Source: Rikenella microfusus | GTDB taxonomy: Bacteria; Bacteroidota; Bacteroidia; Bacteroidales; VadinHA17 | Reading direction: 5' to 3' | NCBI GenBank assembly: GCA_022736275.1 | Contig: DZBJ01000005.1 | Span: forward strand, 456-64,455 | Length of the DNA stretch: 64,000 nucleotides | Shown: one piece after another, positions 1-64,000 of the stretch | Layout of the letters: each line of letters starts with the position of its first letter | How positions within the stretch are numbered: position 1 is the stretch's first letter | Notes under the pieces: generated by a model | The model's database searches: none | What the model saw: only the letters and a program-made list of their open reading frames with translations | What the model was told of the DNA's origin: nothing | Position numbers and translations under genes: made by a program

Positions 1-390
1 AGATCCATTGTCATTTCTTACAAATACTCCTTTCAGTCCGTACAACAGATGAAGGCGTCCAAGCAGCTTAATAACATCAATTTTCCTGATGCTGCTCTGA
101 TATATGTGCCCTACAATACGGCGGGTATAAACGTCCATGACTGAAAGGAGGTAGTAATTTCTCTTCTCTCCTCTGACCCATACATACTTTATATCCAGGC
201 ACAGATACTCCATCGGACGACTGGCTGTTATCTTTCGGAACTTCACAAAATCCCTTTTGCCATGGGTGCTTATTACTTTGCCCAGCAGAAGCTTACTCTC
301 ATCCATTAAACGGTACACCTTCTTGTGATTGATGATATAGTGAGCGATTAAGAGAAATTTCTCGGCAGTGTTGAAGTTCTTTTCAGCCAT
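1..390 (-). mobile_element. IS3-family transposase OrfB (rve/DDE integrase core); partial because it runs off the window, and probably a 5'-truncated relic
   Basis: My own minus-strand translation from the ATG at 390 gives MAEKNFNTAEKFLLIAHYIINHKKVYRLMDESKLL...MEYLCLDIKYVWV...YLLSVMDVYTRRIVGH...VFVRNDNGS. This matches the HTH_21 + rve layout of IS3 OrfB. The frame is closed by TAG at 442-444 and no OrfA-like ORF lies upstream. Confidence 0.6.
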
Positions 391-609
391 TTTCTTAAAT
401 TTTTTGAACAAAAGCTCTGTGGCGGGCACCAGTGCAAAGAGCTATATGTCTGCGGATTTGTTTTTCACTTCTTTGAGATACGGTTGCCGGGGTTATTAAT
501 TCCGGTTAAGATTGCTTAGTCAAGGGTGCCAGATATACAGGCCAGGGTACATGAGAGATAAAGAGTCAGGCGGCTTTTACAGGGGTCCGGATTTCAGATT
601 CTTACGGGG

Positions 610-969
610 CTACTTGTTTAACGCAGATAATGCCTCATCCATGGTGGGGAGGAAGCTGACCGTTCTGCCACGGTTGCTTTCACGGATAAAATCACGCCAG
701 CTTCTGCTTTTAAGATGAGAAAAGTCACCCACTATTGCCAGCTGCATCCTGTAGTTTGAGAATTTCTGCAGGACCTCACCGGCCAGACCTGTCCGGAGAT
801 CAAAGAAATCAGTACTGAGATCCCCGGAATGAACAATCAGCTTCGCACAACCCTGATAACCGACATCGCCCATAATGTCAAGGATATCTCCGGGTGAAGA
901 GATCTTTGCAGAACCCAACACCAGCTCGGCGACGGCATCAGGAGGATCAGTTTTATGATATTTGATCAT
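610..969 (-). CDS. DUF4180 domain protein
   Basis: 119-aa ORF. The block FFDLRTGLAGEVLQKFSNYRMQLAIVGDFS...SWRDFIRESNRG is typical of DUF4180 proteins. Confidence 0.7.
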   Translation of the reverse strand: MIKYHKTDPPDAVAELVLGSAKISSPGDILDIMGDVGYQGCAKLIVHSGDLSTDFFDLRTGLAGEVLQKFSNYRMQLAIVGDFSHLKSRSWRDFIRESNRGRTVSFLPTMDEALSALNK

Positions 970-978
970 TGCTGTTTC

Positions 979-3348
979 CTACCCGCCAATTACACTGCTC
1001 TTGCTGTCACTCTCAACTTCAACTTTGCGGTTGAGCTTCCTGACGTTCTTCCCTTTATTGAACCTGTAGGAGTACTGGAACTGTACAAATCCTGCAATAT
1101 CAATTCCGGTGAGATCAGTAGCCGTGTAATCCGGCGTTTCGGTCTCAGTCCGGGTGAAAGTCACCGTTTTTGAGAACGGGAGCAGCCAGAACATCCCGAA
1201 GTTATGGTCCTTCACCTTTTGCGAGGCTCCAATGCCGTATATGGGCATATTGTAGGTTGTCGACTGAGCAGTGATATTCACTCCGTTGTAACTCATGAAT
1301 ACAAAGACAGTTGAATTCTTTTTCTTGTCGAGGTTTGCAAAAGCATAACTGGTGATGGCAAAAGAAAAATAATCCTTTTCAGGGATGGCAAAGGCAGGCT
1401 CACTGTACTCCGCATAATGACCCTTGTAAACCCTCGCATTGATATTTACATACCAGAACATGGCATTGATGCCTCCCCCGGTTTCATAACCGTTAATCAG
1501 GTTGAAGGGCTTTGAAATGGTAGTCTGAGAACTGCTGTTGGGCAATTCAATTACACTGTACCTGTTACTGATCTTATCAGAAAAAAACTCATTGTAAACG
1601 TAGGGTGAGAAGTAATTGCTGCCAAAGTTCCAGGTGTAGGTAAGCTGAAGCCGGTCACGGTAATCGGGCCTGAGATCCGGATTCCCCTGTGTAACTGCAT
1701 AGTTCTGTCCTACCTTATAGTAGGGATTCATATTATATATTCCAGGCCGGTTAATCCTTCTGTTGTAGGTGAATTTAAGATTATGCGATGCAGAAAACTT
1801 ATACTGAATATTGGCTGAGGGCAGGAAACATGAGTAATCAGGGTTGTTGACCGAGTCTGCCATGATGTGGCTGTTTTCAACCCTCAGCATGGTCTGAAAA
1901 CCGAGCTTCTTCATGTTGAAGGTAACCCCGCCATACAGCGAGTTCCTGATCTCTGCATACTCATACAGATTGTTCTCTTCCTGGTTGTCAATGGTGAAAT
2001 CATAACTCAGACCCTGGGAGTAAAATTGATGCCCGGCTTCAATCCTCGTATTCATCCCGACAGGATATACAAAATCGATTTTTGTGGAGAGATACTTTCT
2101 CTGATTCAGGTCATCTTCCATTCGCGCATAGGTGTTGATGACTTCATCACTGTCAATGGGATACCTGCTGTTGGTGAAATCATTCTCCTCGGCGGAGTTG
2201 AACAGGTAATAACTGACTTCAGCGGTGAGTTCTTCGACAGGCTTTTTGAAAGTCCTTTTATAAAAGAGGGAAAATGATGCTTCATCACTTTTCAGATTGT
2301 TGTTTGTCAGCGATGCTACCGTATTAACCGGATTGCCGGATTTGTACAGTGTGGTTTCCCCTGTAATATCTACCACCTGACTTATTGGTTTGTAACTGAC
2401 GTTGAAACTCAGGTTGTTTTTATCGTTGATATAATAATCAAATCCGCTGTTCACAGAGGGCATTGCAACCTTAATCGTTCCGGGTCCGTAAAAACTGGTG
2501 GTTGAATCGATGGAGGTGAAACTGCTTTCATTCGTCGAGCTTATGTTGAGACCCTGGGTAATTGAGAGAGCAGTGACGTAAAATGTTATCTTCCCAAGTG
2601 AATAGTCTATACTCCCCGAAGCCACACTGGTTATCTTATGGAACGGCTTCAGGCTGAGAGCCACATTGCCGCTCATTCCGTACCTTGCCTCTTTCTTCAG
2701 GATGATGCTTATAACCCCGTCTATGTTACCTTCATATTTGCCTGAAGGATTGCTGATGATCTCAATGCTCTGAATATCAGATGGCAGAATACGGGCAAGA
2801 AACTCACTGTCACGCTGCCTTCCATCTACCTGGATAATGAAGTTGCTGCTACCGTTAAGCGTGATATTATTCTGGAAATCGACATTGACCTGCGGTATTT
2901 TCTTCAGGATGTCATACCCGTTGCTTGAAGATTTGGATACAACCTCTGGAATGGAGTAGACAGTCCTGTCTACCATCTCCTTGCCCTTCAGACGTTCACC
3001 GATTACCATCACTTCACCCATCAGGGCGGTTGTCTCGGTCAGAAATATTGTATCCAATTCAACATCACCTTTTTCTTCACTGACGGTAACGGGCCTGCCA
3101 TCAGGTGTATAGCCCACATAACTAACTCTCACAAAGTAATTTCCGGGTTTGACATTTTCAATCAGGTAGCCGCCGTCAGTCAGGGTTATGACCCCTGTCT
3201 GGAGAGCTGAATCGGGAAGCGCCAGCAACGCTACGGTTGCAAACTGAACGGGTGTGTTGTCGGCTTCGAAGCAGACTTTCCCCCTTATATTCTGAGCCTG
3301 TGCTGCCATTGAAACTGCCAGCACCAGCACTGTGATTATGCTTTTCAT
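979..3348 (-). CDS. Outer-membrane beta-barrel protein, TonB-dependent-receptor-like, with an N-terminal carboxypeptidase-regulatory-like domain
   Basis: 789 aa. It has a signal peptide (MKSIITVLVLAVSMAAQAQ), a CarbopepD_reg-like segment (GNYFVRVSYVGYTP), a plug-like segment (NGYDILKKIPQVNVD) and a long region of alternating beta-strand pattern. Confidence 0.75.
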   Translation of the reverse strand: MKSIITVLVLAVSMAAQAQNIRGKVCFEADNTPVQFATVALLALPDSALQTGVITLTDGGYLIENVKPGNYFVRVSYVGYTPDGRPVTVSEEKGDVELDTIFLTETTALMGEVMVIGERLKGKEMVDRTVYSIPEVVSKSSSNGYDILKKIPQVNVDFQNNITLNGSSNFIIQVDGRQRDSEFLARILPSDIQSIEIISNPSGKYEGNIDGVISIILKKEARYGMSGNVALSLKPFHKITSVASGSIDYSLGKITFYVTALSITQGLNISSTNESSFTSIDSTTSFYGPGTIKVAMPSVNSGFDYYINDKNNLSFNVSYKPISQVVDITGETTLYKSGNPVNTVASLTNNNLKSDEASFSLFYKRTFKKPVEELTAEVSYYLFNSAEENDFTNSRYPIDSDEVINTYARMEDDLNQRKYLSTKIDFVYPVGMNTRIEAGHQFYSQGLSYDFTIDNQEENNLYEYAEIRNSLYGGVTFNMKKLGFQTMLRVENSHIMADSVNNPDYSCFLPSANIQYKFSASHNLKFTYNRRINRPGIYNMNPYYKVGQNYAVTQGNPDLRPDYRDRLQLTYTWNFGSNYFSPYVYNEFFSDKISNRYSVIELPNSSSQTTISKPFNLINGYETGGGINAMFWYVNINARVYKGHYAEYSEPAFAIPEKDYFSFAITSYAFANLDKKKNSTVFVFMSYNGVNITAQSTTYNMPIYGIGASQKVKDHNFGMFWLLPFSKTVTFTRTETETPDYTATDLTGIDIAGFVQFQYSYRFNKGKNVRKLNRKVEVESDSKSSVIGG

Positions 3349-3364
3349 GGAATTTTAATTCAGT

Positions 3365-4312
3365 CTACTTCAGTGCCCTGACCTTTGATTCTCCGTTAAT
3401 ATCCAGGGGTATCTGCATGCTGAATCCCGGCGCACTCACATCAAGGTTTCCTGAGATGCGAGTTTTTACATTATCTTCCGATACAAGACCGGTACTGATA
3501 TCAATGACCATATTTGATTTGCCCATCCCTTTCAGATTACCGTAGGTTACGGTGGCACCTCCCGACTGGATCGGAGCAGCATGGTCCGATGCCTTGAACT
3601 GGGACTCTGCTGTAACCTTTGCAAAATTTCCCTCTATGGCATCCAGCCGATAGGTGGTTAATATATTAAGGCTCATCCCGCCGGCATACATCTCCTGCGT
3701 CACATCCCACTTCTCGCCCACAGAAATCTGCCTGCCGGGAAGGCACCATGTGAACATCCCGATTATCGTTTTCAGGCTCTCATCGCTTACCGTGCCTGCT
3801 ATCTGTGTCTTTAATGCAGAGGCCACCGGCCCGGTCAGGGTAATCAGACCGGTATCCTTCAGAACCATGTCTGACACCATCTTTGCATTGATGATTTCAA
3901 GAGGTCTGCCTGTAAAATCCATTTTGACAAACAGGGCTGACTTGCTCAGCTTGTTCATTATATATGACATTATATCATCTGTTTCTGATGATTTAATGTC
4001 ACCCTCCGCAGTTGAACTGATATTTGCCGTTTTACCCATTGTATTGGTATTTGTAACAAGGGTGTCAAAGCGAATCTCAGCGACCAGAAGGTCCGGAGTA
4101 ATATCAACCATTTTCAGAGACATCGTGTACTCAACCTTTGACTCCACGTTCTGAAGATTGCCGTTGACGGTCTGAGAAACCGTCTGCTCAGAAACAGACT
4201 TCAAACGGTACACTTTGTTCTTCTCGGGGTTCAGCTTCAGGGTGGCACTGTTTTGTGCCATTACCGTAACTCCTGTCAGGATTACGGCTGTTAACAACAG
4301 AATTCTTTTCAT
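3365..4312 (-). CDS. Secreted protein of unknown function (DUF6263-like)
   Basis: 315 aa with a signal peptide (MKRILLLTAVILTGVTVMAQ). The overall pattern resembles Bacteroidota DUF6263 proteins as I remember them. It lies directly upstream of the receptor gene, so they are probably co-transcribed. Confidence 0.45.
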   Translation of the reverse strand: MKRILLLTAVILTGVTVMAQNSATLKLNPEKNKVYRLKSVSEQTVSQTVNGNLQNVESKVEYTMSLKMVDITPDLLVAEIRFDTLVTNTNTMGKTANISSTAEGDIKSSETDDIMSYIMNKLSKSALFVKMDFTGRPLEIINAKMVSDMVLKDTGLITLTGPVASALKTQIAGTVSDESLKTIIGMFTWCLPGRQISVGEKWDVTQEMYAGGMSLNILTTYRLDAIEGNFAKVTAESQFKASDHAAPIQSGGATVTYGNLKGMGKSNMVIDISTGLVSEDNVKTRISGNLDVSAPGFSMQIPLDINGESKVRALK

Positions 4313-4362
4313 TGGCTTTTTGTTGAAATTTTAAGCAATTCTACCGATTTTTGGTCCTCACT

Positions 4363-4370
4363 CAAAGATA
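4363..4370 (-). promoter_or_regulatory. Candidate Bacteroidota -7 promoter box (TAnnTTTG) for the 3365-4312 gene
   Basis: The minus strand reads TATCTTTG, about 50 nt upstream of the ATG at 4312. Confidence 0.4.
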
Positions 4371-4611
4371 TAGTCGGTGAACAGAGATAATTTACCGGTA
4401 AAGTGTGTTTTGATGGAAGTGTATTGAAGCCTGAAGGTCTGAGGTCAGAAGGGGCGAAATAGTCTGCAACACAAATTACATGTGCCTTGTTTTCAATTAC
4501 TATCTGCCTGAACACTTCTTCCTTTCTGTCCATAAGAGTTTATGGTCTTTGCTTTCTTAGTACATAAACTGCCGGCTATGTTACAAAAATCAGGAAAGGA
4601 TTTAAAGAAGG

Positions 4612-4688
4612 CCGGTGACCGGAAACCAGTGACCGGTTAACGCAGAACGGAAACAAGAGTAGGAAGAATTGAACCCGGAGACCGGTGG
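4612..4688. repeat. Phase-locked degenerate heptanucleotide array (CCGGNNA type), 11 units
   Basis: Units: ccggtga ccggaaa ccagtga ccggtta acgcaga acggaaa caagagt aggaaga attgaac ccggaga ccggtgg. CCGG recurs in the same 7-nt phase. Confidence 0.7.
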
Positions 4689-4863
4689 TTGATCTGAAGA
4701 CAACCTAAACCTCCGGTTGGTCAGTCACATCGAAAAGGCCGTGCACTGTTGGTTTATAACGACTTTCACGGACTGACAGAAGATGAAACAAATGCAAACA
4801 TGAAAAATTATTAAAAATCAGGGATTAATGCAAGGAAAAGCACCCTAAAATGTTCCGGAGCAT

Positions 4864-4891
4864 AAAAAACCGCCGAAGGTCACTTCGGCGG
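4864..4891 (-). terminator. Rho-independent terminator of the rnf operon
   Basis: The minus strand has a 9-bp stem ccgccgaag, a 4-nt loop and cttcggcgg, followed by a TTTTTT run. It lies 65 nt downstream of the rnfA stop. Confidence 0.8.
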
Positions 4892-4955
4892 TATGCGGCC
4901 CTGAGCCACCGTTGCGGTATTGCAGCGGCTTTGATTTCATAATGTTCAGACTGGA

Positions 4956-5528
4956 TTAAACAAGCCCGGCGAACCCCATGAAGGCGAGGGCCAGAATGCC
5001 CGCTGTAACAAGAGATATCGGCACTCCCTTCATCCCGGAAGGAACATTGGCGAGATCTAGCTGCTCACGTATCCCAGCGAGAATAACCAGGGCCAGACCA
5101 AAACCAATTGCAGTGGCGGCCCCGTAAACGATACCCTCGGCAAGATTGTAATTCTTCTTGATGACAAGAATCGCCACACCCAAGACCGCGCAGTTCGTCG
5201 TAATCAGAGGAAGGAAAATGCCCAGCGACTGGTACAGGGGCTGGCTGATCTTCTTCAGAATGATCTCAACCATCTGCACAAGCGCAGCAATAACAAGTAT
5301 GAACGTTATTGTCTGCATGAAGGCAATACCCATTGGTATCAGTACATAAACGTGTATGAGGTAGGTTACCATGGTGGCCAGCACCATGACAAAAGTTACC
5401 GCCCCCGACATGCCGATCGCGGTATTCACCTTGTTGGACACCCCGAGGAAGGGGCAGACACCCAGAAACTGGGCTAAAACCACGTTGTTGACAAATATTG
5501 CGCTGATTATAAGCAGAATATATTCCAT
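4956..5528 (-). CDS. rnfA: Rnf electron transport complex subunit A
   Basis: 190 aa, polytopic. The N-terminus [21 protein letters not shown] matches RnfA/RsxA. Confidence 0.92.
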
Positions 5529-5540
5529 TATCTTGCCTCC

Positions 5541-6125
5541 CTATGCTTTTTTGTTTATCCGGTTCACTACTGCTATCATATAACCCAGGGCGATGAATGC
5601 TCCGGGTGCAAGGATAAAGACCAGGATCGCATCTCCTTCTATGAATTTGAAACCGAAGATTGATCCGCCGCCCAGGATCTCCCTGACAGCCCCCAGCACA
5701 CCAAGCGCCAGAGTGAAGCCAATCCCCATCCCGGCGCCGTCAACAAACGACGACCAGACTGTATTCTTGCTTGCATACGCTTCCGCACGTCCCAGTACAA
5801 TACAGTTCACCACTATAAGCGGAATGAATATCCCCAGCGTCACATACAGTGCAGGAACATATGCCTGCATGACGAGGTCAACAATTGTTACGAAGGTGGC
5901 GATAACAACAATAAAAGCAGGTATGCGCACTTTGTCGGGAATGATATTTTTCATCAGCGCAATGACCACATTGGAGCCAATCAGGACAAACGTCGTTGCC
6001 ATCCCCATGCCAAGACCGTTCACTGCAGAAGAGGTCGTGGCAAGAGTGGGGCAGGTACCAAGTACCAGCACCAGTATCGGATTCTCCTTCAGGAAACCCT
6101 TTGTAAAGTTTTGCATCTGGTTCAT
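5541..6125 (-). CDS. rnfE: Rnf electron transport complex subunit E
   Basis: 194 aa. [27 protein letters not shown] and [21 protein letters not shown] match RnfE/RsxE. Confidence 0.92.
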
Positions 6126-6715
6126 ATCAGACCTCCTTTCTCTAATGTGTTGTACGCTCTCTGGACTCCCTCACAGTATGCCCTCGAGCTGATGGTGGCT
6201 GCCGTGATGGCATCAACCTGGCCACCGTCTTTCTTTACCTTAAGGGTGAACGCAGCCGGGTTCTTCCCCTTGAACTGATCCTTGAACTCGGGCTTCTCCG
6301 GGGTGCCGTCAGGAACCATCTTCGTGCCCAGCCCCGGAGTCTCCTTGTGCTCCAGGATTGTAATGTTGTAAATGTTCCCGTCAGGCGTGAAGCCTACCGC
6401 GAAGCTGATGAAACCGCTGAATCCATTGTTGGTGTACGAGCGGACAGCATACCCGACAATCTCTTCTCCGTTCTTCGCCGGATAAACATCAAGGGAATCG
6501 CCCTCGCCGGTGGGAAGCCTGAACATCTCTTCATTCGGGTCATTGGTGAACGCCGGCACCACCTGCTTGATGGCCTCAAGCTTTCTGTTCAGCATTGAAA
6601 TCTCGATGGGTGACTTGGTCAACTCATAGACGAAACCGAGAGAAGCAGAAGCTCCAACTGATATAAGCGTCAGCGAAAGAACCATATTCCTCAGTGATGA
6701 TTGCATCTTAGCCAT
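6122..6715 (-). CDS. rnfG: Rnf electron transport complex subunit G (FMN-binding)
   Basis: 197 aa with an N-terminal TM segment and an FMN_bind-type motif [12 protein letters not shown]. It overlaps rnfE by 4 nt. Confidence 0.88.
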
Positions 6716-7709
6716 GCTTCACCTCCTTTCCGAACCTGGCCGGCTTAATATACATATTCAGCAACGGCACAAAGGCATTCATGATCAGAATTGCAAACGA
6801 GACACCTTCGGGATAGGCGCCCCATGTTCGGATCAGTACCGTAATGACCCCTATGCCGATGCCGTAAATGATCATCCCCTTCGGTGTCATGGGTGACGTG
6901 ACATAGTCTGTCGCCATGTAGATGGCCCCCAGCATGATGCCTCCGGTAAGGAGGTGGAAGAGGGGATCGGCAAATTTCGTCGGATCAGCAAACCAGAGAA
7001 TCCCTGTAAAAATTGCTACCGTCAGAAGTACCGACACGGGAATGTGCCATGTGATGATCTTCCTCCAGATCATGTAGATTCCCCCAATGATAAGTGCCAG
7101 TGCAGCTATCTCACCCATTGATCCTCCCATCTGTCCGTAGAAAAGCTGCATGTGTGAAGGGACCTTCTCCATCAGTGCCGCCACTGTCTCACCGTTCCTG
7201 ATACCCTCACTCATGGTTCCAAGGGGAGTGGCTCCCGTAACAGCATCGAGATATCCTGTCTTAAAGCCTGAAGGAACCGGCCAGCTGGTCATCTGCACGG
7301 GGAATGATATAAGCAGGAAAACCCTTCCCACCAGCGCCGGGTTGAACGGGTTGCTGCCCAGTCCGCCGAAGGTCATCTTGGCAACTCCAATGGATATTAT
7401 CGCACCAATGATTATAATGTATACCGGAAGATTCGATGGTACATTGAATGCAAGCAGTAACCCCGTGACCACCGCAGAGCCGTCTGTCACTGAGGGTTTG
7501 GTCTTCAGGATGAATTTCTGTATCAGGTACTCAACCGCGACGCATGAGAGCACCGAGGTCAGAGTCACAATAATCGCCCCCATCCCGAAAAAATAAACAG
7601 AGGCTGCCAGCGCCGGGGCAAGGGCTGTCACCACGCCGTACATCAGCTTACGCGTCGTCTCTGGACTTTGCTGATGCGGTGATGGAGAGACATTAAGGAG
7701 GTTATTCAT
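6708..7709 (-). CDS. rnfD: Rnf electron transport complex subunit D
   Basis: 333 aa, polytopic, with the flavin-attachment-type motif DAVTGATPLG. It overlaps rnfG by 8 nt. Confidence 0.9.
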   Translation of the reverse strand: MNNLLNVSPSPHQQSPETTRKLMYGVVTALAPALAASVYFFGMGAIIVTLTSVLSCVAVEYLIQKFILKTKPSVTDGSAVVTGLLLAFNVPSNLPVYIIIIGAIISIGVAKMTFGGLGSNPFNPALVGRVFLLISFPVQMTSWPVPSGFKTGYLDAVTGATPLGTMSEGIRNGETVAALMEKVPSHMQLFYGQMGGSMGEIAALALIIGGIYMIWRKIITWHIPVSVLLTVAIFTGILWFADPTKFADPLFHLLTGGIMLGAIYMATDYVTSPMTPKGMIIYGIGIGVITVLIRTWGAYPEGVSFAILIMNAFVPLLNMYIKPARFGKEVKHG

Positions 7710-7721
7710 ATCGGTTCTTTG

Positions 7722-9056
7722 CTATTTGGAAATTCGTTCGCGTGCCATGCGGATCACCGTTGATTTGCCCAGTCTGATGTAGTCAAGCAGAGGCCTCTTT
7801 GCAGGACAGGTGTAGGCACAAGCTCCGCACTCCATACAGTCGGTGATCTTCTCCTGCTCTGCCTTATCCCACATCGCCTTCTCCGAAACCACGGAAATCA
7901 GCCACGGTTCAAGACCCATGGCGCACGCCGATGAGCACTTGCCGCACCTGATGCAGGGCAGAACCTCGGCGCGCTTTGATGATTCAGCGGGGAACATGAT
8001 GATACCCGAAGTGCCCTTGGTGACAGGCACATCCGTTATGGCAAGGGCTTTGCCCATCATGGGACCTCCGTTAATCACCTTCCCCGTATCATCCGGCAAG
8101 CCCCCGGCAGCTTCAATGAGTGCAGTAACAGGTGTGCCTATGCGTACCTGGAAATTACCGGGGTTCTTCACTGATCTGCCGGTCACCGTCACAACCCTCT
8201 CCATCAGCGGCTTGTTTTTCTGCACGGCCTCATAGACCGCAAGGGCCGTGCCCACATTCTGCACCACAACACCAACATCCACCGGCAGCCCGCCCGAGGG
8301 TACCTCGCGGCCCGTGCAGGCTTTAATAAGCTGCTTCTCACCTCCCTGCGGGTACTTGACCTTGAGAGACTGAACGGTTACCCCTTTGAATCCCTTCGCC
8401 AGCTCAGTCAGATGAGCGATGGCGTCAGGCTTGTTTGCCTCAATGCCGACAACCGCACTGTCAACTCCCAGGGCTCTCATGATGATCGATGCCCCTGTCA
8501 GCACCTCTGCTCCCTTTTCAAGCATAAGCCTGTGATCAGAGGTGAGGTAGGGCTCGCACTCCACTCCGTTGATTATAAGGAGATCACACTTCTTCCCGGC
8601 AGGAACGGTCATCTTGATATGTGTCGGGAAGGTTGCGCCGCCCATGCCAACAAGCCCGCACTGCTGGCAGCGCTCGATGATCTGCTCGCGCGTCATGGTG
8701 ACATCCCTGACCAGGGTCTTACTTCTGTCAATGGTCTCAACCCATTCGTCTCCTTCGACATCAATGACTATTGCCGTCTGCTTGTACCCCGTAGTGTCAA
8801 CCACGGTGTCAATCTTGCTGACTTTACCTGAGACAGGGGAGTGTATATTGGCAGATACAAATCCTTTTGCCTGTGCGATGACCTGCCCGGCCTTCACTGC
8901 CGCTCCCTTCTCCACCATGGGTGTTGCCGGTGCGCCTATATGCTGGGAGACGGGAACCGTTACCTGTAATGGTGCCGGAAGGACAACTATCGGCTTGCCG
9001 GCCGTCAGCTTGTTCTCAGGCGGATGAATGCCGCCTTTCGGGAATGTCTTGAACAC
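7722..9056 (-). CDS. rnfC: Rnf electron transport complex subunit C
   Basis: 444 aa with two 4Fe-4S motifs (CIRCGKCSSAC, CMECGACAYTCP) at the C-terminus. Confidence 0.9.
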   Translation of the reverse strand: MFKTFPKGGIHPPENKLTAGKPIVVLPAPLQVTVPVSQHIGAPATPMVEKGAAVKAGQVIAQAKGFVSANIHSPVSGKVSKIDTVVDTTGYKQTAIVIDVEGDEWVETIDRSKTLVRDVTMTREQIIERCQQCGLVGMGGATFPTHIKMTVPAGKKCDLLIINGVECEPYLTSDHRLMLEKGAEVLTGASIIMRALGVDSAVVGIEANKPDAIAHLTELAKGFKGVTVQSLKVKYPQGGEKQLIKACTGREVPSGGLPVDVGVVVQNVGTALAVYEAVQKNKPLMERVVTVTGRSVKNPGNFQVRIGTPVTALIEAAGGLPDDTGKVINGGPMMGKALAITDVPVTKGTSGIIMFPAESSKRAEVLPCIRCGKCSSACAMGLEPWLISVVSEKAMWDKAEQEKITDCMECGACAYTCPAKRPLLDYIRLGKSTVIRMARERISK

Positions 9057-9113
9057 GTTTCTCTGATTTTATCTGGTTATTCAATTGTCAGTTGACTGTC
9101 GGATATCTCTGAT

Positions 9114-9153
9114 CGTTGCCGCTTCTGTCAGTCCGTTGCCGCTTCTGATGGTC
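9114..9153. repeat. Tandem 20-nt duplication in the rnfB-rnfC spacer
   Basis: cgttgccgcttctgtcagtc followed by cgttgccgcttctgatggtc (17/20 identical). Confidence 0.8.
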
Positions 9154-9167
9154 CGTAAACGCATCTT

Positions 9168-10031
9168 TCAGTTAGTCTCTGCTTCAGCAGGTTCGGCAGG
9201 TTTTGCCTCCTTTATCGGGAAGCCGATCTCGAGGATGGCAGCGGTGGGGCACTCAGTTACACACTTGCGGCACAGCTTGCATTTGTAAGAGTCGATGAAG
9301 GCGAGTTTATCAACCATGGTGATGGCATCATAAGGACAAACCTTAACGCATTTGCCGCAACCGATGCATGCAACCTTGCATGCTTTGCGGGCAGGCCCTC
9401 CCTTGTCCTTATTGACGCACGAAACAAATATTTTGCGATCCTTCTTATTGCGCTTACGGAGCTCGATGATATTCCGCGGACAGGCCTTCACGCAGGCGCC
9501 GCATGCCACGCACTTATCATCAAGGATCACCGGCAGTTCCGTGACGGGATCCATATACATTGCATCGAACTTGCAGGCCACAACACAGTCGCCGCAACCG
9601 AGACACCCATACTGGCATCCTGTGGTTCCCCCGTACAGGGAGTGGGCTACACGGCAGTTGACAGCACCGTCATAAAAGGAGGTACGTGCAGCGTTTGCCG
9701 GAGAACCGTTGCACCGTACCACAGCCACCTTCGGCTCCACAGCCAGTGCCTGGCGGCCAAGGATCGCGGCAGCTTTGCCCATTGTATCGGCACCGCCAAC
9801 CGGACAGTTCAGACCCTCAAAGGAGGTCGATTTCACCAGCGCCTCGGCAAAGGCGCGACAGCCGGTGTAACCGCATCCGCCGCAGTTGACTCCGGGGAGT
9901 ACTTCTGTAACAATATCGATACGCGGGTCCTCAACCACTTTGAACTTCTGCGCTACAAAATAGAGTATGACTGCCGATAGCAGTCCAAGCGCACTCAGCA
10001 TGATGATAGTCAGCAAAACAATGGAACTCAT
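9168..10031 (-). CDS. rnfB: Rnf electron transport complex subunit B (polyferredoxin)
   Basis: 287 aa with an N-terminal TM helix and several CxxCxxCxxxCP-type Fe-S motifs (CVACGACVKACP, CIGCGKCVKVCP, CKLCRKCVTECP). Confidence 0.88.
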   Translation of the reverse strand: MSSIVLLTIIMLSALGLLSAVILYFVAQKFKVVEDPRIDIVTEVLPGVNCGGCGYTGCRAFAEALVKSTSFEGLNCPVGGADTMGKAAAILGRQALAVEPKVAVVRCNGSPANAARTSFYDGAVNCRVAHSLYGGTTGCQYGCLGCGDCVVACKFDAMYMDPVTELPVILDDKCVACGACVKACPRNIIELRKRNKKDRKIFVSCVNKDKGGPARKACKVACIGCGKCVKVCPYDAITMVDKLAFIDSYKCKLCRKCVTECPTAAILEIGFPIKEAKPAEPAEAETN

Positions 10032-10034
10032 CTG

Positions 10035-10451
10035 TCAGACCTTTATTTTGAATTCAAACTTTTCTCCTATTTTTTCTCTCAGCAGCCATATGGCCAGATA
10101 GTACAGGCCCAGGGCTGCGAAAGACAACATAGCCGATACAAGTTCGCCTGTACCGGCAACGCTTGTGATGACAAATACCGCAATAAGTACGATAAAAGGA
10201 ATGATGTAACCTATTGCAAGGGCACGGAAGCCCTGCGAGAGCTGCATGATCACCGTAACCCGGTCACCCGGACTGAGCGCTGCGCTGCTTCTGACGGTGA
10301 TGACCCTGGTGTCAGACTTGCCAGCGGAGCATACCGACTTTGCATGACAACCCGAGCAGGCATCGGCTGTAATGATCTCTATATCGGCAGTGCCGTCACC
10401 CGGCGCCCTTAATACCATCCCTTCGTGTGCGATTGTCTCTCCCTGCGGCAT
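10035..10451 (-). CDS. RseC/MucC-family protein (SoxR-reducing system component)
   Basis: 138 aa with an N-terminal Cys motif ACSGCHAKSVC and two C-terminal TM helices. It is the first gene of the rnf operon, as is common in Bacteroidota. Confidence 0.75.
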   Translation of the reverse strand: MPQGETIAHEGMVLRAPGDGTADIEIITADACSGCHAKSVCSAGKSDTRVITVRSSAALSPGDRVTVIMQLSQGFRALAIGYIIPFIVLIAVFVITSVAGTGELVSAMLSFAALGLYYLAIWLLREKIGEKFEFKIKV

Positions 10452-10536
10452 TAATAAAATCTTAATGGGGGCAATTTTAACGAATTGCAGGGAATAATTA
10501 AAGGAGAATAGTCATTATTTTGGAAAGACTGAAGAT

Positions 10537-10571
10537 CAGTCTGCAGTCAACAGTCTGCAGTCCACAGTCTA
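10537..10571 (+). repeat. Heptanucleotide array CAGTCNN x5
   Basis: Units: cagtctg cagtcaa cagtctg cagtcca cagtcta, in perfect 7-nt phase. Confidence 0.85.
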
Positions 10572-10628
10572 AAGTAAACAGGAGGTCATTAATTTACAAA
10601 CAATCAGATATATGACTTGCATACTAAG

Positions 10629-10663
10629 GACTGCCGACTGAGGACTGAGGACTGCTGACTCCT
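10629..10663 (+). repeat. Heptanucleotide array GACTGNN x5 (inverse complement of the CAGTC words); overlaps the recG stop codon
   Basis: Units: gactgcc gactgag gactgag gactgct gactcct. The recG TAG occupies 10662-10664. Confidence 0.85.
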
Positions 10664-12779
10664 AACTGATCTCGCTCCATGAGCACTTCTTTCCGAAAAG
10701 CTTCCGCAGAGTGGCCCTGAGCACCTGGTTTACCGGACGGGCAAGCTCAGGGTCATCACCGAGTATCTCCTCCGCCCGCGAGCGTGCGAGGTTGAGTATC
10801 TGACCGTCCCTCCCCAGGTCAGCAATTTTAAGGTCGAATGCCATGCCGCTTTGCTGCGTTCCCTCAAGATCACCCGGACCGCGCATGCGGAGATCAGCCT
10901 CGGCTATCTCAAAGCCGTCATTGGTCGCAATCATCGTGTTGATGCGCTCGGAGGCTTCCGCAGAGCGTTTATGCGATGTCATCAGGATGCAGTACGACTG
11001 GTCGGCACCGCGGCCCACCCGCCCCCGCAACTGATGCAACTGCGAGAGACCAAATCGCTCGGCACTCTCTATCACCATCACACTGGCGTTTGGGATGTCA
11101 ACACCCACCTCTATTACCGTGGTGGCAACCATTATCTGTGCCTGGCCGCGACGGAACAGGTTCATCGAGATCTCCTTGTCCTTCGACGTCATCCGGCCGT
11201 GCACCACGCTTATGCAGTACTGCGGCGGAGGAAAGGCTCGTGCCATGCTCTCAAGCCCGTCTTCAAGATCCTTATAATCAAGAGATTCCGATTCTCTTAT
11301 CAAAGGGTAGACCACGTATATCTGCCTTCCGTCCTCTATCTGTCTCCGCATGAAACCAAATACCTTTTCGCGCTCAGCATCGGTGAAGCTCATCGTCTTA
11401 ACCGGCTTGCGTCCGGGAGGCATCTCGTCAATGACCGAGACATCAAGGTCACCGTAGAGTGTCATCGCCAGCGTGCGGGGGATAGGTGTTGCCGTCATCA
11501 CCAAAACATGTGGCGGACAGTCGCTCTTCTGCCATAGCTTTGCACGCTGCGCCACACCAAAACGGTGCTGCTCGTCAATAATCACCAGCCCGAGATTCTT
11601 GTATCTGACGTTCTCCTCAATAAGGGCATGCGTGCCAATAAGTATAGTAATAGTACCGTCAAGCAACCCCTGCTCTATACGGGCCCTCTCTCTCCGTTTC
11701 GTCGAGCCTGTCAGCAGCGCCACCTCTGCATCAATCCCCTCCACAAACCGGCTTACTGAATTGTAGTGCTGTATTGCAAGCACTTCCGTGGGGGCCATTA
11801 TACAACTCTGAAAACCGTTGTCGGCCCCGATGAGCATGCTCATCAGAGCAACCATCGTCTTGCCGCTGCCCACATCGCCCTGCAGAAGCCTGTTCATCTG
11901 GTGACCGCTGCCCAGGTCACTCCTGATCTCACGTATGACCCTCTTCTGCGCCTCAGTCAGGGCAAAGGGCAGGTTGTTGGCGTAAAACGAATTAAGCCTC
12001 TCACCCACAACGGAAAAGAGAAAACCGCGCGTGTTCTTCGTCCTGCTTCCCTTGTACCTTAACAGGTTCAGTTGAATATAAAAGAGCTCCTCGAATTTTA
12101 ACCTGAACCGGGCATTCTCTATGTCAGTATTCGAGTCTGGAAAATGGATGCGGAGGAGTGCATCCTGGATACTCATCAGCTTCATCTGCCGGGTGATGGA
12201 ATCAGGCAGTGTCTCCGCAAAGCGAAGCCCCGGAAGTGTAAAGGCGGTGGCTATCAGCTTCGCAACAGCCTTTGATTGAAGGAAGTGATCCTTCATCTTC
12301 TCGGTGGTGCTGTACTGAGCTTCGAGGGCTGAGGCGACCCTCGATTCGCGCTTCTCAACCTCCTCCACCTCAGGATGGACTATGTTGAAGGCCCCGCTGA
12401 ACAGGGTTGGTTTGCCATATATAATGTACTCTTTTTCAATTTTGTATGCATTGAGCACCCATTTGTGCCCTTTGAACCACACCAGCCTCACCATCCCCGT
12501 GTCATCATAGTAATCAGCAGTAAGTCGTGAGCCCCTTCCGCCACCCTCGGTTGAGAAGCGCCGGATCTTTCCCCTGAGCTGGATGTACTGCATGTCGGTG
12601 TCAAGCTCACTGACCTTATAAAAACGGGTCTTGTCAATATACTTGTATGGGAAGTAATAAATGAGATCCCTGAAGGTGCGGATATCAGCCTCCTCCCCGA
12701 GCAGTTCGGCTCTCTTCGGGCCAACCCCCGGAAGGAATTTTATCTCACTGTCAAGGAGTTCTGACATCAGGAAAAGCAT
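10662..12779 (-). CDS. recG: ATP-dependent DNA helicase RecG
   Basis: 705 aa with helicase motifs GDVGSGKT, DEQHRFGV and QLHQLRGRVGRG plus an N-terminal wedge/OB region. An alternative ATG lies at 12767. Confidence 0.95.
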   Translation of the reverse strand: MLFLMSELLDSEIKFLPGVGPKRAELLGEEADIRTFRDLIYYFPYKYIDKTRFYKVSELDTDMQYIQLRGKIRRFSTEGGGRGSRLTADYYDDTGMVRLVWFKGHKWVLNAYKIEKEYIIYGKPTLFSGAFNIVHPEVEEVEKRESRVASALEAQYSTTEKMKDHFLQSKAVAKLIATAFTLPGLRFAETLPDSITRQMKLMSIQDALLRIHFPDSNTDIENARFRLKFEELFYIQLNLLRYKGSRTKNTRGFLFSVVGERLNSFYANNLPFALTEAQKRVIREIRSDLGSGHQMNRLLQGDVGSGKTMVALMSMLIGADNGFQSCIMAPTEVLAIQHYNSVSRFVEGIDAEVALLTGSTKRRERARIEQGLLDGTITILIGTHALIEENVRYKNLGLVIIDEQHRFGVAQRAKLWQKSDCPPHVLVMTATPIPRTLAMTLYGDLDVSVIDEMPPGRKPVKTMSFTDAEREKVFGFMRRQIEDGRQIYVVYPLIRESESLDYKDLEDGLESMARAFPPPQYCISVVHGRMTSKDKEISMNLFRRGQAQIMVATTVIEVGVDIPNASVMVIESAERFGLSQLHQLRGRVGRGADQSYCILMTSHKRSAEASERINTMIATNDGFEIAEADLRMRGPGDLEGTQQSGMAFDLKIADLGRDGQILNLARSRAEEILGDDPELARPVNQVLRATLRKLFGKKCSWSEIS

Positions 12780-12802
12780 AAATGGTGCTCACCGAAAATA
12801 GT

Positions 12803-12810
12803 TAAATTTG
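12803..12810 (+). promoter_or_regulatory. Candidate -7 promoter box (TAAATTTG) for the methyltransferase gene
   Basis: Exact TAnnTTTG, 29 nt upstream of the ATG at 12839. Confidence 0.4.
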
Positions 12811-12838
12811 AGCGGTTTTCAAATTGCCTTTCTAAGAA

Positions 12839-13699
12839 ATGAACCTTTACCCCGCAACCTCCTTTATCAGGCACCTGCTCTCCGCCCGCAGCGCAGCCGG
12901 GTACGGGGTGCACAGTCCGTTCGTCTTTGACTTTCTTACAAATGTAGTGAAGGGAAAGAGTGACGGGCATGTTATCCTCAAGGTTGAGAGACTCCGTCAG
13001 GAGATGCTGGCAGACAGGCGCATTTTGCGTATCACCGACCTGGGGGTGGGGTCATCAGGAAGAACAGGGCAGGAGCGGAGCATACACGACATTGCTTCCA
13101 CGGCGCCCTTGCCGGCGAGGCAGGCATCACTGCTTTCACGGATAGCAGCCAGCCTGCGTGGTGGAAACTCAGGGATTATTCTTGAGCTCGGGACATCACT
13201 CGGGATAAGCACCCTGGCACTGTCGCTTGCTGCGCCGGAGAGACGGGTGGTTACAATCGAGGGATGCCCGGAACTTGCCGGAATTGCCAGGCAAAACCTC
13301 CTCAGGCACGGCGCGCTGAACGCAGAGGTGATCAATATGGAGTTCGGCGCTGCACTTGACCAGCTAAAGAGGGAGGGCAGAAATGTCTCTCTGGCATTCA
13401 TAGACGGTAACCACAGGGGTGAGGCACTGGGAGAGTATGCCCGGAGCATCAGGGCAGCAGGAGAAGAGATGATCATCGTAGCAGATGATATTCATCTGAA
13501 CCGCGGGATGTACTCGGCATGGTCCTCACTGGCGACCCCGGGAGCAGGAGGGATGAATGGAGGGGACAGACAACCGCAGGCAGTCGCATTGTCATCTGCT
13601 TCCCCGGGATTGGCCCCGGCAACCATCGAAACATTCCGATTCGGCATCCTGTTATGCTTCCGAAGCCTGACGCCGGGACGGTACCGCATCAGGTATTAA
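12839..13699 (+). CDS. Class I SAM-dependent (O-)methyltransferase
   Basis: 286 aa with a SAM-binding-type segment ILELGTSLGISTLALS and FIDGNHRGEA. A Gly/Pro/Ala-rich segment near the C-terminus looks inserted (see findings). Confidence 0.7.
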   Translation: MNLYPATSFIRHLLSARSAAGYGVHSPFVFDFLTNVVKGKSDGHVILKVERLRQEMLADRRILRITDLGVGSSGRTGQERSIHDIASTAPLPARQASLLSRIAASLRGGNSGIILELGTSLGISTLALSLAAPERRVVTIEGCPELAGIARQNLLRHGALNAEVINMEFGAALDQLKREGRNVSLAFIDGNHRGEALGEYARSIRAAGEEMIIVADDIHLNRGMYSAWSSLATPGAGGMNGGDRQPQAVALSSASPGLAPATIETFRFGILLCFRSLTPGRYRIRY

Positions 13700-13770
13700 C
13701 AAAAAATAACAGCCTGATAACATGTTTATAGAGTATTTTGAACTAATTTCGGGACTTTAACAAAACAGGC

Positions 13771-14484
13771 ATGGATAAGGTCATTGATATTAACGAGATC
13801 GTAAAGAATTACCAGGTAGGCTCAGTAATAGTCAGAGCTCTGCGCTCAGTATCGCTCGAGATAAAGAGAAATGAGTATGTCGCCATCATGGGTCCTTCAG
13901 GATCAGGCAAATCGACACTCATGAATATCCTTGGCTGCCTCGATACCCCCACAAAGGGCCAGTACATTCTCAACGGAACCGACGTAAGCAAGATGGAGGA
14001 TGACAGGCTCGCCGAGATACGCAACAAGGAGATCGGGTTTGTCTTCCAGACATTTAACCTCCTTCCCAGGTATACCGCACTCGAGAACGTGACCCTGCCG
14101 CTTATTTATGCCGGTGTGCCACGTCATGAGAGAGATGAGCACGCGAAAAATGTGCTTGACCTGGTAGGACTCACTGACAGGATGACCCATAAACCCAATG
14201 AACTCTCGGGCGGACAGCGCCAGAGGGTTGCCATAGCCAGGGCTATGGTAAACGATCCTTCAATAATTCTTGCCGACGAACCAACAGGTAACCTCGACAG
14301 CAAAACCTCCTATGACATCATGGGCCTGCTTGACAAGATCCACGAGGACGGCAATACCGTTATCGTAGTGACCCACGAGGAGGATATCGCCCGGCATGCT
14401 CATCGTATCATCAAACTGATGGACGGCGAGGTGTCAGCCGATTATGTCAATGAGAATCGTATAGATGTAAGAAAAAAACATTAA
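13771..14484 (+). CDS. ABC transporter ATP-binding protein (MacB/LolD-like)
   Basis: 237 aa with Walker [10 protein letters not shown], signature LSGGQRQR and Walker B ILADEPT. Confidence 0.9.
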
Positions 14485-14500
14485 ATCTTCCCTCACAGGG

Positions 14501-15052
14501 ATGAAGATCTATACTAAAACCGGCGACAGGGGAGAGACCTCCGTCATTGGCGGCCTCAGGCTCCCCAAGCATCACCCGCGCATAGAAGCATACGGCACAG
14601 TCGATGAACTCATCGCCTGGATAGGTATGCTGCGGGCAGCAGAACAGTCATGCGTCACAACGGAGGAACTGATCACAATCCAGTCGGTCCTGATGTCATG
14701 CTGTACCGTTATCGCTACACATCCCACCGCGAAGGGTCCCGAAGGCATTCCCATAGATGACACTTCAGAACTTGAAATGTCCATAGACAGGATGGAAGCC
14801 AGCCTGCCAAAACTTACCTCCTTCGTTCTTCCCGGCGGTCACCCCGCAGCAGCCCAGGCCAATGTTGCACGATGCGTCTGCCGGCGCGCGGAACGGGCTC
14901 TCCTTCGCCTTAATGAAGCAGAAAAAGTCGACCCTGATGTGATCAAATACCTTAACCGCCTGTCAGATTATCTTTTTGTACTGACCAGGTGCCTAACCTA
15001 TGAGTCTGGTACAGAGGAAATTAAATGGCAACCTGTTAGAAAGGTAAAATAA
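14501..15052 (+). CDS. PduO-type ATP:cob(I)alamin adenosyltransferase
   Basis: 183 aa. The N-terminus MKIYTKTGDRGETS...RIEAYGTVDEL is the family signature. Confidence 0.85.
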   Translation: MKIYTKTGDRGETSVIGGLRLPKHHPRIEAYGTVDELIAWIGMLRAAEQSCVTTEELITIQSVLMSCCTVIATHPTAKGPEGIPIDDTSELEMSIDRMEASLPKLTSFVLPGGHPAAAQANVARCVCRRAERALLRLNEAEKVDPDVIKYLNRLSDYLFVLTRCLTYESGTEEIKWQPVRKVK

Positions 15053-15097
15053 ACTGCTTATTATTTAGCCTCACTCTTTTTTTATTCTAAATAATTT

Positions 15098-15105
15098 TAT
15101 ATTTG
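15098..15105 (+). promoter_or_regulatory. Candidate -7 promoter box (TATATTTG) for the DUF2795 gene
   Basis: Exact TAnnTTTG, 39 nt upstream of the ATG at 15144. Confidence 0.4.
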
Positions 15106-15143
15106 CGGACTTTAAAGAGAGTAATGTTTTAACTTTCTCAGAA

Positions 15144-15365
15144 ATGTATTGGACACTTGAATTAGCATCAAAACTTGAAGACGCCCCCTGGCCCGCAACC
15201 AAAGACGAGCTCATTGATTTTGCCATACGGTCAGGTGCCCCTATGGAAGTCATAGAAAACCTGCAGGAAATTGAAGATGAAGGGGATATTTACGAGAGTA
15301 TTGAGGATATCTGGCCTGATTATCCCTCTAAGGACGACTTTTTCTTTAACGAAGACGAATATTGA
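15144..15365 (+). CDS. DUF2795 domain protein
   Basis: 73 aa, acidic. APWPATKDELIDFAIRSGAPMEVIENLQEIE is typical of DUF2795. Confidence 0.7.
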   Translation: MYWTLELASKLEDAPWPATKDELIDFAIRSGAPMEVIENLQEIEDEGDIYESIEDIWPDYPSKDDFFFNEDEY

Positions 15366-15421
15366 AAGTTCATAACCACTAAAGTTGGTAATAAATTATA
15401 GATCAGTTATTTAACTTTAGG

Positions 15422-16969
15422 TCACTTTACCCGAACCGGCCGTAACCCGGGGTGCCACCTGTAACCGTCCAGCCTTCTTTCCGCCTCCGGTTTCATCAGA
15501 GGAGGATCGAGAACCCCGTCAGGACTCTGATTCTGATATATCTCTGCAATCTTGCCGTCTTCAAGGAATATCTCAATTGAGGCGCTCCTTGCCCTGTTCA
15601 CTCCCACAAGCTTACTGCCGTCAACCACATAGTAGATAGCCTCACCGTTACCGGTGACCTTGATTCTGCGTAACTTATTATCAATAAAATACCCCGAGAG
15701 GTTCTTCCCGCTTATCTGGTCATAACGGGCCGTATCCACCTCGCTGACCACGAACGCATTGTTGTACAGCTCCATATGGTCAGCCTTGCTGTTTAAGGTG
15801 TACAGCGCAATTGAATCAGCAGTGAGCTGGTTCTCACGTGACCATACGATTGGTCCATGGTACAGCCTGATCACCGAATCGCGGAATGAATATGCCAGTG
15901 AGTCACACCGGCCCTGCATCTCACGGCTGAAGATGGTGCAGCCATAATAGGCTTTGAGAAGCCTGTGGTTTACACCTGCAGTGTCGGCAACGGGTATTGC
16001 CCTCAGCGTGTCTGCCCTGAGGGTCAGGGTGTCATCATCGGAGAACATGGTGAACCAGGGCGTTATGGTAAGAAGAAACCGTTCCGGACGCTTGGAATAT
16101 CTTGCATAGCCTCCGCCTGTGGTTATGTTATCAGTGGTATCGGTGATGGTAACGTTGCCGAAACCTTCGCCCTCACCCGCCTTTTCATCATACCACAGTG
16201 TGTCACCGGTGATGCGCTGCTCCCGGTTGTCAAGCACGGCATTCTTCATGAGCTGGGAGATGTCATTTCGCGTGTCACTCCAGCCATTCTCACAATAAAG
16301 ATAGATGCTGTCGCCTGTAACCTCAGTTGGCCCTGCAAACCAGGCTATTTCTTTAGAGGTGTCATAACGCATTGTGTCAGCGCGCATCACATAGTCCGGA
16401 TTGACAATGGTGACACTGTCACGGAAGTGCAGCATCTTCCGGTTTGAATAGTAGATGCCGACGACGCTCGTCAGTGTGTTGTCACCGTTGAGGATACGCC
16501 CTCCTGTGTCATAATTGGCAACCTGCGTGTTGACATCATAATCGACTTTTTCAGTGAACAGTCGCATCTCATTGTCTGCCAGCACGACACTGTCTGTCAT
16601 GACGGCCTTGCCGGAGTCACCGTTGTAGGTAAGGTACTGCCCCCATATATGTATGGTATCTCCCTGCCATATGTGTATCCTGCTGAAGGCGAAGACCTGG
16701 TTGGTATCATCATAATACCATGCGCTGTCACAATTCATGAAAAGATCGTTGTGCTTGAGCTGCACGTTCCCGTTCAGCCTGTTGCTTGAACGGCCCATGC
16801 TGCGGTCAAAACGCATGGAGTCTGAATGCATTATCTCCACCCTGCGGCGTCCGGTGGCTTGCTGTGCGGCTGCATCATATGGCAGGAAATAAACAGCAGC
16901 CGGAAGAATAAAATATGCCGCGAGAAAGAAAAAAAGACGTGGGAGTACTATCTTATCTATTCGAACCAT
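15422..16969 (-). CDS. OstA-like (LptD N-terminal-like) repeat protein
   Basis: 515 aa with a signal anchor and repeated beta-jellyroll-like segments (GNVQLKHNDLFMNCDSAWY and related). It is the last gene of the guaB envelope operon. Confidence 0.6.
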   Translation of the reverse strand: MVRIDKIVLPRLFFFLAAYFILPAAVYFLPYDAAAQQATGRRRVEIMHSDSMRFDRSMGRSSNRLNGNVQLKHNDLFMNCDSAWYYDDTNQVFAFSRIHIWQGDTIHIWGQYLTYNGDSGKAVMTDSVVLADNEMRLFTEKVDYDVNTQVANYDTGGRILNGDNTLTSVVGIYYSNRKMLHFRDSVTIVNPDYVMRADTMRYDTSKEIAWFAGPTEVTGDSIYLYCENGWSDTRNDISQLMKNAVLDNREQRITGDTLWYDEKAGEGEGFGNVTITDTTDNITTGGGYARYSKRPERFLLTITPWFTMFSDDDTLTLRADTLRAIPVADTAGVNHRLLKAYYGCTIFSREMQGRCDSLAYSFRDSVIRLYHGPIVWSRENQLTADSIALYTLNSKADHMELYNNAFVVSEVDTARYDQISGKNLSGYFIDNKLRRIKVTGNGEAIYYVVDGSKLVGVNRARSASIEIFLEDGKIAEIYQNQSPDGVLDPPLMKPEAERRLDGYRWHPGLRPVRVK

Positions 16970-18306
16970 CCGGAATAGTGGAACTTGCAGTCGCGGAAAT
17001 CCTCGCTTACACGAATATATGTCCTTTTGATCTTTTCAGCGATCCAGTTCTGGTATGTCTTATTCTGCTTGTCCCTCAGCGCCAGATCGGACAGATAGTT
17101 GTAATCATCGGTGATATTAACCCTGTGCGGCGCGATCTCATCATCGAGCCTTATGATGCAATAGATGCTATTGCCCTTGGAATCGGTTGTCCGGAAAGGT
17201 TCGGAGATATCTCCCAGTTTCATGTTGCGAACCACCAGATTGACCTCTTTTGACAGCTCGTCGAGGGTCATCCAGTTGACGCGGTCTGACGGGTTTTCGC
17301 TGACCATCTTGCCGCCGTTGGCCCGTGTGGCCTTGTCAGATGAGAACATCAATGCTGCCCGCTGGAATGTAAGACTGTCGTTGCGCACCAGGCTGGCGAT
17401 GCTGTCAAGCTTCAATATTGCCCATTCAGTCTGATCTGAAGAAAGCTTCGGTTTCAAGAGGATATGGCGTGAGTTCACCATGTCACCTTTCCTCTCGATA
17501 AGCTGGATGATGTGAAATCCGAATTCAGTCTCCACGATCTTGGAGACCACATCCTTCTTAAGGCTCCATGCTGCCTCTGCATAGGGTTTTGCCAGCTCTC
17601 CCCTGGTGGCAAACCCTGTCTCCCCGCCCCGCGGAGCTGTTCCCGGATCTTCAGAATAGAGTATTGCCAGCGTGCTGAAACTCTCACCGTTGATGATACG
17701 GCTGCGCAGGTCAAGCAGCCGCTGACGCACCTCGGCCTTGCTGGCTTCCATGTCAGGAGGCTCAACGGTGATGATGCTGAGCTGCACCTTCCTGGGTACC
17801 AGCGGAAGTGAGTCTTTAGGGATGGTATTATAGTATTTCTTTATCTCAGCCGGAGTGACGGTAATATTCTGTGCAATGGTGCCCTGGGTCTCCTGCACGA
17901 TATACTGGTTGGTGAGCATTTCGCGCAGATCCTTTCTTATCTCGGCCATGCTCTTGTTGAAATATGTCTCAAGCGCCTGCTCGGATCCGGCTCGCCTTAT
18001 ATATTCGGTGAGCCTGCTGTTGAGATCCGCCTCCACATTTTCCGGAGATACCTCAATGGAGTCTATTCTTGCCTGGTCAAGAAAGAGCTTCTGTATCATC
18101 TGATCTTCAAATACACGGCACCGCAGCTCATCCACAGGGGTCGGATCCCTCTCGGCCTTCAACTGTACCACCTGCCCTTCGACATCAGAGAGATAGATCA
18201 CCTCATTCCCCACCACCGCCACTATTGATTCGACTATCTGCTGTGCTGACAGAGCGGATATAGCAAGAATCGTAAATACAGATATAACAATTAATCGTTT
18301 TTTCAT
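16957..18306 (-). CDS. Periplasmic peptidyl-prolyl isomerase, SurA-like
   Basis: 449 aa with a signal peptide, a SurA_N-like region and a parvulin domain (FGFHIIQLIERKG). Confidence 0.8.
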   Translation of the reverse strand: MKKRLIVISVFTILAISALSAQQIVESIVAVVGNEVIYLSDVEGQVVQLKAERDPTPVDELRCRVFEDQMIQKLFLDQARIDSIEVSPENVEADLNSRLTEYIRRAGSEQALETYFNKSMAEIRKDLREMLTNQYIVQETQGTIAQNITVTPAEIKKYYNTIPKDSLPLVPRKVQLSIITVEPPDMEASKAEVRQRLLDLRSRIINGESFSTLAILYSEDPGTAPRGGETGFATRGELAKPYAEAAWSLKKDVVSKIVETEFGFHIIQLIERKGDMVNSRHILLKPKLSSDQTEWAILKLDSIASLVRNDSLTFQRAALMFSSDKATRANGGKMVSENPSDRVNWMTLDELSKEVNLVVRNMKLGDISEPFRTTDSKGNSIYCIIRLDDEIAPHRVNITDDYNYLSDLALRDKQNKTYQNWIAEKIKRTYIRVSEDFRDCKFHYSGWFE

Positions 18307-18321
18307 TCTTTTCTCACTTTT

Positions 18322-19173
18322 CTAATAGACCTTCAGTGTACCATTCCGGAACGCCTCGTCGTAAATACCGTCTTCAAGTTTCTGCAGGAAATCATTCCTG
18401 CGGTTATTTAAAATGATCGTCTTCACCTGGTTCCGAATGTATTCGAAAGGTGCAACACTGTTTCGGAGCTTGTATTCCCTGATGGCAACGAAATAGACAA
18501 ATTGGTCATCCTTCAGTTCCACTGCACTGTTTCGCTCCAGCCACTGCTCCTGGTTGGCAGACTCAAGAGGCACCTCCAGCAGTAGTTGTGTAAATGGCAT
18601 CCACGCGTCATCGTAATCGTCATACCGCAGTGCGTACAGGTAACACAACTCTTCAAGGGCATTCATGTCGGCCGGATCGGATGACCTGTAAAGGTTCTTC
18701 ACCTTTTCAATATCCGGCATTGTTGCCGGCACTTTTATGAACAAAGCCTTCACAAGGTTTGAAGTAAGGGTGAATGTGCTCAGGTTGCTCACATAGTAAT
18801 CCTGAAGCTCGTTGTCAGTGACCAGCGTATCAAGCTTCTGAATTATCATCTGCTGCTGGTACTGGTATATTAGCAGGTTATTCCTCATCTCGTCGAGCTG
18901 TCTGTTCACCTCGGCTTTGTATTCGGGAGTCAGGTTCTCCTCGGCCCTGAGGGCCAGAAGCTCCTTCCTTGACCACTGGCGGATGAAACTTTGAACTGCC
19001 GAAATACTGTCAGTCTCATTCATTCCTTTCAACACAAGACCTTCAGGAATCTGATCAAGGTACAGCATTCTCTCACCGGCACGGGCTACGATCGTGCGGT
19101 CAGGCTCTCTCGCGATTGTGTTGCATGAGACCGTGAGTGTGAGAACCAACGCTATAAAAATCCTGATCATCAT
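18322..19173 (-). CDS. SurA/PpiD-family chaperone-like lipoprotein (degenerate parvulin)
   Basis: 283 aa with a lipoprotein-type signal (LTLTVSC). The call rests on its position between guaB and the SurA-like gene; similarity is weak, so confidence is low. Confidence 0.45.
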   Translation of the reverse strand: MMIRIFIALVLTLTVSCNTIAREPDRTIVARAGERMLYLDQIPEGLVLKGMNETDSISAVQSFIRQWSRKELLALRAEENLTPEYKAEVNRQLDEMRNNLLIYQYQQQMIIQKLDTLVTDNELQDYYVSNLSTFTLTSNLVKALFIKVPATMPDIEKVKNLYRSSDPADMNALEELCYLYALRYDDYDDAWMPFTQLLLEVPLESANQEQWLERNSAVELKDDQFVYFVAIREYKLRNSVAPFEYIRNQVKTIILNNRRNDFLQKLEDGIYDEAFRNGTLKVY

Positions 19174-20663
19174 TAATATTCATTGATTTTACGGCTGTAG
19201 TTGGGAGCTTCGCGGGTTATTGTCACATCATGCGGATGACTCTCAATGACACCTGCACTGGTGACCCGTACAAACCGTCCCTCCCTTTTGAGAGCCGGGA
19301 TGTCACGTGCTCCGCAGTACCCCATTCCGGAACGCAGTCCGCCGAGAAACTGGTAAATCACCTCGTTTAATGTGCCCTTATACGGAACACGTGCGGTAAT
19401 TCCCTCGGGGACAAGCTTGTGTATGTCATCCTCCATGTCCTGAAAGTACCTGTCCTTGGAGCCCAATTGCATCGCCTCCACAGAACCCATTCCGCGGTAT
19501 GTTTTGAACTTCCTGCCGTTGTATATAATTGTCTCGCCGGGCGACTCCTCCACGCCTGCAAAGAGCGATCCGGCCATCACACAGTCAGCACCTGCCGCCA
19601 GGGCCTTGACAATGTCACCGGAATAACGGATGCCTCCGTCAGCTATTACGGGTATCCCGCTTCCGTCAATGGCCCGCGCGACGTTGTATATGGCTGAGAG
19701 CTGCGGTACCCCGACACCGGCAACAACCCTGGTTGTGCATATCGATCCGGGCCCGATACCTACCTTGACTGCGTCGGCGCCTTCGTCAGCAAGCATCTTC
19801 GCCGCATCAGCCGTGCCAATATTGCCCACCACTACCTGGGTGCCTGGAAAGATCTTTTTTATCTCCCTGAGTATCTCTGTGACACTCTTCGTGTGACCGT
19901 GCGCCGTGTCAATGGCAATTGCATCAACTCCTGCTCCAACCAGTGCCTCAACCCGCGACAGGGTGTTAGGGGAGATACCCACGGCGGCGGCAACCCTCAG
20001 GCGCCCCTTCTCATCCTTGCACGCATTGGGCCTGTCCTTGGCCTTTGTGATATCCTTGTAGGTAACCAGCCCCTTCAGCCGTCCCTTGTCGTCAACAATG
20101 GGCAGCTTTTCTATCTTGTGTATCTGGAGAATCTCCGCAGCGGCGGCAAGGTCTGTCTGATGACTCAGGGTGATAAGCTTTGATTGCGGAGTCATTATCT
20201 CACTTATCCTTCTCGAATAGTCAGTCTCAAAACGCAGATCCCTGTTCGTGACAATGCCCACCAGCGCACCGTCATCATTGATGACCGGAATGCCTCCTAT
20301 CTTGAACTCCTTCATCAGCGCCAGGGCGTCAGCCACGGTGGCGTTGTCATTGATGGTCACCGGATCAAAGATCATTACGCTCTCGGCACGTTTAACCTTT
20401 CTCACCTGTGCGGCCTGCTGACCTATCGACATGTTCTTGTGAATAACACCTATGCCGCCCTCCCGGGCAATGGCAATAGCAAGCTCGGCATCGGTGACAG
20501 TGTCCATGGCAGCCGAGACGATCGGAGTATTGATAATGACATTGCGGGTGAACTTCGATTTCAGATCAACATCGCGGGGCAAAACTTCCGAATAGGCCGG
20601 AAGAAGAAGCACATCATCGAAGGTCAGACCTTCGAAAAGCAGTTTATCTTCACTGAATGACAT
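19173..20663 (-). CDS. guaB: IMP dehydrogenase
   Basis: 496 aa with a CBS pair and the catalytic loop [20 protein letters not shown]. Confidence 0.96.
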
Positions 20664-20758
20664 CGGGCAAGGTTTATTTGGGGCGAAAATTACAAAAAAT
20701 TGACATGCACCGGCATATCTTAAATGTCAATAAAAGGTTAAAAATGAGATTGAGTTAT

Positions 20759-20766
20759 TAAATTTG
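20759..20766 (+). promoter_or_regulatory. Candidate -7 promoter box (TAAATTTG) for recQ
   Basis: Exact TAnnTTTG, 16 nt upstream of the ATG at 20782. Confidence 0.4.
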
Positions 20767-20781
20767 TATTAATCAGGCTGC

Positions 20782-22698
20782 ATGGCAATGTTACCGGACA
20801 TATACAGGGAGACGCTCGCCCGCTACTGGGGCTTCACCTCTTTCAGGCCTATGCAGGAGGAGATAATTGATGCTGTTGTATCAGGGAATGATGTGATAGG
20901 GCTTCTGCCTACCGGTGGCGGCAAATCGGTCACCTACCAGGTGCCCCCGGTGGCCACCGACGGTCTCTGCCTTGTAATCACCCCTCTGATAGCCCTGATG
21001 AAGGACCAGGTTACCCGCCTTAAGTCGATGAATATAAAGGCTATGGCCATCCACAGCGGGCTGACCCGTGAAGAGGTGGAGATTTCCCTCGACAACTGCC
21101 TGTACGGCGATTACCGCCTCCTGTACGTCAGTCCCGAACGGCTGCAGACACCTCTCTTCAGGGCTCGCCTGCCCAGGTTCAACTTCACCCTGGTAGCCGT
21201 TGATGAAGCTCACTGCATCTCGCAGTGGGGCTATGACTTCAGACCTTCATACCTGAATATAGCCGAGATAAGGGAGATAATTGGCGACAAGGTACCTTTT
21301 ATGGCACTGACTGCTACGGCCACACCCCGGGTGGTGAAGGACATTGTCTCAAGACTGAAACTGAAGAACCCGAAGATACTCCAGACCAGCTTCAGGAGAA
21401 CAAACATCACATATGTGGTCCGGGAGGTGGAAGACAAGAGTGTCTATGTCCTTCGCAGCCTGAAGAAGGAGCAGGGCAGCGGAATCATCTACGTCAACAG
21501 CAGGAAAAGATCGAAGGAGGTGGCAGAGATGCTCGTGGCAAACGATATCCGCACCGATTTCTATCACGCCGGATTGCCCCAGGAGATGCGTGACAGGAAA
21601 CAGAATGCATGGAGCTCCGGAGAGGTTCGCGTCATCGTTGCCACAAACGCCTTCGGCATGGGAATAGATAAGGCCGATGTGCGGTTCGTGATACACTGGG
21701 ACTGCCCCGATTCGGTCGAGGCCTATTACCAGGAGTCAGGCAGAGCCGGACGCGACGGCCAGCCATCATTCGCCGTGCTCCTCTGGTCACAGGATGAGAA
21801 GAGAAGACTGGCCGACTCGGTGAGAATCAAATTCCCTCCGGTAGAGAAAATCAAGGACGTCTATGAAGCGATCGGCAACTTCTATCAGCTCCCGGTCGGA
21901 TCGGGAAAAAACAGTGTGCACGACTTTGACCTGTGGAAATTCGTAACTGCCTTCAGGTTCTCCGTTACAGAGACATATAACAGCCTTAACTTCCTGCAGA
22001 AAGAGGGTTACCTTGAATTCACCGATGAAATCAATAACCCGTCAAGGGTGCACTTTGTCGTCAGCCGCGATGACCTCTACAAGTTCCAGGTGGCAAACGA
22101 GGAGTACGACAGATTCATCAAACTCCTTCTGCGCACCTACAGCGGCATGTTCTCTGAGTTTATCCCCATTAACGAGGAGACCCTCGCTGCCAGGTCAGGC
22201 ATGACCCGCGAGGCCATATACCAGTACCTGCTGAGACTCACTTCCCAGGGAATAATACACTTTATCCCCGCAAAGAAGAGCCCGCTGGTGATCTTCACAG
22301 AGGAGAGACTCAACCGAAGCCACCTCCTGATATCTCCTGACCTCTATCTCAGGGTAAAGGAAAACTATATCGAAAGGGTGGACAGGATCACCGAATATGC
22401 CGAAAATAAAACCCGCTGCAGGTCAGCCTTCCTTACCGGCTATTTCGGAGAGGAGAACGGCCGATGCGGGCTGTGTGACACCTGCCAGGAGAGAAATGAG
22501 CTGGATCTCAGCAAATATGAGTTCGACATGATAATTGAAAAAATAAAGGAGCTCGTGGGTGACAGCCCCAAAAGACCCGAAGAGCTTGCATCTGCCATGG
22601 AGTTTTCTCCTGATAAAAGCGCAAGAGTGATACGCTGGCTCCTTGACCATGAAAAACTGCATTATGACAATGATCATAAGCTCTCCTGGAATCACTGA
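20782..22698 (+). CDS. recQ: RecQ-family ATP-dependent DNA helicase
   Basis: 638 aa with PTGGGKS, VAVDEAHCISQWGYDFRPSY and a Zn-binding-type C..C cluster near the C-terminus. Confidence 0.9.
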   Translation: MAMLPDIYRETLARYWGFTSFRPMQEEIIDAVVSGNDVIGLLPTGGGKSVTYQVPPVATDGLCLVITPLIALMKDQVTRLKSMNIKAMAIHSGLTREEVEISLDNCLYGDYRLLYVSPERLQTPLFRARLPRFNFTLVAVDEAHCISQWGYDFRPSYLNIAEIREIIGDKVPFMALTATATPRVVKDIVSRLKLKNPKILQTSFRRTNITYVVREVEDKSVYVLRSLKKEQGSGIIYVNSRKRSKEVAEMLVANDIRTDFYHAGLPQEMRDRKQNAWSSGEVRVIVATNAFGMGIDKADVRFVIHWDCPDSVEAYYQESGRAGRDGQPSFAVLLWSQDEKRRLADSVRIKFPPVEKIKDVYEAIGNFYQLPVGSGKNSVHDFDLWKFVTAFRFSVTETYNSLNFLQKEGYLEFTDEINNPSRVHFVVSRDDLYKFQVANEEYDRFIKLLLRTYSGMFSEFIPINEETLAARSGMTREAIYQYLLRLTSQGIIHFIPAKKSPLVIFTEERLNRSHLLISPDLYLRVKENYIERVDRITEYAENKTRCRSAFLTGYFGEENGRCGLCDTCQERNELDLSKYEFDMIIEKIKELVGDSPKRPEELASAMEFSPDKSARVIRWLLDHEKLHYDNDHKLSWNH

Positions 22699-22856
22699 CA
22701 GACCCCATTCACGATTCCTGCCTCATGGTTAAAATGAAACCGGCCTGCTTTCTGTACAGAATTAATCTAAAAATACTTATGCAGGAATAAGGGTCGCCGG
22801 CTATGCGCTGCCAGCCATCGCAATATAAAAAAATGATTTAAGTCGGATGAATTGCC

Positions 22857-22864
22857 TACTTTTG
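22857..22864 (+). promoter_or_regulatory. Candidate -7 promoter box (TACTTTTG) for the DUF5063 gene
   Basis: Exact TAnnTTTG, 18 nt upstream of the ATG at 22882. Confidence 0.4.
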
Positions 22865-22881
22865 TCGATTATTAATAACGA

Positions 22882-23442
22882 ATGGAAAAAGAGGAAAAAA
22901 AGATATACTCACGCCAGGTTGTAGAGTTCGCCGCCTCGGCAAACGAATACTGCAAATACCTGGAAGGAATCAGGGATATTAATGGCATTGAGATACTTAA
23001 AGTCATGCAACGGCTCCTGCCATTCATCTATCTGCGTGCTTCACTGCTACCGTTGCTCGAACCGGTGCTTGAGGACGGAAGTGAAAAGACCGTTACGGAA
23101 TTTGACTGGACAAGAATACATAACAGCCTTCTCGCAAAGATCGGGAATAATGATCCCTTTCCGGTAATAGTGTCTGCCGGCGATCCGTCTGACGGCCTCT
23201 ATACCGGCAGCATTGCGGAGAGCCTTTCAGATATATACCAGGATCTTAAGAACTTCATAACCGGTTACAAGAGCGGTAATGACGAGGTGATGAATGACAC
23301 CGTGTGGGAGGTGCTTATGAATTTCGAGGAGTTCTGGGGAAAGAAACTGCTGAATGTTCTCTCTGCCATCCATACGGTGCTCTATTGCGAAGCGGAGGAG
23401 AATGATCAGAATGAACAGGCGGGAGATGACGAAACACTATAG
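22882..23442 (+). CDS. DUF5063 domain protein
   Basis: 186 aa. EFAASANEYCKYLE...LLPFIYLRASLLP...SLSDIYQDLKNF is typical of DUF5063. Confidence 0.65.
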   Translation: MEKEEKKIYSRQVVEFAASANEYCKYLEGIRDINGIEILKVMQRLLPFIYLRASLLPLLEPVLEDGSEKTVTEFDWTRIHNSLLAKIGNNDPFPVIVSAGDPSDGLYTGSIAESLSDIYQDLKNFITGYKSGNDEVMNDTVWEVLMNFEEFWGKKLLNVLSAIHTVLYCEAEENDQNEQAGDDETL

Positions 23443-24025
23443 TGAGAGTGTCACTGATGATGAACTGAGGAAACTGCCTCTCCTTCAGTTTAATGGAAAG
23501 GTGACCCTCGTTGACAGTATGCAGACCTTCCACCAGGTGATTGGCGATATCGGCAGGCCCGCTCTGCTTGGCTTTGATACCGAAACAAGGCCCTCATTCA
23601 AAAAAGGACAAAGGCATAAGGTCTCACTGCTTCAGCTGGCTGACGAAAACCGGGCCTGGCTGTTCCGGCTTAATATGATAGGCCTTCCACCTGAGCTGAC
23701 CACCCTGCTGGCCGACGAAAGGATCGTTAAAACCGGAGTGGCAGTTCACGACGATATCAAGGCTCTCAGGTCACTGACGCAATTTGAACCGGGAGGGTTC
23801 GTCGACCTGCAGACGGTGGTTGCCGCTCACGGGATAAAACAACTGGGACTGAAAAAGCTATCGGCGATAATCCTCGGATACTCCATCTCCAAATCACAGC
23901 AGACCTCAAACTGGGAGGCTCCCGCACTTACGGAGCCGCAACAGCTTTATGCAGCCACGGATGCATGGGTCTGCAGGCGCATATACCTGGCGCTCAATGG
24001 AAAAGAAATTCACCAACGGCAATAG
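23426..24025 (+). CDS. 3'-5' exonuclease (DEDDy, RNase D/WRN-like)
   Basis: Motifs LGFDTETRP, GVAVHDDIKAL and YAATDAW. I chose the ATG at 23426; earlier in-frame starts at 23354, 23402 and 23411 overlap the DUF5063 gene more. Confidence 0.8.
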   Translation: MTKHYSESVTDDELRKLPLLQFNGKVTLVDSMQTFHQVIGDIGRPALLGFDTETRPSFKKGQRHKVSLLQLADENRAWLFRLNMIGLPPELTTLLADERIVKTGVAVHDDIKALRSLTQFEPGGFVDLQTVVAAHGIKQLGLKKLSAIILGYSISKSQQTSNWEAPALTEPQQLYAATDAWVCRRIYLALNGKEIHQRQ

Positions 24026-24026
24026 T

Positions 24027-25214
24027 ATGACACCCGCACGGATTACCCTGAAAAAAGGAAAGGACCAGTCGGTAAGAAGATACCATCCGTGGATTTTTTC
24101 CGGAGCCATCGCATCGAGGAAAGGCTCACCGGCCGAAGGTGACGTGGTGGAGGTATATGCCTCCGATGATACATACCTGGCTACGGGACACTGGTCGCCC
24201 GGATCGATAGCAGTGCGGATCTTCTCCTTCACCCGCTGCGAACCAGACCGCGAATTCTTCAGGAAGAAACTCGCTGATGCGATGCAATTTCGTATTAATA
24301 CGGGATTTGCCGGCAGCGATGCAACGGATGTGTGGCGCCTGGTACATGGCGAGGGCGACGGACTGCCGGGACTGATAATTGATATCTACGGGAGCGTGGC
24401 CGTAATGCAGGCACATACTGCCGGATTCTGGCACCTGCGCGAAATGATAGCGGAATTGCTGCCGGAAATAACCAACGGCCTTGTTAAGTCGGTATATAAC
24501 AAGAGTGAGGGTACAGTGCCGTTCATGGCCAGGCTCGAACCGGTCAACGGATACCTGGCCGGAGATAACGCCGGCAGCAGCGCAGTAGTTAAGGAGAACG
24601 GGTTTAAATTCAAGGTAGACTGGGAGAAGGGACAGAAGACCGGATTCTTCATTGACCAGCGTGATAACCGCAGTCTTCTGCGCCAGTACAGCAAGGGACG
24701 CAGCGTGCTTAATATGTTCGGATATACCGGCGGCTTCTCAGTCTATGCCATGAGCAACGCCTCCGTGGTTCATACTGTCGACAGTTCTGCCTCTGCAACA
24801 ACTATGGCCAATGAGAATGTAAGCCTGAACTTTGGTGATGATCCGCGACACAGATCGTTTGCAACCGATGCCTTCAGATTCCTGGCCGAAATGAAGAGTG
24901 AATATGACCTTATTGTGCTCGATCCCCCCGCCTTTGCCAAGCATCAGACCGCCCTCGACCAGGCGTTGCAGGGCTACAGAAGACTGAATGCCATTGCCCT
25001 GCAGAAGATAAAACCCGGAGGCATACTCTTTACCTTCTCATGTTCGCAGGTCGTAAGTCGTGACGACTTCCGGCGGTCAGTCTTTGTTGCCTCCGCCAAC
25101 ACCGGACGCAATGTGAGAATCCTGCACCAGACAGGACAACCGGCCGACCACCCCGTGAATATTTACCATCCGGAGAGTGAATACCTTAAAGGATTGGTAC
25201 TGTACGTTGAATAG
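24027..25214 (+). CDS. rlmI: Class I SAM-dependent rRNA methyltransferase, RlmI-like (PUA + MTase)
   Basis: The N-terminus ITLKKGKDQSVRRYHPWIFSGAI matches the PUA-type start of RlmI, and the MTase core has LNMFGYTGGFSV and LDPPAFAK. I placed the start at the ATG at 24027, right after the upstream stop. Confidence 0.7.
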   Translation: MTPARITLKKGKDQSVRRYHPWIFSGAIASRKGSPAEGDVVEVYASDDTYLATGHWSPGSIAVRIFSFTRCEPDREFFRKKLADAMQFRINTGFAGSDATDVWRLVHGEGDGLPGLIIDIYGSVAVMQAHTAGFWHLREMIAELLPEITNGLVKSVYNKSEGTVPFMARLEPVNGYLAGDNAGSSAVVKENGFKFKVDWEKGQKTGFFIDQRDNRSLLRQYSKGRSVLNMFGYTGGFSVYAMSNASVVHTVDSSASATTMANENVSLNFGDDPRHRSFATDAFRFLAEMKSEYDLIVLDPPAFAKHQTALDQALQGYRRLNAIALQKIKPGGILFTFSCSQVVSRDDFRRSVFVASANTGRNVRILHQTGQPADHPVNIYHPESEYLKGLVLYVE

Positions 25215-25219
25215 CCATT

Positions 25220-27388
25220 ATGGATTCTTCAGTACATATAAACATCATTGCTCAGAAACTCCGGCTGCACGACTGGCAGGTGGAGAATACCCTGCGTCTC
25301 ATTGATGACGGAGCAACAATACCCTTTATAAGCCGCTACCGCAAGGAGGTCACCGGCAGTCTCAATGAGGTCCATCTGGCGGAGATCCGTGACGAGTATG
25401 AGAGACTAAGAGAGCTCGACAAGAGGAGAGAAGCAATTATCAAGTCGATCATAGAGCAGGAGAAGATGACCCCGGAACTGCTGGCAAAGATCAATGCTGC
25501 GCTGACTCTGTCCCAGCTCGAAGATATCTACCTCCCCTACAGGCCCAGGAGAAAAACCCGCGCCTCAGTGGCAAGGGAGAGGGGACTAGAGCCTCTTGCC
25601 CTGTGGCTGCTTGAACAGGTACCCGGAGATCCCTATATTGAAGCGGAAAAATACCTGGGTGATGAGGTGGAGACAGCCGATGCAGCCCTGGCAGGTGCTC
25701 GTGACATCATTGCCGAGATGATCAGCGAGGATGAACAGGTGCGGGGTTCACTGAGAAGACTGTATGAACGTGATGCCGTAATCACTTCAAAAGGGGTGAA
25801 AGGCAAGGAGGAGGAGGGGAATAAGTTCAGGGATTACTTCGAGTGGTCCGAGCCCCTGCGCCGCTGTCCCTCACATAGGCTGCTGGCTATGCTCCGCGGC
25901 GAGGAGGAGGGCTTCCTCAGGCTTACAGTATTGCCGGCCGGTGATGATGCTGTCGAGACAGTGGAAAAGGTGATTGTCATGTCAAATAATGGCGCTTCCC
26001 GTCATGTGAAGGAGGCTGTTGCCGACAGCTGGAGCCGCCTGCTCGCTCCCTCTATGGAGACTGAGTTCAGAAAAACATCAAAGGAAAAGGCTGACGGGGA
26101 GGCGATACGCGTTTTTGCCGATAACCTCAGGCAGTTGCTGCTTTCTCCCCCTCTGGGAGAGAAGAGCGTCTTGGCCCTTGACCCGGGGTTCCGTACCGGC
26201 TGCAAAGTCGTCTGCCTCGACAGGCAGGGGTCAATGCTGCATCATGACGTTATCTACCCGCATCCGCCACAGAACGAGACCGCCCGCAGCGTCAGCAAAT
26301 TACTGTCTCTGATAGACAAATTCAGCGTGGAAGCAATAGCCATAGGCAATGGCACTGCCAGCCGCGAGACGGAGAAACTGATCAGACAGTACCTTACGCC
26401 GGGGTCTCCTGTTAAAATATACGTGGTGAGCGAAGCAGGCGCATCAGTCTATTCAGCTTCAAAAACTGCACGCGATGAGTTCCCGGATCATGACGTCACC
26501 GTACGTGGTGCCGTCTCCATCGGCCGTCGACTCATGGACCCTCTGGCGGAGCTCGTGAAGATAGATCCTAAATCCATTGGCGTCGGACAGTACCAGCATG
26601 ATGTCGACCAGACGCGGCTGCAGACCAGCCTTGACGAGGTGGTGATGTCATGCGTCAACGCAGTGGGAGTAGAGGTGAACACCGCCAGCCCCCATCTGCT
26701 TACTTACGTCTCCGGACTGGGACCTAAACTGGCGCAGAACATAGTGGCCCATCGCACGGAGAAGGGCCCGTTCATATCTCGATCTGAGCTGATGAAGGTG
26801 AAAAGAATGGGGGAAAAAGCCTATGAACAGGCTGCAGGTTTCCTAAGAATAAGAAACGCGGACAACCCGCTTGATGCCTCGGCTGTGCATCCCGAAAGCT
26901 ATCATATCGTGGAGAGAATGTCACGCGATGCCGGATGCACCGTGGCTGACCTGATAGGGGATGAGACGAGGCGAAAATCCATTAATATCGAAAAGTATAT
27001 TACCCCTGAGGCCGGACTGCCAACACTGAAGGATATTATGCTGGAACTGGCAAAACCGGGGCGCGATCCGCGGTCGTCAATACAGGAGTTCAGCTTTGCG
27101 GACATACACTCGCTCGAGGATGTGAAGGAGGGAATGGTCGTGCCGGGAATTGTGACGAACATAACGAAGTTTGGAGCGTTTGTAGACATAGGCGTTAAGC
27201 AGGATGGACTGGTGCATGTCTCCCAGATGTCAGACCGCTACGTCGATGACCCGTCAAAGCTGGTTAAGCTCCATCAGCAGCTTATGGTGAGAGTCGTCAG
27301 CGTGGATCTTGCACGGAAGCGGATTCAGCTGACGCTGAAAGGAGTCGGCAGTCCACAGCCCACAGTCGGCAGTCATTTTAGGCAATAG
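25220..27388 (+). CDS. tex: Tex-family transcription accessory protein (S1 domain RNA-binding)
   Basis: 722 aa with TIPFISRYRKE, a YqgF-like core and a C-terminal S1 domain (GMVVPGIVTNITKFGAFVDIG). The last 15 codons lie in a heptad repeat array. Confidence 0.92.
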   Translation: MDSSVHINIIAQKLRLHDWQVENTLRLIDDGATIPFISRYRKEVTGSLNEVHLAEIRDEYERLRELDKRREAIIKSIIEQEKMTPELLAKINAALTLSQLEDIYLPYRPRRKTRASVARERGLEPLALWLLEQVPGDPYIEAEKYLGDEVETADAALAGARDIIAEMISEDEQVRGSLRRLYERDAVITSKGVKGKEEEGNKFRDYFEWSEPLRRCPSHRLLAMLRGEEEGFLRLTVLPAGDDAVETVEKVIVMSNNGASRHVKEAVADSWSRLLAPSMETEFRKTSKEKADGEAIRVFADNLRQLLLSPPLGEKSVLALDPGFRTGCKVVCLDRQGSMLHHDVIYPHPPQNETARSVSKLLSLIDKFSVEAIAIGNGTASRETEKLIRQYLTPGSPVKIYVVSEAGASVYSASKTARDEFPDHDVTVRGAVSIGRRLMDPLAELVKIDPKSIGVGQYQHDVDQTRLQTSLDEVVMSCVNAVGVEVNTASPHLLTYVSGLGPKLAQNIVAHRTEKGPFISRSELMKVKRMGEKAYEQAAGFLRIRNADNPLDASAVHPESYHIVERMSRDAGCTVADLIGDETRRKSINIEKYITPEAGLPTLKDIMLELAKPGRDPRSSIQEFSFADIHSLEDVKEGMVVPGIVTNITKFGAFVDIGVKQDGLVHVSQMSDRYVDDPSKLVKLHQQLMVRVVSVDLARKRIQLTLKGVGSPQPTVGSHFRQ

Positions 27389-27397
27389 GCAATAGTG
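27342..27397 (+). repeat. Heptanucleotide array, 8 units (CAGTCNN then GGCAATA words)
   Basis: Units: gagtcgg cagtcca cagccca cagtcgg cagtcat tttaggc aataggc aatagtg. It contains the tex stop codon (27386-27388). Confidence 0.85.
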
Positions 27398-27405
27398 TCA
27401 ATGAT

Positions 27406-27483
27406 AGCCCGTAGGGCTTATAGTATTGTAGATTAATGTTATATAAATAAATCTCTTTCCCGTAGGGGATATATTATTGTAAA
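27406..27483 (+). repeat. Two hairpin + TATTGTAGA units (GTA triloop, 5-bp stems)
   Basis: Unit 1: agccc-gta-gggct + tatagtattgtaga (27406-27432). Unit 2: ttccc-gta-gggga + tatattattgtaaa (27457-27483). Both are homologous to the inverted units at 53680-53757. Confidence 0.75.
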
Positions 27484-27510
27484 ACAACACATTAACTATA
27501 AAAACTATTT

Positions 27511-29655
27511 ATGAAAAAGACGATTCTATTCCTCTCCGCTGCGGCAATGATGCTCGTGCTGGCATCGTGCGGCAAAAAACCCCAGCCCCCTGTGGCTGAA
27601 AAAATCCCGTACGTCGTTGAAATCAACAGCAACGAACGTGTTGACAATTACTTCTGGATGCGCCTCAGCGATGAACAGAAGAACGCCGAGACGCCTGATT
27701 CACATACTATAAAGGTACTGACTTACCTCAATGCCGAGAATGACTATGCTGACGTAGTTATGAAACATACCGAAGCGTTCCAGACGCTACTCTTTGAAGA
27801 GATAAAGGGACGCATCAAGGAAGATGATGAGACGGTCCCGTACCTGGACAACGGTTACTGGTATCATTCGAAGTACTTCGAAGGCAAGGAGTACCCGGTA
27901 ATGTACAGGAAAAAAGATGGTGCTGAAACACCGGAAGTGATGCTTGATGTCAATCTCCTTGCAGAAGGACACGATTTTACAAGCGTCGGAGGCGGTGCTG
28001 TCTCTCCGGATAATAACCTCCTGGCATACGGTGTTGACCATGTCAGCCGCAGACAGTACACAATTTTTGTGAAGGACCTGAACTCAGGCCAGCTCTTTCC
28101 TGACGAAATTACCAACACCTCCAGCCAGGGAGTATGGGCAGCCGACAGCAAGACTCTGTTCTATGTGAAAAAGGATCCCGAAACCCTCAGGGAGGCCACC
28201 ATCATGAAGCATGTCCTGGGTACCCCCGTCTCTGAAGACAAAGTTGTTTTTGACGAGACGGATGAAACATTCTCAGTCTACCTGGGCAAGACAAAAAGCA
28301 AAAAATATATCACAATCACCTCAAGCCAGACTCTCACAACAGAGGTACGACTTATAGATGCCGCTAAACCTGAGGGTGAACCGGTCATCTTTGAACCCCG
28401 GACTTTTGACCGACTTTACTCAGTTGAACACCTTAACGGACAGTTTTACATTTTGACCAATGCTGACGGTGCAAAGAACTTCAAGCTCATGAAATGTGCT
28501 GACAACAAGATTGGCATAGCCAACTGGACAGAAGTAATACCCCACCGTGCTGATGTTCTTCTTGAAGGTTTTGAAATATTTGACAATTACCTCGTTACCG
28601 ATGAGAGGATCAAGGGGCTGACCAACCTGCGCGTCATCAGTCTCGCTGACGGATCTGAGCATTTCCTCGATTTCGGTGAGGAGACCTATACAGCAGGTAT
28701 AAGTGTCAACTTCAACGCTGCCACCACCCTCCTCAGGTACAGCTACTCATCGCTTACTACCCCGAACTCGGTCTTCGATTATGACATGTCTGTAAAGACG
28801 AAGGTGCTGCTGAAGCAGGACAGCGTCCTCGGAGGGTTCGATACAAACAATTATGAGTCGAAACGTCTCTGGGCTACCGCCGGTGACGGAACACTTGTGC
28901 CTGTATCGCTGGTTTACCGAAAGGGCTTTGTGCAGGATGGCACTGCCCCCATGCTGCTCTATTCCTATGGCTCATACGGAAGCTCGACCAACCCCTCATT
29001 CAGATCCTCGGTAATAAGCCTTCTCGACCGTGGGTTTGTCTATGCTCTTGCCCACATCAGGGGTGGCAGCGAGATGGGTCGCCAGTGGTACGAAGACGGA
29101 AAGCTCCTGAAAAAGATCAACACCTTCACTGACTTCAATGACTGCGCACGTTTCCTGATAAATGAAAAATATACTTCATCGGAGTATCTCTATGCAATGG
29201 GTGGCAGCGCTGGCGGACTCCTGATGGGCGCCATTGTCAACATGGAACCGCAACTCTACAACGGTGTAATCGCTGCGGTGCCATTCGTTGACGTGGTCAG
29301 CACCATGCTTGACGCCACAATTCCCCTGACGACATTTGAATGGGATGAGTGGGGCGATCCGCGCAAACAGGAATACTATGACTATATGCTCTCATACTCA
29401 CCCTATGACCAGGTGAAGGAGCAGGAGTATCCCAACATGCTTGTCACAACAGGTTACTGGGATTCACAGGTGCAGTACTGGGAGCCGGCAAAGTGGGTTG
29501 CCAAACTGCGCGACATGAGAACTGATGACAACATCCTTGTCATGGATGTAAACATGACCGCAGGCCATGGCGGCGCCTCAGGCCGCTTTGAGCGACTGAA
29601 GACCGTAGCCCTCGAGTATGCATTCATTCTTGACCTGGAGGGTATTAAGGAGTAA
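27511..29655 (+). CDS. ptrB: S9 family serine peptidase, oligopeptidase B-like
   Basis: 714 aa with a lipoprotein signal (LASC), an N-terminal propeller region and the catalytic Ser motif GGSAGGLLMG. Confidence 0.8.
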   Translation: MKKTILFLSAAAMMLVLASCGKKPQPPVAEKIPYVVEINSNERVDNYFWMRLSDEQKNAETPDSHTIKVLTYLNAENDYADVVMKHTEAFQTLLFEEIKGRIKEDDETVPYLDNGYWYHSKYFEGKEYPVMYRKKDGAETPEVMLDVNLLAEGHDFTSVGGGAVSPDNNLLAYGVDHVSRRQYTIFVKDLNSGQLFPDEITNTSSQGVWAADSKTLFYVKKDPETLREATIMKHVLGTPVSEDKVVFDETDETFSVYLGKTKSKKYITITSSQTLTTEVRLIDAAKPEGEPVIFEPRTFDRLYSVEHLNGQFYILTNADGAKNFKLMKCADNKIGIANWTEVIPHRADVLLEGFEIFDNYLVTDERIKGLTNLRVISLADGSEHFLDFGEETYTAGISVNFNAATTLLRYSYSSLTTPNSVFDYDMSVKTKVLLKQDSVLGGFDTNNYESKRLWATAGDGTLVPVSLVYRKGFVQDGTAPMLLYSYGSYGSSTNPSFRSSVISLLDRGFVYALAHIRGGSEMGRQWYEDGKLLKKINTFTDFNDCARFLINEKYTSSEYLYAMGGSAGGLLMGAIVNMEPQLYNGVIAAVPFVDVVSTMLDATIPLTTFEWDEWGDPRKQEYYDYMLSYSPYDQVKEQEYPNMLVTTGYWDSQVQYWEPAKWVAKLRDMRTDDNILVMDVNMTAGHGGASGRFERLKTVALEYAFILDLEGIKE

Positions 29656-29707
29656 AATTGAAGTATCGCGAGGGCTATTTGCTGCTCCTTCCGGATGACA
29701 TAATAAA

Positions 29708-29735
29708 GAGGCTGACCTGATTACCGGTCAGCCTC
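29708..29735. terminator. Hairpin between convergent genes (candidate bidirectional terminator)
   Basis: 10-bp stem gaggctgacc/ggtcagcctc with an 8-nt loop, flanked by A-rich and T-rich sequence. Confidence 0.55.
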
Positions 29736-29789
29736 TTCTATAATAAACAGAACTGAAGGACTTTTGTCTTTTTTTATGGAAGTTGCAGG

Positions 29790-31355
29790 TTAAAAGCCGT
29801 AAGGCGACCTTTGCTGCGTTGATTTCATCTCCGGCTTGCGGGGAATGAGGCTCTCTTCCATCGCCGCATTCCATGCCATCCATGCTGTAATGATTGCGTT
29901 GTGCCTCAGATCGGGCAACAGGAGACGCTCCCAGGTGTCTGCCAGTGTGTGGTAGCCGCGACCGTATTCGATCTCATCCTGTATGAACTGGAAACCCGGA
30001 AGACCAACCCGGTCAAAACTCTGGTGATCGGTTCCGCCGGTATTGCGTATGGCGATGGTTGTGAATCCCATGTCTCTCATCGGTTCCATCCACTCTTCGA
30101 AGAGCGGACGAACCAGGTTGTTCTCCTGCAGGTAAATTCCGCGGTAACGACCCGTACCGTTGTCCATGTTGAAATAGACAGAGAATTTGTCGAAGCCGGG
30201 CTTCTTCTCGTTCTTCTCCCTGTCAAACAGGTATGCCGACACGTAGCCATTTGACCCGATGAGCCCCTGTTCCTCACCGCCCCAGAGAGCCACTCGTATC
30301 GTCCGTCTCGGTTTTGCATCAAGAGCCTTCAGAATCCTTAGAGCCTCCATCATGACTATGCAGCCTGATGCATTGTCTGCAGCGCCGGTGCCACCATGCC
30401 ATGAGTCGATGTGAGCGCCCAGCAGTACCACCTGGTCATTAAGCCTGGGATCAGTCCCGGGAATCTCGGCAATTACATTATATACCTTTTTGCCGGGAAT
30501 GAACTCGGCCCTGATCTCAGCCTCAATCTCAACCTTCTCGCCGCTTTTGATCATGCGCTCCATCCGGCCGTAAGGCTCCATGGGGATGCTTATCTCAGTT
30601 ACCGGGGGTTGTCCGGTTCCGTCATACGAGGCACCTGATGAACGTGGGATGTTGAAAGCATTGCCCTGGTTGATTATCATCGCCACCTCCTCGGTGCGGA
30701 GAAACTCATTGATCTTGTTGCGGAGCTCCCGCATTGCCGTCCAGTCACCCATCATCCTGCGAGACGGAGTGCCGCCTGCCTGAGCCATGGAGAGGTTCTC
30801 AAGATCCTCCTCAGTGAGCCTTCTGGCCAGAGGTTCAAAACTTACCTCATACTGCGACTGGGATGGTGCCATGATAATCTTTCCCTTAAGTTTTCCGCGG
30901 TACTTCTCAATATCATCAGCAGTCTTGATATCAACGAGTATCACTTCACCCCTGATCAGCCCGTTCGTGCCCGATGTCCATGCCACAGGCGTGACGGAAA
31001 AATTAGTGTAATAGGGGGCCGTCATTGCCGCATAGGCCTTTGAATAATCCCATCCGCCACGTGAAAACTCACCGGCAACCTCAACGCGGACATTCGCCAT
31101 GCCATATTCTGCCAGTTTTGCCCTGGCAATCTCATTGGCACGGTCAAGGCCCGGTGAACCGGTCAGACGCGGTCCGGAAAGATCGGTCATAACGTATGCA
31201 AGTTTTTCAATATCAGAATTTCTCTGGCCTTCCTGCCTTATCTTGTAAACCATTGAGAGGTCCACGGTAACCTCCTGTGAGGAGGCAGGCATGATCATTA
31301 CCAGGAGGAGGGCGGTGATCGTCGCACTCCTTGCGCATGTGATAAGGTTCTTCAT
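29790..31355 (-). CDS. M28 family metallopeptidase (with PA-like insert)
   Basis: 521 aa with a signal peptide and metal-ligand blocks LGAHIDSWHGGTGAADN and WGGEEQGLIGS. Confidence 0.85.
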   Translation of the reverse strand: MKNLITCARSATITALLLVMIMPASSQEVTVDLSMVYKIRQEGQRNSDIEKLAYVMTDLSGPRLTGSPGLDRANEIARAKLAEYGMANVRVEVAGEFSRGGWDYSKAYAAMTAPYYTNFSVTPVAWTSGTNGLIRGEVILVDIKTADDIEKYRGKLKGKIIMAPSQSQYEVSFEPLARRLTEEDLENLSMAQAGGTPSRRMMGDWTAMRELRNKINEFLRTEEVAMIINQGNAFNIPRSSGASYDGTGQPPVTEISIPMEPYGRMERMIKSGEKVEIEAEIRAEFIPGKKVYNVIAEIPGTDPRLNDQVVLLGAHIDSWHGGTGAADNASGCIVMMEALRILKALDAKPRRTIRVALWGGEEQGLIGSNGYVSAYLFDREKNEKKPGFDKFSVYFNMDNGTGRYRGIYLQENNLVRPLFEEWMEPMRDMGFTTIAIRNTGGTDHQSFDRVGLPGFQFIQDEIEYGRGYHTLADTWERLLLPDLRHNAIITAWMAWNAAMEESLIPRKPEMKSTQQRSPYGF

Positions 31356-31429
31356 TTTTTTTGCAGGTTTAGCGGAATAAATATACTTTCATATGTTTTA
31401 CACATTAAGGCATTAACATTAATTAACTT

Positions 31430-31437
31430 TACTTTTG
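31430..31437 (+). promoter_or_regulatory. Candidate -7 promoter box (TACTTTTG) for mutS2
   Basis: Exact TAnnTTTG, 19 nt upstream of the ATG at 31456. Confidence 0.4.
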
Positions 31438-31455
31438 TGCTGAGAGGAGCATTTA

Positions 31456-33933
31456 ATGATCTATCCCGATACATACGAGCAAAAAATAGGATTCGACCGA
31501 ATAAGGGAACACCTTGCTTCCGCCTGCCTCAGTCCGGCAGGTATACGCAGGGTTGAGGCCATGAAGGTCTCATTCTCGGCTGATGAGGTCCGGAGGCGGC
31601 TTGCACTGACCAATGAATTTCAGCAGGTGCTCTCTTACAGTGAGCAATTCCCCTCAGACAATTTCAATGACCCTCATGCCATGCTCACGAAGCTGCGCAT
31701 TGAGGGCACCTTCCCCGAAACGGAGGAGGTGGTGGCACTCAGGGGGGCACTTGACACCATCAGACGCATAATAGGCTTCTTTAAGAGCAGGAAGGACGGA
31801 AGATATCCGCTTCTTACGGAGATGGCCCTGGAAGTGGTTTATTATCCTTTTGTGGCCGAGTCCATTGATCGGATAATAGACAAGGAGGGGAAGATTCGCG
31901 ATAGCGCCTCACCAGCCCTGAAGACTATCCGGGCTGACCTGGCTTCAAGGAGTCTTGCCGCGGTCAGAAAGCTTCACTCCGTCCTCCGGCAGGCACAGGC
32001 AGACGGCATCGTGGAGCGTGACATCACCGTGGCAATACGCAACGGGAGGGGAGTGATACCCGTCAGCGCTTCAAACAAAAGGGGTATAAAGGGTTTCGTT
32101 CATGATGAGTCAGCCACCGGCAAGACCGTTTACATTGAGCCTGCCGAGGTGGTGGAACTGAACAACGAGATTACAGAGCTTGAACACCAGGAGAAACGTG
32201 AGATAGTGCGCATTCTTACAGCACTGGCTGATACTTTAAGACCATATATTGACGACCTTGAAACCAACATGGAGTTCCTGGCTGAGATCGACTTCATAAG
32301 GGCCAGGGCACAGTTCGGGATGAGGCTGCACTGCATCATGCCGCCAGTCGCCGATGCTCCCCACATACGCTGGATCAACGCACGGCATCCGCTGCTGACA
32401 CTCTCCTTTGCCCGTACTTCCGGCAGAGAGGTGGTGCCGCTGACAGTTACTATTGACAGTAGCGATCGTATACTTGTAATCTCCGGACCCAATGCCGGGG
32501 GTAAATCGGTCTGCCTTAAGACCGTGGCGCTGATTCAATACATGCTGCAGTGCGGAATGACTATCCCCGCTGATGAAGGTACCGAGACCGGCATCTTCGG
32601 GAAGTTCTTTATTGATATTGGCGACGAGCAGAGCATAGAGAATGACCTGAGTACCTACAGCTCGCACCTGATCAACATGAAACAGATGCTCAGATTTGCC
32701 GACAACAGATCGCTGGTGATGATAGACGAGTTCGGCACCGGCACGGAACCTGTTATAGGAGGGGCACTCGCCGAAGCCATCCTGGCAGAGCTAAATAAGC
32801 GCGGGGCATGGGGAGTCATCACCACACACTATACCAACCTGAAACATTTCGCCACCTCGCAGGAGGGCATCAGCAACGGCGCCATGGCATTTGACAACCA
32901 GCTGATGCAACCCCTCTTCAGGCTCGACCAGGGCAAGCCGGGTAGCTCATTCGCCTTCGAAATAGCCAAAAAAATAGGACTGTCAAATGAAATCCTCGCC
33001 GATGCTGCATCAAGGGCAGGAGAGGGGAATGTCAATTTTGACCGAAACCTGAGGGAGATAGCACGCGACAAACGGTACTTGGAAAAGAAAAGGGAGGCGG
33101 TACGACGCCATGAGAAGAGACTGGAAGAACTTATAGCAACTTACGAAGCCCAGCTGGGCGACATAAAGACGCAGAAGAAGGAGATCATCGGGCAGGCTAA
33201 AAATAAGGCCGAGGAGATGCTGCGCGATACCAACAGGATGATAGAGAACACCATCCGTACCATAAAGGAGGCACAGGCCGAGAAGGAGACTACCAAAGAG
33301 GTTCGGGAGGAGCTTGACTCATTTCGGGAAAAGCTTGCAGATGAAGTGAAACCGCACGAGAAGCCTGCTGATGCCCCGCCGCTGATCAATGCCCCGGCGG
33401 CCAGCATCGTCAGACGCATCACAAAAAAGAAGGATCCGGAACCGGTTGTGAAGAAGAAACCGGGTAAACTGTCACCGGGCGACTACGTGAAGATAATCGG
33501 AACCGACACGGTGGGAGAGGTGACCGAGATAAGGGGAAAAAAGCTGCAGATAGTGTCAGGCAGCCTTAAAATGAGTGTTGATATTGACAGGACAGAACGG
33601 GTTGATGCTTCAGCTTACCTTAAGGAGACGTCTAAGAATAGACCGCAGCAGAAGGTAGACTGGTCTCTCACTGCCCGCAGAAACCAGTTCCATCCTGAGA
33701 TTGACGTCAGGGGAATGCGAACCGAAGAGGCTCTCCAGGTGGTGCAGGAGTTCATTGACACGGCCATGATGATTCAGTTCCGGAACCTCCGTATAATTCA
33801 CGGCAAGGGTAACGGGATACTCAGACAGATGATAAGACAGTATCTCGAATCTACCGGAGCAGTGCGGAGTGCCTCAGACGAACATGTCGACCGCGGAGGA
33901 GCCGGCATAACCCTCGTGGAACTTGATATTTGA
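31456..33933 (+). CDS. mutS2: Endonuclease MutS2 (MutS domain + C-terminal Smr)
   Basis: 825 aa with Walker A GPNAGGKS, a DEFGTGTEP block and an Smr domain (IDVRGMRTEEAL...IIHGKGNGILR). Confidence 0.93.
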   Translation: MIYPDTYEQKIGFDRIREHLASACLSPAGIRRVEAMKVSFSADEVRRRLALTNEFQQVLSYSEQFPSDNFNDPHAMLTKLRIEGTFPETEEVVALRGALDTIRRIIGFFKSRKDGRYPLLTEMALEVVYYPFVAESIDRIIDKEGKIRDSASPALKTIRADLASRSLAAVRKLHSVLRQAQADGIVERDITVAIRNGRGVIPVSASNKRGIKGFVHDESATGKTVYIEPAEVVELNNEITELEHQEKREIVRILTALADTLRPYIDDLETNMEFLAEIDFIRARAQFGMRLHCIMPPVADAPHIRWINARHPLLTLSFARTSGREVVPLTVTIDSSDRILVISGPNAGGKSVCLKTVALIQYMLQCGMTIPADEGTETGIFGKFFIDIGDEQSIENDLSTYSSHLINMKQMLRFADNRSLVMIDEFGTGTEPVIGGALAEAILAELNKRGAWGVITTHYTNLKHFATSQEGISNGAMAFDNQLMQPLFRLDQGKPGSSFAFEIAKKIGLSNEILADAASRAGEGNVNFDRNLREIARDKRYLEKKREAVRRHEKRLEELIATYEAQLGDIKTQKKEIIGQAKNKAEEMLRDTNRMIENTIRTIKEAQAEKETTKEVREELDSFREKLADEVKPHEKPADAPPLINAPAASIVRRITKKKDPEPVVKKKPGKLSPGDYVKIIGTDTVGEVTEIRGKKLQIVSGSLKMSVDIDRTERVDASAYLKETSKNRPQQKVDWSLTARRNQFHPEIDVRGMRTEEALQVVQEFIDTAMMIQFRNLRIIHGKGNGILRQMIRQYLESTGAVRSASDEHVDRGGAGITLVELDI

Positions 33934-34074
33934 CAGTTGCCCCAACGGAGAGCTTGTACGGAAACCCTCCTGGCACTGGCCGCGGGTGTATCCACGGCCT
34001 CTCGCGGTCATTCCCGGTTATTCCACTGTCAGGTGATACTGCGGAATATCATGGTTTCTCCGCAGCGAAATGTA

Positions 34075-34082
34075 TAGATTTG
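34075..34082 (+). promoter_or_regulatory. Candidate -7 promoter box (TAGATTTG) for the 34103 gene
   Basis: Exact TAnnTTTG, 21 nt upstream of the ATG at 34103. Confidence 0.4.
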
Positions 34083-34102
34083 CATAACGATATAACTGAT
34101 TT

Positions 34103-35131
34103 ATGAAGAAACTGACACTGCTTTTTTCCGCCCTCGTGATACTGCTGAGCCTTCCGGCATCAGGACAGACAAACGATTTCTATGATGATGCACCCACAAC
34201 CCGTCTTAAGGGCAGCACCAAAATTCTTGTCACCGGCGAGGTAGAGAACGATATGACCATTGACATTACGCGGCTGCCGATGCACAGCATCACCATAAAG
34301 GAGACAACGCTGACTGACGGAAAGGTTGGTTTTACAGGCGCATATCGTTATGACGGCTGCTCTGTCTATGACATTCTTGACAGCGTTGTTCTGAAAAAGA
34401 AGAACGAAGCTGAATTTCCTCCGATTATTGACCTTTATGTTGAGATCACCAATGACAGGGGTGAGACTGTCACCTTCTCATGGGGCGAAATATATTACCC
34501 CGTCAACCGCCACAGTCTCATGATAGCCACCTCGGTGGCACGAATAGTGCCATCCAAAGCCAAAGACCTCTGGCCCCTGCCGGAAGAGACCAGGATTGTT
34601 GCAGGCAATGACCTGGTTACAGCAAGGAATATCAGCAACCCTGTGAAGATCACGGTGAAATCGCTTGACAGCAAATACACAGTCAACAGGAACATAACAC
34701 CCCTCTTCTCAGATACAATGAAGATCTGCGTTAATGGAAAGCAGCGGAGCTTATTGACCCGGTTGCCGGAGACGGTCGGTAATGAAAGATACCAGACTGT
34801 CTTTTATGGTCGTGGTATGGGCATTCACGGCACAACCCCGTTTGCAGGGGGAAAACTGGCGGATCTCCTCCACGACTACTACAAGGTTTCACCCGAAGCA
34901 CTCCGCAACGGAATGGTGGTAATAGCCGGTATTGACGGTTACCGGGCAGCATTCACTCTCAGTGAGATAGTTAACCGCAACGACCAGCAGGAGGTATTGA
35001 TTATTGACAGGGATAATTACGAAGGAGCAGGCCGTTTCTCTCTCTTCCCGGCAGGTGACTTCTTCTCTGACCGCGCGATAAAGGCGATAATGGAGATAGA
35101 TATGCTTCTCACTGAAGCAGGCTCGCATTAG
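34103..35131 (+). CDS. Secreted protein of unknown function; two internal repeats faintly resembling the molybdopterin-oxidoreductase (YedY/SUOX) substrate-domain fold
   Basis: 342 aa with a signal peptide (LLSLPASGQ). The two halves share the pattern V.G.V....T.....LP...(G).Y.G..L.D.L....... The fold assignment is a by-eye guess only. Confidence 0.3.
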   Translation: MKKLTLLFSALVILLSLPASGQTNDFYDDAPTTRLKGSTKILVTGEVENDMTIDITRLPMHSITIKETTLTDGKVGFTGAYRYDGCSVYDILDSVVLKKKNEAEFPPIIDLYVEITNDRGETVTFSWGEIYYPVNRHSLMIATSVARIVPSKAKDLWPLPEETRIVAGNDLVTARNISNPVKITVKSLDSKYTVNRNITPLFSDTMKICVNGKQRSLLTRLPETVGNERYQTVFYGRGMGIHGTTPFAGGKLADLLHDYYKVSPEALRNGMVVIAGIDGYRAAFTLSEIVNRNDQQEVLIIDRDNYEGAGRFSLFPAGDFFSDRAIKAIMEIDMLLTEAGSH

Positions 35132-35195
35132 GCGATCTCAATCCAAGGAGCCGCCTCAACAGATTATATATTGCCGGTCGCCTGCCGCAACCTGC

Positions 35196-35230
35196 AAAAA
35201 AAACGCGGCGCCCTGTCCCTGGCGCCGCGT
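35196..35230 (-). terminator. Rho-independent terminator of the sigma/anti-sigma/DUF4097 operon
   Basis: The minus strand has a 10-bp GC-rich stem acgcggcgcc/ggcgccgcgt with an 8-nt loop, followed by a T8 run. Confidence 0.8.
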
Positions 35231-35256
35231 CTGATGAGTAAAACAAACACGAGTCA

Positions 35257-36339
35257 TTAATTGAGTCTTACTGACCCGTAAGAAGCAGTCACCGTTACCA
35301 CCGCTGCCGGGTTGCTGCATGTGCCAACCTTGCCTGCCATCTCCGACGAGGTGTTGCCTATGATCCGCCTCTCAGGCGAGAAACTGGTGTCATCAACCGT
35401 AAGGCTCCCGTAGGAGGTGGTTGCATCAAGGATGTAGCAGGCGGCGGGGTCAATACCAAGCCTGACCGCACAGTATCCGGCCTTTACGGTTATCATTTCA
35501 AATCCTGCAGGTATCCTCTCAACTGCGAGATTGCCGTATTTGGTCTCAACCTCGAGTTTCTTGGTCACCCTCTTGAAGTTGAGATCAGTATAACCGCCGG
35601 TCAGTACAATGTTATTGGCATTGGTGACGACATACCCGTCGTACTTGCTGTCAGCTACAAGCGAGCTGACCTCTCCGACTGAGATCTTCGAATACCGGCT
35701 GTCAACCAGCAGCGCTGTGGCTCTCTGAACACTGAACATTCCGCAGTAGCGGGCATTGATCTCCGCCCAGCCAAGCTCTTCTACGGTGGCCTTGCCATAG
35801 GCAACCACCAGGCTGTTGAGAGGTTTCACATTACCCCTCGAGAGTTTGGTCACATTCAGATCACCGTACTTCACATCGAGACGGGTGTGACCGGAGACCT
35901 CATCAACCACCGTGTTGCCATACCTGTTGGCTATGTCAAGGTTGATACCGGCAGGCATCTTTATGTTGTAATTGATACTGAAGCGGTTGTTCGATCCTTT
36001 CCAGTTGATTGACGAGACGTCGGAGTCGAATATTGTTTCGGCTATCAGGTTTCCACCCTCTTCGGTGAATTTGACAGTTATCATATCAAGGAGCTTCCTG
36101 GCCTTGTCTGGTGACGAATGTTCAACCTTCACGGTAACATTCACGACAATGTTGTTCTGCTCCCATGTCTCGGTAACCACCGCTCCGAATTTATTGACAA
36201 CCTTGAGAGTGGAGTTGTCGGTGGGTACCATTTCTCTCTTGTAATCCTTCTTAACCTCTTCGGCAGAGGCTGTAAGGGTGGCTGCGCACAGCAACGCTGC
36301 GAACAGAACCACCCTGCGGTTAGATAACGACTTTTTCAT
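35257..36339 (-). CDS. DUF4097-family beta-strand repeat protein (putative adhesin-like)
   Basis: 360 aa with a signal peptide and repeated motifs (G.V.V....G...L....YG.L.V). It overlaps the upstream anti-sigma-like gene by 20 nt. Confidence 0.65.
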   Translation of the reverse strand: MKKSLSNRRVVLFAALLCAATLTASAEEVKKDYKREMVPTDNSTLKVVNKFGAVVTETWEQNNIVVNVTVKVEHSSPDKARKLLDMITVKFTEEGGNLIAETIFDSDVSSINWKGSNNRFSINYNIKMPAGINLDIANRYGNTVVDEVSGHTRLDVKYGDLNVTKLSRGNVKPLNSLVVAYGKATVEELGWAEINARYCGMFSVQRATALLVDSRYSKISVGEVSSLVADSKYDGYVVTNANNIVLTGGYTDLNFKRVTKKLEVETKYGNLAVERIPAGFEMITVKAGYCAVRLGIDPAACYILDATTSYGSLTVDDTSFSPERRIIGNTSSEMAGKVGTCSNPAAVVTVTASYGSVRLN

Positions 36340-36883
36340 GGCTGACTGGGTTTTCGGTTTCTGCTTTTATCTGTCTGAGCTGGTCAAGTATGTAGTTCAT
36401 TACATCCAGCTTGGTCTGGTAATGCTTTATCATTGCATCGATGATGCGCTGGTCACTGGGATTGGCTTTGAGCTCCTTCTGCAGTTCCACATATACTGAG
36501 TCCATTGATGCCATCTCACTCAGGAGGGCTTCCTTCTGCCCGGGGTTCGACAGGTCGAGGGTTGTTAACTCATTTTCCATGAAGCTCACCTGGCTGACGT
36601 AATAATTTTCAACCTCGCGGTATTCCGGTGAAACTTCGCTGAGTGTCATTGTCTTCTTAAGGTTCGGCCTCACGAAGTGGTCAAAGGTCCATAGCGATGA
36701 GAGGGTCACCAGCAGCGTTACCACGGCAGCCTTCAGAAGGTATGGAAGGATGCTCCGCTTGGCTATGCCGGCGTGCAGCCTGGTGGCCAGCTTAAAGCTG
36801 AATCTCTCGAAGTGCCCGTCTGACGGCTCCCTGTCGTCAAATTCGCCTCTTCCTCTTTTGATTATTTCTTCAAGTCTATTCAT
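36320..36883 (-). CDS. Single-pass membrane protein, putative anti-sigma factor
   Basis: 187 aa with one central TM segment (ILPYLLKAAVVTLLVTLSSLW). It has a 4-nt overlap with the ECF sigma gene. The assignment is by context only. Confidence 0.5.
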   Translation of the reverse strand: MNRLEEIIKRGRGEFDDREPSDGHFERFSFKLATRLHAGIAKRSILPYLLKAAVVTLLVTLSSLWTFDHFVRPNLKKTMTLSEVSPEYREVENYYVSQVSFMENELTTLDLSNPGQKEALLSEMASMDSVYVELQKELKANPSDQRIIDAMIKHYQTKLDVMNYILDQLRQIKAETENPVSHEKVVI

Positions 36884-37455
36884 TGTACCTGTTTTTTTCT
36901 GTTCTTAAGTTCACTCACCAGCTTCTGCTTTGCCCTCGACAGTTGTGACCGCGAAGTGCTGCTTGAGATGTGGAGCAACTCCGCTATCTCATCGTGGTCA
37001 TAGCCCTCGATGAGATAGAGAGAGAGAATCACGCGGTATCCTTCGGGAAGCCTTTCAATGGCAGCTTTCACCTCTTCAACCTTTGTCGCAAGTTCCTCGT
37101 TGTAGGCAGCATCTTCATGGCTCTCATCCCGGATTTCTGCGTGACTGTCAATATCTTCAAAGACCGCTTTCCTCATTCCCAGGGCGTCAAGTGATCTGTT
37201 GACCACTATTTTCTTCAGCCATGCGCCGAAGCTGACGTTACCCGAGTAGGTGTTTATCTTTTCGAAAGCTGAGAGGAATGCCTCCTGCATCACATCTTCA
37301 GCTTCCATGTCATCGTTCACAATACGCAGGCTTGTGTTAAACATCGCCTTGTAATAAAGCTTGTAAACCTGGAACTGCGCCTTCTGGTCACCTTCCCGAC
37401 ACCCGTCGATCAGGTCCTGATGGATGTTCCTGAATGCTGCTTCAACATTTTCCAT
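36880..37455 (-). CDS. ECF-type RNA polymerase sigma-70 factor
   Basis: Region 2 (DVMQEAFLSAFEKINTY...FGAWLKKIVVNRSLD) and region 4 (YRVILSLYLIEGYDHDEIAELLHISSSTSRSQLSRAKQKL). I prefer the ATG at 37455 over the GTG at 37500. Confidence 0.88.
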   Translation of the reverse strand: MENVEAAFRNIHQDLIDGCREGDQKAQFQVYKLYYKAMFNTSLRIVNDDMEAEDVMQEAFLSAFEKINTYSGNVSFGAWLKKIVVNRSLDALGMRKAVFEDIDSHAEIRDESHEDAAYNEELATKVEEVKAAIERLPEGYRVILSLYLIEGYDHDEIAELLHISSSTSRSQLSRAKQKLVSELKNRKKQVQ

Positions 37456-37588
37456 CTTTAATGCAAGATCTGATTTGATTATGTTTGACGCTGCACCCAC
37501 GTTTTTGAACTCTTCAATTCAATGACGGGAGCTGCACGCAAATGCTGCATCCAAGTTAAAAAAAGTAGGAATAGGATAAAATTATTTT

Positions 37589-38398
37589 TCAGCCCTGTGT
37601 AACCACCCCGGTGGCATAATCAAGTTCCGACCCGAAAAGGCTGTGAGGAATTGAATAAACCAGCAGCAGGATAATGGCTGCAGCTATGGTGTATCCGGGC
37701 CTTTGACGCTTTCTGTTCATTATTACAGCCACTATCCATGCAATAACTGCAATCAGCGTCTTGTTGTCAGTGAGATCCCATCCGAAGGGAATGCCTGTCC
37801 ATAACTCTCCGAAGGCAAATTTCTGCACCAGGGGACCAAGTATCATGCTGCCGGCCAGCAACAGCCATAGTGCCCACTGCCCGTATCTCTTCTGCCCGGC
37901 GTGGCCGGCAGCGGCCGTAATGCCCGCAAGGTTCGAGAGGAGCATGGCAAAAAACATTATGAGGATATGGGGAATCATTATCACTGCCGGGACACTGCCC
38001 TTGAACCTGATTACCACAGGCTGCTCACGCGCAATCTCAACCTGGCTACCCGAAGGAGCCGTCAGTACAATGTAATATTCAAGTTTGCCGGCAGCAGGCT
38101 GGGAGGGAAGCTCACCGGAGAGAACGGTACCGTCATGCTGCATGGAGATGGCAGTCCACTCTTCATTCAGTCTGAACTTTTTGTAATGGAGTTCACCACT
38201 ACTGACCCCGGCAGGCACCTCAAGTTTGATCATACACGGTCGGGTGTTGGTCTGGCTTCTCTTGAGGCTGAGTGGGTATCCGGTGCCATCAATCACAGCG
38301 TCAATCCGCTTTGGATAGGTGGGGCCTGTTGTTCTCTGATATAGTGCGGCCGCCGCCGTTATTAGAAGGGCTATGGTCCAGAAGTGAAACTTGTTCAT
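37589..38398 (-). CDS. Membrane protein of unknown function (N-terminal extracytoplasmic domain + about 4 TM)
   Basis: 269 aa; the hydrophobicity pattern is the only evidence. Confidence 0.4.
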   Translation of the reverse strand: MNKFHFWTIALLITAAAALYQRTTGPTYPKRIDAVIDGTGYPLSLKRSQTNTRPCMIKLEVPAGVSSGELHYKKFRLNEEWTAISMQHDGTVLSGELPSQPAAGKLEYYIVLTAPSGSQVEIAREQPVVIRFKGSVPAVIMIPHILIMFFAMLLSNLAGITAAAGHAGQKRYGQWALWLLLAGSMILGPLVQKFAFGELWTGIPFGWDLTDNKTLIAVIAWIVAVIMNRKRQRPGYTIAAAIILLLVYSIPHSLFGSELDYATGVVTQG

Positions 38399-38419
38399 TT
38401 AGGCTGGTTTATCTTTCTT

Positions 38420-40276
38420 TTATAACTGTATTAATAAAAGCTCGCGCCTGTCGTTGCGCAAGACCTCGATAGTCATAGTCTGTCCGGGTTTAAGCTGGTT
38501 GAGCCTGAACATGTAGTCCTCTATATTTTTTACAGGTTTGTCATCTATGGCAACAATGACATCACCCTTTGCCATTCCGCCCAGCGCCGCCGGCTTGCCC
38601 GGGGTGACAAAATCAGCCCGGAGCCCGTTCTTAACATTTCCGGCAAAATCGGGCATGATGCCGAGCGTCACTCCGCGCCTGCGACTCATCGACTGGGCGG
38701 GTCCCTTCGGCCCTGCTTCTGTGAAAGCCAGCCTGTCAGTTTCACCGGCAGCGTGACTCACAATATCAAAGAGCAGATCACCTATTGTGACCATACCTTC
38801 ATAATTGAGCTTGTCCCAGGTGTCAGACGGAGTGTGATAGTCGAGATGGGCCCCGGTGGTGAAGACAAGTACCGGGATCTCTTTTGCGTAAAATGAGGAA
38901 TGGTCGGAAGGCCCGTAACCCTCTTCTGTGAAACTGAGGCTCAGCAGCGTGGTGTCATTGAATGCGGTAACCATGTCACGTAATCCTGCTGCAGTGCCCA
39001 CGCCTCCTGCCTGCAACCCGTTGCCCTCCTTCAGGCGACCGACCATGTCAAGGTTAACCATGAGGTTGACGGCTGACGGGTCAATACCCATATTTTCCAC
39101 AAAGTACTTGGAACCAAGCAGGCCCATCTCCTCACCCGAGAAGGCAACAAAAAGGATATTTCGGGCTTGTCCCTCCCGGCCGGCGGCAAGTCTCTCAGCA
39201 AGTTCAATCATCAGAGCCACCCCTGATGCGTTGTCATCGGCACCATAATGAATGGCAACAGTGTCTGGATTCCTGCTTCCCGAACCAGGTCCCCCCATTC
39301 CTAGATGATCATAATGTGCTCCGATGATGACGTATTCACCGGATGGCCGGCCAGCTTCCAGGTTCATTACCACATTGGCGGTGGCGGCATTCTTCGCAAT
39401 CACCTCCGCCTCGGCTTCGGCAACGGAACGGGTAATAAAACTCCCTGTTACCGTCATCGCATCAGCACTCTTCTCCAGTTCAGCCAGGGTGACACCGGAA
39501 GGCTTCAGTATGGAGTCAGCAACGCTTCGCCTGATGTGGAGCACCGGGATACCGGCACTTCCCTCGTTGCGTGAGGGCTTTTCAAGATTATCCGCTGGAT
39601 CCCATTTTTCACCTGAGACAAGAAGCACACCCCCGGCACCGTTTTCCCGGGCGTTCAATACCTTCATACGGTCAGTACCTGCAGCCTCATATGGCTTTGC
39701 CGCAGGATTAGACTCAGGATACCCCCTGAGAATCAGCACCCATTTACCTTTTATGTCAATGCCCGTGAAATCATTCCACTGGAGTGAGTCGGACGGCGAC
39801 ATGAGACCATAACCGCAAAAGGCCACCGGGGCACTGAGCGCATTGTTAGATGTGAGTGCCAGGGGGGCAAAGTCAATTTCGGGTAAAAACGCCCTGGCAT
39901 TGATGATGAGCTTGTTCCTTTCACCGCTCTCTGCTGCGATGTTAACCCGGAAATGCTGCAGTCCGTTGCCCTCATGCGTGACAAGTCCTGCCCTGGCGAA
40001 CTCATCTCTTATGAAGAGGGAGGCAAGCGAATCACCGCCCGTTCCGGTGCCCCTTCCTGAGAACTCATCTGAAGCGAGCCTCGCTGTGATCAGTTTCAGC
40101 TCACCCTGGGTGATGGCAGCTTGCTGATCCGGGTCCTCTATCTTGTCCTCAAGGGTTCGACCAGACTGCGGACCTGTGACCTGTACAGCCTCATCCCGGC
40201 CGGGGAACATCTTCCGCCCGGTGCCAGCACAGGCGCTCAGTACAATAACGGCAAATAAAATGACAGCTATTCTCAT
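38420..40276 (-). CDS. M28 family peptidase with PA-like insert and C-terminal PDZ domain
   Basis: 618 aa with a lipoprotein signal (VLSAC), IIGAHYDHLG, FSGEEMGLLGS and a PDZ-like GMAKGDVIVAIDDKPV. Confidence 0.8.
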   Translation of the reverse strand: MRIAVILFAVIVLSACAGTGRKMFPGRDEAVQVTGPQSGRTLEDKIEDPDQQAAITQGELKLITARLASDEFSGRGTGTGGDSLASLFIRDEFARAGLVTHEGNGLQHFRVNIAAESGERNKLIINARAFLPEIDFAPLALTSNNALSAPVAFCGYGLMSPSDSLQWNDFTGIDIKGKWVLILRGYPESNPAAKPYEAAGTDRMKVLNARENGAGGVLLVSGEKWDPADNLEKPSRNEGSAGIPVLHIRRSVADSILKPSGVTLAELEKSADAMTVTGSFITRSVAEAEAEVIAKNAATANVVMNLEAGRPSGEYVIIGAHYDHLGMGGPGSGSRNPDTVAIHYGADDNASGVALMIELAERLAAGREGQARNILFVAFSGEEMGLLGSKYFVENMGIDPSAVNLMVNLDMVGRLKEGNGLQAGGVGTAAGLRDMVTAFNDTTLLSLSFTEEGYGPSDHSSFYAKEIPVLVFTTGAHLDYHTPSDTWDKLNYEGMVTIGDLLFDIVSHAAGETDRLAFTEAGPKGPAQSMSRRRGVTLGIMPDFAGNVKNGLRADFVTPGKPAALGGMAKGDVIVAIDDKPVKNIEDYMFRLNQLKPGQTMTIEVLRNDRRELLLIQL

Positions 40277-40363
40277 AGTTAATTTATTGTGCCGTCAAAA
40301 ATAGCAATCTTTTATTATTGGAGCAGCATCATAAAAACAATACTCCGCAAGTGCAGCCTGATC

Positions 40364-41575
40364 CTATTCGAACTGATGTATAGCCTTCTTAATGAGCGAT
40401 ATGGCGTCACGAAGCTGCTCCTCATTGATGATGAGGGGAGGGGCGAACCTGATGATGTGCCCGTGGGTGGGCTTTGCCAGAAGACCGAGATCAGCCATTG
40501 TCAGACATACATCCCATGCCTCCTTGCCGTTTTTCGGCCTGATGACAATGGCGTTAAGCAGCCCTTTGCCCCTGACCAGTTCAATCATTTCCGATTTCAC
40601 GGCTCTCAACTCATCACGGAAAATTTTACCGAGCCTCTCGGCGTTCTCTGCAAGTTTCTCATCCCTGACAACCTCCAGTGCGGCTATCGCCACCTTGCCG
40701 GCCAGCGGGTTTCCACCGAAAGTTGAACCGTGTTCTCCAGGCTTGATGGTAAGCATGATGTCGTCATCAGCCAGCACTGCAGATATAGGCATGGCTCCGC
40801 CCGACAGCGCCTTGCCCAGGATCAGAATGTCAGGTCTGACTCCCTCATGATCGCACGCCAGCAGCTTGCCTGTACGTGCAATGCCGGTCTGCACCTCATC
40901 GGCGATGAAGAGGACATTGTTCTTTTTGCAGAGATCATATGCTTTTTTAATATAACCGTCATCCGGCACAAAGACACCCGCCTCACCCTGGATGGGTTCC
41001 ACAAGGAAACCTGCCACATCCGGGTCACCAAGCGCTTTTTCAAGCGCAGGCAGATCGTTGTATGGAATGGTTATGAAGCCGGGAGTGAACGGACCGTAGT
41101 CCTTCCGGGCATCCGGATCAGTAGACATGGAGACGATAGTGATTGTGCGGCCGTGAAAGTTGCCTTCACAGACTATTATCTTCGCCTGATTCTCCCTGAT
41201 ACCCTTATTAAGGTATGCCCACTTGCGGCAGAGCTTGAGGGCTGTCTCATCTCCTTCGGCGCCGGTATTCATGGGAAGAACCTTGTCGTAGCCAAAATAC
41301 TTTGTTATGTACTCCTCATATTCTCCAAGAACGGAGTTGAAAAAAGCCCTCGAAGTAAGAGTCAGCTTCTGCGCCTGTTCCACAAGCGCCGCAGTGATCT
41401 TCGGATGGCAGTGTCCCTGGTTGACAGCTGAATAGGCCGAGAGAAAATCATAGTACCGTTTTCCCTCTACATCCCATACAAAAGGTCCCTGGCCACGGTC
41501 AAGCACAACGGGCAGTGGATGATAATTATGTGCTCCGTATTTTTCTTCTCTTTCAATGTAATCATGAGGTTGCAT
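40364..41575 (-). CDS. rocD: Ornithine--oxo-acid aminotransferase
   Basis: 403 aa with [44 protein letters not shown] and the PLP-Lys block ILGKALSGG. Confidence 0.9.
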
Positions 41576-41648
41576 AGCTCTTATATTTTATTTTGTTCTT
41601 AGGGGAGGCAATGTTACAAACCTTTTTCGACAAAAAGAAAGGAATGAA

Positions 41649-42332
41649 TCATGATTCTTCGCCGAGAAGATCCGGTCGCTTTTTTCTGGTGATGCTGACC
41701 GACTGTTCGAAGCGCCATTTTTCAATTTCCGGCGTGTTACCGCCGGTCAGGATATCCGGTACCTTCCATCCCATGAACTCTGCCGGCCTCGTATAGACCG
41801 GCGGAGCAAGGAGGTTGTCCTGGAAAGAGTCGGAGAGGGCTGATTCAGCATCGGAGATGGCTCCGGGAAGGAGCCTGACGATGGCATCGGTTATCACCGC
41901 AGCCGGGAGCTCACCCCCGGAAAGCACATAATCACCGATGGAGACCTCGCGGGTGATCAGATGGTCCCTGATGCGCTGGTCTATCCCTTTGTAGTGACCT
42001 GCAAGAATGATCAGATTCTCCTTCATCGACAGTTCATTTGCCAGATGCTGGCTGAAACGTGTTCCGTCAGGTGAGGTGTAGATGATTTCATCGTATGACC
42101 GATGCGAGGTGAGGTGTGAAATACAGTTGTAGACAGGCTCAATCATCATTACCATCCCGGCACCGCCACCGAAGGGATAATCGTCCGTACTCTTATGTTT
42201 ATCAGTCGAATAGTCGCGCAGGTTGATAATGTTGATTTCAACAATACCTCGGGCCCTGGCTCTTTTGATGATCGATTCATCAAAGGGGCTCCGGAGCAGT
42301 TCGGGCAGCACTGTTATAATGTCAATTCTCAT
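41649..42332 (-). CDS. trmD: tRNA (guanine37-N1)-methyltransferase
   Basis: 227 aa with [26 protein letters not shown] and GHYKGIDQR. Confidence 0.95.
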
Positions 42333-42369
42333 ATAATTCCTGTTTCGTAAATCTAATACAGTTTTTTTG

Positions 42370-42377
42370 TATTTTTG
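42370..42377 (+). promoter_or_regulatory. Candidate -7 promoter box (TATTTTTG) for the YegP-like gene
   Basis: Exact TAnnTTTG, 43 nt upstream of the ATG at 42420. Confidence 0.35.
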
Positions 42378-42419
42378 GAAATGACATATCGAAATTAACC
42401 TTAAAGTAAATTTAGCAAC

Positions 42420-42755
42420 ATGGGAAAATTTGTAATCACGAAGAGGAAAAACGGTGAGTTTCAGTTCAATCTTCTAGCCGGGAATGGCCAGGTGATCCTT
42501 GCCAGCGAGGGATATGCCTCAAAGCCTTCATGCATGAACGGTGTGAAGTCGGTCATGAAAAATGCCGCTGATGTCAAGAGGTTTGAGTCAAAGGTTGCCA
42601 GGAACGGCAAGGTCCACTTCAACCTGAAGGCCACCAACGGCCAGGTCATAGGCAAGAGCGAAATGTACGATTCTTCGGAAAGCTGTGAGAACGGCATCAC
42701 CTCGGTGAAGAAGAATGCACCCGGAGCAACGATAGACGATAAGACGAAGCTCTAG
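42420..42755 (+). CDS. YegP-family protein (tandem DUF1508)
   Basis: 111 aa with two repeats: [21 protein letters not shown] and [21 protein letters not shown]. Confidence 0.85.
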
Positions 42756-42756
42756 T

Positions 42757-44445
42757 CTATTTTTTTCTATCGAAGACGATCTTACCGTCAACGATCGTAT
42801 AATCAGTTTTAACCGACATAATCATCTCCTCAGCGATATTGAAAATATCTTCTGAGAGGATGGTTATGTCTGCAAGATAGCCTTTCTTGAGCATCCCTTT
42901 CCTCTCTTCCATGAACTGGGAATAGCCAGATCCCAGTGTATAATACTCAACAGCTTTTTCCATCGAGAGTTTTTCCATAGGAAACCACCCGTCACCTTCC
43001 TCTCCCTTCCTGTCTTTACGGGTGACAGAGGCATAGAGGCCCTCCATGGGGTTCAGCGGCTCTACGGAGTAGTCAGTGCCGAATGCCAGTTTGGCTCCGC
43101 TGTCAGCGAGGCTCTTCCATGCATAGGCCCAGCGGCTGCGGTCAGTGCCGATCCGTTTTTCTGCAAACCGTTTGTCAGTGATGCAGTGCGTGGGCTGCAT
43201 GGAGGCTATCACACCCAGAGCGGCAAAACGGGGGATATCCTCCTCAATAAGTATCTGTGCATGTTCGGAGCGGTGGCGGCTGTCACGTATACCATTGACC
43301 TCGCGTGCCTTTTCATAAGCGTTAAGTATCCAGTTGTTGGCTTTAGGCCCGATGGCATGGATACCTATCTGAAACCCCCGTCGGTCAGCTGCCAGTACCC
43401 TCGCCTCAAGCTCCTCGTAGCTCATTTGTGCCAGCCCGGTTTTGTCAGGCTCGTCATTGAAAGGCTCGAACATCATGGCCGTGGCTGACCCCAGCGTTCC
43501 GTCCATGAAGTCCTTAAGGTAACCAAACCTGATCCAGTCGCCTGAGGGGGGGTACTTCTGTCTCATATCTTCATACCTGTCCAGTTTCTCAGGGTCAGCA
43601 GTCAGTACGCCACCAATATCTATCCGGCTTGTGAGCATCCCTGCCTCCATAATCGTATCATACATCGCGAAATCGGCACTGCCGGGAATCTGAATGCTGG
43701 TGATGCCGTACTCTGCCGCCTGGCGCAGGGCAGTGATATAGCCGCGCCACTCTTTCTCCTTTGCCTCTTCAGGGCTCATCTCCTTTTCCACCGCGCCGGT
43801 CTTAATCAGCTCCATGGCGCTCTCCTTGAGTATGCCCGTCGGTTCACCCATGACCGGGTCCCGCATTATCTCACCGCCGAACGGGTCAGGGGTGTTTCGG
43901 GTGATGCCTGAATTCCTGAGTACATAACTGTTGACCAGCGCACTGTGGCCGTCAATACGGCGGAGAATAACGGGGTTGTCAGGCGAAACGGCATCAATAA
44001 GCTCTTTCACCGGCCATTGGCGGGTGGTAAACATCTCGTGCTCCCAGTGACCCCCGTAAATGAGCTCTCCCTTCTGAGAACGGGCCACCTGCTCCCTGAC
44101 CTTCTCCGTTATCACGGCTGGGTCAGTCATGTACCTGAGCTCAATATAGTCCGGATCAACCGGCCCGAAGTGCGCATGTGCGTCATTGAACCCTGGTATA
44201 ACAGTCTTTCCTGCTGCATTGATCACCTGAGTGGTCGCCGGATCAATATGCCTGCTGACCTCCCTGACACTGCCAATGGCAATGATTTTGTTGCCCCTGA
44301 CAGCGACCGCTTCAGCATACGGCTTCAGAGAGTCAGCGGTGAAGACCCTGCCGCCTGTTATCACCAGATCAGCTATTTCCGCCTTTGAACAACCTGCTGC
44401 AACCAATATTGAAAGTAACATAGTAAAAATAATTCCTGTTTTCAT
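42757..44445 (-). CDS. Amidohydrolase family protein (Amidohydro_3/YtcJ-like), secreted lipoprotein
   Basis: 562 aa with signal LVAAGC, the metal motif GFNDAHAHF, and HAIGP and GTDYSVEP blocks. Confidence 0.8.
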   Translation of the reverse strand: MKTGIIFTMLLSILVAAGCSKAEIADLVITGGRVFTADSLKPYAEAVAVRGNKIIAIGSVREVSRHIDPATTQVINAAGKTVIPGFNDAHAHFGPVDPDYIELRYMTDPAVITEKVREQVARSQKGELIYGGHWEHEMFTTRQWPVKELIDAVSPDNPVILRRIDGHSALVNSYVLRNSGITRNTPDPFGGEIMRDPVMGEPTGILKESAMELIKTGAVEKEMSPEEAKEKEWRGYITALRQAAEYGITSIQIPGSADFAMYDTIMEAGMLTSRIDIGGVLTADPEKLDRYEDMRQKYPPSGDWIRFGYLKDFMDGTLGSATAMMFEPFNDEPDKTGLAQMSYEELEARVLAADRRGFQIGIHAIGPKANNWILNAYEKAREVNGIRDSRHRSEHAQILIEEDIPRFAALGVIASMQPTHCITDKRFAEKRIGTDRSRWAYAWKSLADSGAKLAFGTDYSVEPLNPMEGLYASVTRKDRKGEEGDGWFPMEKLSMEKAVEYYTLGSGYSQFMEERKGMLKKGYLADITILSEDIFNIAEEMIMSVKTDYTIVDGKIVFDRKK

Positions 44446-44537
44446 GAGAATGATTTATCATAACCTGTGCAAGATATAGAAATTGACATTATTTTAGTTG
44501 CCAATTACCTATGTTTTAAACTCCAATATCTGAAACC

Positions 44538-45821
44538 ATGAAAAACACGACTATCCCTCCTGGGTACCTGTTCTCCAAGAGCTATTCAAATTACGTCTTC
44601 ATTCTCCTGTTTTTGCTATACCTGTTTGACTATGCCGACAGGATGGTCGTCAGTTCGATGTTCTCTTATATCCAGGCCGATCTCGGAATCAATGACTTCC
44701 AGTCGGGATGGCTGGTTTCGGTCATCTATCTCACAATAGGTCTTATGGCCTTTCCTGTTTCGCTGGTGATAGACAGATGGAGCAGGACGAAAACGGTTGG
44801 CATCATGGCAATAGTCTGGAGCCTTGCAACCCTTCTCTGCGCCTTCACCGGCAATTATGTGCAGCTTTTCCTTGCGCGTGTACTGATAGGTTTTGGTGAA
44901 GCAGGCTATGCACCCGGTGGCAGCGCTCTCATTTCCGGGATGTATCCCATGGAAAAACGTTCAAAGATGATTGGTTTGTGGAATGCCTCCATCCCGATAG
45001 GTTCTGCAATAGGTGTAACCATGGGCGGCATAATTGCCAGTACATGGGGGTGGAAGCATGCCTTCGGACTGGTGGCCGCTCCGGGACTTTTGATTGCCAT
45101 CCTGTTCCTCTTCGTCAAGGATTACAAGACCGTTGCACTGTCAAAAGTTGACGAATCAAACCAGAAGATAAAGATGGAGAAGAAGGATATAGCAAAAGAG
45201 TTTCTGAGGAAGCCTTCGGTGATATTCACCTATTTTGCCATGACCGCAATTGTCTTTGTCACCACAGCACTGCTTGTCTGGCTGCCGAAGTATTTCCAGG
45301 TAACCAACGGCATGGATCCGAAAAAAGCCGGAAGCCTCGCAGGCGCGGTGATGATGCTTGCATTGGTGGGAGCTCCCCTGGGAGGATATATTATTGACCG
45401 CTGGAGAAAGACCATGCCTACGGCCCGGATGATCTATCCTGCCATCTCGACCTTTATTTCGGCCCTGCTTCTTTTCATGGCACTCTACCTGTTCAAGGGC
45501 ACATTGCAGCTGGTTACACTGTTCATCTTCGGTATCTTCATCATGCAGTTCATAAGCGGGGCTGCTGCAGTGACGCAGGATGTGATCCATCCCGGACTGC
45601 GCGCAACATCGTATGCAATAGCTGTCCTTGTACAGAATCTTCTCGGATCGTTCACGGCACCGATAGCACTAGGACGCATCTCTGACCTGACCAACATCAA
45701 AACGGCCGTAAGCATCCTTCCCTTCTCGCTGCTGCTGGGTGCCCTCCTTTTCCTGATAGGGGCAAGGTACTATGTTAAGGATTTGAACAAGGTTGCTCCG
45801 GTGAAACTTGAGGTAGCATAA
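44538..45821 (+). CDS. MFS transporter
   Basis: 427 aa with about 12 TM and the MFS loop motif VIDRWSRTKT. Confidence 0.85.
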   Translation: MKNTTIPPGYLFSKSYSNYVFILLFLLYLFDYADRMVVSSMFSYIQADLGINDFQSGWLVSVIYLTIGLMAFPVSLVIDRWSRTKTVGIMAIVWSLATLLCAFTGNYVQLFLARVLIGFGEAGYAPGGSALISGMYPMEKRSKMIGLWNASIPIGSAIGVTMGGIIASTWGWKHAFGLVAAPGLLIAILFLFVKDYKTVALSKVDESNQKIKMEKKDIAKEFLRKPSVIFTYFAMTAIVFVTTALLVWLPKYFQVTNGMDPKKAGSLAGAVMMLALVGAPLGGYIIDRWRKTMPTARMIYPAISTFISALLLFMALYLFKGTLQLVTLFIFGIFIMQFISGAAAVTQDVIHPGLRATSYAIAVLVQNLLGSFTAPIALGRISDLTNIKTAVSILPFSLLLGALLFLIGARYYVKDLNKVAPVKLEVA

Positions 45822-45980
45822 ATGAAATTATTACCCTTCCCGGGTACGGTTTCATAATCTTTTCTGTTTAAGAGGCAGTTTTTGCCTCTGAGGGGTTGTA
45901 TCTGGAGCTTTACCGGCGGCGGAATCGGCATCTGAATGAAACGCTTTCATTTAATGGCTGACGTTTTGAATTTATTATAT

Positions 45981-45988
45981 TAGATTTG
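45981..45988 (+). promoter_or_regulatory. Candidate -7 promoter box (TAGATTTG) for lepB
   Basis: Exact TAnnTTTG, 19 nt upstream of the ATG at 46007. It lies inside the longer ORF-track start at 45986, which argues for the 46007 start. Confidence 0.45.
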
Positions 45989-46006
45989 CACCGAAATTCA
46001 GGAAAG

Positions 46007-47407
46007 ATGAAAGAGCTTCTGCAAAACAAATTCTTCAAATTCGGGGTCGTCGCCGTACTGTTTATCCTGTGGGTCATCTGGGTTGGCAACTTCGTGCTGC
46101 TGCTCGGCCTGCCGATAGTTTTTGACATCTACGTAAGCAGGAAGGTCAACTGGGCTTTCTGGAAGAAGCGCTATGGTAAGAACAGCACTGTAATTGAATG
46201 GCTTGATGCACTTATATTTGCAGTTATTGCCGTATCACTCATCAATATCTTCCTGTTTCAGAACTACCGCATTCCTACACCCTCAATGGAGAAGACCCTC
46301 CTGGTGGGTGATCATCTTGCGGTAAGCAAGGTTGCCTACGGACCCCGTATGCCCAACACACCCATCGCCTTCCCCTTTACCCAGCACACTCTGCCTCTGA
46401 CAGGCGGCAAGGGAAAGTCATGGTCAGACCTGGTTCACTGGAAATACAAGCGTCTGAAAGGTTTCGGCCATGTCAAAAACGATGATATTGTTGTCTTTAA
46501 CTTCCCGGCCGGTGATACTGTCTGCCTTGAACAACAGGCAGTAAGCTATTACGAGATACTCCGTGAACAGATCGAGATGTTCACCAAAGAGGATATCAGG
46601 GCGGGCAGGCCTCTCAAAAGCAAGGAGGAGTATTACGCCAGAGCTAGACAGATGGTATGGAATGAATACACAGTAATATACAGGCCTGTTGACCGCCGCG
46701 ATAATTACGTAAAACGATGTGTGGGCATAGCGGGCGACACCATCATGATCAACGGAGGTAAGCTCTTTGTGAATAACAGTGGGGCAAAGGTTCATGAGAC
46801 ACAACAGACTTCATATTATGTCAGGACCAACGGCACACGAATTAATCCAAAGGCCTTCCAAAGGATGAAGATTTCAAAGTCTGACCAGTCTCTGATGCTC
46901 ACCGGAACGGTATACAGGCTTCCGCTCACAGAAAAGAACGCTGAACTGATCTCCGGTTTTGCCAATGTGACCGGCATCGAAGCTGACTACCTCAGGCCGG
47001 GTGAATACTCACCCGCGGTCTTCCCTCATGATCCGCAGTACAGGTGGAACCAGGATAACTTCGGGCCGTTGTGGATCCCGAAGAAAGGAACCACTGTCAA
47101 TATTGACATGACCAACATAAGCCTCTTTTCCTCCATTATTGATATCTACGAGGAGAACGACCTGGAGGTCAGTGACAGTGTCATATACATTAACGGTCAG
47201 CCTGCTGACAGCTATACCTTTAAAATGGACTATTACTGGATGATGGGCGACAACAGGCATGACTCGGCCGACTCACGCTTCTGGGGCTTTGTTCCCGAAG
47301 ATCATATTGTTGGGAGGCCTGTTCTTGTCTGGCTCTCAATCGATAAAGAGGCGGATGGTTTCCGTAAGATAAGATTTAACAGGTTCTTCAAGGGAGCCAA
47401 GCGGTAA
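46007..47407 (+). CDS. lepB: Signal peptidase I
   Basis: Catalytic Ser block IPTPSMEKTL, Lys block YVKRCVGIAGD, and GDNRHDSADSRFWGFVP. Confidence 0.92.
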   Translation: MKELLQNKFFKFGVVAVLFILWVIWVGNFVLLLGLPIVFDIYVSRKVNWAFWKKRYGKNSTVIEWLDALIFAVIAVSLINIFLFQNYRIPTPSMEKTLLVGDHLAVSKVAYGPRMPNTPIAFPFTQHTLPLTGGKGKSWSDLVHWKYKRLKGFGHVKNDDIVVFNFPAGDTVCLEQQAVSYYEILREQIEMFTKEDIRAGRPLKSKEEYYARARQMVWNEYTVIYRPVDRRDNYVKRCVGIAGDTIMINGGKLFVNNSGAKVHETQQTSYYVRTNGTRINPKAFQRMKISKSDQSLMLTGTVYRLPLTEKNAELISGFANVTGIEADYLRPGEYSPAVFPHDPQYRWNQDNFGPLWIPKKGTTVNIDMTNISLFSSIIDIYEENDLEVSDSVIYINGQPADSYTFKMDYYWMMGDNRHDSADSRFWGFVPEDHIVGRPVLVWLSIDKEADGFRKIRFNRFFKGAKR

Positions 47408-47412
47408 TAAGA

Positions 47413-47461
47413 ATTTCCGATTGTCGATTTCCGATTTAATCGACAATCGCAAATCGACAAT
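47413..47461 (+). repeat. Heptanucleotide array, 7 units (ATTGTCG/ATTTCCG/CGACAAT words)
   Basis: Units: atttccg attgtcg atttccg atttaat cgacaat cgcaaat cgacaat. It also contains the 8-bp inverted repeat attgtcga/tcgacaat. Confidence 0.85.
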
Positions 47462-47491
47462 AAAAAAAGCGGGTCTCTCCCGCTTTTTTTT
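47462..47491. terminator. Bidirectional Rho-independent terminator between lepB and rplT
   Basis: A7 run, stem agcggg, loop tctct, stem cccgct, then a T8 run. Confidence 0.8.
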
Positions 47492-47492
47492 G

Positions 47493-47840
47493 TTACTCTT
47501 TCACTTTATCCACTATCGCCTTGAAGGCTTCGGGGTGATTCATCGCCAGGTCGGCGAGGGTCTTGCGGTTAAGGGAGATCCCCTTCTTCTCAAGTCCGCC
47601 GATGAACTGTGAATAACTCATTCCGTGAAGACGTACGCCTGCGTTGATCCTCTGGATCCACAGCGCCCTGAATTGTCCCTTCTTGTCCTTGCGGTCACGG
47701 TAGGCATAGCCCAGACCTTTTTCAAGCACGTTCTTGGCAACGGTGTAAACGTTGGAGTTGCTTCCGAAGTACCCTTTGGTCTGCTTTAAGATATTCTTTC
47801 TTCTCGCCCTTGATGCTGGTGCGTTTGTTGCTCTTGGCAT
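47493..47840 (-). CDS. rplT: 50S ribosomal protein L20
   Basis: 115 aa. [26 protein letters not shown] is typical of L20. Confidence 0.97.
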
Positions 47841-47939
47841 TTTCTTTCTCTTTTTCGGATGTAAGCGCCTTCTAAGGTCTTTTAAGCTTCACACCCAGGT
47901 TAATAATTCAATTGATTATCACGCTGACAGGTCGTATTG

Positions 47940-48137
47940 CTACTTCAGACCCAGCATAAGCTTCACATTCTTCTCGTCCGTCTTGTCCACGAGGCCACCG
48001 TAAGTAAGATTCCTCTTACGCTTGGTCGACTTCTTGGTAAGGATGTGGCTTTTGAATGCATGCTTGCGCTTGATTTTACCTGTACCGGTCAAAGAAAATC
48101 TCTTCTTTGCTCCCGGATTTACTTTCATTTTTGGCAT
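47940..48137 (-). CDS. rpmI: 50S ribosomal protein L35
   Basis: 65 aa. [14 protein letters not shown]...HILTKKS is typical of L35. Confidence 0.95.
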
Positions 48138-48165
48138 CTTATATATATGTGTATAAAAAATTCTA

Positions 48166-48720
48166 CTATTTCTTTTTCTTCGGTGAGAGGATGATGATCA
48201 TCCTCTTTCCCTCCAGCCTCGGTGTCTGGTCAACCTTGCCGTACTCATCCAGGTCGGCAACAAAACGGGCAAGCAGTTTTTCCCCCTGGTCCTTGAAGAG
48301 TATCGATCTTCCCTTGAAAAATACATAGGCCCTGACCTTTGCGCCCTCCTCGAGGAAATTGATTGCATGCTTCAGCTTGAAGTTGTAATCGTGATCATCA
48401 GTGTTTGGGCCGAAACGAATCTCCTTGACGACAATCTTTGCTGCATTGGCTTTTATCTCTTTCTGCTTCTTTTTCTGCTGGTAAAGAAACTTTTGATAAT
48501 CAACCACCTTGCATACAGGCGGGTCAGCATTGGGAGATATCTCAACAAGATCAAGTTCCATTTCGTCAGCGAGGCTCAGGGCCTCACCGATGCTTAAAAC
48601 CCTCGGTTCGATATTTTCACCCACAACCCTTACGGTTCTGGCTGTGATCCTGTTGTTGATCCGGTGTTCCGGTTCGGGTTTTCTTCCCGGCCTGGGCCTG
48701 GAAAAGATCGGTCCTGCTAT
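48166..48720 (-). CDS. infC: Translation initiation factor IF-3, with a probable non-AUG (AUA) start
   Basis: The ORF-track start (GTG 48624) falls inside the conserved N-domain ([20 protein letters not shown] reads through it). The frame is open up to TAA at 48736-48738. An ATA at 48718-48720 is preceded by GGAGGA (48728-48733) with a 7-nt spacer. Confidence 0.85.
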
Positions 48721-48766
48721 GGTTTTGTCCTCCAGTTAAATTAATACTATGTTTAAAATCAATCTT

Positions 48767-50707
48767 TTAATTACCTGTCTCCTTCAAAATTTCATCCTTA
48801 ACCAGGGTGACGAAGTCTTCCGGTTTCATGACTCCCTTATCTCCTTCACCCTGCCTTCTGACAGAAACTGTTCCGGCTTCCACCTCTTTTTCGCCTATCA
48901 CAAGAAGGTAGGGAATCCTCTTTAACTCATTATCCCTTATCTTCTTACCTATCTTTTCGTTCCTGTCGTCAATCAGGGTGCGAATATCGTAATTATTAAG
49001 GAGATTTGAAATAGTTTTTGCATAATCATTGAATTTTTCGCTAATGGGCAGTATCACAGCCTGATCAGGTGTGAGCCAGAGCGGAAATTTACCTGCGGTA
49101 TTTTCAATGAGCACTGCCACGAATCTCTCCATGGAACCGAATATTGCCCTGTGTATCATCACGGGCTGATGCTTCTGGTTATCGCTGCCGTTATAGTAAA
49201 GCTCAAACCTCTCCGGCAGGTTATAGTCAACCTGTATGGTTCCCAGCTGCCACCTGCGTCCGATGGCATCCCTTACCATGAAGTCGAGCTTGGGACCGTA
49301 GAAGGCTGCCTCTCCTATGGCAATTGTGGTGATGAGGTTCTTCTCCCCGGCAGCCTCAATGATTGCCTGTTCGGCCTTTTCCCAGTTCTCGTCGGTGCCT
49401 ATGTACTTCTCCCTGTTTGACGGATCCCTTAGTGATATCTGCGCCGTAAACTCGCTGAAACCGGCTATCCTGAATATGTATTGCACCAGGTCAATGATGC
49501 TCTTGAATTCCTCCTTGAGCTGGTCCGGACGGCAGAAGTGGTGTGCATCATCCTGCGTGAAGCTGCGCACCCTGGTGAGCCCGTGAAGCTCTCCGCTCTG
49601 CTCGTAACGGTAGACAGTTCCGAATTCGGCCATCCTTATCGGCAACTCCCTGTAGGAGTGGGGTGTGGCGTTGAATATCTCGCAGTGGTGCGGACAGTTC
49701 ATCGGCTTGAGCATGAAGACCTCGCCCTCCTGCGGTGTGGTTATTGGCCTGAAGGAGTCTGCGCCGTATTTCTCGAAGTGACCGGAGGTCTTGTAGAGTT
49801 CAACATTACCTATATGCGGTGTCGAAACCATGGCATATCCTCTTGCTTTCAGAACACCGGTCATGAAGTCTATCAGCCGCTGCTTCATGTCAGCTCCCCT
49901 GGGAAGCCACAGAGGTAGTCCCATGCCAACGCGCGGTGAGAAGGCAAAGAGCTCCAGCTCCTTTCCCAGGCGGCGGTGGTCACGCTTGCGGGCCTCCTCA
50001 AGCATCACCATGTATTCGTCAAGCATCTTCTGCTTCGGAAAGGTGATACCATAAATGCGCGTCATCATCTTCCGCTTCTCATCTCCGCGCCAGTAGGCTC
50101 CGGCAAGACTCAGAACCTTGATGGCCCTGATTGAAGAAGTGTCAGGCAGGTGCGGCCCGCGGCAGAGATCGGTGAAGTCGCCCTGACGGTAAAGGGTTAT
50201 TGTCCCGTCTTCGAGCTCCGCGATAAGCTCGGTCTTGTACTCATCGCCCTTGGCGGTGAAGAGATCCATAGCCTCCTTCTTGCTTACCTCTGAACGCGTG
50301 ATAGGACTGTTCTTCGCTGCAAGCTCCTTCATTTTCGCCTCAACGAGGGGCAGATCAGCGTCAGTAATAACTTTCCCTTCACCGGGGTCGACATCATAGT
50401 AAAAACCGTTCTCAACAGCCGGTCCGATACCGAACTTAATGCCGGGCCAGAGGGCTTCAAGCGCCTCTGCCATGAGGTGTGCCGACGAGTGCCAGAAAGC
50501 GTGCTTTGCTTCCGCATCATCCCACTTGTGGAGACGAAGGGTGGCGTCTGCCATGATGGGCCTCGAAAGATCCCATAACTCCCCGTTGACAGTAGCCGCA
50601 TAGACCTCGGCAGCGAGCCCCTGGCTTATCGACTTCGCTATATCATAACTGCTTACCCCCTTGCTGAACTCTCTGACCGAGCCGTCGGGGAATGTGATCC
50701 TGATCAT
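48767..50707 (-). CDS. thrS: Threonine--tRNA ligase
   Basis: 646 aa with a TGS domain, the editing motif [12 protein letters not shown] and a class II core. Confidence 0.97.
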
Positions 50708-50728
50708 ATCCCGATTTTAAATAATTCG

Positions 50729-50736
50729 CAAAGATA
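50729..50736 (-). promoter_or_regulatory. Candidate -7 promoter box (TATCTTTG) for thrS-infC-rpmI-rplT
   Basis: Exact TAnnTTTG on the minus strand, 22 nt upstream of the ATG at 50707. Confidence 0.45.
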
Positions 50737-50853
50737 ATGATTTTTAAGGGATGTGATGCAGACAGGTCAGGAGCTGAAAAATCAATCATTTTGCGGAGAT
50801 CATTAATTGGCACAGATTTTGGATTTAACAAAACAGCACCAACAACAGCAGTC

Positions 50854-51549
50854 ATGAAAACAATCTTAGTCTCAGCGGTAGCAGCAGCAGTAATCCTGCT
50901 CAGCTCATGTGAAACTCAGCCCGACGCTTACTTCTTTACTGACAAGATCGAGGCTGAGATAGGAGAGGAGATATTCTTCTTCAACGGTTCACACAATGCA
51001 TCGGAATTTGAATGGGATTTCGGCGACGGAACATGGTCGGACGCCTTTGAACCCGCTCACTCTTATTCAGCTTCGGGAATCTTTACCGTTATCCTCAGCG
51101 CCTACTCAGGATCAGGCTACGTCGACAGGGCTTTTCTCGATATAGAGATTTCCTCGCCAACAATGCTGGAGGTCGAGGTGCTTGAATGGTATGAAGAGTA
51201 TCCGGTTGAAGGCGCAAGCGTGATCCTTTACCCTACCGAGCGTGACTGGGATAATGAAACGAACGCCCTCGTTGAAGGCTTCACCAACGCCTCCGGGAAA
51301 GTGATCTTCACAAACCTGGAACCCCGCGTATATTATGTCGATGTGTGGCATGAAACCCATCATAACTACTGGCTCAGGGATGAAGAAAATGGTGTGCAAT
51401 GGATCAGGACCGATCCGCTTCTTAAAAACGAGCTGAATCAGTTCATTGCATGGGTCGATTACACTGGCACCAAAGGTGCGACAAGACGCGACCGGAGCCA
51501 ACTGATTCCCCTCAAGGCAAGAAGCCCAAAAGCTCCTGCCAGTAAGTAA
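50854..51549 (+). CDS. PKD-domain lipoprotein
   Basis: The start at ATG 50854 gives a lipoprotein signal (MKTILVSAVAAAVILLSSC). PKD motif: FEWDFGDGTWSDAFEPAHSYSASGIFTV. Confidence 0.75.
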   Translation: MKTILVSAVAAAVILLSSCETQPDAYFFTDKIEAEIGEEIFFFNGSHNASEFEWDFGDGTWSDAFEPAHSYSASGIFTVILSAYSGSGYVDRAFLDIEISSPTMLEVEVLEWYEEYPVEGASVILYPTERDWDNETNALVEGFTNASGKVIFTNLEPRVYYVDVWHETHHNYWLRDEENGVQWIRTDPLLKNELNQFIAWVDYTGTKGATRRDRSQLIPLKARSPKAPASK

Positions 51550-51602
51550 TTCGGGTATAATACAAAAAAAACAGACGAACAGCTCAATGTAATAAATTTC
51601 GT

Positions 51603-51610
51603 TAAGTTTG
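51603..51610 (+). promoter_or_regulatory. Candidate -7 promoter box (TAAGTTTG) for the symporter gene
   Basis: Exact TAnnTTTG, 31 nt upstream of the ATG at 51641. Confidence 0.4.
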
Positions 51611-51640
51611 TGAGTTCACTAACCTAATCGGAATTAACAG

Positions 51641-53371
51641 ATGGATACAAAGTTTGCGCTTCACGGAATAGACTATATGGTAATGATAGTCTATTTTGCT
51701 TTTGTACTGGGTATTGGATGGGCCCTCAAGAAGTACATGAAAAACGCCTCCGCCTTTCTTGAGGCGGGCAGGTCAATACCGGCCTGGGTGGCAGGGCTGG
51801 CATTCATCTCAACCAACCTGGGGGCACTTGAGGTGATGGGGATGACGGGCTCCGGCCTCAAGTACGGGATGCTCACAACCCATTTCTACTGGATAGGCGC
51901 AATCCCGGCCATGGTCTTCCTGGCACTTTTCATGATGCGTTTCTATTACGGCTCAAAGGCCCGCTCGGTGCCTGAGTATCTTAAGCTTCGGTTCAATGAG
52001 AAGACCCGCGGCCTGAATGCAATCCTGTTCGCAGTCATGACTGTGCTGGCATCAGGTATCTCCATGTATGCCCTTGCAATCCTTCTTGAGAATGTGCTCG
52101 GGTGGAACTTCAACGTTTCGCTGCTGGCCTCGGCGGCAATAGTGCTTGCCTATACATATCTGGGAGGTCTCTCTTCCGCAATCTACAACGAGGTTCTGCA
52201 GTTCTTTATCATCATTATCGGCCTGCTTCCCATGGCTTTCCTTGTCATGAAAGATGTGGGCGGATGGAGCGGCATGCAGGCGAGTCTTGCTCCCATTGTA
52301 GAGAGCAGGGGGTTTGCAGCCGACACCTGGACGTCAACCTGGAAGTATACTGCCACTGAAACGGGAAATCCGCTCGGAGTGGCGTGGTACGGTATTTTCG
52401 CAGGACTGGGATTCGTCCTGTCATTCGGCTACTGGTGCACCAACTTCCTTATTGTTCAGCGTGCAATGGCGGCCGAATCGATGACTGCGGCACGCAAGGT
52501 GCCCCTCATCGGAGCAATACCCAAGATGTTCATTCCCTTCCTTATAATTGTTCCCGGCATTGCGGCACTGGTACTGCTTAATGACCCGCTGAAGGGATTT
52601 GCCCTGCCCCTGAATGATGCCGGACAACCAATATATGACTATACCATTATCATGCTGCTCAAGCAGTACCTTCCCGCAGGTGTCCTTGGCCTCGGTATCA
52701 CGGCACTGCTCGCATCATTCATGTCAGGGATGGCCGGAAACGTTTCAGCATTCAATACGGTATGGACGTATGACATCTACCAGAGCTACATCCGCCCGGC
52801 CACCGGTAACAAGGAGAGTGATGACAGACATTATCTCAAGGTCGGGAAGATGGCTACCATATTTGGGGTTCTTGTAAGCATAGCAGCAGCCTACGTGGCA
52901 AGTAAGTTCGGCAACATCATGGACTTCCTCCAGACTATCTTCTCAATGATCAACGCCCCGCTGTTTGCGGTCATATTCCTGGGTATGTTCTGGAAACGGT
53001 CAACGGGCAATGCAGCTTTTACGGGACTTCTCGTCGGTTTCCTGATCGCGCTCCTGCACCACGGACTGACACAGCCTGAGGGTGCAACAACCCTTGTCAA
53101 GGGCGGCTGGCTCGGTGTGATTCATACTTACCCGGTGGAGATGGCTCAGAACTTCTGGACCGCTATAATTGCATTTACATCCTCCACCTTTCTTACAGTG
53201 CTGATATCACTGCTTATGAAACGCGAAAAGAGCGATGAGGATCTCAACGGACTTGTCTATTCCATGACACCAAGACTCGACGACAGCAGTGTGATGTGGT
53301 ACAGCAGACCCTGGTTCCTTGCACTGATAGTGGGAATCGTTATGATTGTTCTATCTATTTTGTTCTGGTAA
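51641..53371 (+). CDS. Sodium:solute symporter family (SSF/SGLT-like) transporter
   Basis: 576 aa with about 13-14 TM and typical SSF blocks (AGRSIPAWVAGLAFISTNLGA, GGLSSAIYNEVLQ). Confidence 0.85.
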   Translation: MDTKFALHGIDYMVMIVYFAFVLGIGWALKKYMKNASAFLEAGRSIPAWVAGLAFISTNLGALEVMGMTGSGLKYGMLTTHFYWIGAIPAMVFLALFMMRFYYGSKARSVPEYLKLRFNEKTRGLNAILFAVMTVLASGISMYALAILLENVLGWNFNVSLLASAAIVLAYTYLGGLSSAIYNEVLQFFIIIIGLLPMAFLVMKDVGGWSGMQASLAPIVESRGFAADTWTSTWKYTATETGNPLGVAWYGIFAGLGFVLSFGYWCTNFLIVQRAMAAESMTAARKVPLIGAIPKMFIPFLIIVPGIAALVLLNDPLKGFALPLNDAGQPIYDYTIIMLLKQYLPAGVLGLGITALLASFMSGMAGNVSAFNTVWTYDIYQSYIRPATGNKESDDRHYLKVGKMATIFGVLVSIAAAYVASKFGNIMDFLQTIFSMINAPLFAVIFLGMFWKRSTGNAAFTGLLVGFLIALLHHGLTQPEGATTLVKGGWLGVIHTYPVEMAQNFWTAIIAFTSSTFLTVLISLLMKREKSDEDLNGLVYSMTPRLDDSSVMWYSRPWFLALIVGIVMIVLSILFW

Positions 53372-53390
53372 CCCTAAAAAAATAAAGATC

Positions 53391-53603
53391 ATGTTAGATA
53401 TAAGATTTCCGATTGGACTGATGTTCTCGATCTTCGGGCTGATAATTACGGTTTACGGCCTGATAACAATAGGCAATACTGAAATGTATGAGCGCTCGCT
53501 GAACGTGAATGTTAACCTGGTATCAGGATTGTGCACTCTGGCCTTCGGCCTGGTAATGCTCTTCCTTTCAGACCCGGTGAAGAAGATTCTCAGGAAAAAA
53601 TAG
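53391..53603 (+). CDS. Small 2-TM membrane protein downstream of the symporter
   Basis: 70 aa from the ATG at 53391 with two hydrophobic helices. Context is the only other evidence. Confidence 0.4.
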   Translation: MLDIRFPIGLMFSIFGLIITVYGLITIGNTEMYERSLNVNVNLVSGLCTLAFGLVMLFLSDPVKKILRKK

Positions 53604-53679
53604 TCATCCGGGAAGACAAAAAAAGCTGCGTGAGCAGCTTTTATTATCTAAATCAATATCGATTTTCTTTGTCATTAGG

Positions 53680-53757
53680 TCTACAATACTTCATGACCTA
53701 CGGTCAAAGATTCTAGTTATAATTAACTATTCTACAATATTTTATGGCCTACGGCCA
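53680..53757 (-). repeat. Two hairpin + TATTGTAGA units (inverted copies of those at 27406-27483)
   Basis: The minus strand reads tggcc-gta-ggcca + taaaatattgtaga (53757-53731) and tgacc-gta-ggtca + tgaagtattgtaga (53706-53680). Confidence 0.75.
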
Positions 53758-53765
53758 ACTCCTCA

Positions 53766-53828
53766 CTATTGCCTTCTGCCTATTGCCTGAAATGACTGCC
53801 GACTGAGGGCTGCCGACTAACGACTGGT
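53766..53828 (-). repeat. Heptanucleotide array, 9 units, abutting the lysA stop codon
   Basis: Plus-strand units: ctattgc cttctgc ctattgc ctgaaat gactgcc gactgag ggctgcc gactaac gactggt. The minus strand reads CAGTC-type then GGCAATA-type words. Confidence 0.85.
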
Positions 53829-54979
53829 TATATATCATCGGAAAATACCGCCGGCGGCAGCGAACGCATGTTGTAGCGCATCGCCATCACCTCCCCGTAG
53901 GCCCCGGCCGACCTGATGGCAATGAGGTCACCACGTCCGGTCTCAGGCAGTGAAATGAATTTCCCGAAGATGTCAGTGCTCTCACAGATAGGTCCTGCAA
54001 CGGTATATTTCCCGGGTGGCAGCACCGAGGTGAGATTTTCGATACGGTGGAAGGCGTGGTAGAGCGCGGGCCTCAGCAGGTCTGTCATTCCGGCGTCAAG
54101 GATGATAAAGGTCTCACTGGTACCTGGCTTCACATAAAGCACCTTAGAGATCAGGGCGCCGCACCCGGCGGTGAGTGATCTGCCAAGCTCAAAGGATATG
54201 GTGCTGCGTATCTTCCTGTCAAGATGCTCCCTGAAAATATCGAAGTAATCGGCAAAGGAGGGAAACCGGTCAGGCTCCTCGTAACTTATGCCAAGTCCTC
54301 CGCCCAAATTGATATCCTCAGGCTCCATTCCCCTGTCGGTGAACCATTGCCATAGCTCGTTCACCCTCAGGCAGAGATTCCGGTAGACATGGAGATCGGT
54401 TATCTGCGAGCCTATGTGGAAATGAATTCCTCTGAAGTCGATGTTCTCCAGCCCGGACAGGAGGGAGATCACCTTCTCAAGTTCGGCAATCCTTATGCCG
54501 AATTTGTTCTCATCGGTTCCGGTTGTAATATGTTTTAGCGTATGGGCTTCGACGTTTGGATTGATGCGCAGCGCCACTGCTGCCCGTCTCCCTGCCTTGC
54601 CTGCAATTTCATTTAAAACTTCCAGCTCTGCTGCCGATTCTGCATTGAAGCATTTTATCCCGAGCTTCAGGGCAGTCTCAATCTCCCGGTCGCTCTTGCC
54701 AACACCCGCAAAGACCGTTTCGTCTGCCGGAAATCCGCAGTTCACAGCCAGATCAATCTCATTGCCACTGACACAGTCTGCCCCAAATCCGTACCCTGCA
54801 ATTATCTTCATTATCACGGGGTTGAAGTTGGCCTTGACGGCATAATGTACCTTAAAACCCCTTTTGGCAGCCTCCCCTGAGGCTACGGCAAGCGTCTCCC
54901 GCAACAGGTCGAGATCATAATAGTAGAAGGGAGTCTCGTGTCTCTTCAGCTTTCCAGTCAATTCAGTCGTGAACATCAT
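53828..54979 (-). CDS. lysA: Diaminopimelate decarboxylase
   Basis: 383 aa with the PLP-Lys block HYAVKANFNP, NLGGGLGISY and GPICESTD. Confidence 0.92.
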   Translation of the reverse strand: MMFTTELTGKLKRHETPFYYYDLDLLRETLAVASGEAAKRGFKVHYAVKANFNPVIMKIIAGYGFGADCVSGNEIDLAVNCGFPADETVFAGVGKSDREIETALKLGIKCFNAESAAELEVLNEIAGKAGRRAAVALRINPNVEAHTLKHITTGTDENKFGIRIAELEKVISLLSGLENIDFRGIHFHIGSQITDLHVYRNLCLRVNELWQWFTDRGMEPEDINLGGGLGISYEEPDRFPSFADYFDIFREHLDRKIRSTISFELGRSLTAGCGALISKVLYVKPGTSETFIILDAGMTDLLRPALYHAFHRIENLTSVLPPGKYTVAGPICESTDIFGKFISLPETGRGDLIAIRSAGAYGEVMAMRYNMRSLPPAVFSDDI

Positions 54980-54981
54980 CT

Positions 54982-56295
54982 CTATGCAAAAAGTTTGTCA
55001 CTGAGTGACCGCAGGGCTTCCGTCTTGTCACTCGTATTGATAAGTATTGATACACTGTTTTCACTTCCCCCGTATGAAATCATCTTGACAGGAAGATGAT
55101 TAAGAGCTTCAAAAATTTCGGGCGCTGATCCCACCCGGTCGGGACGGAAGTCACCGACAATGCATATTATCGTCTGATTCCTTTCAACCTCAACCGCACC
55201 TATCGAACTCAGCGATCTGATTATATCCTCGAGGTGGGCGGGGTCCTCTATTGTCAGCGAAACCGAAACCTCGGAGGTTGTGATCATGTCTATCGGGGTC
55301 TTGAAGGCTTCAAAAACCTCGAAGATATTCCTCATGAAACCATATGCCAGCAGCATCCTGTCGGAATGGATCCTGAGGGCAGTGATGCCGTCCTTGGCCG
55401 CCACTGCCTTATAATCCACGTATTCTGATGCGGATGTTATAAGCGTTCCTTCATCAGATGGCTCCATGGTGTTCTTGAGCCTTACGGGAATGTTTTTCAT
55501 CCGGGCAGGATTGACGCTGGAGGGGTGGAGTATCTTCGCCCCGAAGAATGCCAGCTCCGCCGCTTCAGCGTAGGAGAGGCTCCTTATCACCCGCGTGTTT
55601 TCAACATACCTCGGATCATTGTTATGCAAGCCGCTGATGTCTGTCCATATCTGAACCTCGTCAGCTCCGATGGCCGCTCCGATGATAGTGGCGCTGTAGT
55701 CGCTGCCACCGCGGCGGAGGTTGTCAGTCTCGCCGAAGACATTGCGGCAGATGAACCCCTGGGTGATAATAATCTTCTCATCCGTTACCGCTGACAGCTC
55801 GCGCCTGAGGTTCTCCCTTATATAAAAATAGTCGGGCTCGCCATCCTTGTCGATCCTCATGAAATTCAGGGCTGGAAGAAGGAGGGAGGGAATGCCTGTC
55901 TCCACCATGAGGAAATGAAGCAGGGCAGTGGATATCAGCTCACCGCGGGCAAGGATTCGCTTCTCATTGTGCCTGCTGAACTCACGCGTAAAAAGTGTAT
56001 TGATATAGTTAAAATGTTCATCAATGAGGTCATGCGCCTGCTCAGCCCATGTTGTTGAGGTGAACAGCTCACTGGCCACCCGGTGGTACTCTTTGCGCAG
56101 CAGCTCGCACTTTTTGCCTGCTTCTTCCCTTCTTCCTTCGGCAAAAAATTCCGATATCTCCACTAATGCGTTTGTGGTTCCTGCCATCGCCGACAGCACA
56201 ACAATCTTAAGCTCACCGTCGTTGATCAGCCCGATCAGGGTCCTGAAGCGGTCAGGACTACCCACCGAGGTACCCCCGAATTTATAGACCTTCAT
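54982..56295 (-). CDS. lysC: Aspartate kinase
   Basis: The start at ATG 56295 gives MKVYKFGGTSVG. There are C-terminal ACT-like regions. It lies 2 nt upstream of lysA. Confidence 0.9.
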   Translation of the reverse strand: MKVYKFGGTSVGSPDRFRTLIGLINDGELKIVVLSAMAGTTNALVEISEFFAEGRREEAGKKCELLRKEYHRVASELFTSTTWAEQAHDLIDEHFNYINTLFTREFSRHNEKRILARGELISTALLHFLMVETGIPSLLLPALNFMRIDKDGEPDYFYIRENLRRELSAVTDEKIIITQGFICRNVFGETDNLRRGGSDYSATIIGAAIGADEVQIWTDISGLHNNDPRYVENTRVIRSLSYAEAAELAFFGAKILHPSSVNPARMKNIPVRLKNTMEPSDEGTLITSASEYVDYKAVAAKDGITALRIHSDRMLLAYGFMRNIFEVFEAFKTPIDMITTSEVSVSLTIEDPAHLEDIIRSLSSIGAVEVERNQTIICIVGDFRPDRVGSAPEIFEALNHLPVKMISYGGSENSVSILINTSDKTEALRSLSDKLFA

Positions 56296-56352
56296 CTTTA
56301 ATTTACTGCAATGGATGCTGCCTGTATGGCATCCGAAACATATTTTGGCGGT

Positions 56353-56360
56353 CAAATATA
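56353..56360 (-). promoter_or_regulatory. Candidate -7 promoter box (TATATTTG) for lysC-lysA
   Basis: Exact TAnnTTTG on the minus strand, 58 nt upstream of the ATG at 56295. Confidence 0.4.
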
Positions 56361-56432
56361 AGTAAAAGTGAAATCTGTAATTAAAATTTCCCCTCTTTTC
56401 AGCAAAGAGGCTTATTGATTAAAAAAAATCTT

Positions 56433-56440
56433 TATTTTTG
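56433..56440 (+). promoter_or_regulatory. Candidate -7 promoter box (TATTTTTG) for the tRNA-Leu pair
   Basis: Exact TAnnTTTG, 87 nt upstream of the first tRNA. Confidence 0.3.
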
Positions 56441-56494
56441 CACCCGCGTTACAAGACAAAGGATAAAAGACGCAAGAGATAAGAGGTTCCTTCA

Positions 56495-56522
56495 GACTTT
56501 TGACTTTTGACCTTTGACTTTT
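56495..56522 (+). repeat. Heptanucleotide array GACTTTT x4
   Basis: Units: gactttt gactttt gaccttt gactttt. It ends 4 nt before tRNA-Leu(CAG). Confidence 0.9.
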
Positions 56523-56526
56523 AATA

Positions 56527-56610
56527 GCCCAGATGGCGAAATTGGTAGACGCGCTAGTTTCAGGGACTAGTGTCAGCAATGATGTGCAGGTTCGAGTCCT
56601 GTTCTGGGCA
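56527..56610 (+). tRNA. tRNA-Leu (anticodon CAG)
   Basis: Hand fold: acceptor gcccaga/tctgggc, D-arm gcg-aaattggtaga-cgc, anticodon stem ctagt/actag with loop ttCAGgg, a long variable arm, and T-arm gcagg-ttcgagt-cctgt. No CCA is encoded. Confidence 0.9.
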
Positions 56611-56619
56611 CAAAAATCT

Positions 56620-56696
56620 GCACAGAGCACAGTGCAAGGAGCACAGAGCAGTAACATTATGCCCTGAGCCCTGAGTTCTGAGCCCTGAGCCAAAAC
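56620..56696 (+). repeat. Heptanucleotide array, 11 units, filling the inter-tRNA spacer
   Basis: Units: gcacaga gcacagt gcaagga gcacaga gcagtaa cattatg ccctgag ccctgag ttctgag ccctgag ccaaaac, all in one phase. Confidence 0.9.
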
Positions 56697-56697
56697 C

Positions 56698-56781
56698 GCC
56701 CAGGTGGTGAAATTGGTAGACACGCCAGCTTGAGGGGCTGGTGCTCGCAAGGGTGTGCAAGTTCGAGTCTTGTCCTGGGCA
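56698..56781 (+). tRNA. tRNA-Leu (anticodon GAG)
   Basis: Hand fold: acceptor gcccagg/cctgggc, D-arm gtg-aaattggtaga-cac, anticodon stem ccagc/gctgg with loop ttGAGgg, a long variable arm, and T-arm gcaag-ttcgagt-cttgt. Confidence 0.9.
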
Positions 56782-56790
56782 CACAAAAAA

Positions 56791-56815
56791 AGCTGCATAA
56801 ACGCAGCTTTTTTTT
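56791..56815 (+). terminator. Rho-independent terminator after the tRNA-Leu pair
   Basis: Stem agctgc, loop ataaac, stem gcagct, followed by a T7 run. Confidence 0.75.
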
Positions 56816-56820
56816 ATTGG

Positions 56821-56869
56821 GAGTTCTCAGTCAGCAGTCTTCAGCCGGCAGTCATTTCAAGCAATAGAG
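56821..56869 (+). repeat. Heptanucleotide array, 7 units (CAGTCNN then GCAATAG)
   Basis: Units: gagttct cagtcag cagtctt cagccgg cagtcat ttcaagc aatagag. It shares ggcagtcattt.a.gcaatag with the arrays at 27342 and 53766. Confidence 0.85.
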
Positions 56870-56884
56870 GGGCGAGCGTTAATA

Positions 56885-56903
56885 AATGACCCAGTGGGTC
56901 ATT
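56885..56903. other. 8-bp hairpin with a triloop
   Basis: aatgaccc-agt-gggtcatt, lying between two heptad arrays. Confidence 0.6.
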
Positions 56904-56946
56904 TTAGCGATGCAGCCAGATTGCAGGGTAGGCAAGGGAATTTTTG

Positions 56947-56995
56947 ATTTCAGATTGTCGATTTAATCGCACAAATCGTAAATCGCAAATTGGCA
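56947..56995 (+). repeat. Heptanucleotide array, 7 units (ATTGTCG/ATCGNAA words), ending 1 nt before the GH3-gene stop codon
   Basis: Units: atttcag attgtcg atttaat cgcacaa atcgtaa atcgcaa attggca. It shares attgtcg + atttaat + cg with the array at 47413, which has one extra unit (atttccg) between them. Confidence 0.85.
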
Positions 56996-56996
56996 A

Positions 56997-59972
56997 TCAT
57001 TCAATTATCGCATCATACGCAGCCTGCAGTATCTTCCCCCGTATCGAGAGATCAGAGAGCAGGCTGTTGTTGCGGGTAGGATAGACCCTGTTGCTGAGGA
57101 AGACATAGGAAATCTCTGCATCCGGATCTACCCATATGAAGGTTCCCGTAAAACCGGAGTGACCAAAACTCGCACGCGAAGCGGAACGGCACGGATAAGC
57201 CTCCTCCGGCGGTATTGTATCATTCCCGAGGAGGGGCTTGTCAAATCCCAGAGCCCTCCGGTTATTGTTCTCGGGGAACTGCACCCTGGTGTACTCGCTC
57301 AAAACCTCCGGACTCAGGACCCTCACGCCGCCATACTCACCTCCGCGGCGGTACATCTCAACCAGTTTAAGGAGGTCATTGCCCGTTGCAAAGAGACCTG
57401 CATGACCTGATACACCTCCCAGCATCGCAGTGCCTTCATCATGCACAGTTCCGCGCAGCATCTGCTTGCGGAACAGTGAGTCATATTCTGTCGGTACAAT
57501 CCGCTCCCTGGGATACTTTTCAAGGGGATTGTAGGTGATATTGAATGCCCCGATGGGACGGTAGATGTTGGCTGGCGCAAATTTATCAATGGTCGTGTCC
57601 GTCAGGCTCTCGATGATCTCCGCTGCAAGGATGAATGTGAGGTCGGAATAGACATAAACCTCCGGTCCTTTGGGACTGTCTCGTATCTCCCGGAACATAT
57701 CCTTGAGATAATGCCTGTTCATGTAGAGTGAGTCGGAGACCTGGAGGGCAAACCGCCTGTTGCTTTCATCACTGAATATACCTCTCCGGAATGTGGTGTC
57801 TCCATCCAGAGTGTTGCGCCAGAAGGGTATCCATGACCGCAACCCGGACTGATGCGCCAGCATTTTGCGCAGTACCAGGTCACCCTTGTCGGAGAACCGG
57901 AACCATGGCAGATACTCACCCAGGGTCTTGTCGGGATCGAAAAGTCCGCGGTCATTGAGCAGCATCAGCGACGGTGTGGCAGCTGATACCTTCGTGACCG
58001 AGGCCAGATCCCACAGGTCGTGTTCCTTAACCGCCTCAGTGCTGTCATAGAGGTGAAAGCCGTAACATTTGTTCAGTACGACAACCCCCTTGCGGGCAAT
58101 AAGCACCTGGCAGCCCGGAAAGGCAAGCGTGTCGAGCCCCTTCTGAACGATTGAGTCAACCTTGCTCATCAGTCTTTCAGACGAGAGTCCTGCATTCTCA
58201 GGGAATCCGAACTGCAGCCTGATTCCGCCGGGCGTCTTGATCCCATAGCCTTCAGGATAAGCGGCATTGACGGTGACCGGCAGCCGTCCGCTGGCACCAA
58301 GGGCCCCGAAGAGCACCTGCACTGCCGTCTGATGAGTGTAACTGTTATCCTGGTAGGCAACGAGCAGGGATGTGGGTCTGACACCCAGGTCGAGTCTCGC
58401 AATGCCGTAAGGATTGCCGAACCAGATGACGGCAGAGCGGTTAAGTTCTGCTATCTGCCGCATGACACTGAGAAGTTGCGGCGTCACCCCGTAGGCCTCT
58501 GCAGGCTTCTGTTCCAGGGCACAGATACCGGCAATGACTACATCATAGTCTTTCAGCTTCGAGAGTACAAACTGTGCGCCCTGCTCATTCCCGGGATCAA
58601 TGAAGTAATGATCAGCGTTGGCGTACCTGTCGGTCATCCTCTGAAACTCCGTCATCGCAAGACGGTTGACGGCAACAGTGGCGATCCTGATTTTGTCAAT
58701 GCGCCCCAGCGGCACAAGATTTTCATTGTTTTCAATCAGGGTCATGGCACCGGCATACAGATCCCTGATGAGCGCGGGATGAGATGACGCCGGGATATCA
58801 CCCCTGTCAGGCGTGCCTGACAGCGAGTCCGAAGCCTCCCCGGGATCACTCTCCAGCCACATCTTTGCCGCAAGCAGCTTGCGGCATCTCGTCATAATCT
58901 CAGATACCGCTATCTCACCTTTCTCCACCCTTCTGGCTATCTCGTCAATGGCACGCAGCGGGTCGGTGGAATATTCGATTATATCGTTTCCGGCGATGAG
59001 TGCCTCGGCGTCGGCAATACCTGACGGGTATGTCAGTGTGGCACCGGCCATGTTCATGGCATCGGTAAGGATGAGCCCGCTGAAGCCTGACTCTTCCCTG
59101 AGTACCCCGCTGATTACCTTTCGTGAGAAGGTAGCCGGAAGACGTGGCCTGGCATCCAGTCCCGGAACATTGATGTGTGCTGTCATGATTGAACCGACAC
59201 CCTCATCAATCAGTCTCCTGAATGGTACCAGCTCAACCGCGTCAAACCGCTTACGGTCGCCTCTGATAACAGGTAGCCCGGTGTGCGAATCGACATCCGT
59301 GTCTCCGTGGCCGGGGAAATGCTTTGCACAGGCCATGATGCCGTTGTCCTGGAGCCCTTTCATGTACATGACCGCCTTTGAGGCAACCTTCAGGGGATCT
59401 TCCCCGAAAGACCTGTAATTGATAACCGGATTCAGCGGGTTGTTATTTACATCAGCCACAGGAGCCAGGTTGACATTGACGCCTAGGTCACGGCACTGCC
59501 ATGCCACAGCTGCTCCCATACGGTAAATGAGAGAGTCATCCTGAAGTGCGCCCATTGTCATCTGGTAGGGGAAATCCTCAATCTCGCTGAGCCTCATGCC
59601 TGTACCCCATTCAGCATCCTGTGCTATGATGAGAGGAATCTTTGAGACCTTCCTGATGTGTTCAGTGAAATCGACCTGCCTGTCGCGTGAACCTTCAAAA
59701 AAGATCACTCCGCCTATCCCGTGCTTTGTAACAAGCTCTTCCACCTGCCTGAAGTTGTCACTCTTTTCTGAAGCCCAGGCAGGCACCCAGATCAGCTGTG
59801 CAATCATCTCTCTTATTGTCAGAGTGTTGAGAAGGCTGTCAACCTGTGGGTCGGCAATATACATTTGCCAGGGCAGATTGCCTGCAGGATACTGAGCCCC
59901 TGCCGGAGTATGAAAAGAGAGAGCCATCATCATAAGAATGGGAAACAATAGTTTTTTCACTGAGTGCATCAT
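56997..59972 (-). CDS. Periplasmic fusion protein: GH3 beta-N-acetylhexosaminidase (NagZ-like) + serine hydrolase/beta-lactamase-fold domain
   Basis: The start at ATG 59972 gives a signal peptide (LFPILMMMALSFHTPAGAQ). GH3 block: KHFPGHGDTDVDSH. The C-terminal half has the SxxK motif (LASVTKV) of the class C beta-lactamase/PBP fold. Confidence 0.85.
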   Translation of the reverse strand: MMHSVKKLLFPILMMMALSFHTPAGAQYPAGNLPWQMYIADPQVDSLLNTLTIREMIAQLIWVPAWASEKSDNFRQVEELVTKHGIGGVIFFEGSRDRQVDFTEHIRKVSKIPLIIAQDAEWGTGMRLSEIEDFPYQMTMGALQDDSLIYRMGAAVAWQCRDLGVNVNLAPVADVNNNPLNPVINYRSFGEDPLKVASKAVMYMKGLQDNGIMACAKHFPGHGDTDVDSHTGLPVIRGDRKRFDAVELVPFRRLIDEGVGSIMTAHINVPGLDARPRLPATFSRKVISGVLREESGFSGLILTDAMNMAGATLTYPSGIADAEALIAGNDIIEYSTDPLRAIDEIARRVEKGEIAVSEIMTRCRKLLAAKMWLESDPGEASDSLSGTPDRGDIPASSHPALIRDLYAGAMTLIENNENLVPLGRIDKIRIATVAVNRLAMTEFQRMTDRYANADHYFIDPGNEQGAQFVLSKLKDYDVVIAGICALEQKPAEAYGVTPQLLSVMRQIAELNRSAVIWFGNPYGIARLDLGVRPTSLLVAYQDNSYTHQTAVQVLFGALGASGRLPVTVNAAYPEGYGIKTPGGIRLQFGFPENAGLSSERLMSKVDSIVQKGLDTLAFPGCQVLIARKGVVVLNKCYGFHLYDSTEAVKEHDLWDLASVTKVSAATPSLMLLNDRGLFDPDKTLGEYLPWFRFSDKGDLVLRKMLAHQSGLRSWIPFWRNTLDGDTTFRRGIFSDESNRRFALQVSDSLYMNRHYLKDMFREIRDSPKGPEVYVYSDLTFILAAEIIESLTDTTIDKFAPANIYRPIGAFNITYNPLEKYPRERIVPTEYDSLFRKQMLRGTVHDEGTAMLGGVSGHAGLFATGNDLLKLVEMYRRGGEYGGVRVLSPEVLSEYTRVQFPENNNRRALGFDKPLLGNDTIPPEEAYPCRSASRASFGHSGFTGTFIWVDPDAEISYVFLSNRVYPTRNNSLLSDLSIRGKILQAAYDAIIE

Positions 59973-60067
59973 TTTGGAATGAATCAAAGATAGCACTTTT
60001 CTTTTTTGTAAATTCGACCTGCTGATTACTTCCAAATTGTTATTTTTACCAAGTTAAAAAACCGAAT

Positions 60068-61198
60068 ATGGCAGCATCAAAGAGTTCCGGCAAGAGTGCC
60101 GGCAGCAAGTCAGCGCGTCTCATGTCACTTGATGTATTCAGGGGTATGACGGTGGTGTTCATGATTATTGTCAACACTCCGGGTACCTGGAGTCATGTGT
60201 TTCCTCCTCTCAGACATGCCGCGTGGCATGGCTGTACACCCACAGACCTTGTCTTTCCATCATTTCTTTTTATCTCGGGAGTGGCAATGTGGTACTCCCT
60301 CCGCAAATTCAACTTCGAGTTTTCCGCTGCCTCACTTTTCCGGATACTGAGGAGGGTTACCCTGATTTTCGCAGTCGGCTTGTTCCTGACCATCTTTCCG
60401 CGCTTTGCCCGCGACTACGACACCCTCCGTATAATGGGCGTGCTGCAGAGGATAGCACTGGCCTGGGGCCTGGGAGCAATACTGGTGCTGCTGATAAAAA
60501 AGAATTATATCTGGATAGCGACGGCCGTGCTGCTCTTTGGCTACTGGGCACTGATGTATTTTCTGGGAGGGAGCGACCCTTATTCACTGGAGGGTAATTA
60601 TGCCCGGACAGTAGACCTGGCCATAATAGGTGAGAACCATCTCTACCAGGGCTTCGGGATTCCATTCGATCCGGAGGGCCTGCTCAGTACACTGCCCGCC
60701 ACGGCAACCGTACTGCTTGGCTTTATGGTTGGTAACCTGATAACCAAAATGGGCACAACATGGAAGACAGTAGGATTGCTGGCCATCGCAGGGGTTGTGC
60801 TCATCGGCGCCGGACTGCTCTGGGGCGAGGTCTTCCCGATAAACAAACCCATCTGGACGAGTTCATATGTCCTCTATGCAGGAGGAATAGGAATGGTGAT
60901 ACTGGCACTGCTCTTCATGATTGTTGATATCTGGAACCTCAGGGTATGGACAGGATTCTTCAATACCTTCGGCACAAATGCCCTCTTTACTTACGTGCTT
61001 GCCGGTATGTTTACCAAAACCCTGCTGGCAATCAAGATAGGAGAGGTCTCACTCTATAACTGGATCTTCACGCATATCTGCAGCCCGCTTTTCGAGGAAC
61101 AGAAGTTGGCAAGCCTCATGTTTCCTATTATGCTTGTCACTGTTGTATGGGGTCTTGGATACATCCTGTACCGCAGGAAAATAATCATCCGGCTCTGA
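60068..61198 (+). CDS. DUF5009/DUF1624 membrane protein (HGSNAT-like acyltransferase family)
   Basis: 376 aa, polytopic. SLDVFRGMTVVFMIIVNTPGTW...HAAWHGCTPTDLVFPSFLF is the family N-terminal signature. Confidence 0.75.
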   Translation: MAASKSSGKSAGSKSARLMSLDVFRGMTVVFMIIVNTPGTWSHVFPPLRHAAWHGCTPTDLVFPSFLFISGVAMWYSLRKFNFEFSAASLFRILRRVTLIFAVGLFLTIFPRFARDYDTLRIMGVLQRIALAWGLGAILVLLIKKNYIWIATAVLLFGYWALMYFLGGSDPYSLEGNYARTVDLAIIGENHLYQGFGIPFDPEGLLSTLPATATVLLGFMVGNLITKMGTTWKTVGLLAIAGVVLIGAGLLWGEVFPINKPIWTSSYVLYAGGIGMVILALLFMIVDIWNLRVWTGFFNTFGTNALFTYVLAGMFTKTLLAIKIGEVSLYNWIFTHICSPLFEEQKLASLMFPIMLVTVVWGLGYILYRRKIIIRL

Positions 61199-61199
61199 A

Positions 61200-62618
61200 A
61201 TGGACGTCAGGACTACAGTTGAGAATGCCTTCCTGAAATGGAAAGGTTCGGCACCAGAGATGATTACCCGCCTTCCGCAGTCGGGATCAGACAGGGTTTA
61301 CTTCAGACTCATCTATCCTGAGGGCCAGGTCATCGGGGCCTACAATCCCAGCCGCGAGGAGAATGATGCCTTTGTTGGTTTCTCAAACCACTTCAGATCG
61401 AAGCAGCTGCCCGTACCGGAAATATATGTCTATTATCCTGATGAAAAGGTATATTTCCTTGAAGACCTGGGCGATATTAATCTCTTCACCTGGCTCGCCA
61501 GGCGCTCCGACGAAGAGAGATTCAATGAGGAGACAGAGACTCTCTTCTTGACTATTGCTGCTGACCTGGTAAGAATCCAGACAGAAGGCATTGTGGGACT
61601 GGATCTTTCACTCTGTTATCCCCACCGCAGTTTTGACCGTCAGAGCATAGTGTGGGACATGAACTATTACAAGTACATGTTCCTGAAATTGATAGCTGCT
61701 CCGTTCAATGAGACCAGGCTTGAGCGCGATTTTGATTCGCTGACCCGTTTCCTGCTTGATGCAGGCCAGGATTATTTCCTCTACCGCGATTTTCAGACGG
61801 CCAATATCATGCTGAAGGATGGTAAACCGTGGTACATAGATTACCAGGGTGGCAGGCTTGGTGCTCCGCATTATGACATTGCCTCACTTGTCTATGATGC
61901 CAAGGCCTATATACCTGAAGGCATAAGACAGAAAACTCTTGACCGCCACCTCAACCTGTTCGCCTCTGCGACCGGAAAATCAAGAGAGTCTCTGCAGCAA
62001 TACTCGGGAGCATTCACGCTCATCAGGCTCATGCAGGCACTTGGAGCCTTTGGCTTCAGAGGATTGCATGAGAACAAACCCACATTCACTGAGAGCATCG
62101 TTCCGGCCGTTGAGCTGATGAATGAACTCCTGTCCGGCTCTGCCCTGCAGATTGATCTTCCCGCACTGAAGAAAGCTTCGGAGGCGGTGCCCCTGCAACG
62201 TAAATACCGTATTCTGTCGCACTACCAGGACCTTATGAGGATTAATCTGGAGAGCTTCTCATATGTCAGGGGGAAGACAATCAATTACGATAGCGGCAGT
62301 GGCTTTGTCTTCGACTGCAGGGGCCTGCGCAATCCAGCCACCGTGACCGAACTCAGCGACCTCACCGGCCTTGACTCTGAGGTGATCGAGTTCTATGGGA
62401 ATGATGATGAGGCCGTTGCCTTCGTGGGCGATTGCACGAACATCATACGCAACTCCCTGCCTATGATGAGAAGAAAAGCTATACTTGAAATAAGCGTTGC
62501 CTTCGGGTGCGTTGGCGGACGCCATCGTTCCGTCTGGTGCGCAGTCAGGGTAGCCTCAATGCTTCAGTCAATGCCCGGAGTAATAGTGACAGTCACCCAT
62601 ACGGCTCTGGAAAGATGA
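61200..62618 (+). CDS. AmgK-like anomeric amino-sugar kinase (APH fold) fused to a RapZ/YvcJ C-terminal domain
   Basis: The N-terminal roughly 345 aa carry YRDFQTANIM and WYIDYQGGRLGAPHYDIASL blocks, as in AmgK. The C-terminal 127 aa (nt 62235-62615) carry GFVFDCRGLRNP...LTGLD...ISVAFGCVGGRHRSV, matching the RapZ C-terminal signature (FDVRFLPNP...TGLD...AIGCTGGKHRSV). Confidence 0.75.
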   Translation: MDVRTTVENAFLKWKGSAPEMITRLPQSGSDRVYFRLIYPEGQVIGAYNPSREENDAFVGFSNHFRSKQLPVPEIYVYYPDEKVYFLEDLGDINLFTWLARRSDEERFNEETETLFLTIAADLVRIQTEGIVGLDLSLCYPHRSFDRQSIVWDMNYYKYMFLKLIAAPFNETRLERDFDSLTRFLLDAGQDYFLYRDFQTANIMLKDGKPWYIDYQGGRLGAPHYDIASLVYDAKAYIPEGIRQKTLDRHLNLFASATGKSRESLQQYSGAFTLIRLMQALGAFGFRGLHENKPTFTESIVPAVELMNELLSGSALQIDLPALKKASEAVPLQRKYRILSHYQDLMRINLESFSYVRGKTINYDSGSGFVFDCRGLRNPATVTELSDLTGLDSEVIEFYGNDDEAVAFVGDCTNIIRNSLPMMRRKAILEISVAFGCVGGRHRSVWCAVRVASMLQSMPGVIVTVTHTALER

Positions 62619-63337
62619 AGGCTATGATCTTTGCTGCCGGTCTCGGCACAAGACTCGGCGAAATAAGCAGGGAAAAGCCGAAAGCACTGGTAGATGTAAA
62701 CGGAAAGACAGCCCTCCGACTGACAGCTGAAAAGCTTGGCGCAGCAGGTTTTGATGATCTGATAGTTAACATCCATCATCACCCTGCCCTGATGAAAGAG
62801 GAGATAGAAAGACTCCGCAGCGACGGATTCCGTATCACAATCTCGGATGAAACTGCCGGGCTCCTCAATACCGGAGGAGGTCTTGTGAATGCGCGCCACT
62901 TTTTTGCCGCTGAACCGTTCGTTTGCTATAACGTTGATATATTCACTGATTTAAATATCAGTGACCTGTACAGGAAACACATTGACTCCGGAGCACTGGC
63001 AACCCTGGCCGTAAGACACAGACCCGGCAACAGGTTCTTCCTGGTTGACAAAGCCGGCAGAGTAAGGGGCTGGAGAAACATTGCGACAAAGGAAGAGATA
63101 ATCACCGTCAACAGCAGCAAGGGGCTCGAAGAGATAGCCTTTTCAGGTATACATGTACTCTCCCCGGAAATTCTTGAGATGATGCCTGAAGGCATCTATA
63201 CTATGACATCAATCTACCTGTTGCTTGCCGGAAAACACAGGTTAATGACATACCTGCATGATGATGGATACTGGTTCGACTGCGGCACACCGCAAAACCT
63301 GGAAAAGATAAGGCTGCACCTGAATAAGCAGGTCTGA
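62615..63337 (+). CDS. MurU-like sugar-1-phosphate nucleotidyltransferase
   Basis: The start at ATG 62615 overlaps the upstream stop (ATGA). The N-terminus MKAMIFAAGLGTRLG...KPKALV is the nucleotidyltransferase G-loop and is very similar to Pseudomonas MurU. Confidence 0.8.
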   Translation: MKAMIFAAGLGTRLGEISREKPKALVDVNGKTALRLTAEKLGAAGFDDLIVNIHHHPALMKEEIERLRSDGFRITISDETAGLLNTGGGLVNARHFFAAEPFVCYNVDIFTDLNISDLYRKHIDSGALATLAVRHRPGNRFFLVDKAGRVRGWRNIATKEEIITVNSSKGLEEIAFSGIHVLSPEILEMMPEGIYTMTSIYLLLAGKHRLMTYLHDDGYWFDCGTPQNLEKIRLHLNKQV

Positions 63338-63440
63338 AAGAGTTTTTGCCGGGGCAGGAGAGAAGTCAGGCTTCAGTAACAGTTCACATCATCTGCCGAT
63401 GTTCATGCTTGTAGTTGCAGGTATGATCATCAGGCAACGG

Positions 63441-64000
63441 CTACATCCATTTCTTGCGCCTGAGCAGCAGTACCACCAGAAATGATATGATAAACGAACC
63501 TCCAAGGATGAGCCAGAATGCTATCTGGTTGTTTTCAAGCATATTGGGAACATTCATGCCGTAAAAACTTGCTACCAGCGTCGGGACCATCAGGATGATC
63601 GTAATGATGGTCAGCGACTTCATCACGATGCTGAGGTTATTGGAAATGACTGAAGCAAAGGCATCCATCATTCCGCTCTGGATATCACTGTATATCTTTG
63701 CCATCTCAATCGCCTGCCTGTTTTCGATCGTGGCCTCCTCGAGCAGATCTGACGAAAACTCGTAGTCACGTATCCACTTCGAGTTCTTGAGCTTGAGCAT
63801 CATCATCTCATTCGAGCGAAGTGAAGTGGTGAAATAGACCAGGCATTTCTCCATCTTGAGCAGCCTGTGCAACTCCTGGTTTCGGGTCGATTTCTCAAGG
63901 TCCTGCTCAATCATCGCAGTCTGGTTGTTGATCTGCTTCAGATACCTGTGGTAAAACATCGTGGTCCTCAGGAAGAGATGGAGGATCAGGTCGATCTTGG
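63441..64000 (-). CDS. corA: CorA-family magnesium transporter, partial (N-terminus beyond the window)
   Basis: The C-terminal part has the YGMNVPN (GMN) motif and two TM helices. The reading frame stays open to position 64000. Confidence 0.85.
   Translation of the reverse strand, partial: KIDLILHLFLRTTMFYHRYLKQINNQTAMIEQDLEKSTRNQELHRLLKMEKCLVYFTTSLRSNEMMMLKLKNSKWIRDYEFSSDLLEEATIENRQAIEMAKIYSDIQSGMMDAFASVISNNLSIVMKSLTIITIILMVPTLVASFYGMNVPNMLENNQIAFWLILGGSFIISFLVVLLLRRKKWM

Follow-up and report, generated by a model that had tools for sequence, protein, structure and literature searches.

The intergenic DNA of the window (the whole 64,000-nt stretch analyzed here) carries degenerate tandem arrays of 7-nt units, and the reading we favor, with a probability of roughly 60%, is that these are heptanucleotide SSRs of the LSSR/STRR class that are driven by slippage, dispensable, and copied between loci. 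The class assignment follows from what was observed: tandem 7-nt units occur in excess of both chance and neighboring unit lengths, they are mainly intergenic, and their copy number varies by whole units. The arrays, and the modules M1 to M4 found with them, are as follows.

4612-4653, + strand: weak CCGGNNA array, four good units and then decay; lag-7 identity 0.50, detected at the loose threshold only
10537-10571, + strand: (CAGTCNN)x5, antisense to recG and rseC, inverted partner of the array at 10629 (register readout, TRF)
10629-10670, - strand: (CAGTCNN)x5-7 on the recG sense strand, overlapping the recG stop codon TAG (10662-10664) and the last two codons
10520-10680, - strand: segmented long hairpin from the two inverted CAGTC arrays, with helices of 5-6 bp and 2x2 internal loops between them
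27341-27377, + strand: M1 module (units GGAGTCG, GCAGTCC, ACAGCCC, ACAGTCG, GCAGTCA), coding for the final ~15 residues of the Tex ORF
27379-27397, + strand: M2 array, GGCAATA x2.4; the Tex stop codon is a TAG within the array
27402-27483, + strand: two M3 hairpin modules, placed after the arrays and ahead of the next start codon, each with a 4-bp stem, GTA loop, ~7 nt, and then ATTGTAGA
47413-47461, + strand: (CGATTNN)x3, then directly inverted (AATCGNN)x3.5, in the lepB 3'UTR; an intrinsic terminator (47462-47490) follows immediately
53766-53825, - strand: M1 (53790-53825) and M2 x3 (53766-53788) on the lysA sense strand, beginning 2 nt past the lysA stop codon
53678-53759, - strand: two M3 hairpin modules, then a terminator at 53642-53621 (module alignment, terminator prediction)
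56495-56522, + strand: (GACTTTT)x4, probable tRNA leader, ending 4 nt ahead of tRNA-Leu(CAG)
56620-56692, + strand: (GCACAGA)x4, two degenerate units, and (CCCTGAG)x4, all in the same unbroken register; together they take up the spacer from one tRNA-Leu gene to the other
56820-56867, + strand: M1 and a single M2 unit, downstream of a tRNA terminator
56868-56935, + strand: M4 structured module, GGGCGAGCGTTAA-hairpin-TTAGCGA...GCCAGATTGCAGGG, with compensatory changes in 8 of 16 pairs
56947-56995, + strand: GATTTNN and AATCGNN arrays related to those at 47413-47461 and running up to the GH3 stop codon (56997)

Period-7 arrays in the window

The original prediction named ten arrays in exact 7-nt phase, and a register readout of the window places all ten in register, two of them weakly. 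Lag-7 identity is 0.75-0.90 in the arrays at 10537-10571, 10629-10663, and 56495-56522, 0.50-0.64 in six others, and 0.40 in the weakest (56821-56869); in the array drawn at 4612-4688, which lies downstream of the rnfA terminator (4892-4869), only the first four units match, together with two further in-phase CCGG units at 4675-4688, after the decayed part. TRF reports 11 period-7 arrays in the window. The autocorrelation of the intergenic DNA peaks at lags 7, 14, and 21 (z = 5.0, 3.0, and 3.9 against shuffles), whereas the coding DNA of the window has a 3-nt period only and no lag-7 signal. With the gene map corrected, intergenic DNA amounts to 5,826 nt, from which a strict detector (at least 14 of 21 lag-7 matches) returns nine arrays against 0.28 after shuffling (maximum 2); each of the other lags between 4 and 12 gives 0-1 arrays. 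About 10% of the intergenic DNA (610 of 5,826 nt) lies in arrays, which are contained in 6-7 of the 30 spacers of at least 50 nt, so that describing the intergenic DNA as "built from" them was an overstatement. Covariance models of Rfam 15 matched the two tRNAs only, and no array or module.

Arrays abut or overlap stop codons, or stop 4-5 nt short of tRNAs, in agreement with the adjacency first proposed. Housekeeping genes flank the arrays (recG, tex, lysA, lepB, tRNA), and the names first given to the products (Tex, LysA-type decarboxylase, S26 signal peptidase, GH3) are correct. Two arrays sit between a stop codon and an intrinsic terminator (47462-47490 and 53642-53621), and a TAnnTTTG-like box near 56433 is the putative promoter of the tRNA leader. 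Arrays were said to stay out of conserved coding sequence; this holds insofar as ORFs contain arrays only in the form of short C-terminal tails that are not conserved, but the Tex ORF extends 15-16 codons into its array, the S1 domain ending at residue 707 of 722 and the array-encoded tail lying beyond it. The further claim that CAGTC arrays lie on the sense strand in four of four cases fails at 10537-10571, which is antisense.

Turnover and copying of arrays among relatives

The relatives compared are MAGs labeled Rikenellaceae or Bacteroidales: 37 species with an orthologous recG-rseC spacer, and a wider set of 43 species with at least 81% RecG identity, drawn from short-read and long-read MAGs. 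In these 43 species we count 82 lag-7 arrays, against 16, 21, 20, and 8 at lags 5, 8, 10, and 11, and 47 of 114 intergenic TRF arrays have a period that is a multiple of 7. Heptamer arrays occupy the orthologous recG-rseC spacer in 29 of the 37 species (78%), with differing words and 2-44 copies, and the first array begins within 16 nt of the recG stop codon in 17 of the 37, which upholds the proposed stop-codon association on a broader sample. The recG gene itself ends in ATA AGC TGA in relatives and in ATC AGT TAG in the window. Two relatives, L307 and L349, have an empty spacer of 68 nt, from which the arrays are dispensable at this site, and spacer content has been replaced between relatives sharing 96% RecG identity. 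Arrays are not confined to 3' ends: the divergent MTase-recG spacer contains them in 11 of the 37 species, and some lie in tRNA leaders. In the window, the inverted CAGTC arrays of the recG spacer could pass for terminal inverted repeats, yet the core between them is single-copy.

Length changes proceed by whole units. Orthologous arrays of L318 and L342 are 92% identical over 402 aligned nt and differ by indels of 7, 14, 21, 28, and 64 nt, instances of the same element hold one to six GGCAATA copies, and in mixed arrays point changes were later amplified, giving periods of 14, 21, and 35 nt. These comparisons bear out the proposed unit-wise expansion and contraction. Of the two whole-unit indels cited for it within the window, the one between 53773-53779 and the copy near 27390 is real, but the one between 47427 and 56960 is ambiguous because both 32-nt stretches align without gaps. 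Six independent assemblies (NCBI, JGI, Logan) carry the arrays of the recG spacer base for base; these assemblies are mutually 99.96-99.99% identical, gap-free, and 2-6 SNPs apart, and no array length polymorphism was found among them, which indicates that the slippage rate is not extreme.

The CAGTC arrays, first treated as independent cases, are 83-88% identical copies of one module of about 35 nt (M1). A GGCAATA array (M2) and small hairpin modules that covary are attached to M1, a combination seen again at non-orthologous loci. The 49-nt M1-ATTT-M2 junction at lysA is 88% identical to the Tex copy and is present in other genomes too; Tex orthologues have a junction that differs from it, and orthologues of the Tex array itself were found in L386, L388, and L389.

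Slippage and competing readings

Under the slippage reading, arrays would originate and change length through slipped-strand mispairing, by 7-nt units or blocks of units, and would accumulate where spacers tolerate extra DNA, growing up to a constrained boundary such as a stop codon, a tRNA 5' end, a terminator, or a promoter. Polymerase slippage has been put forward as a hypothesis for 7-nt units, as cited in two papers (PMC4692102, PMC4679880). In this Bacteroidales lineage the arrays are unusually abundant and combine with small hairpin modules (M3, M4) to give intergenic mosaics. Parts of these mosaics are copied from locus to locus, presumably by gene conversion or some mobilization route. 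The arrays would be transcribed within 3'UTRs and tRNA precursor spacers, each would be individually dispensable, and they probably have little or no essential function. Several observations sit uneasily with slippage: the preference for 7 nt is unexplained, arrays persist in the same spacer in most of the 37 species, and the six near-identical assemblies show no length polymorphism. Composite elements follow the upstream gene in sense orientation in about 10 of 11 independent cases, a bias that points to transcription or to some selection. Another is the structure of the CAGTC units, whose 5-nt core is 84-100% conserved and whose other two positions are 32-40% conserved (hand count); this counts against uniform decay of a slipped array, and block amplification can partly give the pattern. 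In favor of slippage, the words are many: no more than 10% of array consensus units come within one mismatch of GGCAGTC, and heptamer arrays of three control core words (CTGAC, CGATC, and CATGC) are likewise frequent in viral contigs.

A possible but unlikely alternative is that the basic entity is a family of mobile mosaics (REP/BIME- or MITE-like) which a trans-acting enzyme inserts between genes, the arrays forming their ends or interior, with M3 and M4 as the recognition structures. Several results are consistent with this: the composites M1-M2-M3 and M2-M4 are 87-92% identical at non-orthologous loci of different genomes; recG spacer content is replaced between close relatives and empty sites exist; M3 has eight different stems among 17 copies that are always complementary, M4 has its compensatory changes, and M3 is amplified to about eight tandem copies in L387; and the composites have the sense-orientation bias described above. 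However, filled and empty recG-rseC sites, when compared, reveal no terminal inverted repeats, target-site duplications, or defined ends, no second copy of the 57-nt core between the recG arrays was found, the Tex array is old and orthologous rather than a recent insertion, arrays of many unrelated words occur without M3 or M4, and there is no linked transposase in the sequence seen. We hold to be similarly improbable, if conceivable, a further version in which the arrays with M3 and M4 form an undescribed BIME-like mosaic system of this uncultured, Rikenellaceae-labeled Bacteroidales clade, transcription-oriented and with dedicated copying between 3'UTRs, where 7-nt units with a 5-nt core would be functional, for example as a recognition ladder, and not slippage debris.

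Less probable again is that the arrays, as single-stranded RNA (or DNA), are functional platforms on which each heptad binds one protein (cold-shock, S1, or RRM, for example), and that in 3'UTRs and leaders they affect mRNA stability, the formation of 3' ends, or Rho loading. The position of arrays between stop codon and terminator, their sense orientation, and the CAGTC core with its two variable positions would suit such a platform, as would the prediction that most direct arrays are unstructured (median z = -0.39), and CspB is cited in PMC4679880 as binding heptamers with one protein per unit. But orthologous spacers carry wholly different words in 2-44 copies, two species lack arrays altogether, and arrays fill divergent promoter and tRNA precursor spacers as well; nor is there a clear rut-like bias, since only 27 of 42 arrays have more C than G on their sense strand.

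We consider it very unlikely that selection maintains inverted array pairs for the long hairpins they form, as terminators or 3' exonuclease blocks in the manner of REP/BIME or of the hupS-hupL STRR hairpins, the latter having been discussed in similar terms (PMC2670836). The hairpin of the recG spacer in the window is very stable (-65.9 kcal/mol, z = -6.0, equaled by 0 of 200 shuffles), and inverted arrangements recur as CGATT/AATCG at 47413-47461 and in L117, L120, L325, and L388. A conserved hairpin or terminator role is not supported by the comparison of 36 orthologous recG-rseC spacers, whose median z is -0.39, with 25% below -2 and 11% below -4; several arrays (tRNA leaders, M1-M2) also have no inverted partner, and canonical terminators already stand behind two arrays. 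Under the slippage reading, an inverted pair would form a long hairpin that may incidentally stabilize or end the upstream transcript. Finally, although the source is a metagenome-assembled genome, the chance that the arrays are an assembly artefact or random is negligible, this reading being refuted by the six independent assemblies, by the arrays in short-read and long-read MAGs of 43 species, and by the shuffle controls.

Among the long-unit simple repeats of bacteria, heptanucleotides are the most common, and both the reason for the 7-nt unit and any function have been unsettled since STRRs were described. This clade provides a dense natural series, with one orthologous spacer in 37 species, 0-44 units, many words, empty sites, and array-encoded protein tails, which could be used to study slippage dynamics, dispensability, and effects of orientation. 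Experimental follow-up is hard because every member is uncultured. There are practical consequences as well: arrays are open in all reading frames and so inflate ORF calls (called lengths are 286-424 aa for the methyltransferase and 710-732 aa for Tex), and they are likely break points in short-read assemblies.

Comparison with known repeat systems

Contingency-locus SSRs (phase variation) can be rejected, since the flanking genes are housekeeping genes and no length change separates assemblies 2-6 SNPs apart. REP sequences are imperfect palindromes of 35-40 nt with a 5' GTAG, mobilized by RAYT, and have no 7-nt tandem substructure. The arrays resemble enterobacterial REP/BIME in forming mosaics of short modules in transcribed 3'-end spacers, with hairpins and variable presence, but in M3 the stem is 4 bp long and the loop carries GTA(G), an arrangement unlike REP, and no RAYT was found in the sequence seen. 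BrickBuilt of Porphyromonas gingivalis, as described in PMC4596501, is an intergenic MITE with an internal minisatellite, a tandem array in a mobile frame; on that description it differs in having terminal inverted repeats, none of which were found in the arrays here, and a longer repeat unit.

The STRRs of heterocystous cyanobacteria, named as the closest analogue in the original prediction, are a fair functional comparison: they are 7-bp tandem repeats in spacers and sometimes form hairpins. STRR1 (CCCCAGT) and STRR3 (CAACAGT) rotate to CAGTCCC and CAGTCAA, members of the CAGTCNN word class. No tandem CCCCAGT, CAACAGT, or TTGGTCA (the STRR1/2/3 words) occurs in the window, only single units of the CAGTCAA type within degenerate arrays. 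STRRs, which have been suggested to act in transcript stability or translational coupling (PMC2670836), belong to another phylum, the host and its relatives being Bacteroidales MAGs and not heterocystous cyanobacteria, and the vocabulary of the window is broader. Nor are heptamer repeats new to Bacteroidota, for which the original prediction knew of no description: TAACTGA direct repeats are described from Beggiatoaceae, Cyanobacteria, and five Bacteroidetes, among them Paludibacter of the Bacteroidales (MacGregor 2015, PMC4679880). Some of these Bacteroidetes have long arrays, close relatives have no array at the same site, and Gramella and Aequorivita have further heptamer direct repeats in the same intergenic regions (PMC4679880). 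TAACTGA is one perfect word, placed mostly just upstream of start codons, whereas the arrays of the window are degenerate and mostly behind stop codons, and tandem TAACTGA is absent from the window (eight single occurrences).

Closer than STRRs are the heptamers of Xanthomonas (GGGAATC and heterogeneous GGGANTN) and Nostoc (GGGGAYT), which form intergenic tandem arrays of 2-26 units with a conserved core, variable positions, and some inverted pairs, mostly beside the same flanking genes in related species with highly variable length and sequence, and not tied to particular gene functions (Rehm et al. 2015, PMC4692102). The likeness extends to the intergenic 7-nt arrays, the core and variable positions, the inverted pairs, and content that varies at a fixed site. 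The Xanthomonas and Nostoc words contain G-tracts and are discussed as G-quadruplex formers, whereas the words of the window are many (CAGTCNN, GGCAATA, AATCGCA, CCCTGAG, GACTTTT), none of the array words contains the G3 tract expected of a G-quadruplex heptamer, and arrays are joined to hairpin modules. Among LSSRs (5-11 nt units), heptanucleotides are the commonest long-unit class, intergenic and phylogenetically scattered, with polymerase slippage as the proposed origin (Mrazek et al. 2007, as related in PMC4679880 and PMC4692102); the arrays share the 7-nt unit and the intergenic site, and this lineage and its array density lie outside the coverage related there. The arrays are a kind of repeat already known in bacteria, in a lineage that is new for it.

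Heptanucleotide periodicity in intergenic DNA

All ten intergenic stretches for which the original prediction had claimed a phase-locked 7-nt array keep that register exactly, and its description of the arrays was correct: the feature is real, strong, and lineage-wide. TRF reports 11 period-7 arrays in the window. The autocorrelation of intergenic DNA peaks at lags 7, 14, and 21 (z = 5.0, 3.0, and 3.9 against within-spacer shuffles), and that of coding DNA has the 3-nt codon period only. On a corrected gene map, in which tRNAs and small ORFs were added and Tex was ended where its array starts (leaving 5,826 nt of intergenic DNA), a strict detector, with a threshold of at least 14 of 21 lag-7 matches, finds nine intergenic arrays in the window at lag 7 (0.28 in shuffles, maximum 2) and zero or one at each other lag from 4 to 12. 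Although this signal is real and strong, the wording that intergenic DNA "is built from" such arrays was overstated, as they make up 610 nt, or about 10% of it, and occur in 6-7 of the 30 spacers of at least 50 nt even at the loosest detector setting. Two arrays are weak: the word is present in 6 of 11 units at 4612-4688, and lag-7 identity is 0.40 at 56821-56869. The proposed gene names (Tex, a LysA-type decarboxylase, an S26 signal peptidase, and a GH3 enzyme) were right. Most of an apparent 822-nt spacer is taken up by a 276-aa ORF (62507-63337, GTG start), which shares bases with the end of the gene at 61200-62618. Rather than intergenic DNA, this is probably a genuine gene or the continuation of one across a frameshift. 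The rnfC-rnfB spacer holds a 20-nt tandem repeat, CGTTGCCGCTTCTGACAGTC x2.2, at 9114-9156, with CAGTC at its end.

The arrays are not an assembly artefact. The window's RecG protein is encoded on nine public contigs, and the six loci compared (from two NCBI MAGs, two JGI metagenomes, and two Logan assemblies) are 99.96-99.99% mutually identical and gap-free, with base-for-base identity over the 320 nt around the recG spacer, arrays included. The source is itself a MAG, GCA_973317435.1, and its relatives bear the names 'Bacteroidales bacterium', 'uncultured Rikenellaceae', or 'Rikenella sp.'; anaerobic reactor samples, among them SRR407181 and JGI 3300042991, contain this organism.

We scanned one genome per species with RecG, which gave a close group of 43 species with 81-96% identity and a distant group of 37 with 56-66%. 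The sample spans about 10 kb on each side of recG, its species are phylogenetically related rather than independent, and gene calls at these loci are ORF-based, with the window's proteins as anchors. In the close group (at least 81% RecG identity), the strict detector yields 82 lag-7 arrays versus 16, 21, 20, and 8 at lags 5, 8, 10, and 11. The period is a multiple of 7 in 47 of 114 intergenic TRF arrays. The distant group has a slight lag-7 excess (30 versus 14, 20, 11, and 11 at the same lags), with 39 and 27 arrays at the codon-inflated lags 6 and 9. Clean (AATTAAG)x6, (AACTAAA)x6, (TAGTGAT)x7, and ACAATCG-type arrays were seen at the distant loci L363, L365, L369, and L380, from termite-gut Prevotellaceae and Muribaculaceae MAGs; AATTAAG is shared by a close relative (L310) and distant Bacteroidales.

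A special cross-phylum status for the word CAGTC was rejected. In viral contigs, four-unit arrays with a CAGTC core gave 81 matches, and the control cores CTGAC, CGATC, and CATGC gave at least 120, 43, and 24, all far above a roughly estimated 0.1 expected by chance; heptamer arrays of several core words are therefore common. A single mutational superfamily around GGCAGTC was likewise rejected, with 10% of consensus units at no more than one mismatch compared with 1.7% of random heptamers (mean distance 2.91 versus 3.24), which is weak enrichment rather than one family.

Turnover at the recG-rseC spacer

Gene order around recG is conserved, and strict heptamer arrays are present in 29 of the close group's 37 recG-rseC spacers, in 11 of its 37 divergent MTase-recG spacers, and in few of its other orthologous spacers, most of which are array-free. 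The recG-rseC site is one of turnover: the array word varies by species (GGCARTA, CAGTCNN, AATCGCA/AGTCGCA, CCNTGNN, GTCTTCN, TTTGCGG, AATTAAG), copy number ranges from 2 to 44, the first array starts at most 16 nt from the recG stop in 17 species, and the right-hand flank (CCAAAATAATGAC...) is conserved. The spacer is empty in L307 and L349, both with 93% RecG identity: 68 nt long (~12100-12170), it has the stop codon directly against the conserved CAAAATAATGAC flank. The arrays are thus dispensable at this site, where 35 further species carry 100-500 nt of arrays and modules. Longer units also take the place of heptamer arrays in these hot-spot spacers of relatives: a 28-nt hairpin unit, TCGCAAATCCGCCGGTGGGCGGACACAG x5.4, at L308 12193-12344; a ~51-nt hairpin unit x3 in the recG spacer of L322; and a 42-nt repeat x7.7 at L119 18420-18738.

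L318 and L342 are the sole cleanly homologous pair of spacers: over 402 aligned nt their identity is 92%, and the indels between them measure 7, 14, 21, 28, and 64 nt. An all-versus-all spacer alignment, which gave a chance-level 14.6% of indels in multiples of 7, was set aside because it consists of permissive global alignments of non-homologous arrays, and only strictly filtered pairs are informative on indel length. In the mixed arrays of L311 and L329, point changes (for example, CAGTC to CAATC) were later amplified, giving periods of 14, 21, and 35.

The best-supported reading is that these are heptanucleotide simple-sequence repeat (SSR) arrays of the LSSR/STRR class. Slippage would create the arrays and resize them in whole units, transcribed spacers would tolerate them, and expansion would run to constrained boundaries. 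Individual arrays would be dispensable and would have no essential function, and in this lineage they form mosaics with small hairpin modules that are copied between loci. The STRR1 and STRR3 words presumably rotate into the CAGTCNN class; tandem STRR words were absent from the window.

Array boundaries and coding sequence

The arrays reach up to functional boundaries, and their positions before terminators and beside tRNAs suggest that array-bearing spacers are transcribed.

Arrays at functional boundaries in the window
47413-47461: array separating the lepB stop from a canonical terminator (47462-47490)
53766-53825: arrays that, with two hairpin modules, separate the lysA stop from a terminator (53642-53621)
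(GACTTTT)x4: last base 4 nt 5' of tRNA-Leu(CAG)
GCACAGA units then CCCTGAG units, in one unbroken register: the whole spacer between two tRNA-Leu genes

The window's recG array overlaps the recG stop codon. At 10662-10670 the gene ends ATC AGT TAG where relatives have ATA AGC TGA, with an unchanged peptide and a gained CAGT register, as though synonymous changes had let the array extend into the ORF. The idea that an array had lengthened RecG at its C-terminus (705 versus 701 aa) was rejected, since the WSEIS* end is common to all and the length difference is N-terminal. The last 15-16 codons of the Tex ORF (25220-27388) are CAGTC/GGCAATA arrays (27341-27388), past residue 707, where the S1 domain ends; Tex orthologues are 710-732 aa long, and their array-encoded tails vary in length. 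The divergent spacer between recG and the MTase gene lies at ~9340-9630 in L116-L120 and L306-L349 and at 12780-12838 in the window. This MTase is called at 286-424 aa among relatives. CAGTCNN arrays are stop-free in all frames of the CAGTC strand, and the longer calls may well be an annotation artefact in which heptad arrays are misread as N-terminal extensions.

Composite elements, rival explanations, and known systems

Four CAGTC arrays, at 10626-10663(-), 27340-27377(+), 53790-53825(-), and 56820-56855(+), are not independent: they are copies, at 83-88% identity, of one ~35-nt module, M1. In three of the four, M1 is followed by ATTT(C/T)A and a GGCAATA array, M2, and 3' of M2 come either two copies of the hairpin module M3 or one of a second, M4.

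Copies of the hairpin modules
27402-27432(+), window: M3
27453-27483(+), window: M3
53759-53729(-), window: M3
53708-53678(-), window: M3
L387 4690-5040: M3
L386 4758-4890: M3
56868-56935, window: M4
L014: M4, two copies
L119 12155: M4
L323 12140: M4
L327 12470/12529(-): M4
L331 12303(-): M4
L348 12133/12204: M4

M3, small and dispersed, consists of a 4-bp stem, a GTA loop, ~7 nt, and then ATTGTAGA; its stems, of which there are eight different ones, are complementary in all 17 copies. It usually stands in tandem pairs after heptad arrays and ahead of the next start codon, with a maximum of about eight tandem copies (L387). M4 (~70 nt), likewise dispersed, has the build GGGCGAGCGTTAA-hairpin-TTAGCGA..GCCAGATTGCAGGG, always with a GGCAATAG unit 5' of it, and its consensus hairpin has compensatory changes in 8 of 16 pairs. 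Neither module found a match in Rfam. M4 may be a structured RNA or an element of REP-like type, and the two covarying modules are a side lead that deserves separate study.

A metagenome scan for the M1-M2 junction returned 28 matches, 25 by chance and three true copies, each of these behind a different gene in sense orientation. In two of them, the reading frame stays open across the arrays and closes at the TAG of GGCAATAG; in the other, the array begins 8 nt past the stop. The three copies have 2 to 6 GGCAATA-type units versus one at window 56861-56867. Among relatives with 83-90% Tex identity, the CAGTC array of the Tex locus is orthologous and varies in unit count, and a relative at 96% RecG identity has M2 and about eight tandem M3 copies there instead. 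In its M1-ATTT-M2 junction, the window's Tex copy resembles the window's other copies and not its orthologues, which implies copying between loci. The main rival explanation, that the mosaics are true mobile elements (REP/BIME-like), would draw on this copying and on M3 and M4; it is possible but unlikely.

For SSR arrays, the sense orientation of composite elements (about 10 of 11 independent cases) and the conservation of CAGTC units (84-100% at five core positions, 32-40% at the remaining two) sit uneasily with purely neutral slippage, although multi-unit block amplification may account for part of the core conservation. An RNA ladder bound by a protein might exploit such a core. The array words are weakly related to each other, which argues against a single sequence-specific binding partner, and the sense strand has no clear rut-like bias (C > G in 27 of 42 arrays); we consider such a ladder improbable, more so than mobile elements. 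Least likely, and well behind mobile elements, is a selected hairpin terminator or stabiliser: the window's two inverted recG arrays are predicted to form a long segmented hairpin (-65.9 kcal/mol, z = -6), but the median z of -0.39 over 36 orthologous spacers (25% below -2) indicates that it is not a conserved feature.

Taken as SSR arrays, the feature is of a kind already known, Bacteroidetes included. The original prediction knew of no description for Bacteroidota; TAACTGA arrays are published for five Bacteroidetes, among them the Bacteroidales member Paludibacter (MacGregor, 2015, PMC4679880). In Gramella and Aequorivita, array-bearing intergenic regions hold other heptamer direct repeats too, and at three of those four loci the spacer of a close relative is shorter and without obvious repeats (PMC4679880). 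Xanthomonas genomes each have ~185 heterogeneous (GGGANTN)n arrays (Rehm et al., 2015, PMC4692102), with conserved core positions, inverted pairs, neighbour genes shared by two species, and wide variation in both length and sequence (PMC4692102). STRR sequences, 7-bp repeats to which no function is assigned, may fold into hairpins and influence transcript stability (PMC2670836). As relayed by later papers, heptamers are the over-represented class of long-unit SSR in bacteria, with polymerase slippage over a ~7-nt contact as the proposed cause (Mrazek et al., 2007, via PMC4679880, PMC4692102). Every architectural trait seen in this analysis has a published counterpart, and the present arrays are of value as a comparative system in which to ask why 7-nt repeats are favoured in bacteria.

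Follow-up and report, generated by a model that had tools for sequence, protein, structure and literature searches.

A REP-like hairpin repeat family of Bacteroidota, probably serviced by a domesticated IS200-like Y1 endonuclease

The window analysed here (the whole 64-kb stretch of DNA) contains four short hairpin units, two beyond tex and two beyond lysA, which we consider to be members of a REP-like extragenic repeat family in Bacteroidota that is serviced by a domesticated Y1 endonuclease, a reading to which we assign a probability of roughly three in four. With clearly less assurance, we lean towards the narrower proposal that these C-GNA-G units are the cognate repeats of 'orphan' IS200-like Y1 proteins of subclass 1.2, i.e. 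a vertically kept system across the FCB group, analogous to REP/RAYT but with an origin among class-1 (IS200) transposases that is separate from that of the proteobacterial RAYTs, in which a GNA-triloop mini-hairpin and a 3′ TATTGTAG site would be recognized.

The units in the window form part of two composites (27341–27483 on the forward strand and 53680–53826 on the reverse strand), each with heptad arrays followed by two units (Table 1), which align with 80% identity over about 200 columns through heptads, linker and units. In each unit a 5-bp stem closes a GTA loop and is followed by a TATTGTA tail; paired units are spaced 51 nt apart. The tails of tex units 1 and 2 (tatagtattgtaga and tatattattgtaaa) occupy positions 27419–27432 and 27470–27483 respectively; the stem of unit 2 includes one G.T pair, and the downstream peptidase gene starts 27 nt past this unit, at 27511. 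Both copies are sense-oriented and lie directly 3′ of a gene, and the lysA copy shares both its 8-nt heptad-to-hairpin gap and its 24-nt spacer with the tex copy. The sequence is as the original prediction described it with regard to the hairpin/tail architecture, the two copies and their spacings. The pattern CCGTAGG-N9-ATTGTA matched exactly the four units in the window (chance expectation 0.74 matches with two mismatches permitted), and a covariance model (R1) built from units of other genomes detected these four only (E = 1e-9 to 3e-8), with nothing else below E = 9. The recurrence of the units in the window is not due to chance.

Table 1. Hairpin units, heptad arrays and associated features in the window.
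Feature	Position	Strand	Description
Heptad arrays, tex copy	27341..27397	+	About 5 CAGTCNN-type units, a CATTTTA junction, about 2.5 AGGCAAT units
Unit 1, tex copy	27406..27432	+	Hairpin AGCCC-GTA-GGGCT (27406-27418) and tail TATAGTATTGTAGA; model R1 46.5 bits, E = 1e-9
AT-rich inter-unit spacer, tex copy	27433..27456	+	24 nt
Unit 2, tex copy	27457..27483	+	Hairpin TTCCC-GTA-GGGGA (27457-27469) and tail TATATTATTGTAAA; model R1 40.8 bits, E = 2.8e-8
Intrinsic-terminator-like hairpin and T run, beyond lysA copy	53621..53642	-	Context feature
Unit distal to lysA	53680..53706	-	Hairpin TGACC-GTA-GGTCA (53694-53706) and tail TGAAGTATTGTAGA (53680-53693); model R1 40.8 bits
Inter-unit spacer, lysA copy	53707..53730	-	24 nt
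Unit proximal to lysA	53731..53757	-	Hairpin TGGCC-GTA-GGCCA (53745-53757) and tail TAAAATATTGTAGA (53731-53744)
Heptad arrays, lysA copy	53766..53826	-	CAGTCNN, then AGGCAAT/AGGCAGA
Partial third heptad block AGTCAGCAGTCTTCAGCCGGCAGTCATTTCAAGCAATAG	56829..56868	+	Without hairpin units

The hairpin itself is under selection. Stem positions were paired in 97.6% of cases across 144 units (compared with 70.9% in shuffled sequences and 27–52% when the stem was slid), with 158 double changes, and pairing reached 98.2% in an independent, protein-ascertained set of 46 units in which four of the five pairs were compensated; the compensatory stem changes around a constant loop that had been claimed from the four units were upheld in both sets. 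Folding energies of the individual hairpins, calculated as DNA, were weak (−3.5 to −5.2 kcal/mol) and their z-scores modest. A longer outer stem between the 5′ flank and the TATTG tail, at which the unit 1 fold had hinted, was rejected because this flank is not conserved and does not covary with the tail. At gathering thresholds Rfam matched only two tRNAs in the whole window, and a search of 27300–27540 with E-values up to 10 yielded only two chance-level matches (15 and 12 bits); at these settings the units fall in no known Rfam family, as had been supposed. A promoter within the tail was also rejected, TATTGTAG being, as judged by eye, unlike the Bacteroidetes −7 box TAnnTTTG, and a scan for sigma-70-type promoters gave chance-level matches only.

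The unit belongs to a large family across Bacteroidota and other FCB-group MAGs and is unspecific to tex or lysA. More than 113 stretches with a pair of adjacent units emerged from a search of a genome collection, nearly all from Bacteroidota MAGs with many loci per MAG, and among the matches listed a few came from Ignavibacteriaceae, Calditrichaeota and UASB14; the further copies anticipated beyond the window are, in relatives, very many. Units occur singly or head-to-tail, in arrays of 1–9 with a period of 48–56 nt (mostly about 50–52 nt), and the spacers inside one array are near-identical, which identifies the arrays as tandem duplications. The consensus unit reads T-[WSSCC]-GTA-[GGSSW]-T-A-N-A-K-TATTGTAG. 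In the 377 units whose loop the search pattern left free, it was GTA in 340 and mostly GCA, GAA or ATA in the remainder, and the closing C-G pair was nearly invariant, giving a constant core of C-GNA-G. The positions 5′ of the stem (−8 to −4) are variable except for T/A at −4, and positions −4, +10 and +14 covary, marking two subfamilies. Only 3 of 184 arrays were located inside ORFs, a count that rests on crude ORF calls. The tex–peptidase spacer holds two units in the window, three in locus L096, five in L006 and six to eight in L026 (and at least three in the partial locus L002), and the position of the last unit before the peptidase gene is kept in four orthologous loci. Array copy number shifts between close relatives. 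Two other kinds of array were considered and rejected: a CRISPR-like array needs constant repeats and unique spacers, whereas the spacers here are near-identical within an array, and a type III toxin–antitoxin array needs a single array beside a toxin gene, whereas these arrays are found at many unrelated intergenic sites.

There is no Y1 gene in the 64-kb window, and the link between Y1 and the unit therefore rests on relatives. Among the matches listed, a Y1_Tnp gene or fragment was present in 14 of the 113 unit-ascertained loci, and in the reverse test an inward-facing C-GNA-G hairpin was found no more than 300 nt away in 60 of the 80 protein-ascertained Y1 loci listed; 45.9 kb of Y1 flank contained 227 such hairpins, whereas 177 kb of distal DNA contained 17 (a difference of approximately 50-fold). 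The Y1 gene of these related genomes lies between inverted arrays of units whose tails face inward. The search for a RAYT/IS200-like tnpA proposed in the original prediction was thus empty for the window itself but revealed an IS200-like Y1 gene between inverted units in relatives. The closest relative is a MAG carrying both L006 and L063, with a Tex 90% identical to that of the window, and its Y1 gene at L063 is flanked by TGGCC-GTA-GGCCA units, the very hairpin seen at 53745–53757. More distant Y1 genes are accompanied by a variant (ACCCC-GAA-GGGGT followed by ATGATTATAA), i.e. hairpin and tail variants differ between Y1 loci. Four NCBI-sourced homologues (P0007, P0029, P0086 and P0023) were considered as the Y1 protein of the source MAG and discarded, all being from other assemblies.

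The Y1 protein (about 155 amino acids in length) matches Pfam PF01797 (Y1_Tnp) at 1e-23 and the NCBIfam IS200/IS605 model NF033573 with 63.8 bits (cut-off 55), and has homologues in 2826 database clusters at E ≤ 1e-20. The nearest solved structures to its profile are the TnpA proteins of ISDra2 and IS608; TnpA_REP (4ER8) was not matched at E = 0.01. The motifs H-x-H, WQ and Y...Q..HH (with H56, H58 and Y116) are invariant in the alignment, and by these motifs the endonuclease is predicted to be catalytically intact. For each of two Y1 proteins whose occurrences were checked, the gene neighbourhood stayed largely unchanged through 8–9 samples, suggesting that the gene is apparently held at one locus per genome.

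The known system closest in kind is that of the proteobacterial 'REPtrons', in which REP/BIME repeats accompany a RAYT (TnpA_REP) protein (Nunvar, 2010, PMC2817692; Ton-Hoang, 2012, PMC3333891; Messing, 2012, PMC3479197). Both comprise many-copy short extragenic hairpin repeats with covarying stems (four units in the 64-kb window) that concentrate between genes, above all near gene 3′ ends, both place a Y1 HUH gene between inverted copies of its own repeat (here in related genomes, and apparently at a single locus in each), and in both the repeat variants differ by protein clade. The REP/BIME-like hypothesis of the original prediction was essentially right in kind, given the covariation, the many copies and the Y1 gene between inverted units, but not in its details. 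While REP carries GTAG or GTGG 0–2 nt 5′ of the hairpin foot, the units have no such tag, their GTAG being confined to the loop/3′ stem and the tail; their stem is 5 bp as opposed to 7–20, their conserved single-stranded part is a 3′ tail, and they are arranged head-to-tail, unlike the alternating BIME, with inverted units mainly around the Y1 gene. The protein also differs, showing the class-1 (IS200-like) signature Y-I-x-N-Q-x-x-H-H in place of the YI..NP of RAYT (class 2, a clade also characterized by residues that read GTAG).

The motifs correspond instead to TnpA_Y1 subclass 1.2, for which no REP is listed by Quentin, Siguier, Chandler and Fichant (2018, PMC6006769). This assignment was made by motif only, against Table 1 of that paper, and is consistent in length (about 148–150 amino acids), in the motifs [DN]H[VIL]H, WQ and YIxNQxxHH, in a conserved C-terminal extension, in low copy number and in a Bacteroidetes distribution (the subclass is also found in Cyanobacteria). 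What distinguishes the Y1 genes described here is that they are consistently bracketed by 5-bp C-GNA-G hairpins, stems shorter than the 7–20 nt demanded by the RNAMotif search of Quentin (2018). No such unit was found in a whole-file string search of Table S1 of that survey (CGTAGG, TTGTAG and ATTGTA with their complements), nor among those of its rows covering subclass 2.6 from DalkA01 onward, 2.7, 2.8 and class 3. The GTAG-tagged palindromic repeats of Di Nocera (2013, PMC3733652) are likewise small stem-loops occurring as singletons, dimers and head-to-tail tandems, and Thauera GTAG-1 has 5-bp stems too, but their tag is unpaired at one stem end; the phyla found named there for GTAG repeats are Proteobacteria, Cyanobacteria and the PVC superphylum, with Bacteroidetes listed only for CGTC repeats. 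Keyword searches of the literature retrieved papers on REP/RAYT, HUH proteins and heptamers, none of them describing this unit, and searches by sequence string gave unrelated matches only.

By analogy with IS200/IS605 TnpA and RAYT/REP, the Y1 protein would bind the C-GNA-G mini-hairpin in single-stranded DNA, for instance at replication forks, and might cut and rejoin near the conserved tail, 6–13 nt 3′ of the stem. The right-end cut site of IS608 TnpA lies 6–13 nt 3′ of the stem. Such activity could copy or maintain the units, making arrays grow and shrink, and the units of the window would be passengers, with one pair located between tex and the peptidase gene and the second within the 3′ untranslated region of lysA.

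That the Y1 gene and its flanking hairpins instead constitute an active IS200-like element, with the scattered units as MITE-like non-autonomous derivatives, appears unlikely. The curated family match, the nearest structures and the intact HUH and single-tyrosine motifs would all suit such an element, as would a defined two-hairpin module on each side of the gene, the likeness to the IS608 right end (a small hairpin close to the terminus, with a conserved site located about 10 nt beyond its stem on the 3′ side) and the L204 locus, where a block of end modules of approximately 170 nt is directly repeated either side of the Y1 gene. The ends of IS200/IS605 elements, however, lie on one strand, whereas the flanking hairpins are mutually inverted; an IS is expected as multiple near-identical whole-element copies, whereas the two Y1 proteins looked up keep largely one neighbourhood, and subclass 1.2 averages about 1.7 copies per genome with 36% inter-copy identity (Quentin et al., 2018, PMC6006769). 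The gene is also greatly outnumbered by hairpin units, whose head-to-tail arrays, containing as many as nine, are un-MITE-like, and the Y1 flanks examined showed no tnpB partner gene. We give little credence to a further alternative, that the units work chiefly as RNA, in a 3′-UTR or intercistronic module (stabilizing mRNA, terminating transcription weakly or binding a protein), with the Y1 association being secondary. Covariation alone cannot separate RNA from single-stranded DNA, both window copies follow a gene in sense, and tex unit 2 appeared terminator-like in a simple scan. According to crude ORF calls, the upstream gene was sense relative to the array in 87 and antisense in 46 of 133 cases, a mild bias that would also fit some RNA-level use, and convergent spacers held 41 arrays versus 19 in divergent ones. 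About one-third of the arrays are nevertheless antisense to the upstream gene, including 27 of 73 between co-directional genes that are antisense to both, and most units are not followed by a U tract. The terminator or sRNA role raised in the original prediction is poorly supported, given this weak bias, the lack of an Rfam match even at E = 10 and the presence past the lysA copy of a separate canonical terminator, the terminator-like hairpin (Table 1) that is likely to be the real end of the lysA transcript. An RNA-level role also leaves unexplained the inverted arrays around the gene for a DNA-processing enzyme.

It is also very doubtful that heptads and units make up one composite mobile module copied as a whole, with the heptads perhaps an enzyme by-product or a second recognition site. 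What had been read as a single array of eight in-phase heptads is indeed an array, but of two families, CAGTCNN then AGGCAAT, and the element placed after tex lies only partly downstream of it, the heptads overlapping the end of the tex ORF. This ORF reaches 27388, its stop codon (27386–27388) being supplied by the heptads, which therefore code for the last 14 codons (VGSPQPTVGSHFRQ); Tex orthologues part ways just after ...LKG, where the heptads start. The lysA heptads begin one base past the stop codon (53828–53830). Further heptad arrays are dispersed through the window, and AAATCGY is another heptad sequence noted here. The 80% identity of the tex and lysA copies extends through the heptads, and in Rikenellaceae 11 of 18 AGGCART arrays preceded a same-strand unit array by no more than 80 nt and none was downstream or reversed, a consistent orientation that supports this part of the composite originally proposed; the complement of the AGGCAAT repeat, TATTGCC, moreover has TATTG in common with the unit tail. 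The heptads are, however, absent from one orthologous site, the tex spacer of L096 (three units and zero heptads), whereas that of L006 has about 180 nt of them, and they are no denser in intergenic DNA with units (0.45 per kb) than without (0.41 per kb). No heptads were present in 59.7 kb of Y1 gene flanks, and for this lack of enrichment they were rejected as a component of the Y1 system. The block at 56829–56868, like the other scattered arrays in the window, indicates that heptads can stand alone. Cyanobacterial STRR are heptamer repeats. Heptamer simple repeats are already known from Bacteroidetes (PMC4679880); TAACTGA repeats (MacGregor, 2015, PMC4679880) are of this kind, as are the LSSRs cited within that paper. 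Like those reported for some Bacteroidetes and Cyanobacteria, the window arrays are 7-nt direct repeats that lie between genes and vary in copy number; they differ in their sequences (CAGTCNN, AGGCART and AAATCGY), in the entry of one array into an ORF end and in the orientation of AGGCART relative to hairpin units. The heptads are best read as a separate class of hypervariable simple repeat that in this lineage is often situated just 5′ of unit arrays.

If the units are indeed the repeats of a domesticated Y1 endonuclease, small Y1 HUH proteins of a widespread family (the 2826 clusters above), a group to which the main survey of these enzymes (Quentin, 2018) ties no repeat, would gain a partner DNA element and hence a testable substrate. 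The defined 27-nt hairpin-plus-tail could also be a substrate for HUH-tag style tools for conjugating single-stranded DNA to protein, and the variable unit number at orthologous sites could aid strain typing. Much of the intergenic sequence that otherwise lacks an explanation in MAGs of Rikenellaceae and other Bacteroidota is marked by these units, and units and heptads together can reshape gene ends, such as the C-terminus of Tex. The pairing of a domesticated transposase with a genome-wide hairpin repeat would, if this reading is true, have had more than one origin, the present one being in the IS200 branch in Bacteroidota.

Heptads followed by two hairpin units stand after tex, and the same order recurs on the minus strand after lysA (see table), as the original prediction had it; the two composites share 80% identity. 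The units of the tex copy are spaced 51 nt apart, and this copy fills the short spacer between tex and the next gene. Chance origin of the four window units is excluded, because the motif CCGTAGG-N9-ATTGTA matches these sites and no others in the window (G+C content ~50%) and a covariance model derived from other genomes also picked exactly these four (E = 1e-9 to 3e-8). The Tex and peptidase proteins of the window are 85–93% identical to Rikenellaceae and Rikenella MAG proteins.

Positions in the window of tex, the two composites and further heptad arrays
Feature	Position	Strand	Remarks
tex ORF	25220-27388		
Heptad array	27341-27397	+	~8 in-phase heptads after conserved end of tex
Linker	8 nt	+	between tex heptads and first unit
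Unit AGCCC-GTA-GGGCT + TATAGTATTGTAGA	27406-27432	+	tex copy
Unit TTCCC-GTA-GGGGA + TATATTATTGTAAA	27457-27483	+	tex copy
Heptads	53766-53826	-	directly 3' of lysA
Units	53731-53757 and 53680-53706	-	lysA copy, order as at tex
Terminator	53621-53642		beyond lysA copy
Heptad array CAGTCNN	10537-10581	+	faces next array across ~40-nt AT-rich core; pair (10537-10669) between two genes, no hairpin units
Heptad array NNGACTG	10623-10669		complement of preceding array
Heptad array AAATCG[CT]-type	47413-47461		partly palindromic
Heptad arrays GACTTTT, GCACAGA, GCCCTGA	56495-56691		around tRNAs: 56495-56522 immediately before tRNA gene 56527-56610; 56620-56691 between it and tRNA gene 56698-56781
Heptad arrays	56829-56990		56829-56868, third copy of CAGTCNN-CATTTCA-AGCAATAG junction, after terminator-like hairpin, no hairpin units; 56950-56990, AAATCG[CT]-type

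Further copies in relatives had been anticipated, and a genome-collection scan for two adjacent units returned >113 stretches. The matches listed come nearly all from Bacteroidota MAGs (Rikenellaceae, other Bacteroidales, Flavobacteriales, Chitinophagales, Sphingobacteriales and Cytophagales), with a few from Ignavibacteriaceae, Calditrichaeota and UASB14. A unit may stand alone or be repeated head to tail, with up to nine units per array at a period of 48–56 nt; spacers inside an array are near-identical, so that the arrays represent tandem duplications, and a CRISPR-like array is ruled out on the same ground. The consensus unit is T-[W S S C C]-GTA-[G G S S W]-T-A-N-A-K-TATTGTAG-A.

Each hairpin is weak alone (-3.5 to -5.2 kcal/mol as DNA; -6 to -8.6 as RNA) and the structural case therefore rests on covariation, which demonstrates selection on the hairpin. 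The compensatory stem changes claimed from four hairpins hold in 144 units, where pairing reaches 97.6% of cells vs 70.9% in shuffled controls and 27–52% with the partner slid. The three outer stem pairs, left free by the search pattern, are 95–97% Watson–Crick and interchange freely (A-T/T-A and C-G/G-C); stem pairs rank first in mutual information, followed by a linked trio (positions -4, +10 and +14) that defines two subfamilies. The GTA loop, constant in the four window units, is less strict across the family (340/377 cases with the loop unforced by the search, the rest mostly GCA, GAA or ATA); the C-G pair that closes the loop hardly ever changes, and the constant core is thus C-GNA-G. 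Since d(C-GNA-G) triloops are unusually stable DNA mini-hairpins, this core is consistent with an element acting at the DNA level.

When all ORFs of the 113 listed unit loci were clustered, the most widely shared protein was a ~155-aa ORF present in 12/113 loci (14 including fragments), which matches Pfam Y1_Tnp at 1e-23 and narrowly clears the cut-off of the NCBIfam IS200/IS605 model. H-x-H, W-Q and Y...Q..H-H are invariant in the eight full-length members, and the Y...Q..HH/WQ/HUH signature is that of 'subclass 1.2' of Quentin et al. 2018 (PMC6006769). The profile of this Y1 protein matches the ISDra2 and IS608 TnpA structures, with no match to the TnpA_REP structure. In three loci of other genomes (L070, L036 and L041) the Y1 gene lies between inverted unit arrays with their tails toward the gene. 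The source genome's own Y1 gene was not found, the four homologues looked up all being in other assemblies. The JGI label for many homologues is 'REP element-mobilizing transposase RayT' and the NCBI label IS200/IS605 family transposase; we take the JGI name to be a generic COG label for Y1 transposases and no evidence that the repeats were known.

Searching from the protein side showed units and an intact Y1 HUH gene to be associated both ways, in a REPtron-like arrangement. A metagenome collection was searched with the Y1 protein alone, 80 loci being kept among the matches listed, and in nearly all close homologues the unit model matches just upstream (+) and just downstream (-) of Y1. Each flank is a two-hairpin module (an outer hairpin with TATTGTAGAA, ~24 nt, then an inner hairpin followed by TAAAC). 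An inward perfect C-GNA-G hairpin was present within 300 nt of Y1 in 60/80 loci, and such inward perfect hairpins numbered 227 in 45.9 kb of flank vs 17 across 177 kb of distal sequence (~50-fold). Units from these protein-ascertained loci are 98.2% paired, with compensatory changes at 4/5 pairs, and more distant Y1 genes have another variant (ACCCC-GAA-GGGGT, ATGATTATAA tail), as predicted by protein–repeat co-evolution. In the closest available relative, a MAG holding loci L006 (Tex 90% identical) and L063, TGGCC-GTA-GGCCA units lie downstream of the Y1 gene, the same hairpin as at 53745–53757 in the window, and the tail of the first overlaps the Y1 stop codon. Two Y1 proteins looked up each recur in a largely constant gene neighbourhood across 8–9 samples, so that in these the Y1 gene behaves as a resident gene, unlike a jumping IS.

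Some loci were more elaborate. In L204 the Y1 gene lies between directly repeated ~170-nt blocks (1747–1915 and 2447–2615), each composed of four hairpins, a right-end module and then a left-end module; it looks as though pairs of ends lacking the gene stood in tandem with the gene-bearing copy. In some units of L016, L027, L042, L045, L059 and L196 a further hairpin of 7 bp, rich in G+C (GCCCCGA-TTTA-TCGGGGC), is inserted after ...CGTAGAGC and ahead of the TATTGTAG tail (for instance at ~5520–5570 of L016); taken as GTAG, a few nt and then a longer stem, it resembles a canonical GTAG-type REP nested in the unit. Scaffold DF820459.1 of Bacterium UASB14 (L009 and L058), an organism outside Bacteroidota proper, bears very dense mixed-orientation unit fields of ACGCC-GTA-GGCGT type, among which hairpins of a second kind (ACCGC-GTA-GCGGT + GGTATTGTCCC) are interspersed, and has a Y1 gene fragment at the locus edge.

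The orthologous tex–peptidase spacer holds two units in the window, three in L096, at least three in the partial locus L002, five in L006 and six to eight in L026. Stems differ at equivalent positions. Unit counts vary and the start codon always follows the last unit at a distance of ~30 nt; arrays therefore grow and shrink at a fixed site.

The single heptad array placed after tex proved to be two heptad families, CAGTCNN-type units leading through a CATTTTA junction to AGGCAAT units, and the array does not wholly follow the gene: the tex ORF ends inside it, the heptads thus encoding its last 14 residues and stop codon. Because the heptads start right after the conserved ...LKG, the Tex C-terminus differs in each genome (...LKGVGSPQPTVGSHFRQ* in the window; ...MKGVGSPQSAAGSQNQSAAGSRKSVGSSQ* in L006; ...LKGINKVKDL* in L096; ...LKGLGK* in L026). 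In AGGCAAT repeats all three reading frames meet a TAG within 21 nt, and translation therefore stops at any copy number; heptads at this site are absent from L096 and span ~180 nt in L006. Heptamer simple repeats are on record in Bacteroidetes (PMC4679880). Per kb of intergenic DNA, heptads are equally dense with and without units. Of 18 AGGCART arrays, 11 precede a unit array on its own strand by no more than 80 nt and none stands downstream or inverted, and no heptads were found in the Y1 gene flanks; the Rikenellaceae 'composite' is therefore a recurrent juxtaposition, outside the Y1-linked module. AAATCG[CT]-type heptads also adjoin unit arrays in L052, L060 and L106, and in L012 a stretch orthologous to 56829–56868 stands upstream of a unit array.

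Judged from crude ORF calls, 3/184 arrays lie inside ORFs, 41 in convergent and 19 in divergent spacers, and the upstream gene is sense in 87 and antisense in 46; units are thus extragenic and favour gene 3' ends, with an orientation weakly tied to transcription. This 3' preference would suit a terminator or sRNA module in the 3'UTR, one of two readings originally proposed, against which stand the weak orientation tie, the separate lysA terminator and the lack of any Rfam match to the units, both at gathering thresholds and with the limit relaxed to E = 10. The other reading, a REP/BIME-like element, is favoured by the Y1 gene bracketed by inverted units, and we class the hairpin units as REP-like repeats. 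They differ from canonical REP/RAYT in having no GTAG foot, a Y1 protein of another clade and no BIME arrangement, yet despite these three differences REP/RAYT is a strong working analogy.

By analogy with IS608/ISDra2 TnpA and E. coli TnpA_REP, the Y1 protein would recognise the hairpin in single-stranded DNA and may cut and rejoin at the conserved tail, 6–13 nt 3' of the stem, which would spread or maintain the units; loop and tail are the family-wide constants. No description of such a repeat was found in the literature searched or in any Rfam family, and the IS200-like Y1 subclass to which the units are linked was previously thought to be without such repeats.

Follow-up and report, generated by a model that had tools for sequence, protein, structure and literature searches.

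The 3' flank of lysA is probably best described as a head-to-tail doublet of a dispersed REP-like family lying beside unrelated heptanucleotide arrays, the whole pointing to a REP/RAYT-like system. The repeat is REP-like, selfish or domesticated, and is not a signal specific to lysA. The lysA copy is an ordinary member of its family, and the element is probably of little consequence for lysA itself. It was found in a window of 64,000 nt (the whole stretch of DNA that was analysed) from a 3.15-Mb, 188-contig MAG of an uncultured Bacteroidales (G000), with close relatives that carry the label Rikenellaceae or Rikenella.

On the minus strand, the lysA ORF encodes a protein of the Orn/DAP decarboxylase family (Pfam Orn_Arg_deC_N and Orn_DAP_Arg_deC), and its stop codon runs directly into the element (Table 1). 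The order of parts described in an earlier note on this DNA was confirmed base for base; only the inter-unit spacer, given there as 24 nt, has to be lengthened to 25 nt, as the shorter figure assigns one A to the tail. The gene names lysA and tex used in that note hold as well. The hairpin of unit 1 is present in the predicted RNA fold. Because an intrinsic terminator (53642-53621, minus strand) comes after the element, the latter falls inside the predicted 3' UTR of lysA. A small ORF at 53346-53603 on the plus strand (85 aa as called) converges on lysA and uses the same terminator. The ORF has no Pfam match. Its sequence is 84-92% conserved in relatives, which makes it probable that the ORF is a genuine gene for a small membrane protein.

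Table 1. Coordinates of the lysA 3' flank, of its paralogue at tex and of related repeats (window positions unless a contig is named)
Feature	Position	Strand	Basis or remark
lysA stop codon TAA	53828..53830	-	ORF 53828..54979 on the minus strand
Five CAGTCNN-type heptads (ccagtcg ttagtcg gcagccc tcagtcg gcagtca)	53793..53827	-	sequence; TRF period 7
Junction TTTC plus three and a half GGCARTA heptads (tttcagg caatagg cagaagg caatag)	53766..53792	-	sequence; alignment with the tex copy
8-nt spacer tgaggagt, belonging to the recurrent boundary GGCARTA-GTGARRANT	53758..53765	-	boundary shared by at least 11 loci
Hairpin-tail unit 1, TGGCC-GTA-GGCCA-TAAAA-TATTGTAG	53732..53757	-	covariance model R1, 42.5 bits, E 6e-7
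AT-rich 25-nt inter-unit spacer	53707..53731	-	aligns with the tex spacer
Hairpin-tail unit 2, TGACC-GTA-GGTCA-TGAAG-TATTGTAG	53681..53706	-	R1, 44.8 bits, E 1.5e-7
Intrinsic terminator, AAAAGCTGC-TCAC-GCAGCTTTT plus T run	53613..53642	-	common to lysA and the convergent small gene ending at 53603
Paralogous composite at the tex end: heptads plus two units	27342..27483	+	sequence; R1 model; alignment with the lysA copy
tex unit AGCCC-GTA-GGGCT	27406-27431	+	R1 model
tex unit TTCCC-GTA-GGGGA	27457-27482	+	R1 model
Third copy of the heptad junction core, CAGCCGGCAGTCATTTCAAGCAATAGA	56842..56868	+	then a different structured repeat instead of hairpin-tail units
Second structured repeat, window copy	56874-56926	+	
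Second structured repeat, other copies in G000	C15:16020, C18:48389, C18:37, C21:4714, C81:80600, C111:137545, C135:14606, C141:106714, C141:43842, C150:6686, C183:23523		

The unit itself is a compact structure of 26 nt, made up of a 5-bp stem, a GTA triloop closed by a C-G pair, a T with a 4-nt linker, and the tail TATTGTAG. The sequence of the stem is free and its pairing is kept, the two arms covarying. This was seen in a test that was anchored on the exact tail only, at 101 sites on both strands, and did not select for pairing. A fully paired stem (5/5 pairs at the fixed upstream offset) was found at 38 of these sites, against a chance expectation of 0.75, and the loop was GTA in 33 of the 38. 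The fully paired sites hold 18 different stems, with both pair orientations at four stem positions. Because a test anchored on the tail does not favour paired stems, it is the hairpin that is kept, rather than any particular stem sequence. GTAG is nearly invariant; it ends the 8-nt tail and begins 10 nt 3' of the stem, variant families having ATAG, and a second GTAG in the unit is formed by the loop together with the base that opens the 3' arm.

A covariance model (R1) built from 43 units gave 81 matches in this genome, or about 80 units, which are spread over 34 loci. Units follow one another head-to-tail on one strand with a spacing of 45-54 nt, and tandem arrays of identical unit plus spacer occur. 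The 34 clusters include 17 doublets (the commonest form), 4 triplets and 3 longer arrays, and all lie between long ORFs except for the cluster on contig C19, over which a 92-aa ORF extends. The final G of the tail is retained in 34/35 internal units but in only 20/34 last units (p = 1e-4), a pattern that fits an element boundary at ...TATTGTA. Two variants of the unit were also noticed, one with TGCGC-GTA-GCGCA hairpins that repeat every ~45 nt and have purine-rich tails instead of TATTGTAG, the other with a second hairpin (CCCCGATAAATCGGGG-like) inserted after GTAG; such variants are found at L141 (the tex flank of G016), at L114 2021-2260 and at C11:38430-38480 and C69:4330-4380 of G000.

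A local alignment of the lysA and tex versions of the composite extends over ~140 nt with 111 of 133 columns identical (83% identity) and scores 101, whereas 500 shuffles gave 15.6 +/- 2.2 and a maximum of 27, in agreement with the earlier argument against chance low complexity. The core CAGTCGGCAGTCATTT(C/T)AGGCAATAGG differs between the two at one position, and the single 7-nt gap corresponds to exactly one extra heptad in the lysA copy, both as had been described. As spacers are shared too, the two versions do descend from one 140-nt piece. The junction CAGTCATTTYARGCAATAG has three copies genome-wide, all of them inside the window. The statement that the element lies immediately 3' of both stop codons holds for lysA; at tex, the CAGTCNN heptads belong to the ORF, which is closed by a TAG within GGCAATAGG and ends at 27388 (window 27342-27388). 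The C-terminus of tex over this stretch (plus strand), ...LKG-VGSPQPTVGSHFRQ-stop, is encoded by CAGTCNN and GGCAATA heptads, and that of lysA in G036/L002, ...VFSD-QAIGNRQ-stop, by GGCAATA heptads (L002 2640-2670). The C-terminal tails of congeners differ, and heptad arrays extend into coding ends.

The heptads are themselves a genome-wide feature. Period 7 is the commonest TRF period in this genome, with 276 arrays and a further 59 of period 14 (335 together), and CAGTCNN triplets number 221 compared with 4 for a reversed-pattern control. Of 137 CAGTC arrays genome-wide, 106 have the same sense as the gene upstream. The 36 congeners contain between 0 and 450 heptad triplets each and between 0 and more than 112 units each, and the two counts are unrelated. 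In addition, a unit comes after only 7 of 70 GGCARTA arrays, and the recurrent boundary GGCARTA-GTGARRANT-unit is found before first units. The composite is thus a juxtaposition of two independent repeat systems, because heptads and units are uncorrelated among congeners and few GGCARTA arrays precede a unit; the idea of a single fixed element was rejected on the same grounds. The proposal of a mobile or selected, oriented 3' module is therefore upheld only in part: the element is repeated, oriented and probably mobile, but it is not a fixed module of ~140 nt tied to tex and lysA. Nor are the heptads supported as by-products of a Y1 system, given that G007 has 450 CAGTC triplets, 0 units and no Y1 gene, whereas G016 has 64 units and a Y1 gene but 1 CAGTC triplet.

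Several other structures are associated with the heptads. A second dispersed structured repeat, GAGCGTTAA-GAAA-[hairpin TGAYCC-GGTG-GGRTCA]-TTTTAGCGAAG-CAGCCAGNTTGCAG, has 12 copies in the genome, every one of them surrounded by GGCARTA heptads; further copies are found in tex flanks (G001, G009, G012 and G016), and the repeat has no Rfam match. Many intergenic gaps pair a heptad array with its own reverse complement (CAGTCNN ... GACTGNN; TCGATTN ... AATCGAC), which makes long imperfect hairpins possible; examples in the window are 10537-10669, 47413-47461, 56495-56522, 56620-56696 and 56947-56995. Two tRNA-Leu genes (56527-56611 and 56698-56782) are bordered by different heptads.

Relatives were compared at both loci, as the earlier note had suggested. 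The closest species-level relative in the genome collection, L002 (identical to G036:C16), has a lysA of 83% nucleotide identity, and in its lysA flank the heptad core is still present, unit 1 has decayed and unit 2 is intact. Unit 2 of the lysA doublet is orthologous to this intact unit, which keeps an identical stem and flanks. A metagenome scan yielded one useful close relative, the contig L124 (lysA 95% identity), and two unrelated matches. L124 has a nearly identical terminator, preceded by an entirely different spacer of GGCARTA, AAGAATT and GACTTTN heptads; no units were found in its lysA flank. The remaining orthologous lysA flanks have other heptads or nothing. Since the lysA copy is common to the 83% relative and missing from the 95% relative, it is old, and some lineages have lost or replaced it. 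The tex locus presents a similar picture: the unit next to the downstream peptidase gene is found again in G017, G036, G012, G006 and G021 with stems that differ and are still paired. The tex doublet has been amplified several times in G036, and the tex flanks of other genomes carry heptads only or a short plain spacer.

A candidate for the enzymatic partner of the units emerged from a survey of relatives, in which a Pfam Y1_Tnp search of 60 genomes was combined with a scan of 30 Y1 loci with the unit model and with tblastn. Units are present in 24 of 36 congeneric genomes, compared with 2 of 24 genomes of other families. One Y1 clade, 59-100% identical to the G005 copy, occurs in eight congeners, with one clade copy per genome. 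In six (L105, L114, L115, L116, L121, L122), the Y1 gene has converging units on both sides, whose tails point inward to the gene independently of its direction; at L106 and L117 units were found left of the Y1 gene only. None of these units was found near the Y1 genes of other Bacteroidales families among the 30 loci scanned. More distant Y1 homologues (41-47% identity) stand between unit variants of their own, which follow the same plan. A G001 variant, ACCCC-GAA-GGGGT-GACAT-TATGATAG, has a 49-nt period and also occurs in the tex flank of G001; a G034 variant, ...CCTG-TTTGTAG, has a 52-nt period; and bracketing with other variants is seen in L112, L120 and L108. Judged from these sequences, the type of unit and the type of Y1 enzyme change together.

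The Y1 protein of 158-163 aa carries the motifs DHIHIL, SWQEGYG and YRYIENQEIHH. It reaches 58.2 bits with the NCBIfam IS200 model NF033573 (cut-off 55) and falls below the RAYT model NF047646 (16.3 bits, cut-off 80). It also matches, weakly, the structures of ISDra2 TnpA (2xm3, E 3e-4) and IS608 TnpA (2a6m). Its motifs fit TnpA_Y1 subclass 1.2, an assignment made from motifs rather than from a tree. With the Y1 proteins of congeners as tblastn queries, the cognate gene was not found in the assembly of this genome, nor was it found in the assemblies of four unit-rich congeners (G006, G029, G030, G036). For this reason the units in this genome may be relics; alternatively, the Y1 gene may have been missed in the assembly. 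Failed assembly of an array-flanked Y1 gene would agree with the arrays that face outward from the end of C47 and from the starts of C85, C56 and C62. The sole Y1_Tnp match of this genome in the Pfam search, an IS200-type N-terminus at the end of C126, has an ordinary IS200 hairpin and no units near it.

By analogy with the TnpA of IS200/IS605 and with the RAYTs, a single-copy Y1/HUH enzyme of TnpA_Y1 subclass 1.2 would most likely bind the unit as folded single-stranded DNA. Cleavage and rejoining close to the tail would then allow new intergenic sites to receive copies of the unit, as well as tandem amplification at a period of ~50 nt, and the units may still be mobile at present. Lying between the stop codon and the terminator, the lysA doublet is therefore probably carried passively in the lysA 3' UTR.

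The orientation of the units calls for separate consideration. Units share the sense of the gene upstream of them in 24 of 30 clusters in this genome and in 27 of 32 in G036 (51/62, or 82%; combined p 3e-7), and in convergent gaps each gene has a separate sense-oriented set. The orientation relative to genes that had been claimed is thus real, although not absolute, as 11 of 62 clusters are antisense or in divergent gaps. No bias of the unit strand was seen relative to local GC skew (16/31), and a replication-strand bias was rejected on this result. A sense bias that is not accompanied by a GC-skew bias is not predicted by replication-coupled, single-strand insertion of the IS200/IS605 kind, and it would be compatible with an RNA-level role or constraint. 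It is mainly for this reason that we retain, as an unlikely but serious alternative, the view that the units act mainly as RNA. They would then form a selected 3'-UTR or intercistronic module, for example an RNA-binding-protein site or a signal for 3'-end protection or processing, in which the GUA triloop and the UAUUGUAG tail are read on the transcript and the Y1 enzyme merely disperses the units or is unrelated to their maintenance. At 22 of 22 loci in this genome there is no terminator between the stop codon and the units, which are thus probably co-transcribed; this, the covarying stems with their fixed loop and tail, and the position of the lysA copy between stop and terminator all speak for such a role. 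However, the number of copies varies between 0 and more than 100 within the genus, and orthologous sites freely gain and lose units, which is unlike a conserved regulatory signal. The tandem arrays of identical unit plus spacer, the antisense and divergent-gap clusters, the convergence on the Y1 gene whatever its direction and the lack of an Rfam family match for the units also count against it.

More specific roles in transcription were also considered. At the same 22 loci, terminator-like sites near units number 0 before and 2 after, too few to count for or against a link with terminator placement. A sigma-70 promoter scan was at chance level, and the tail does not seem to fit the Bacteroidetes -7 motif. 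Rfam returned only two tRNAs for the whole window at the gathering threshold, and in E-value mode only sub-threshold terminator look-alikes for 53550-53900.

In another version, the sense bias would be built into the mechanism itself: a domesticated Y1 enzyme of subclass 1.2 would place or keep units on the transcription-exposed, non-template strand at gene ends, and once transcribed the units would function as 3'-UTR or intercistronic modules of the mRNA. We consider this to be quite improbable. If it were true, the system would be more than purely selfish DNA, in that it would "write" structured RNA punctuation behind genes.

Two further readings, a degenerate CRISPR-like array and an array of operators bound as duplex DNA by a dimeric protein, are very hard to sustain. 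The regular ~50-nt period, with a 26-nt repeat and a ~24-nt spacer, would be in keeping with these readings, and the tail UAUUGUAGA presumably resembles the 3' end of Cas12a repeats. However, the stems of neighbouring units differ, whereas CRISPR repeats are identical within an array. In addition, the spacers are repeated within arrays and between loci, and the units are scattered over 34 loci with mostly one or two units each. As for operators, a duplex site would hold its half-sites constant, while the half-sites here change and yet stay complementary, which indicates a folded single strand. Finally, a chance likeness between the tex and lysA flanks, suggested by heptads that are simple-sequence DNA and by AT-rich inter-unit spacers, is refuted by the alignment score, the excess of paired stems at the tails, model matches that reach E 1e-7 or better, and the excess of heptad triplets over their control.

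The REP-like reading can be set against what is known of each component, beginning with the heptads. Long simple-sequence heptanucleotide repeats of bacteria have been described (Mrazek 2007, as cited in PMC4679880), and TAACTGA repeats occur in Beggiatoaceae, Cyanobacteria and some Bacteroidetes (MacGregor 2015, PMC4679880). Like these, the heptads here form period-7 intergenic arrays, strand-biased relative to neighbouring genes and very patchy among relatives, and as tandem period-7 arrays far above chance they qualify as LSSRs. They differ in sequence (CAGTCNN, GGCARTA, AAGAATT, AATCGCA) and in location, being found mainly past stop codons in the sense orientation and not just upstream of starts. 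The cyanobacterial STRR are a further heptanucleotide repeat for comparison. For annotation, some caution is advisable, since units and heptads extend into coding ends and 3' UTRs, where they could be mistaken for gene-specific signals.

With IS200/IS605 elements (IS608, ISDra2 and the non-autonomous PATE derivatives), the system shares the fold family of the enzyme, as indicated by the structural matches. The layout of the unit, a small hairpin followed ~10 nt on by a short conserved site, is presumably that of the IS608 right end, which may serve as a lead. In contrast to these elements, the Y1 gene here is single-copy rather than multi-copy, the same unit stands inverted on both flanks instead of distinct left and right ends on one strand, the units spread without the gene, and the GC-skew bias is not seen.

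The enzyme can be compared with TnpA_Y1 subclass 1.2, which has been described as a low-copy group of ~148 aa with the motifs DH[IV]H, WQ and Y---Q--HH, found in Cyanobacteria and Bacteroidetes and without REP or IS200-type ends (Quentin, Siguier, Chandler, Fichant 2018, PMC6006769). The motifs, the short protein with its own C-terminal tail, the low copy number and the occurrence in Bacteroidetes all agree. Unlike in the published description (PMC6006769), the Y1 genes here are bracketed by cognate mini-hairpin arrays that are also dispersed genome-wide, and no later account of partner repeats of this subclass turned up in our literature search. Thus, a Y1 subclass published as repeat-less would have compact cognate repeats consisting of a 5-bp stem, a fixed triloop and a tail, with a sense bias downstream of genes. 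Such a unit would be a small, well-defined substrate for studying DNA recognition by class-1 Y1 enzymes, and the units are a possible explanation of many broken Bacteroidales MAG assemblies.

The joint persistence of a transposase and its short repeats in bacterial lineages is best known from the REP/RAYT systems, which have been worked out almost entirely in Proteobacteria. For comparison we used descriptions of REP/BIME repeats with their RAYT (TnpA_REP), together termed REPtrons (Nunvar 2010, PMC2817692; Ton-Hoang 2012; Messing 2012, PMC3479197; Di Nocera 2013, PMC3733652). As in those systems, short extragenic hairpin units, here with a nearly invariant GTAG, are present in tens to hundreds of copies per genome, are clustered and amplified in tandem, and vary together with their enzyme. 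At 26 nt with a 5-bp stem, the unit falls within the 20-40 nt extragenic stem-loop that defines a REP, and a single-copy Y1/HUH gene bracketed by inverted copies, as in REPtrons, is seen in congeners though not in this assembly. Head-to-tail dimers and GTAG repeats with a 5-bp stem have also been mentioned (PMC3733652). On the other hand, the Y1 enzyme lies outside the RAYT model and belongs to class 1 rather than class 2. The stem, compared with classical REPs, is only 5 bp long with a fixed triloop, and GTAG stands at the 3' end of the tail, 10 nt past the stem, instead of against it. Unlike the inverted pairs of REPINs and BIMEs, the units here are mostly arranged head-to-tail at ~50 nt, and a further difference is their strong sense bias relative to the upstream gene. 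Enzyme (class 1, subclass 1.2), unit design and head-to-tail layout therefore all differ from the REP/RAYT systems described so far.
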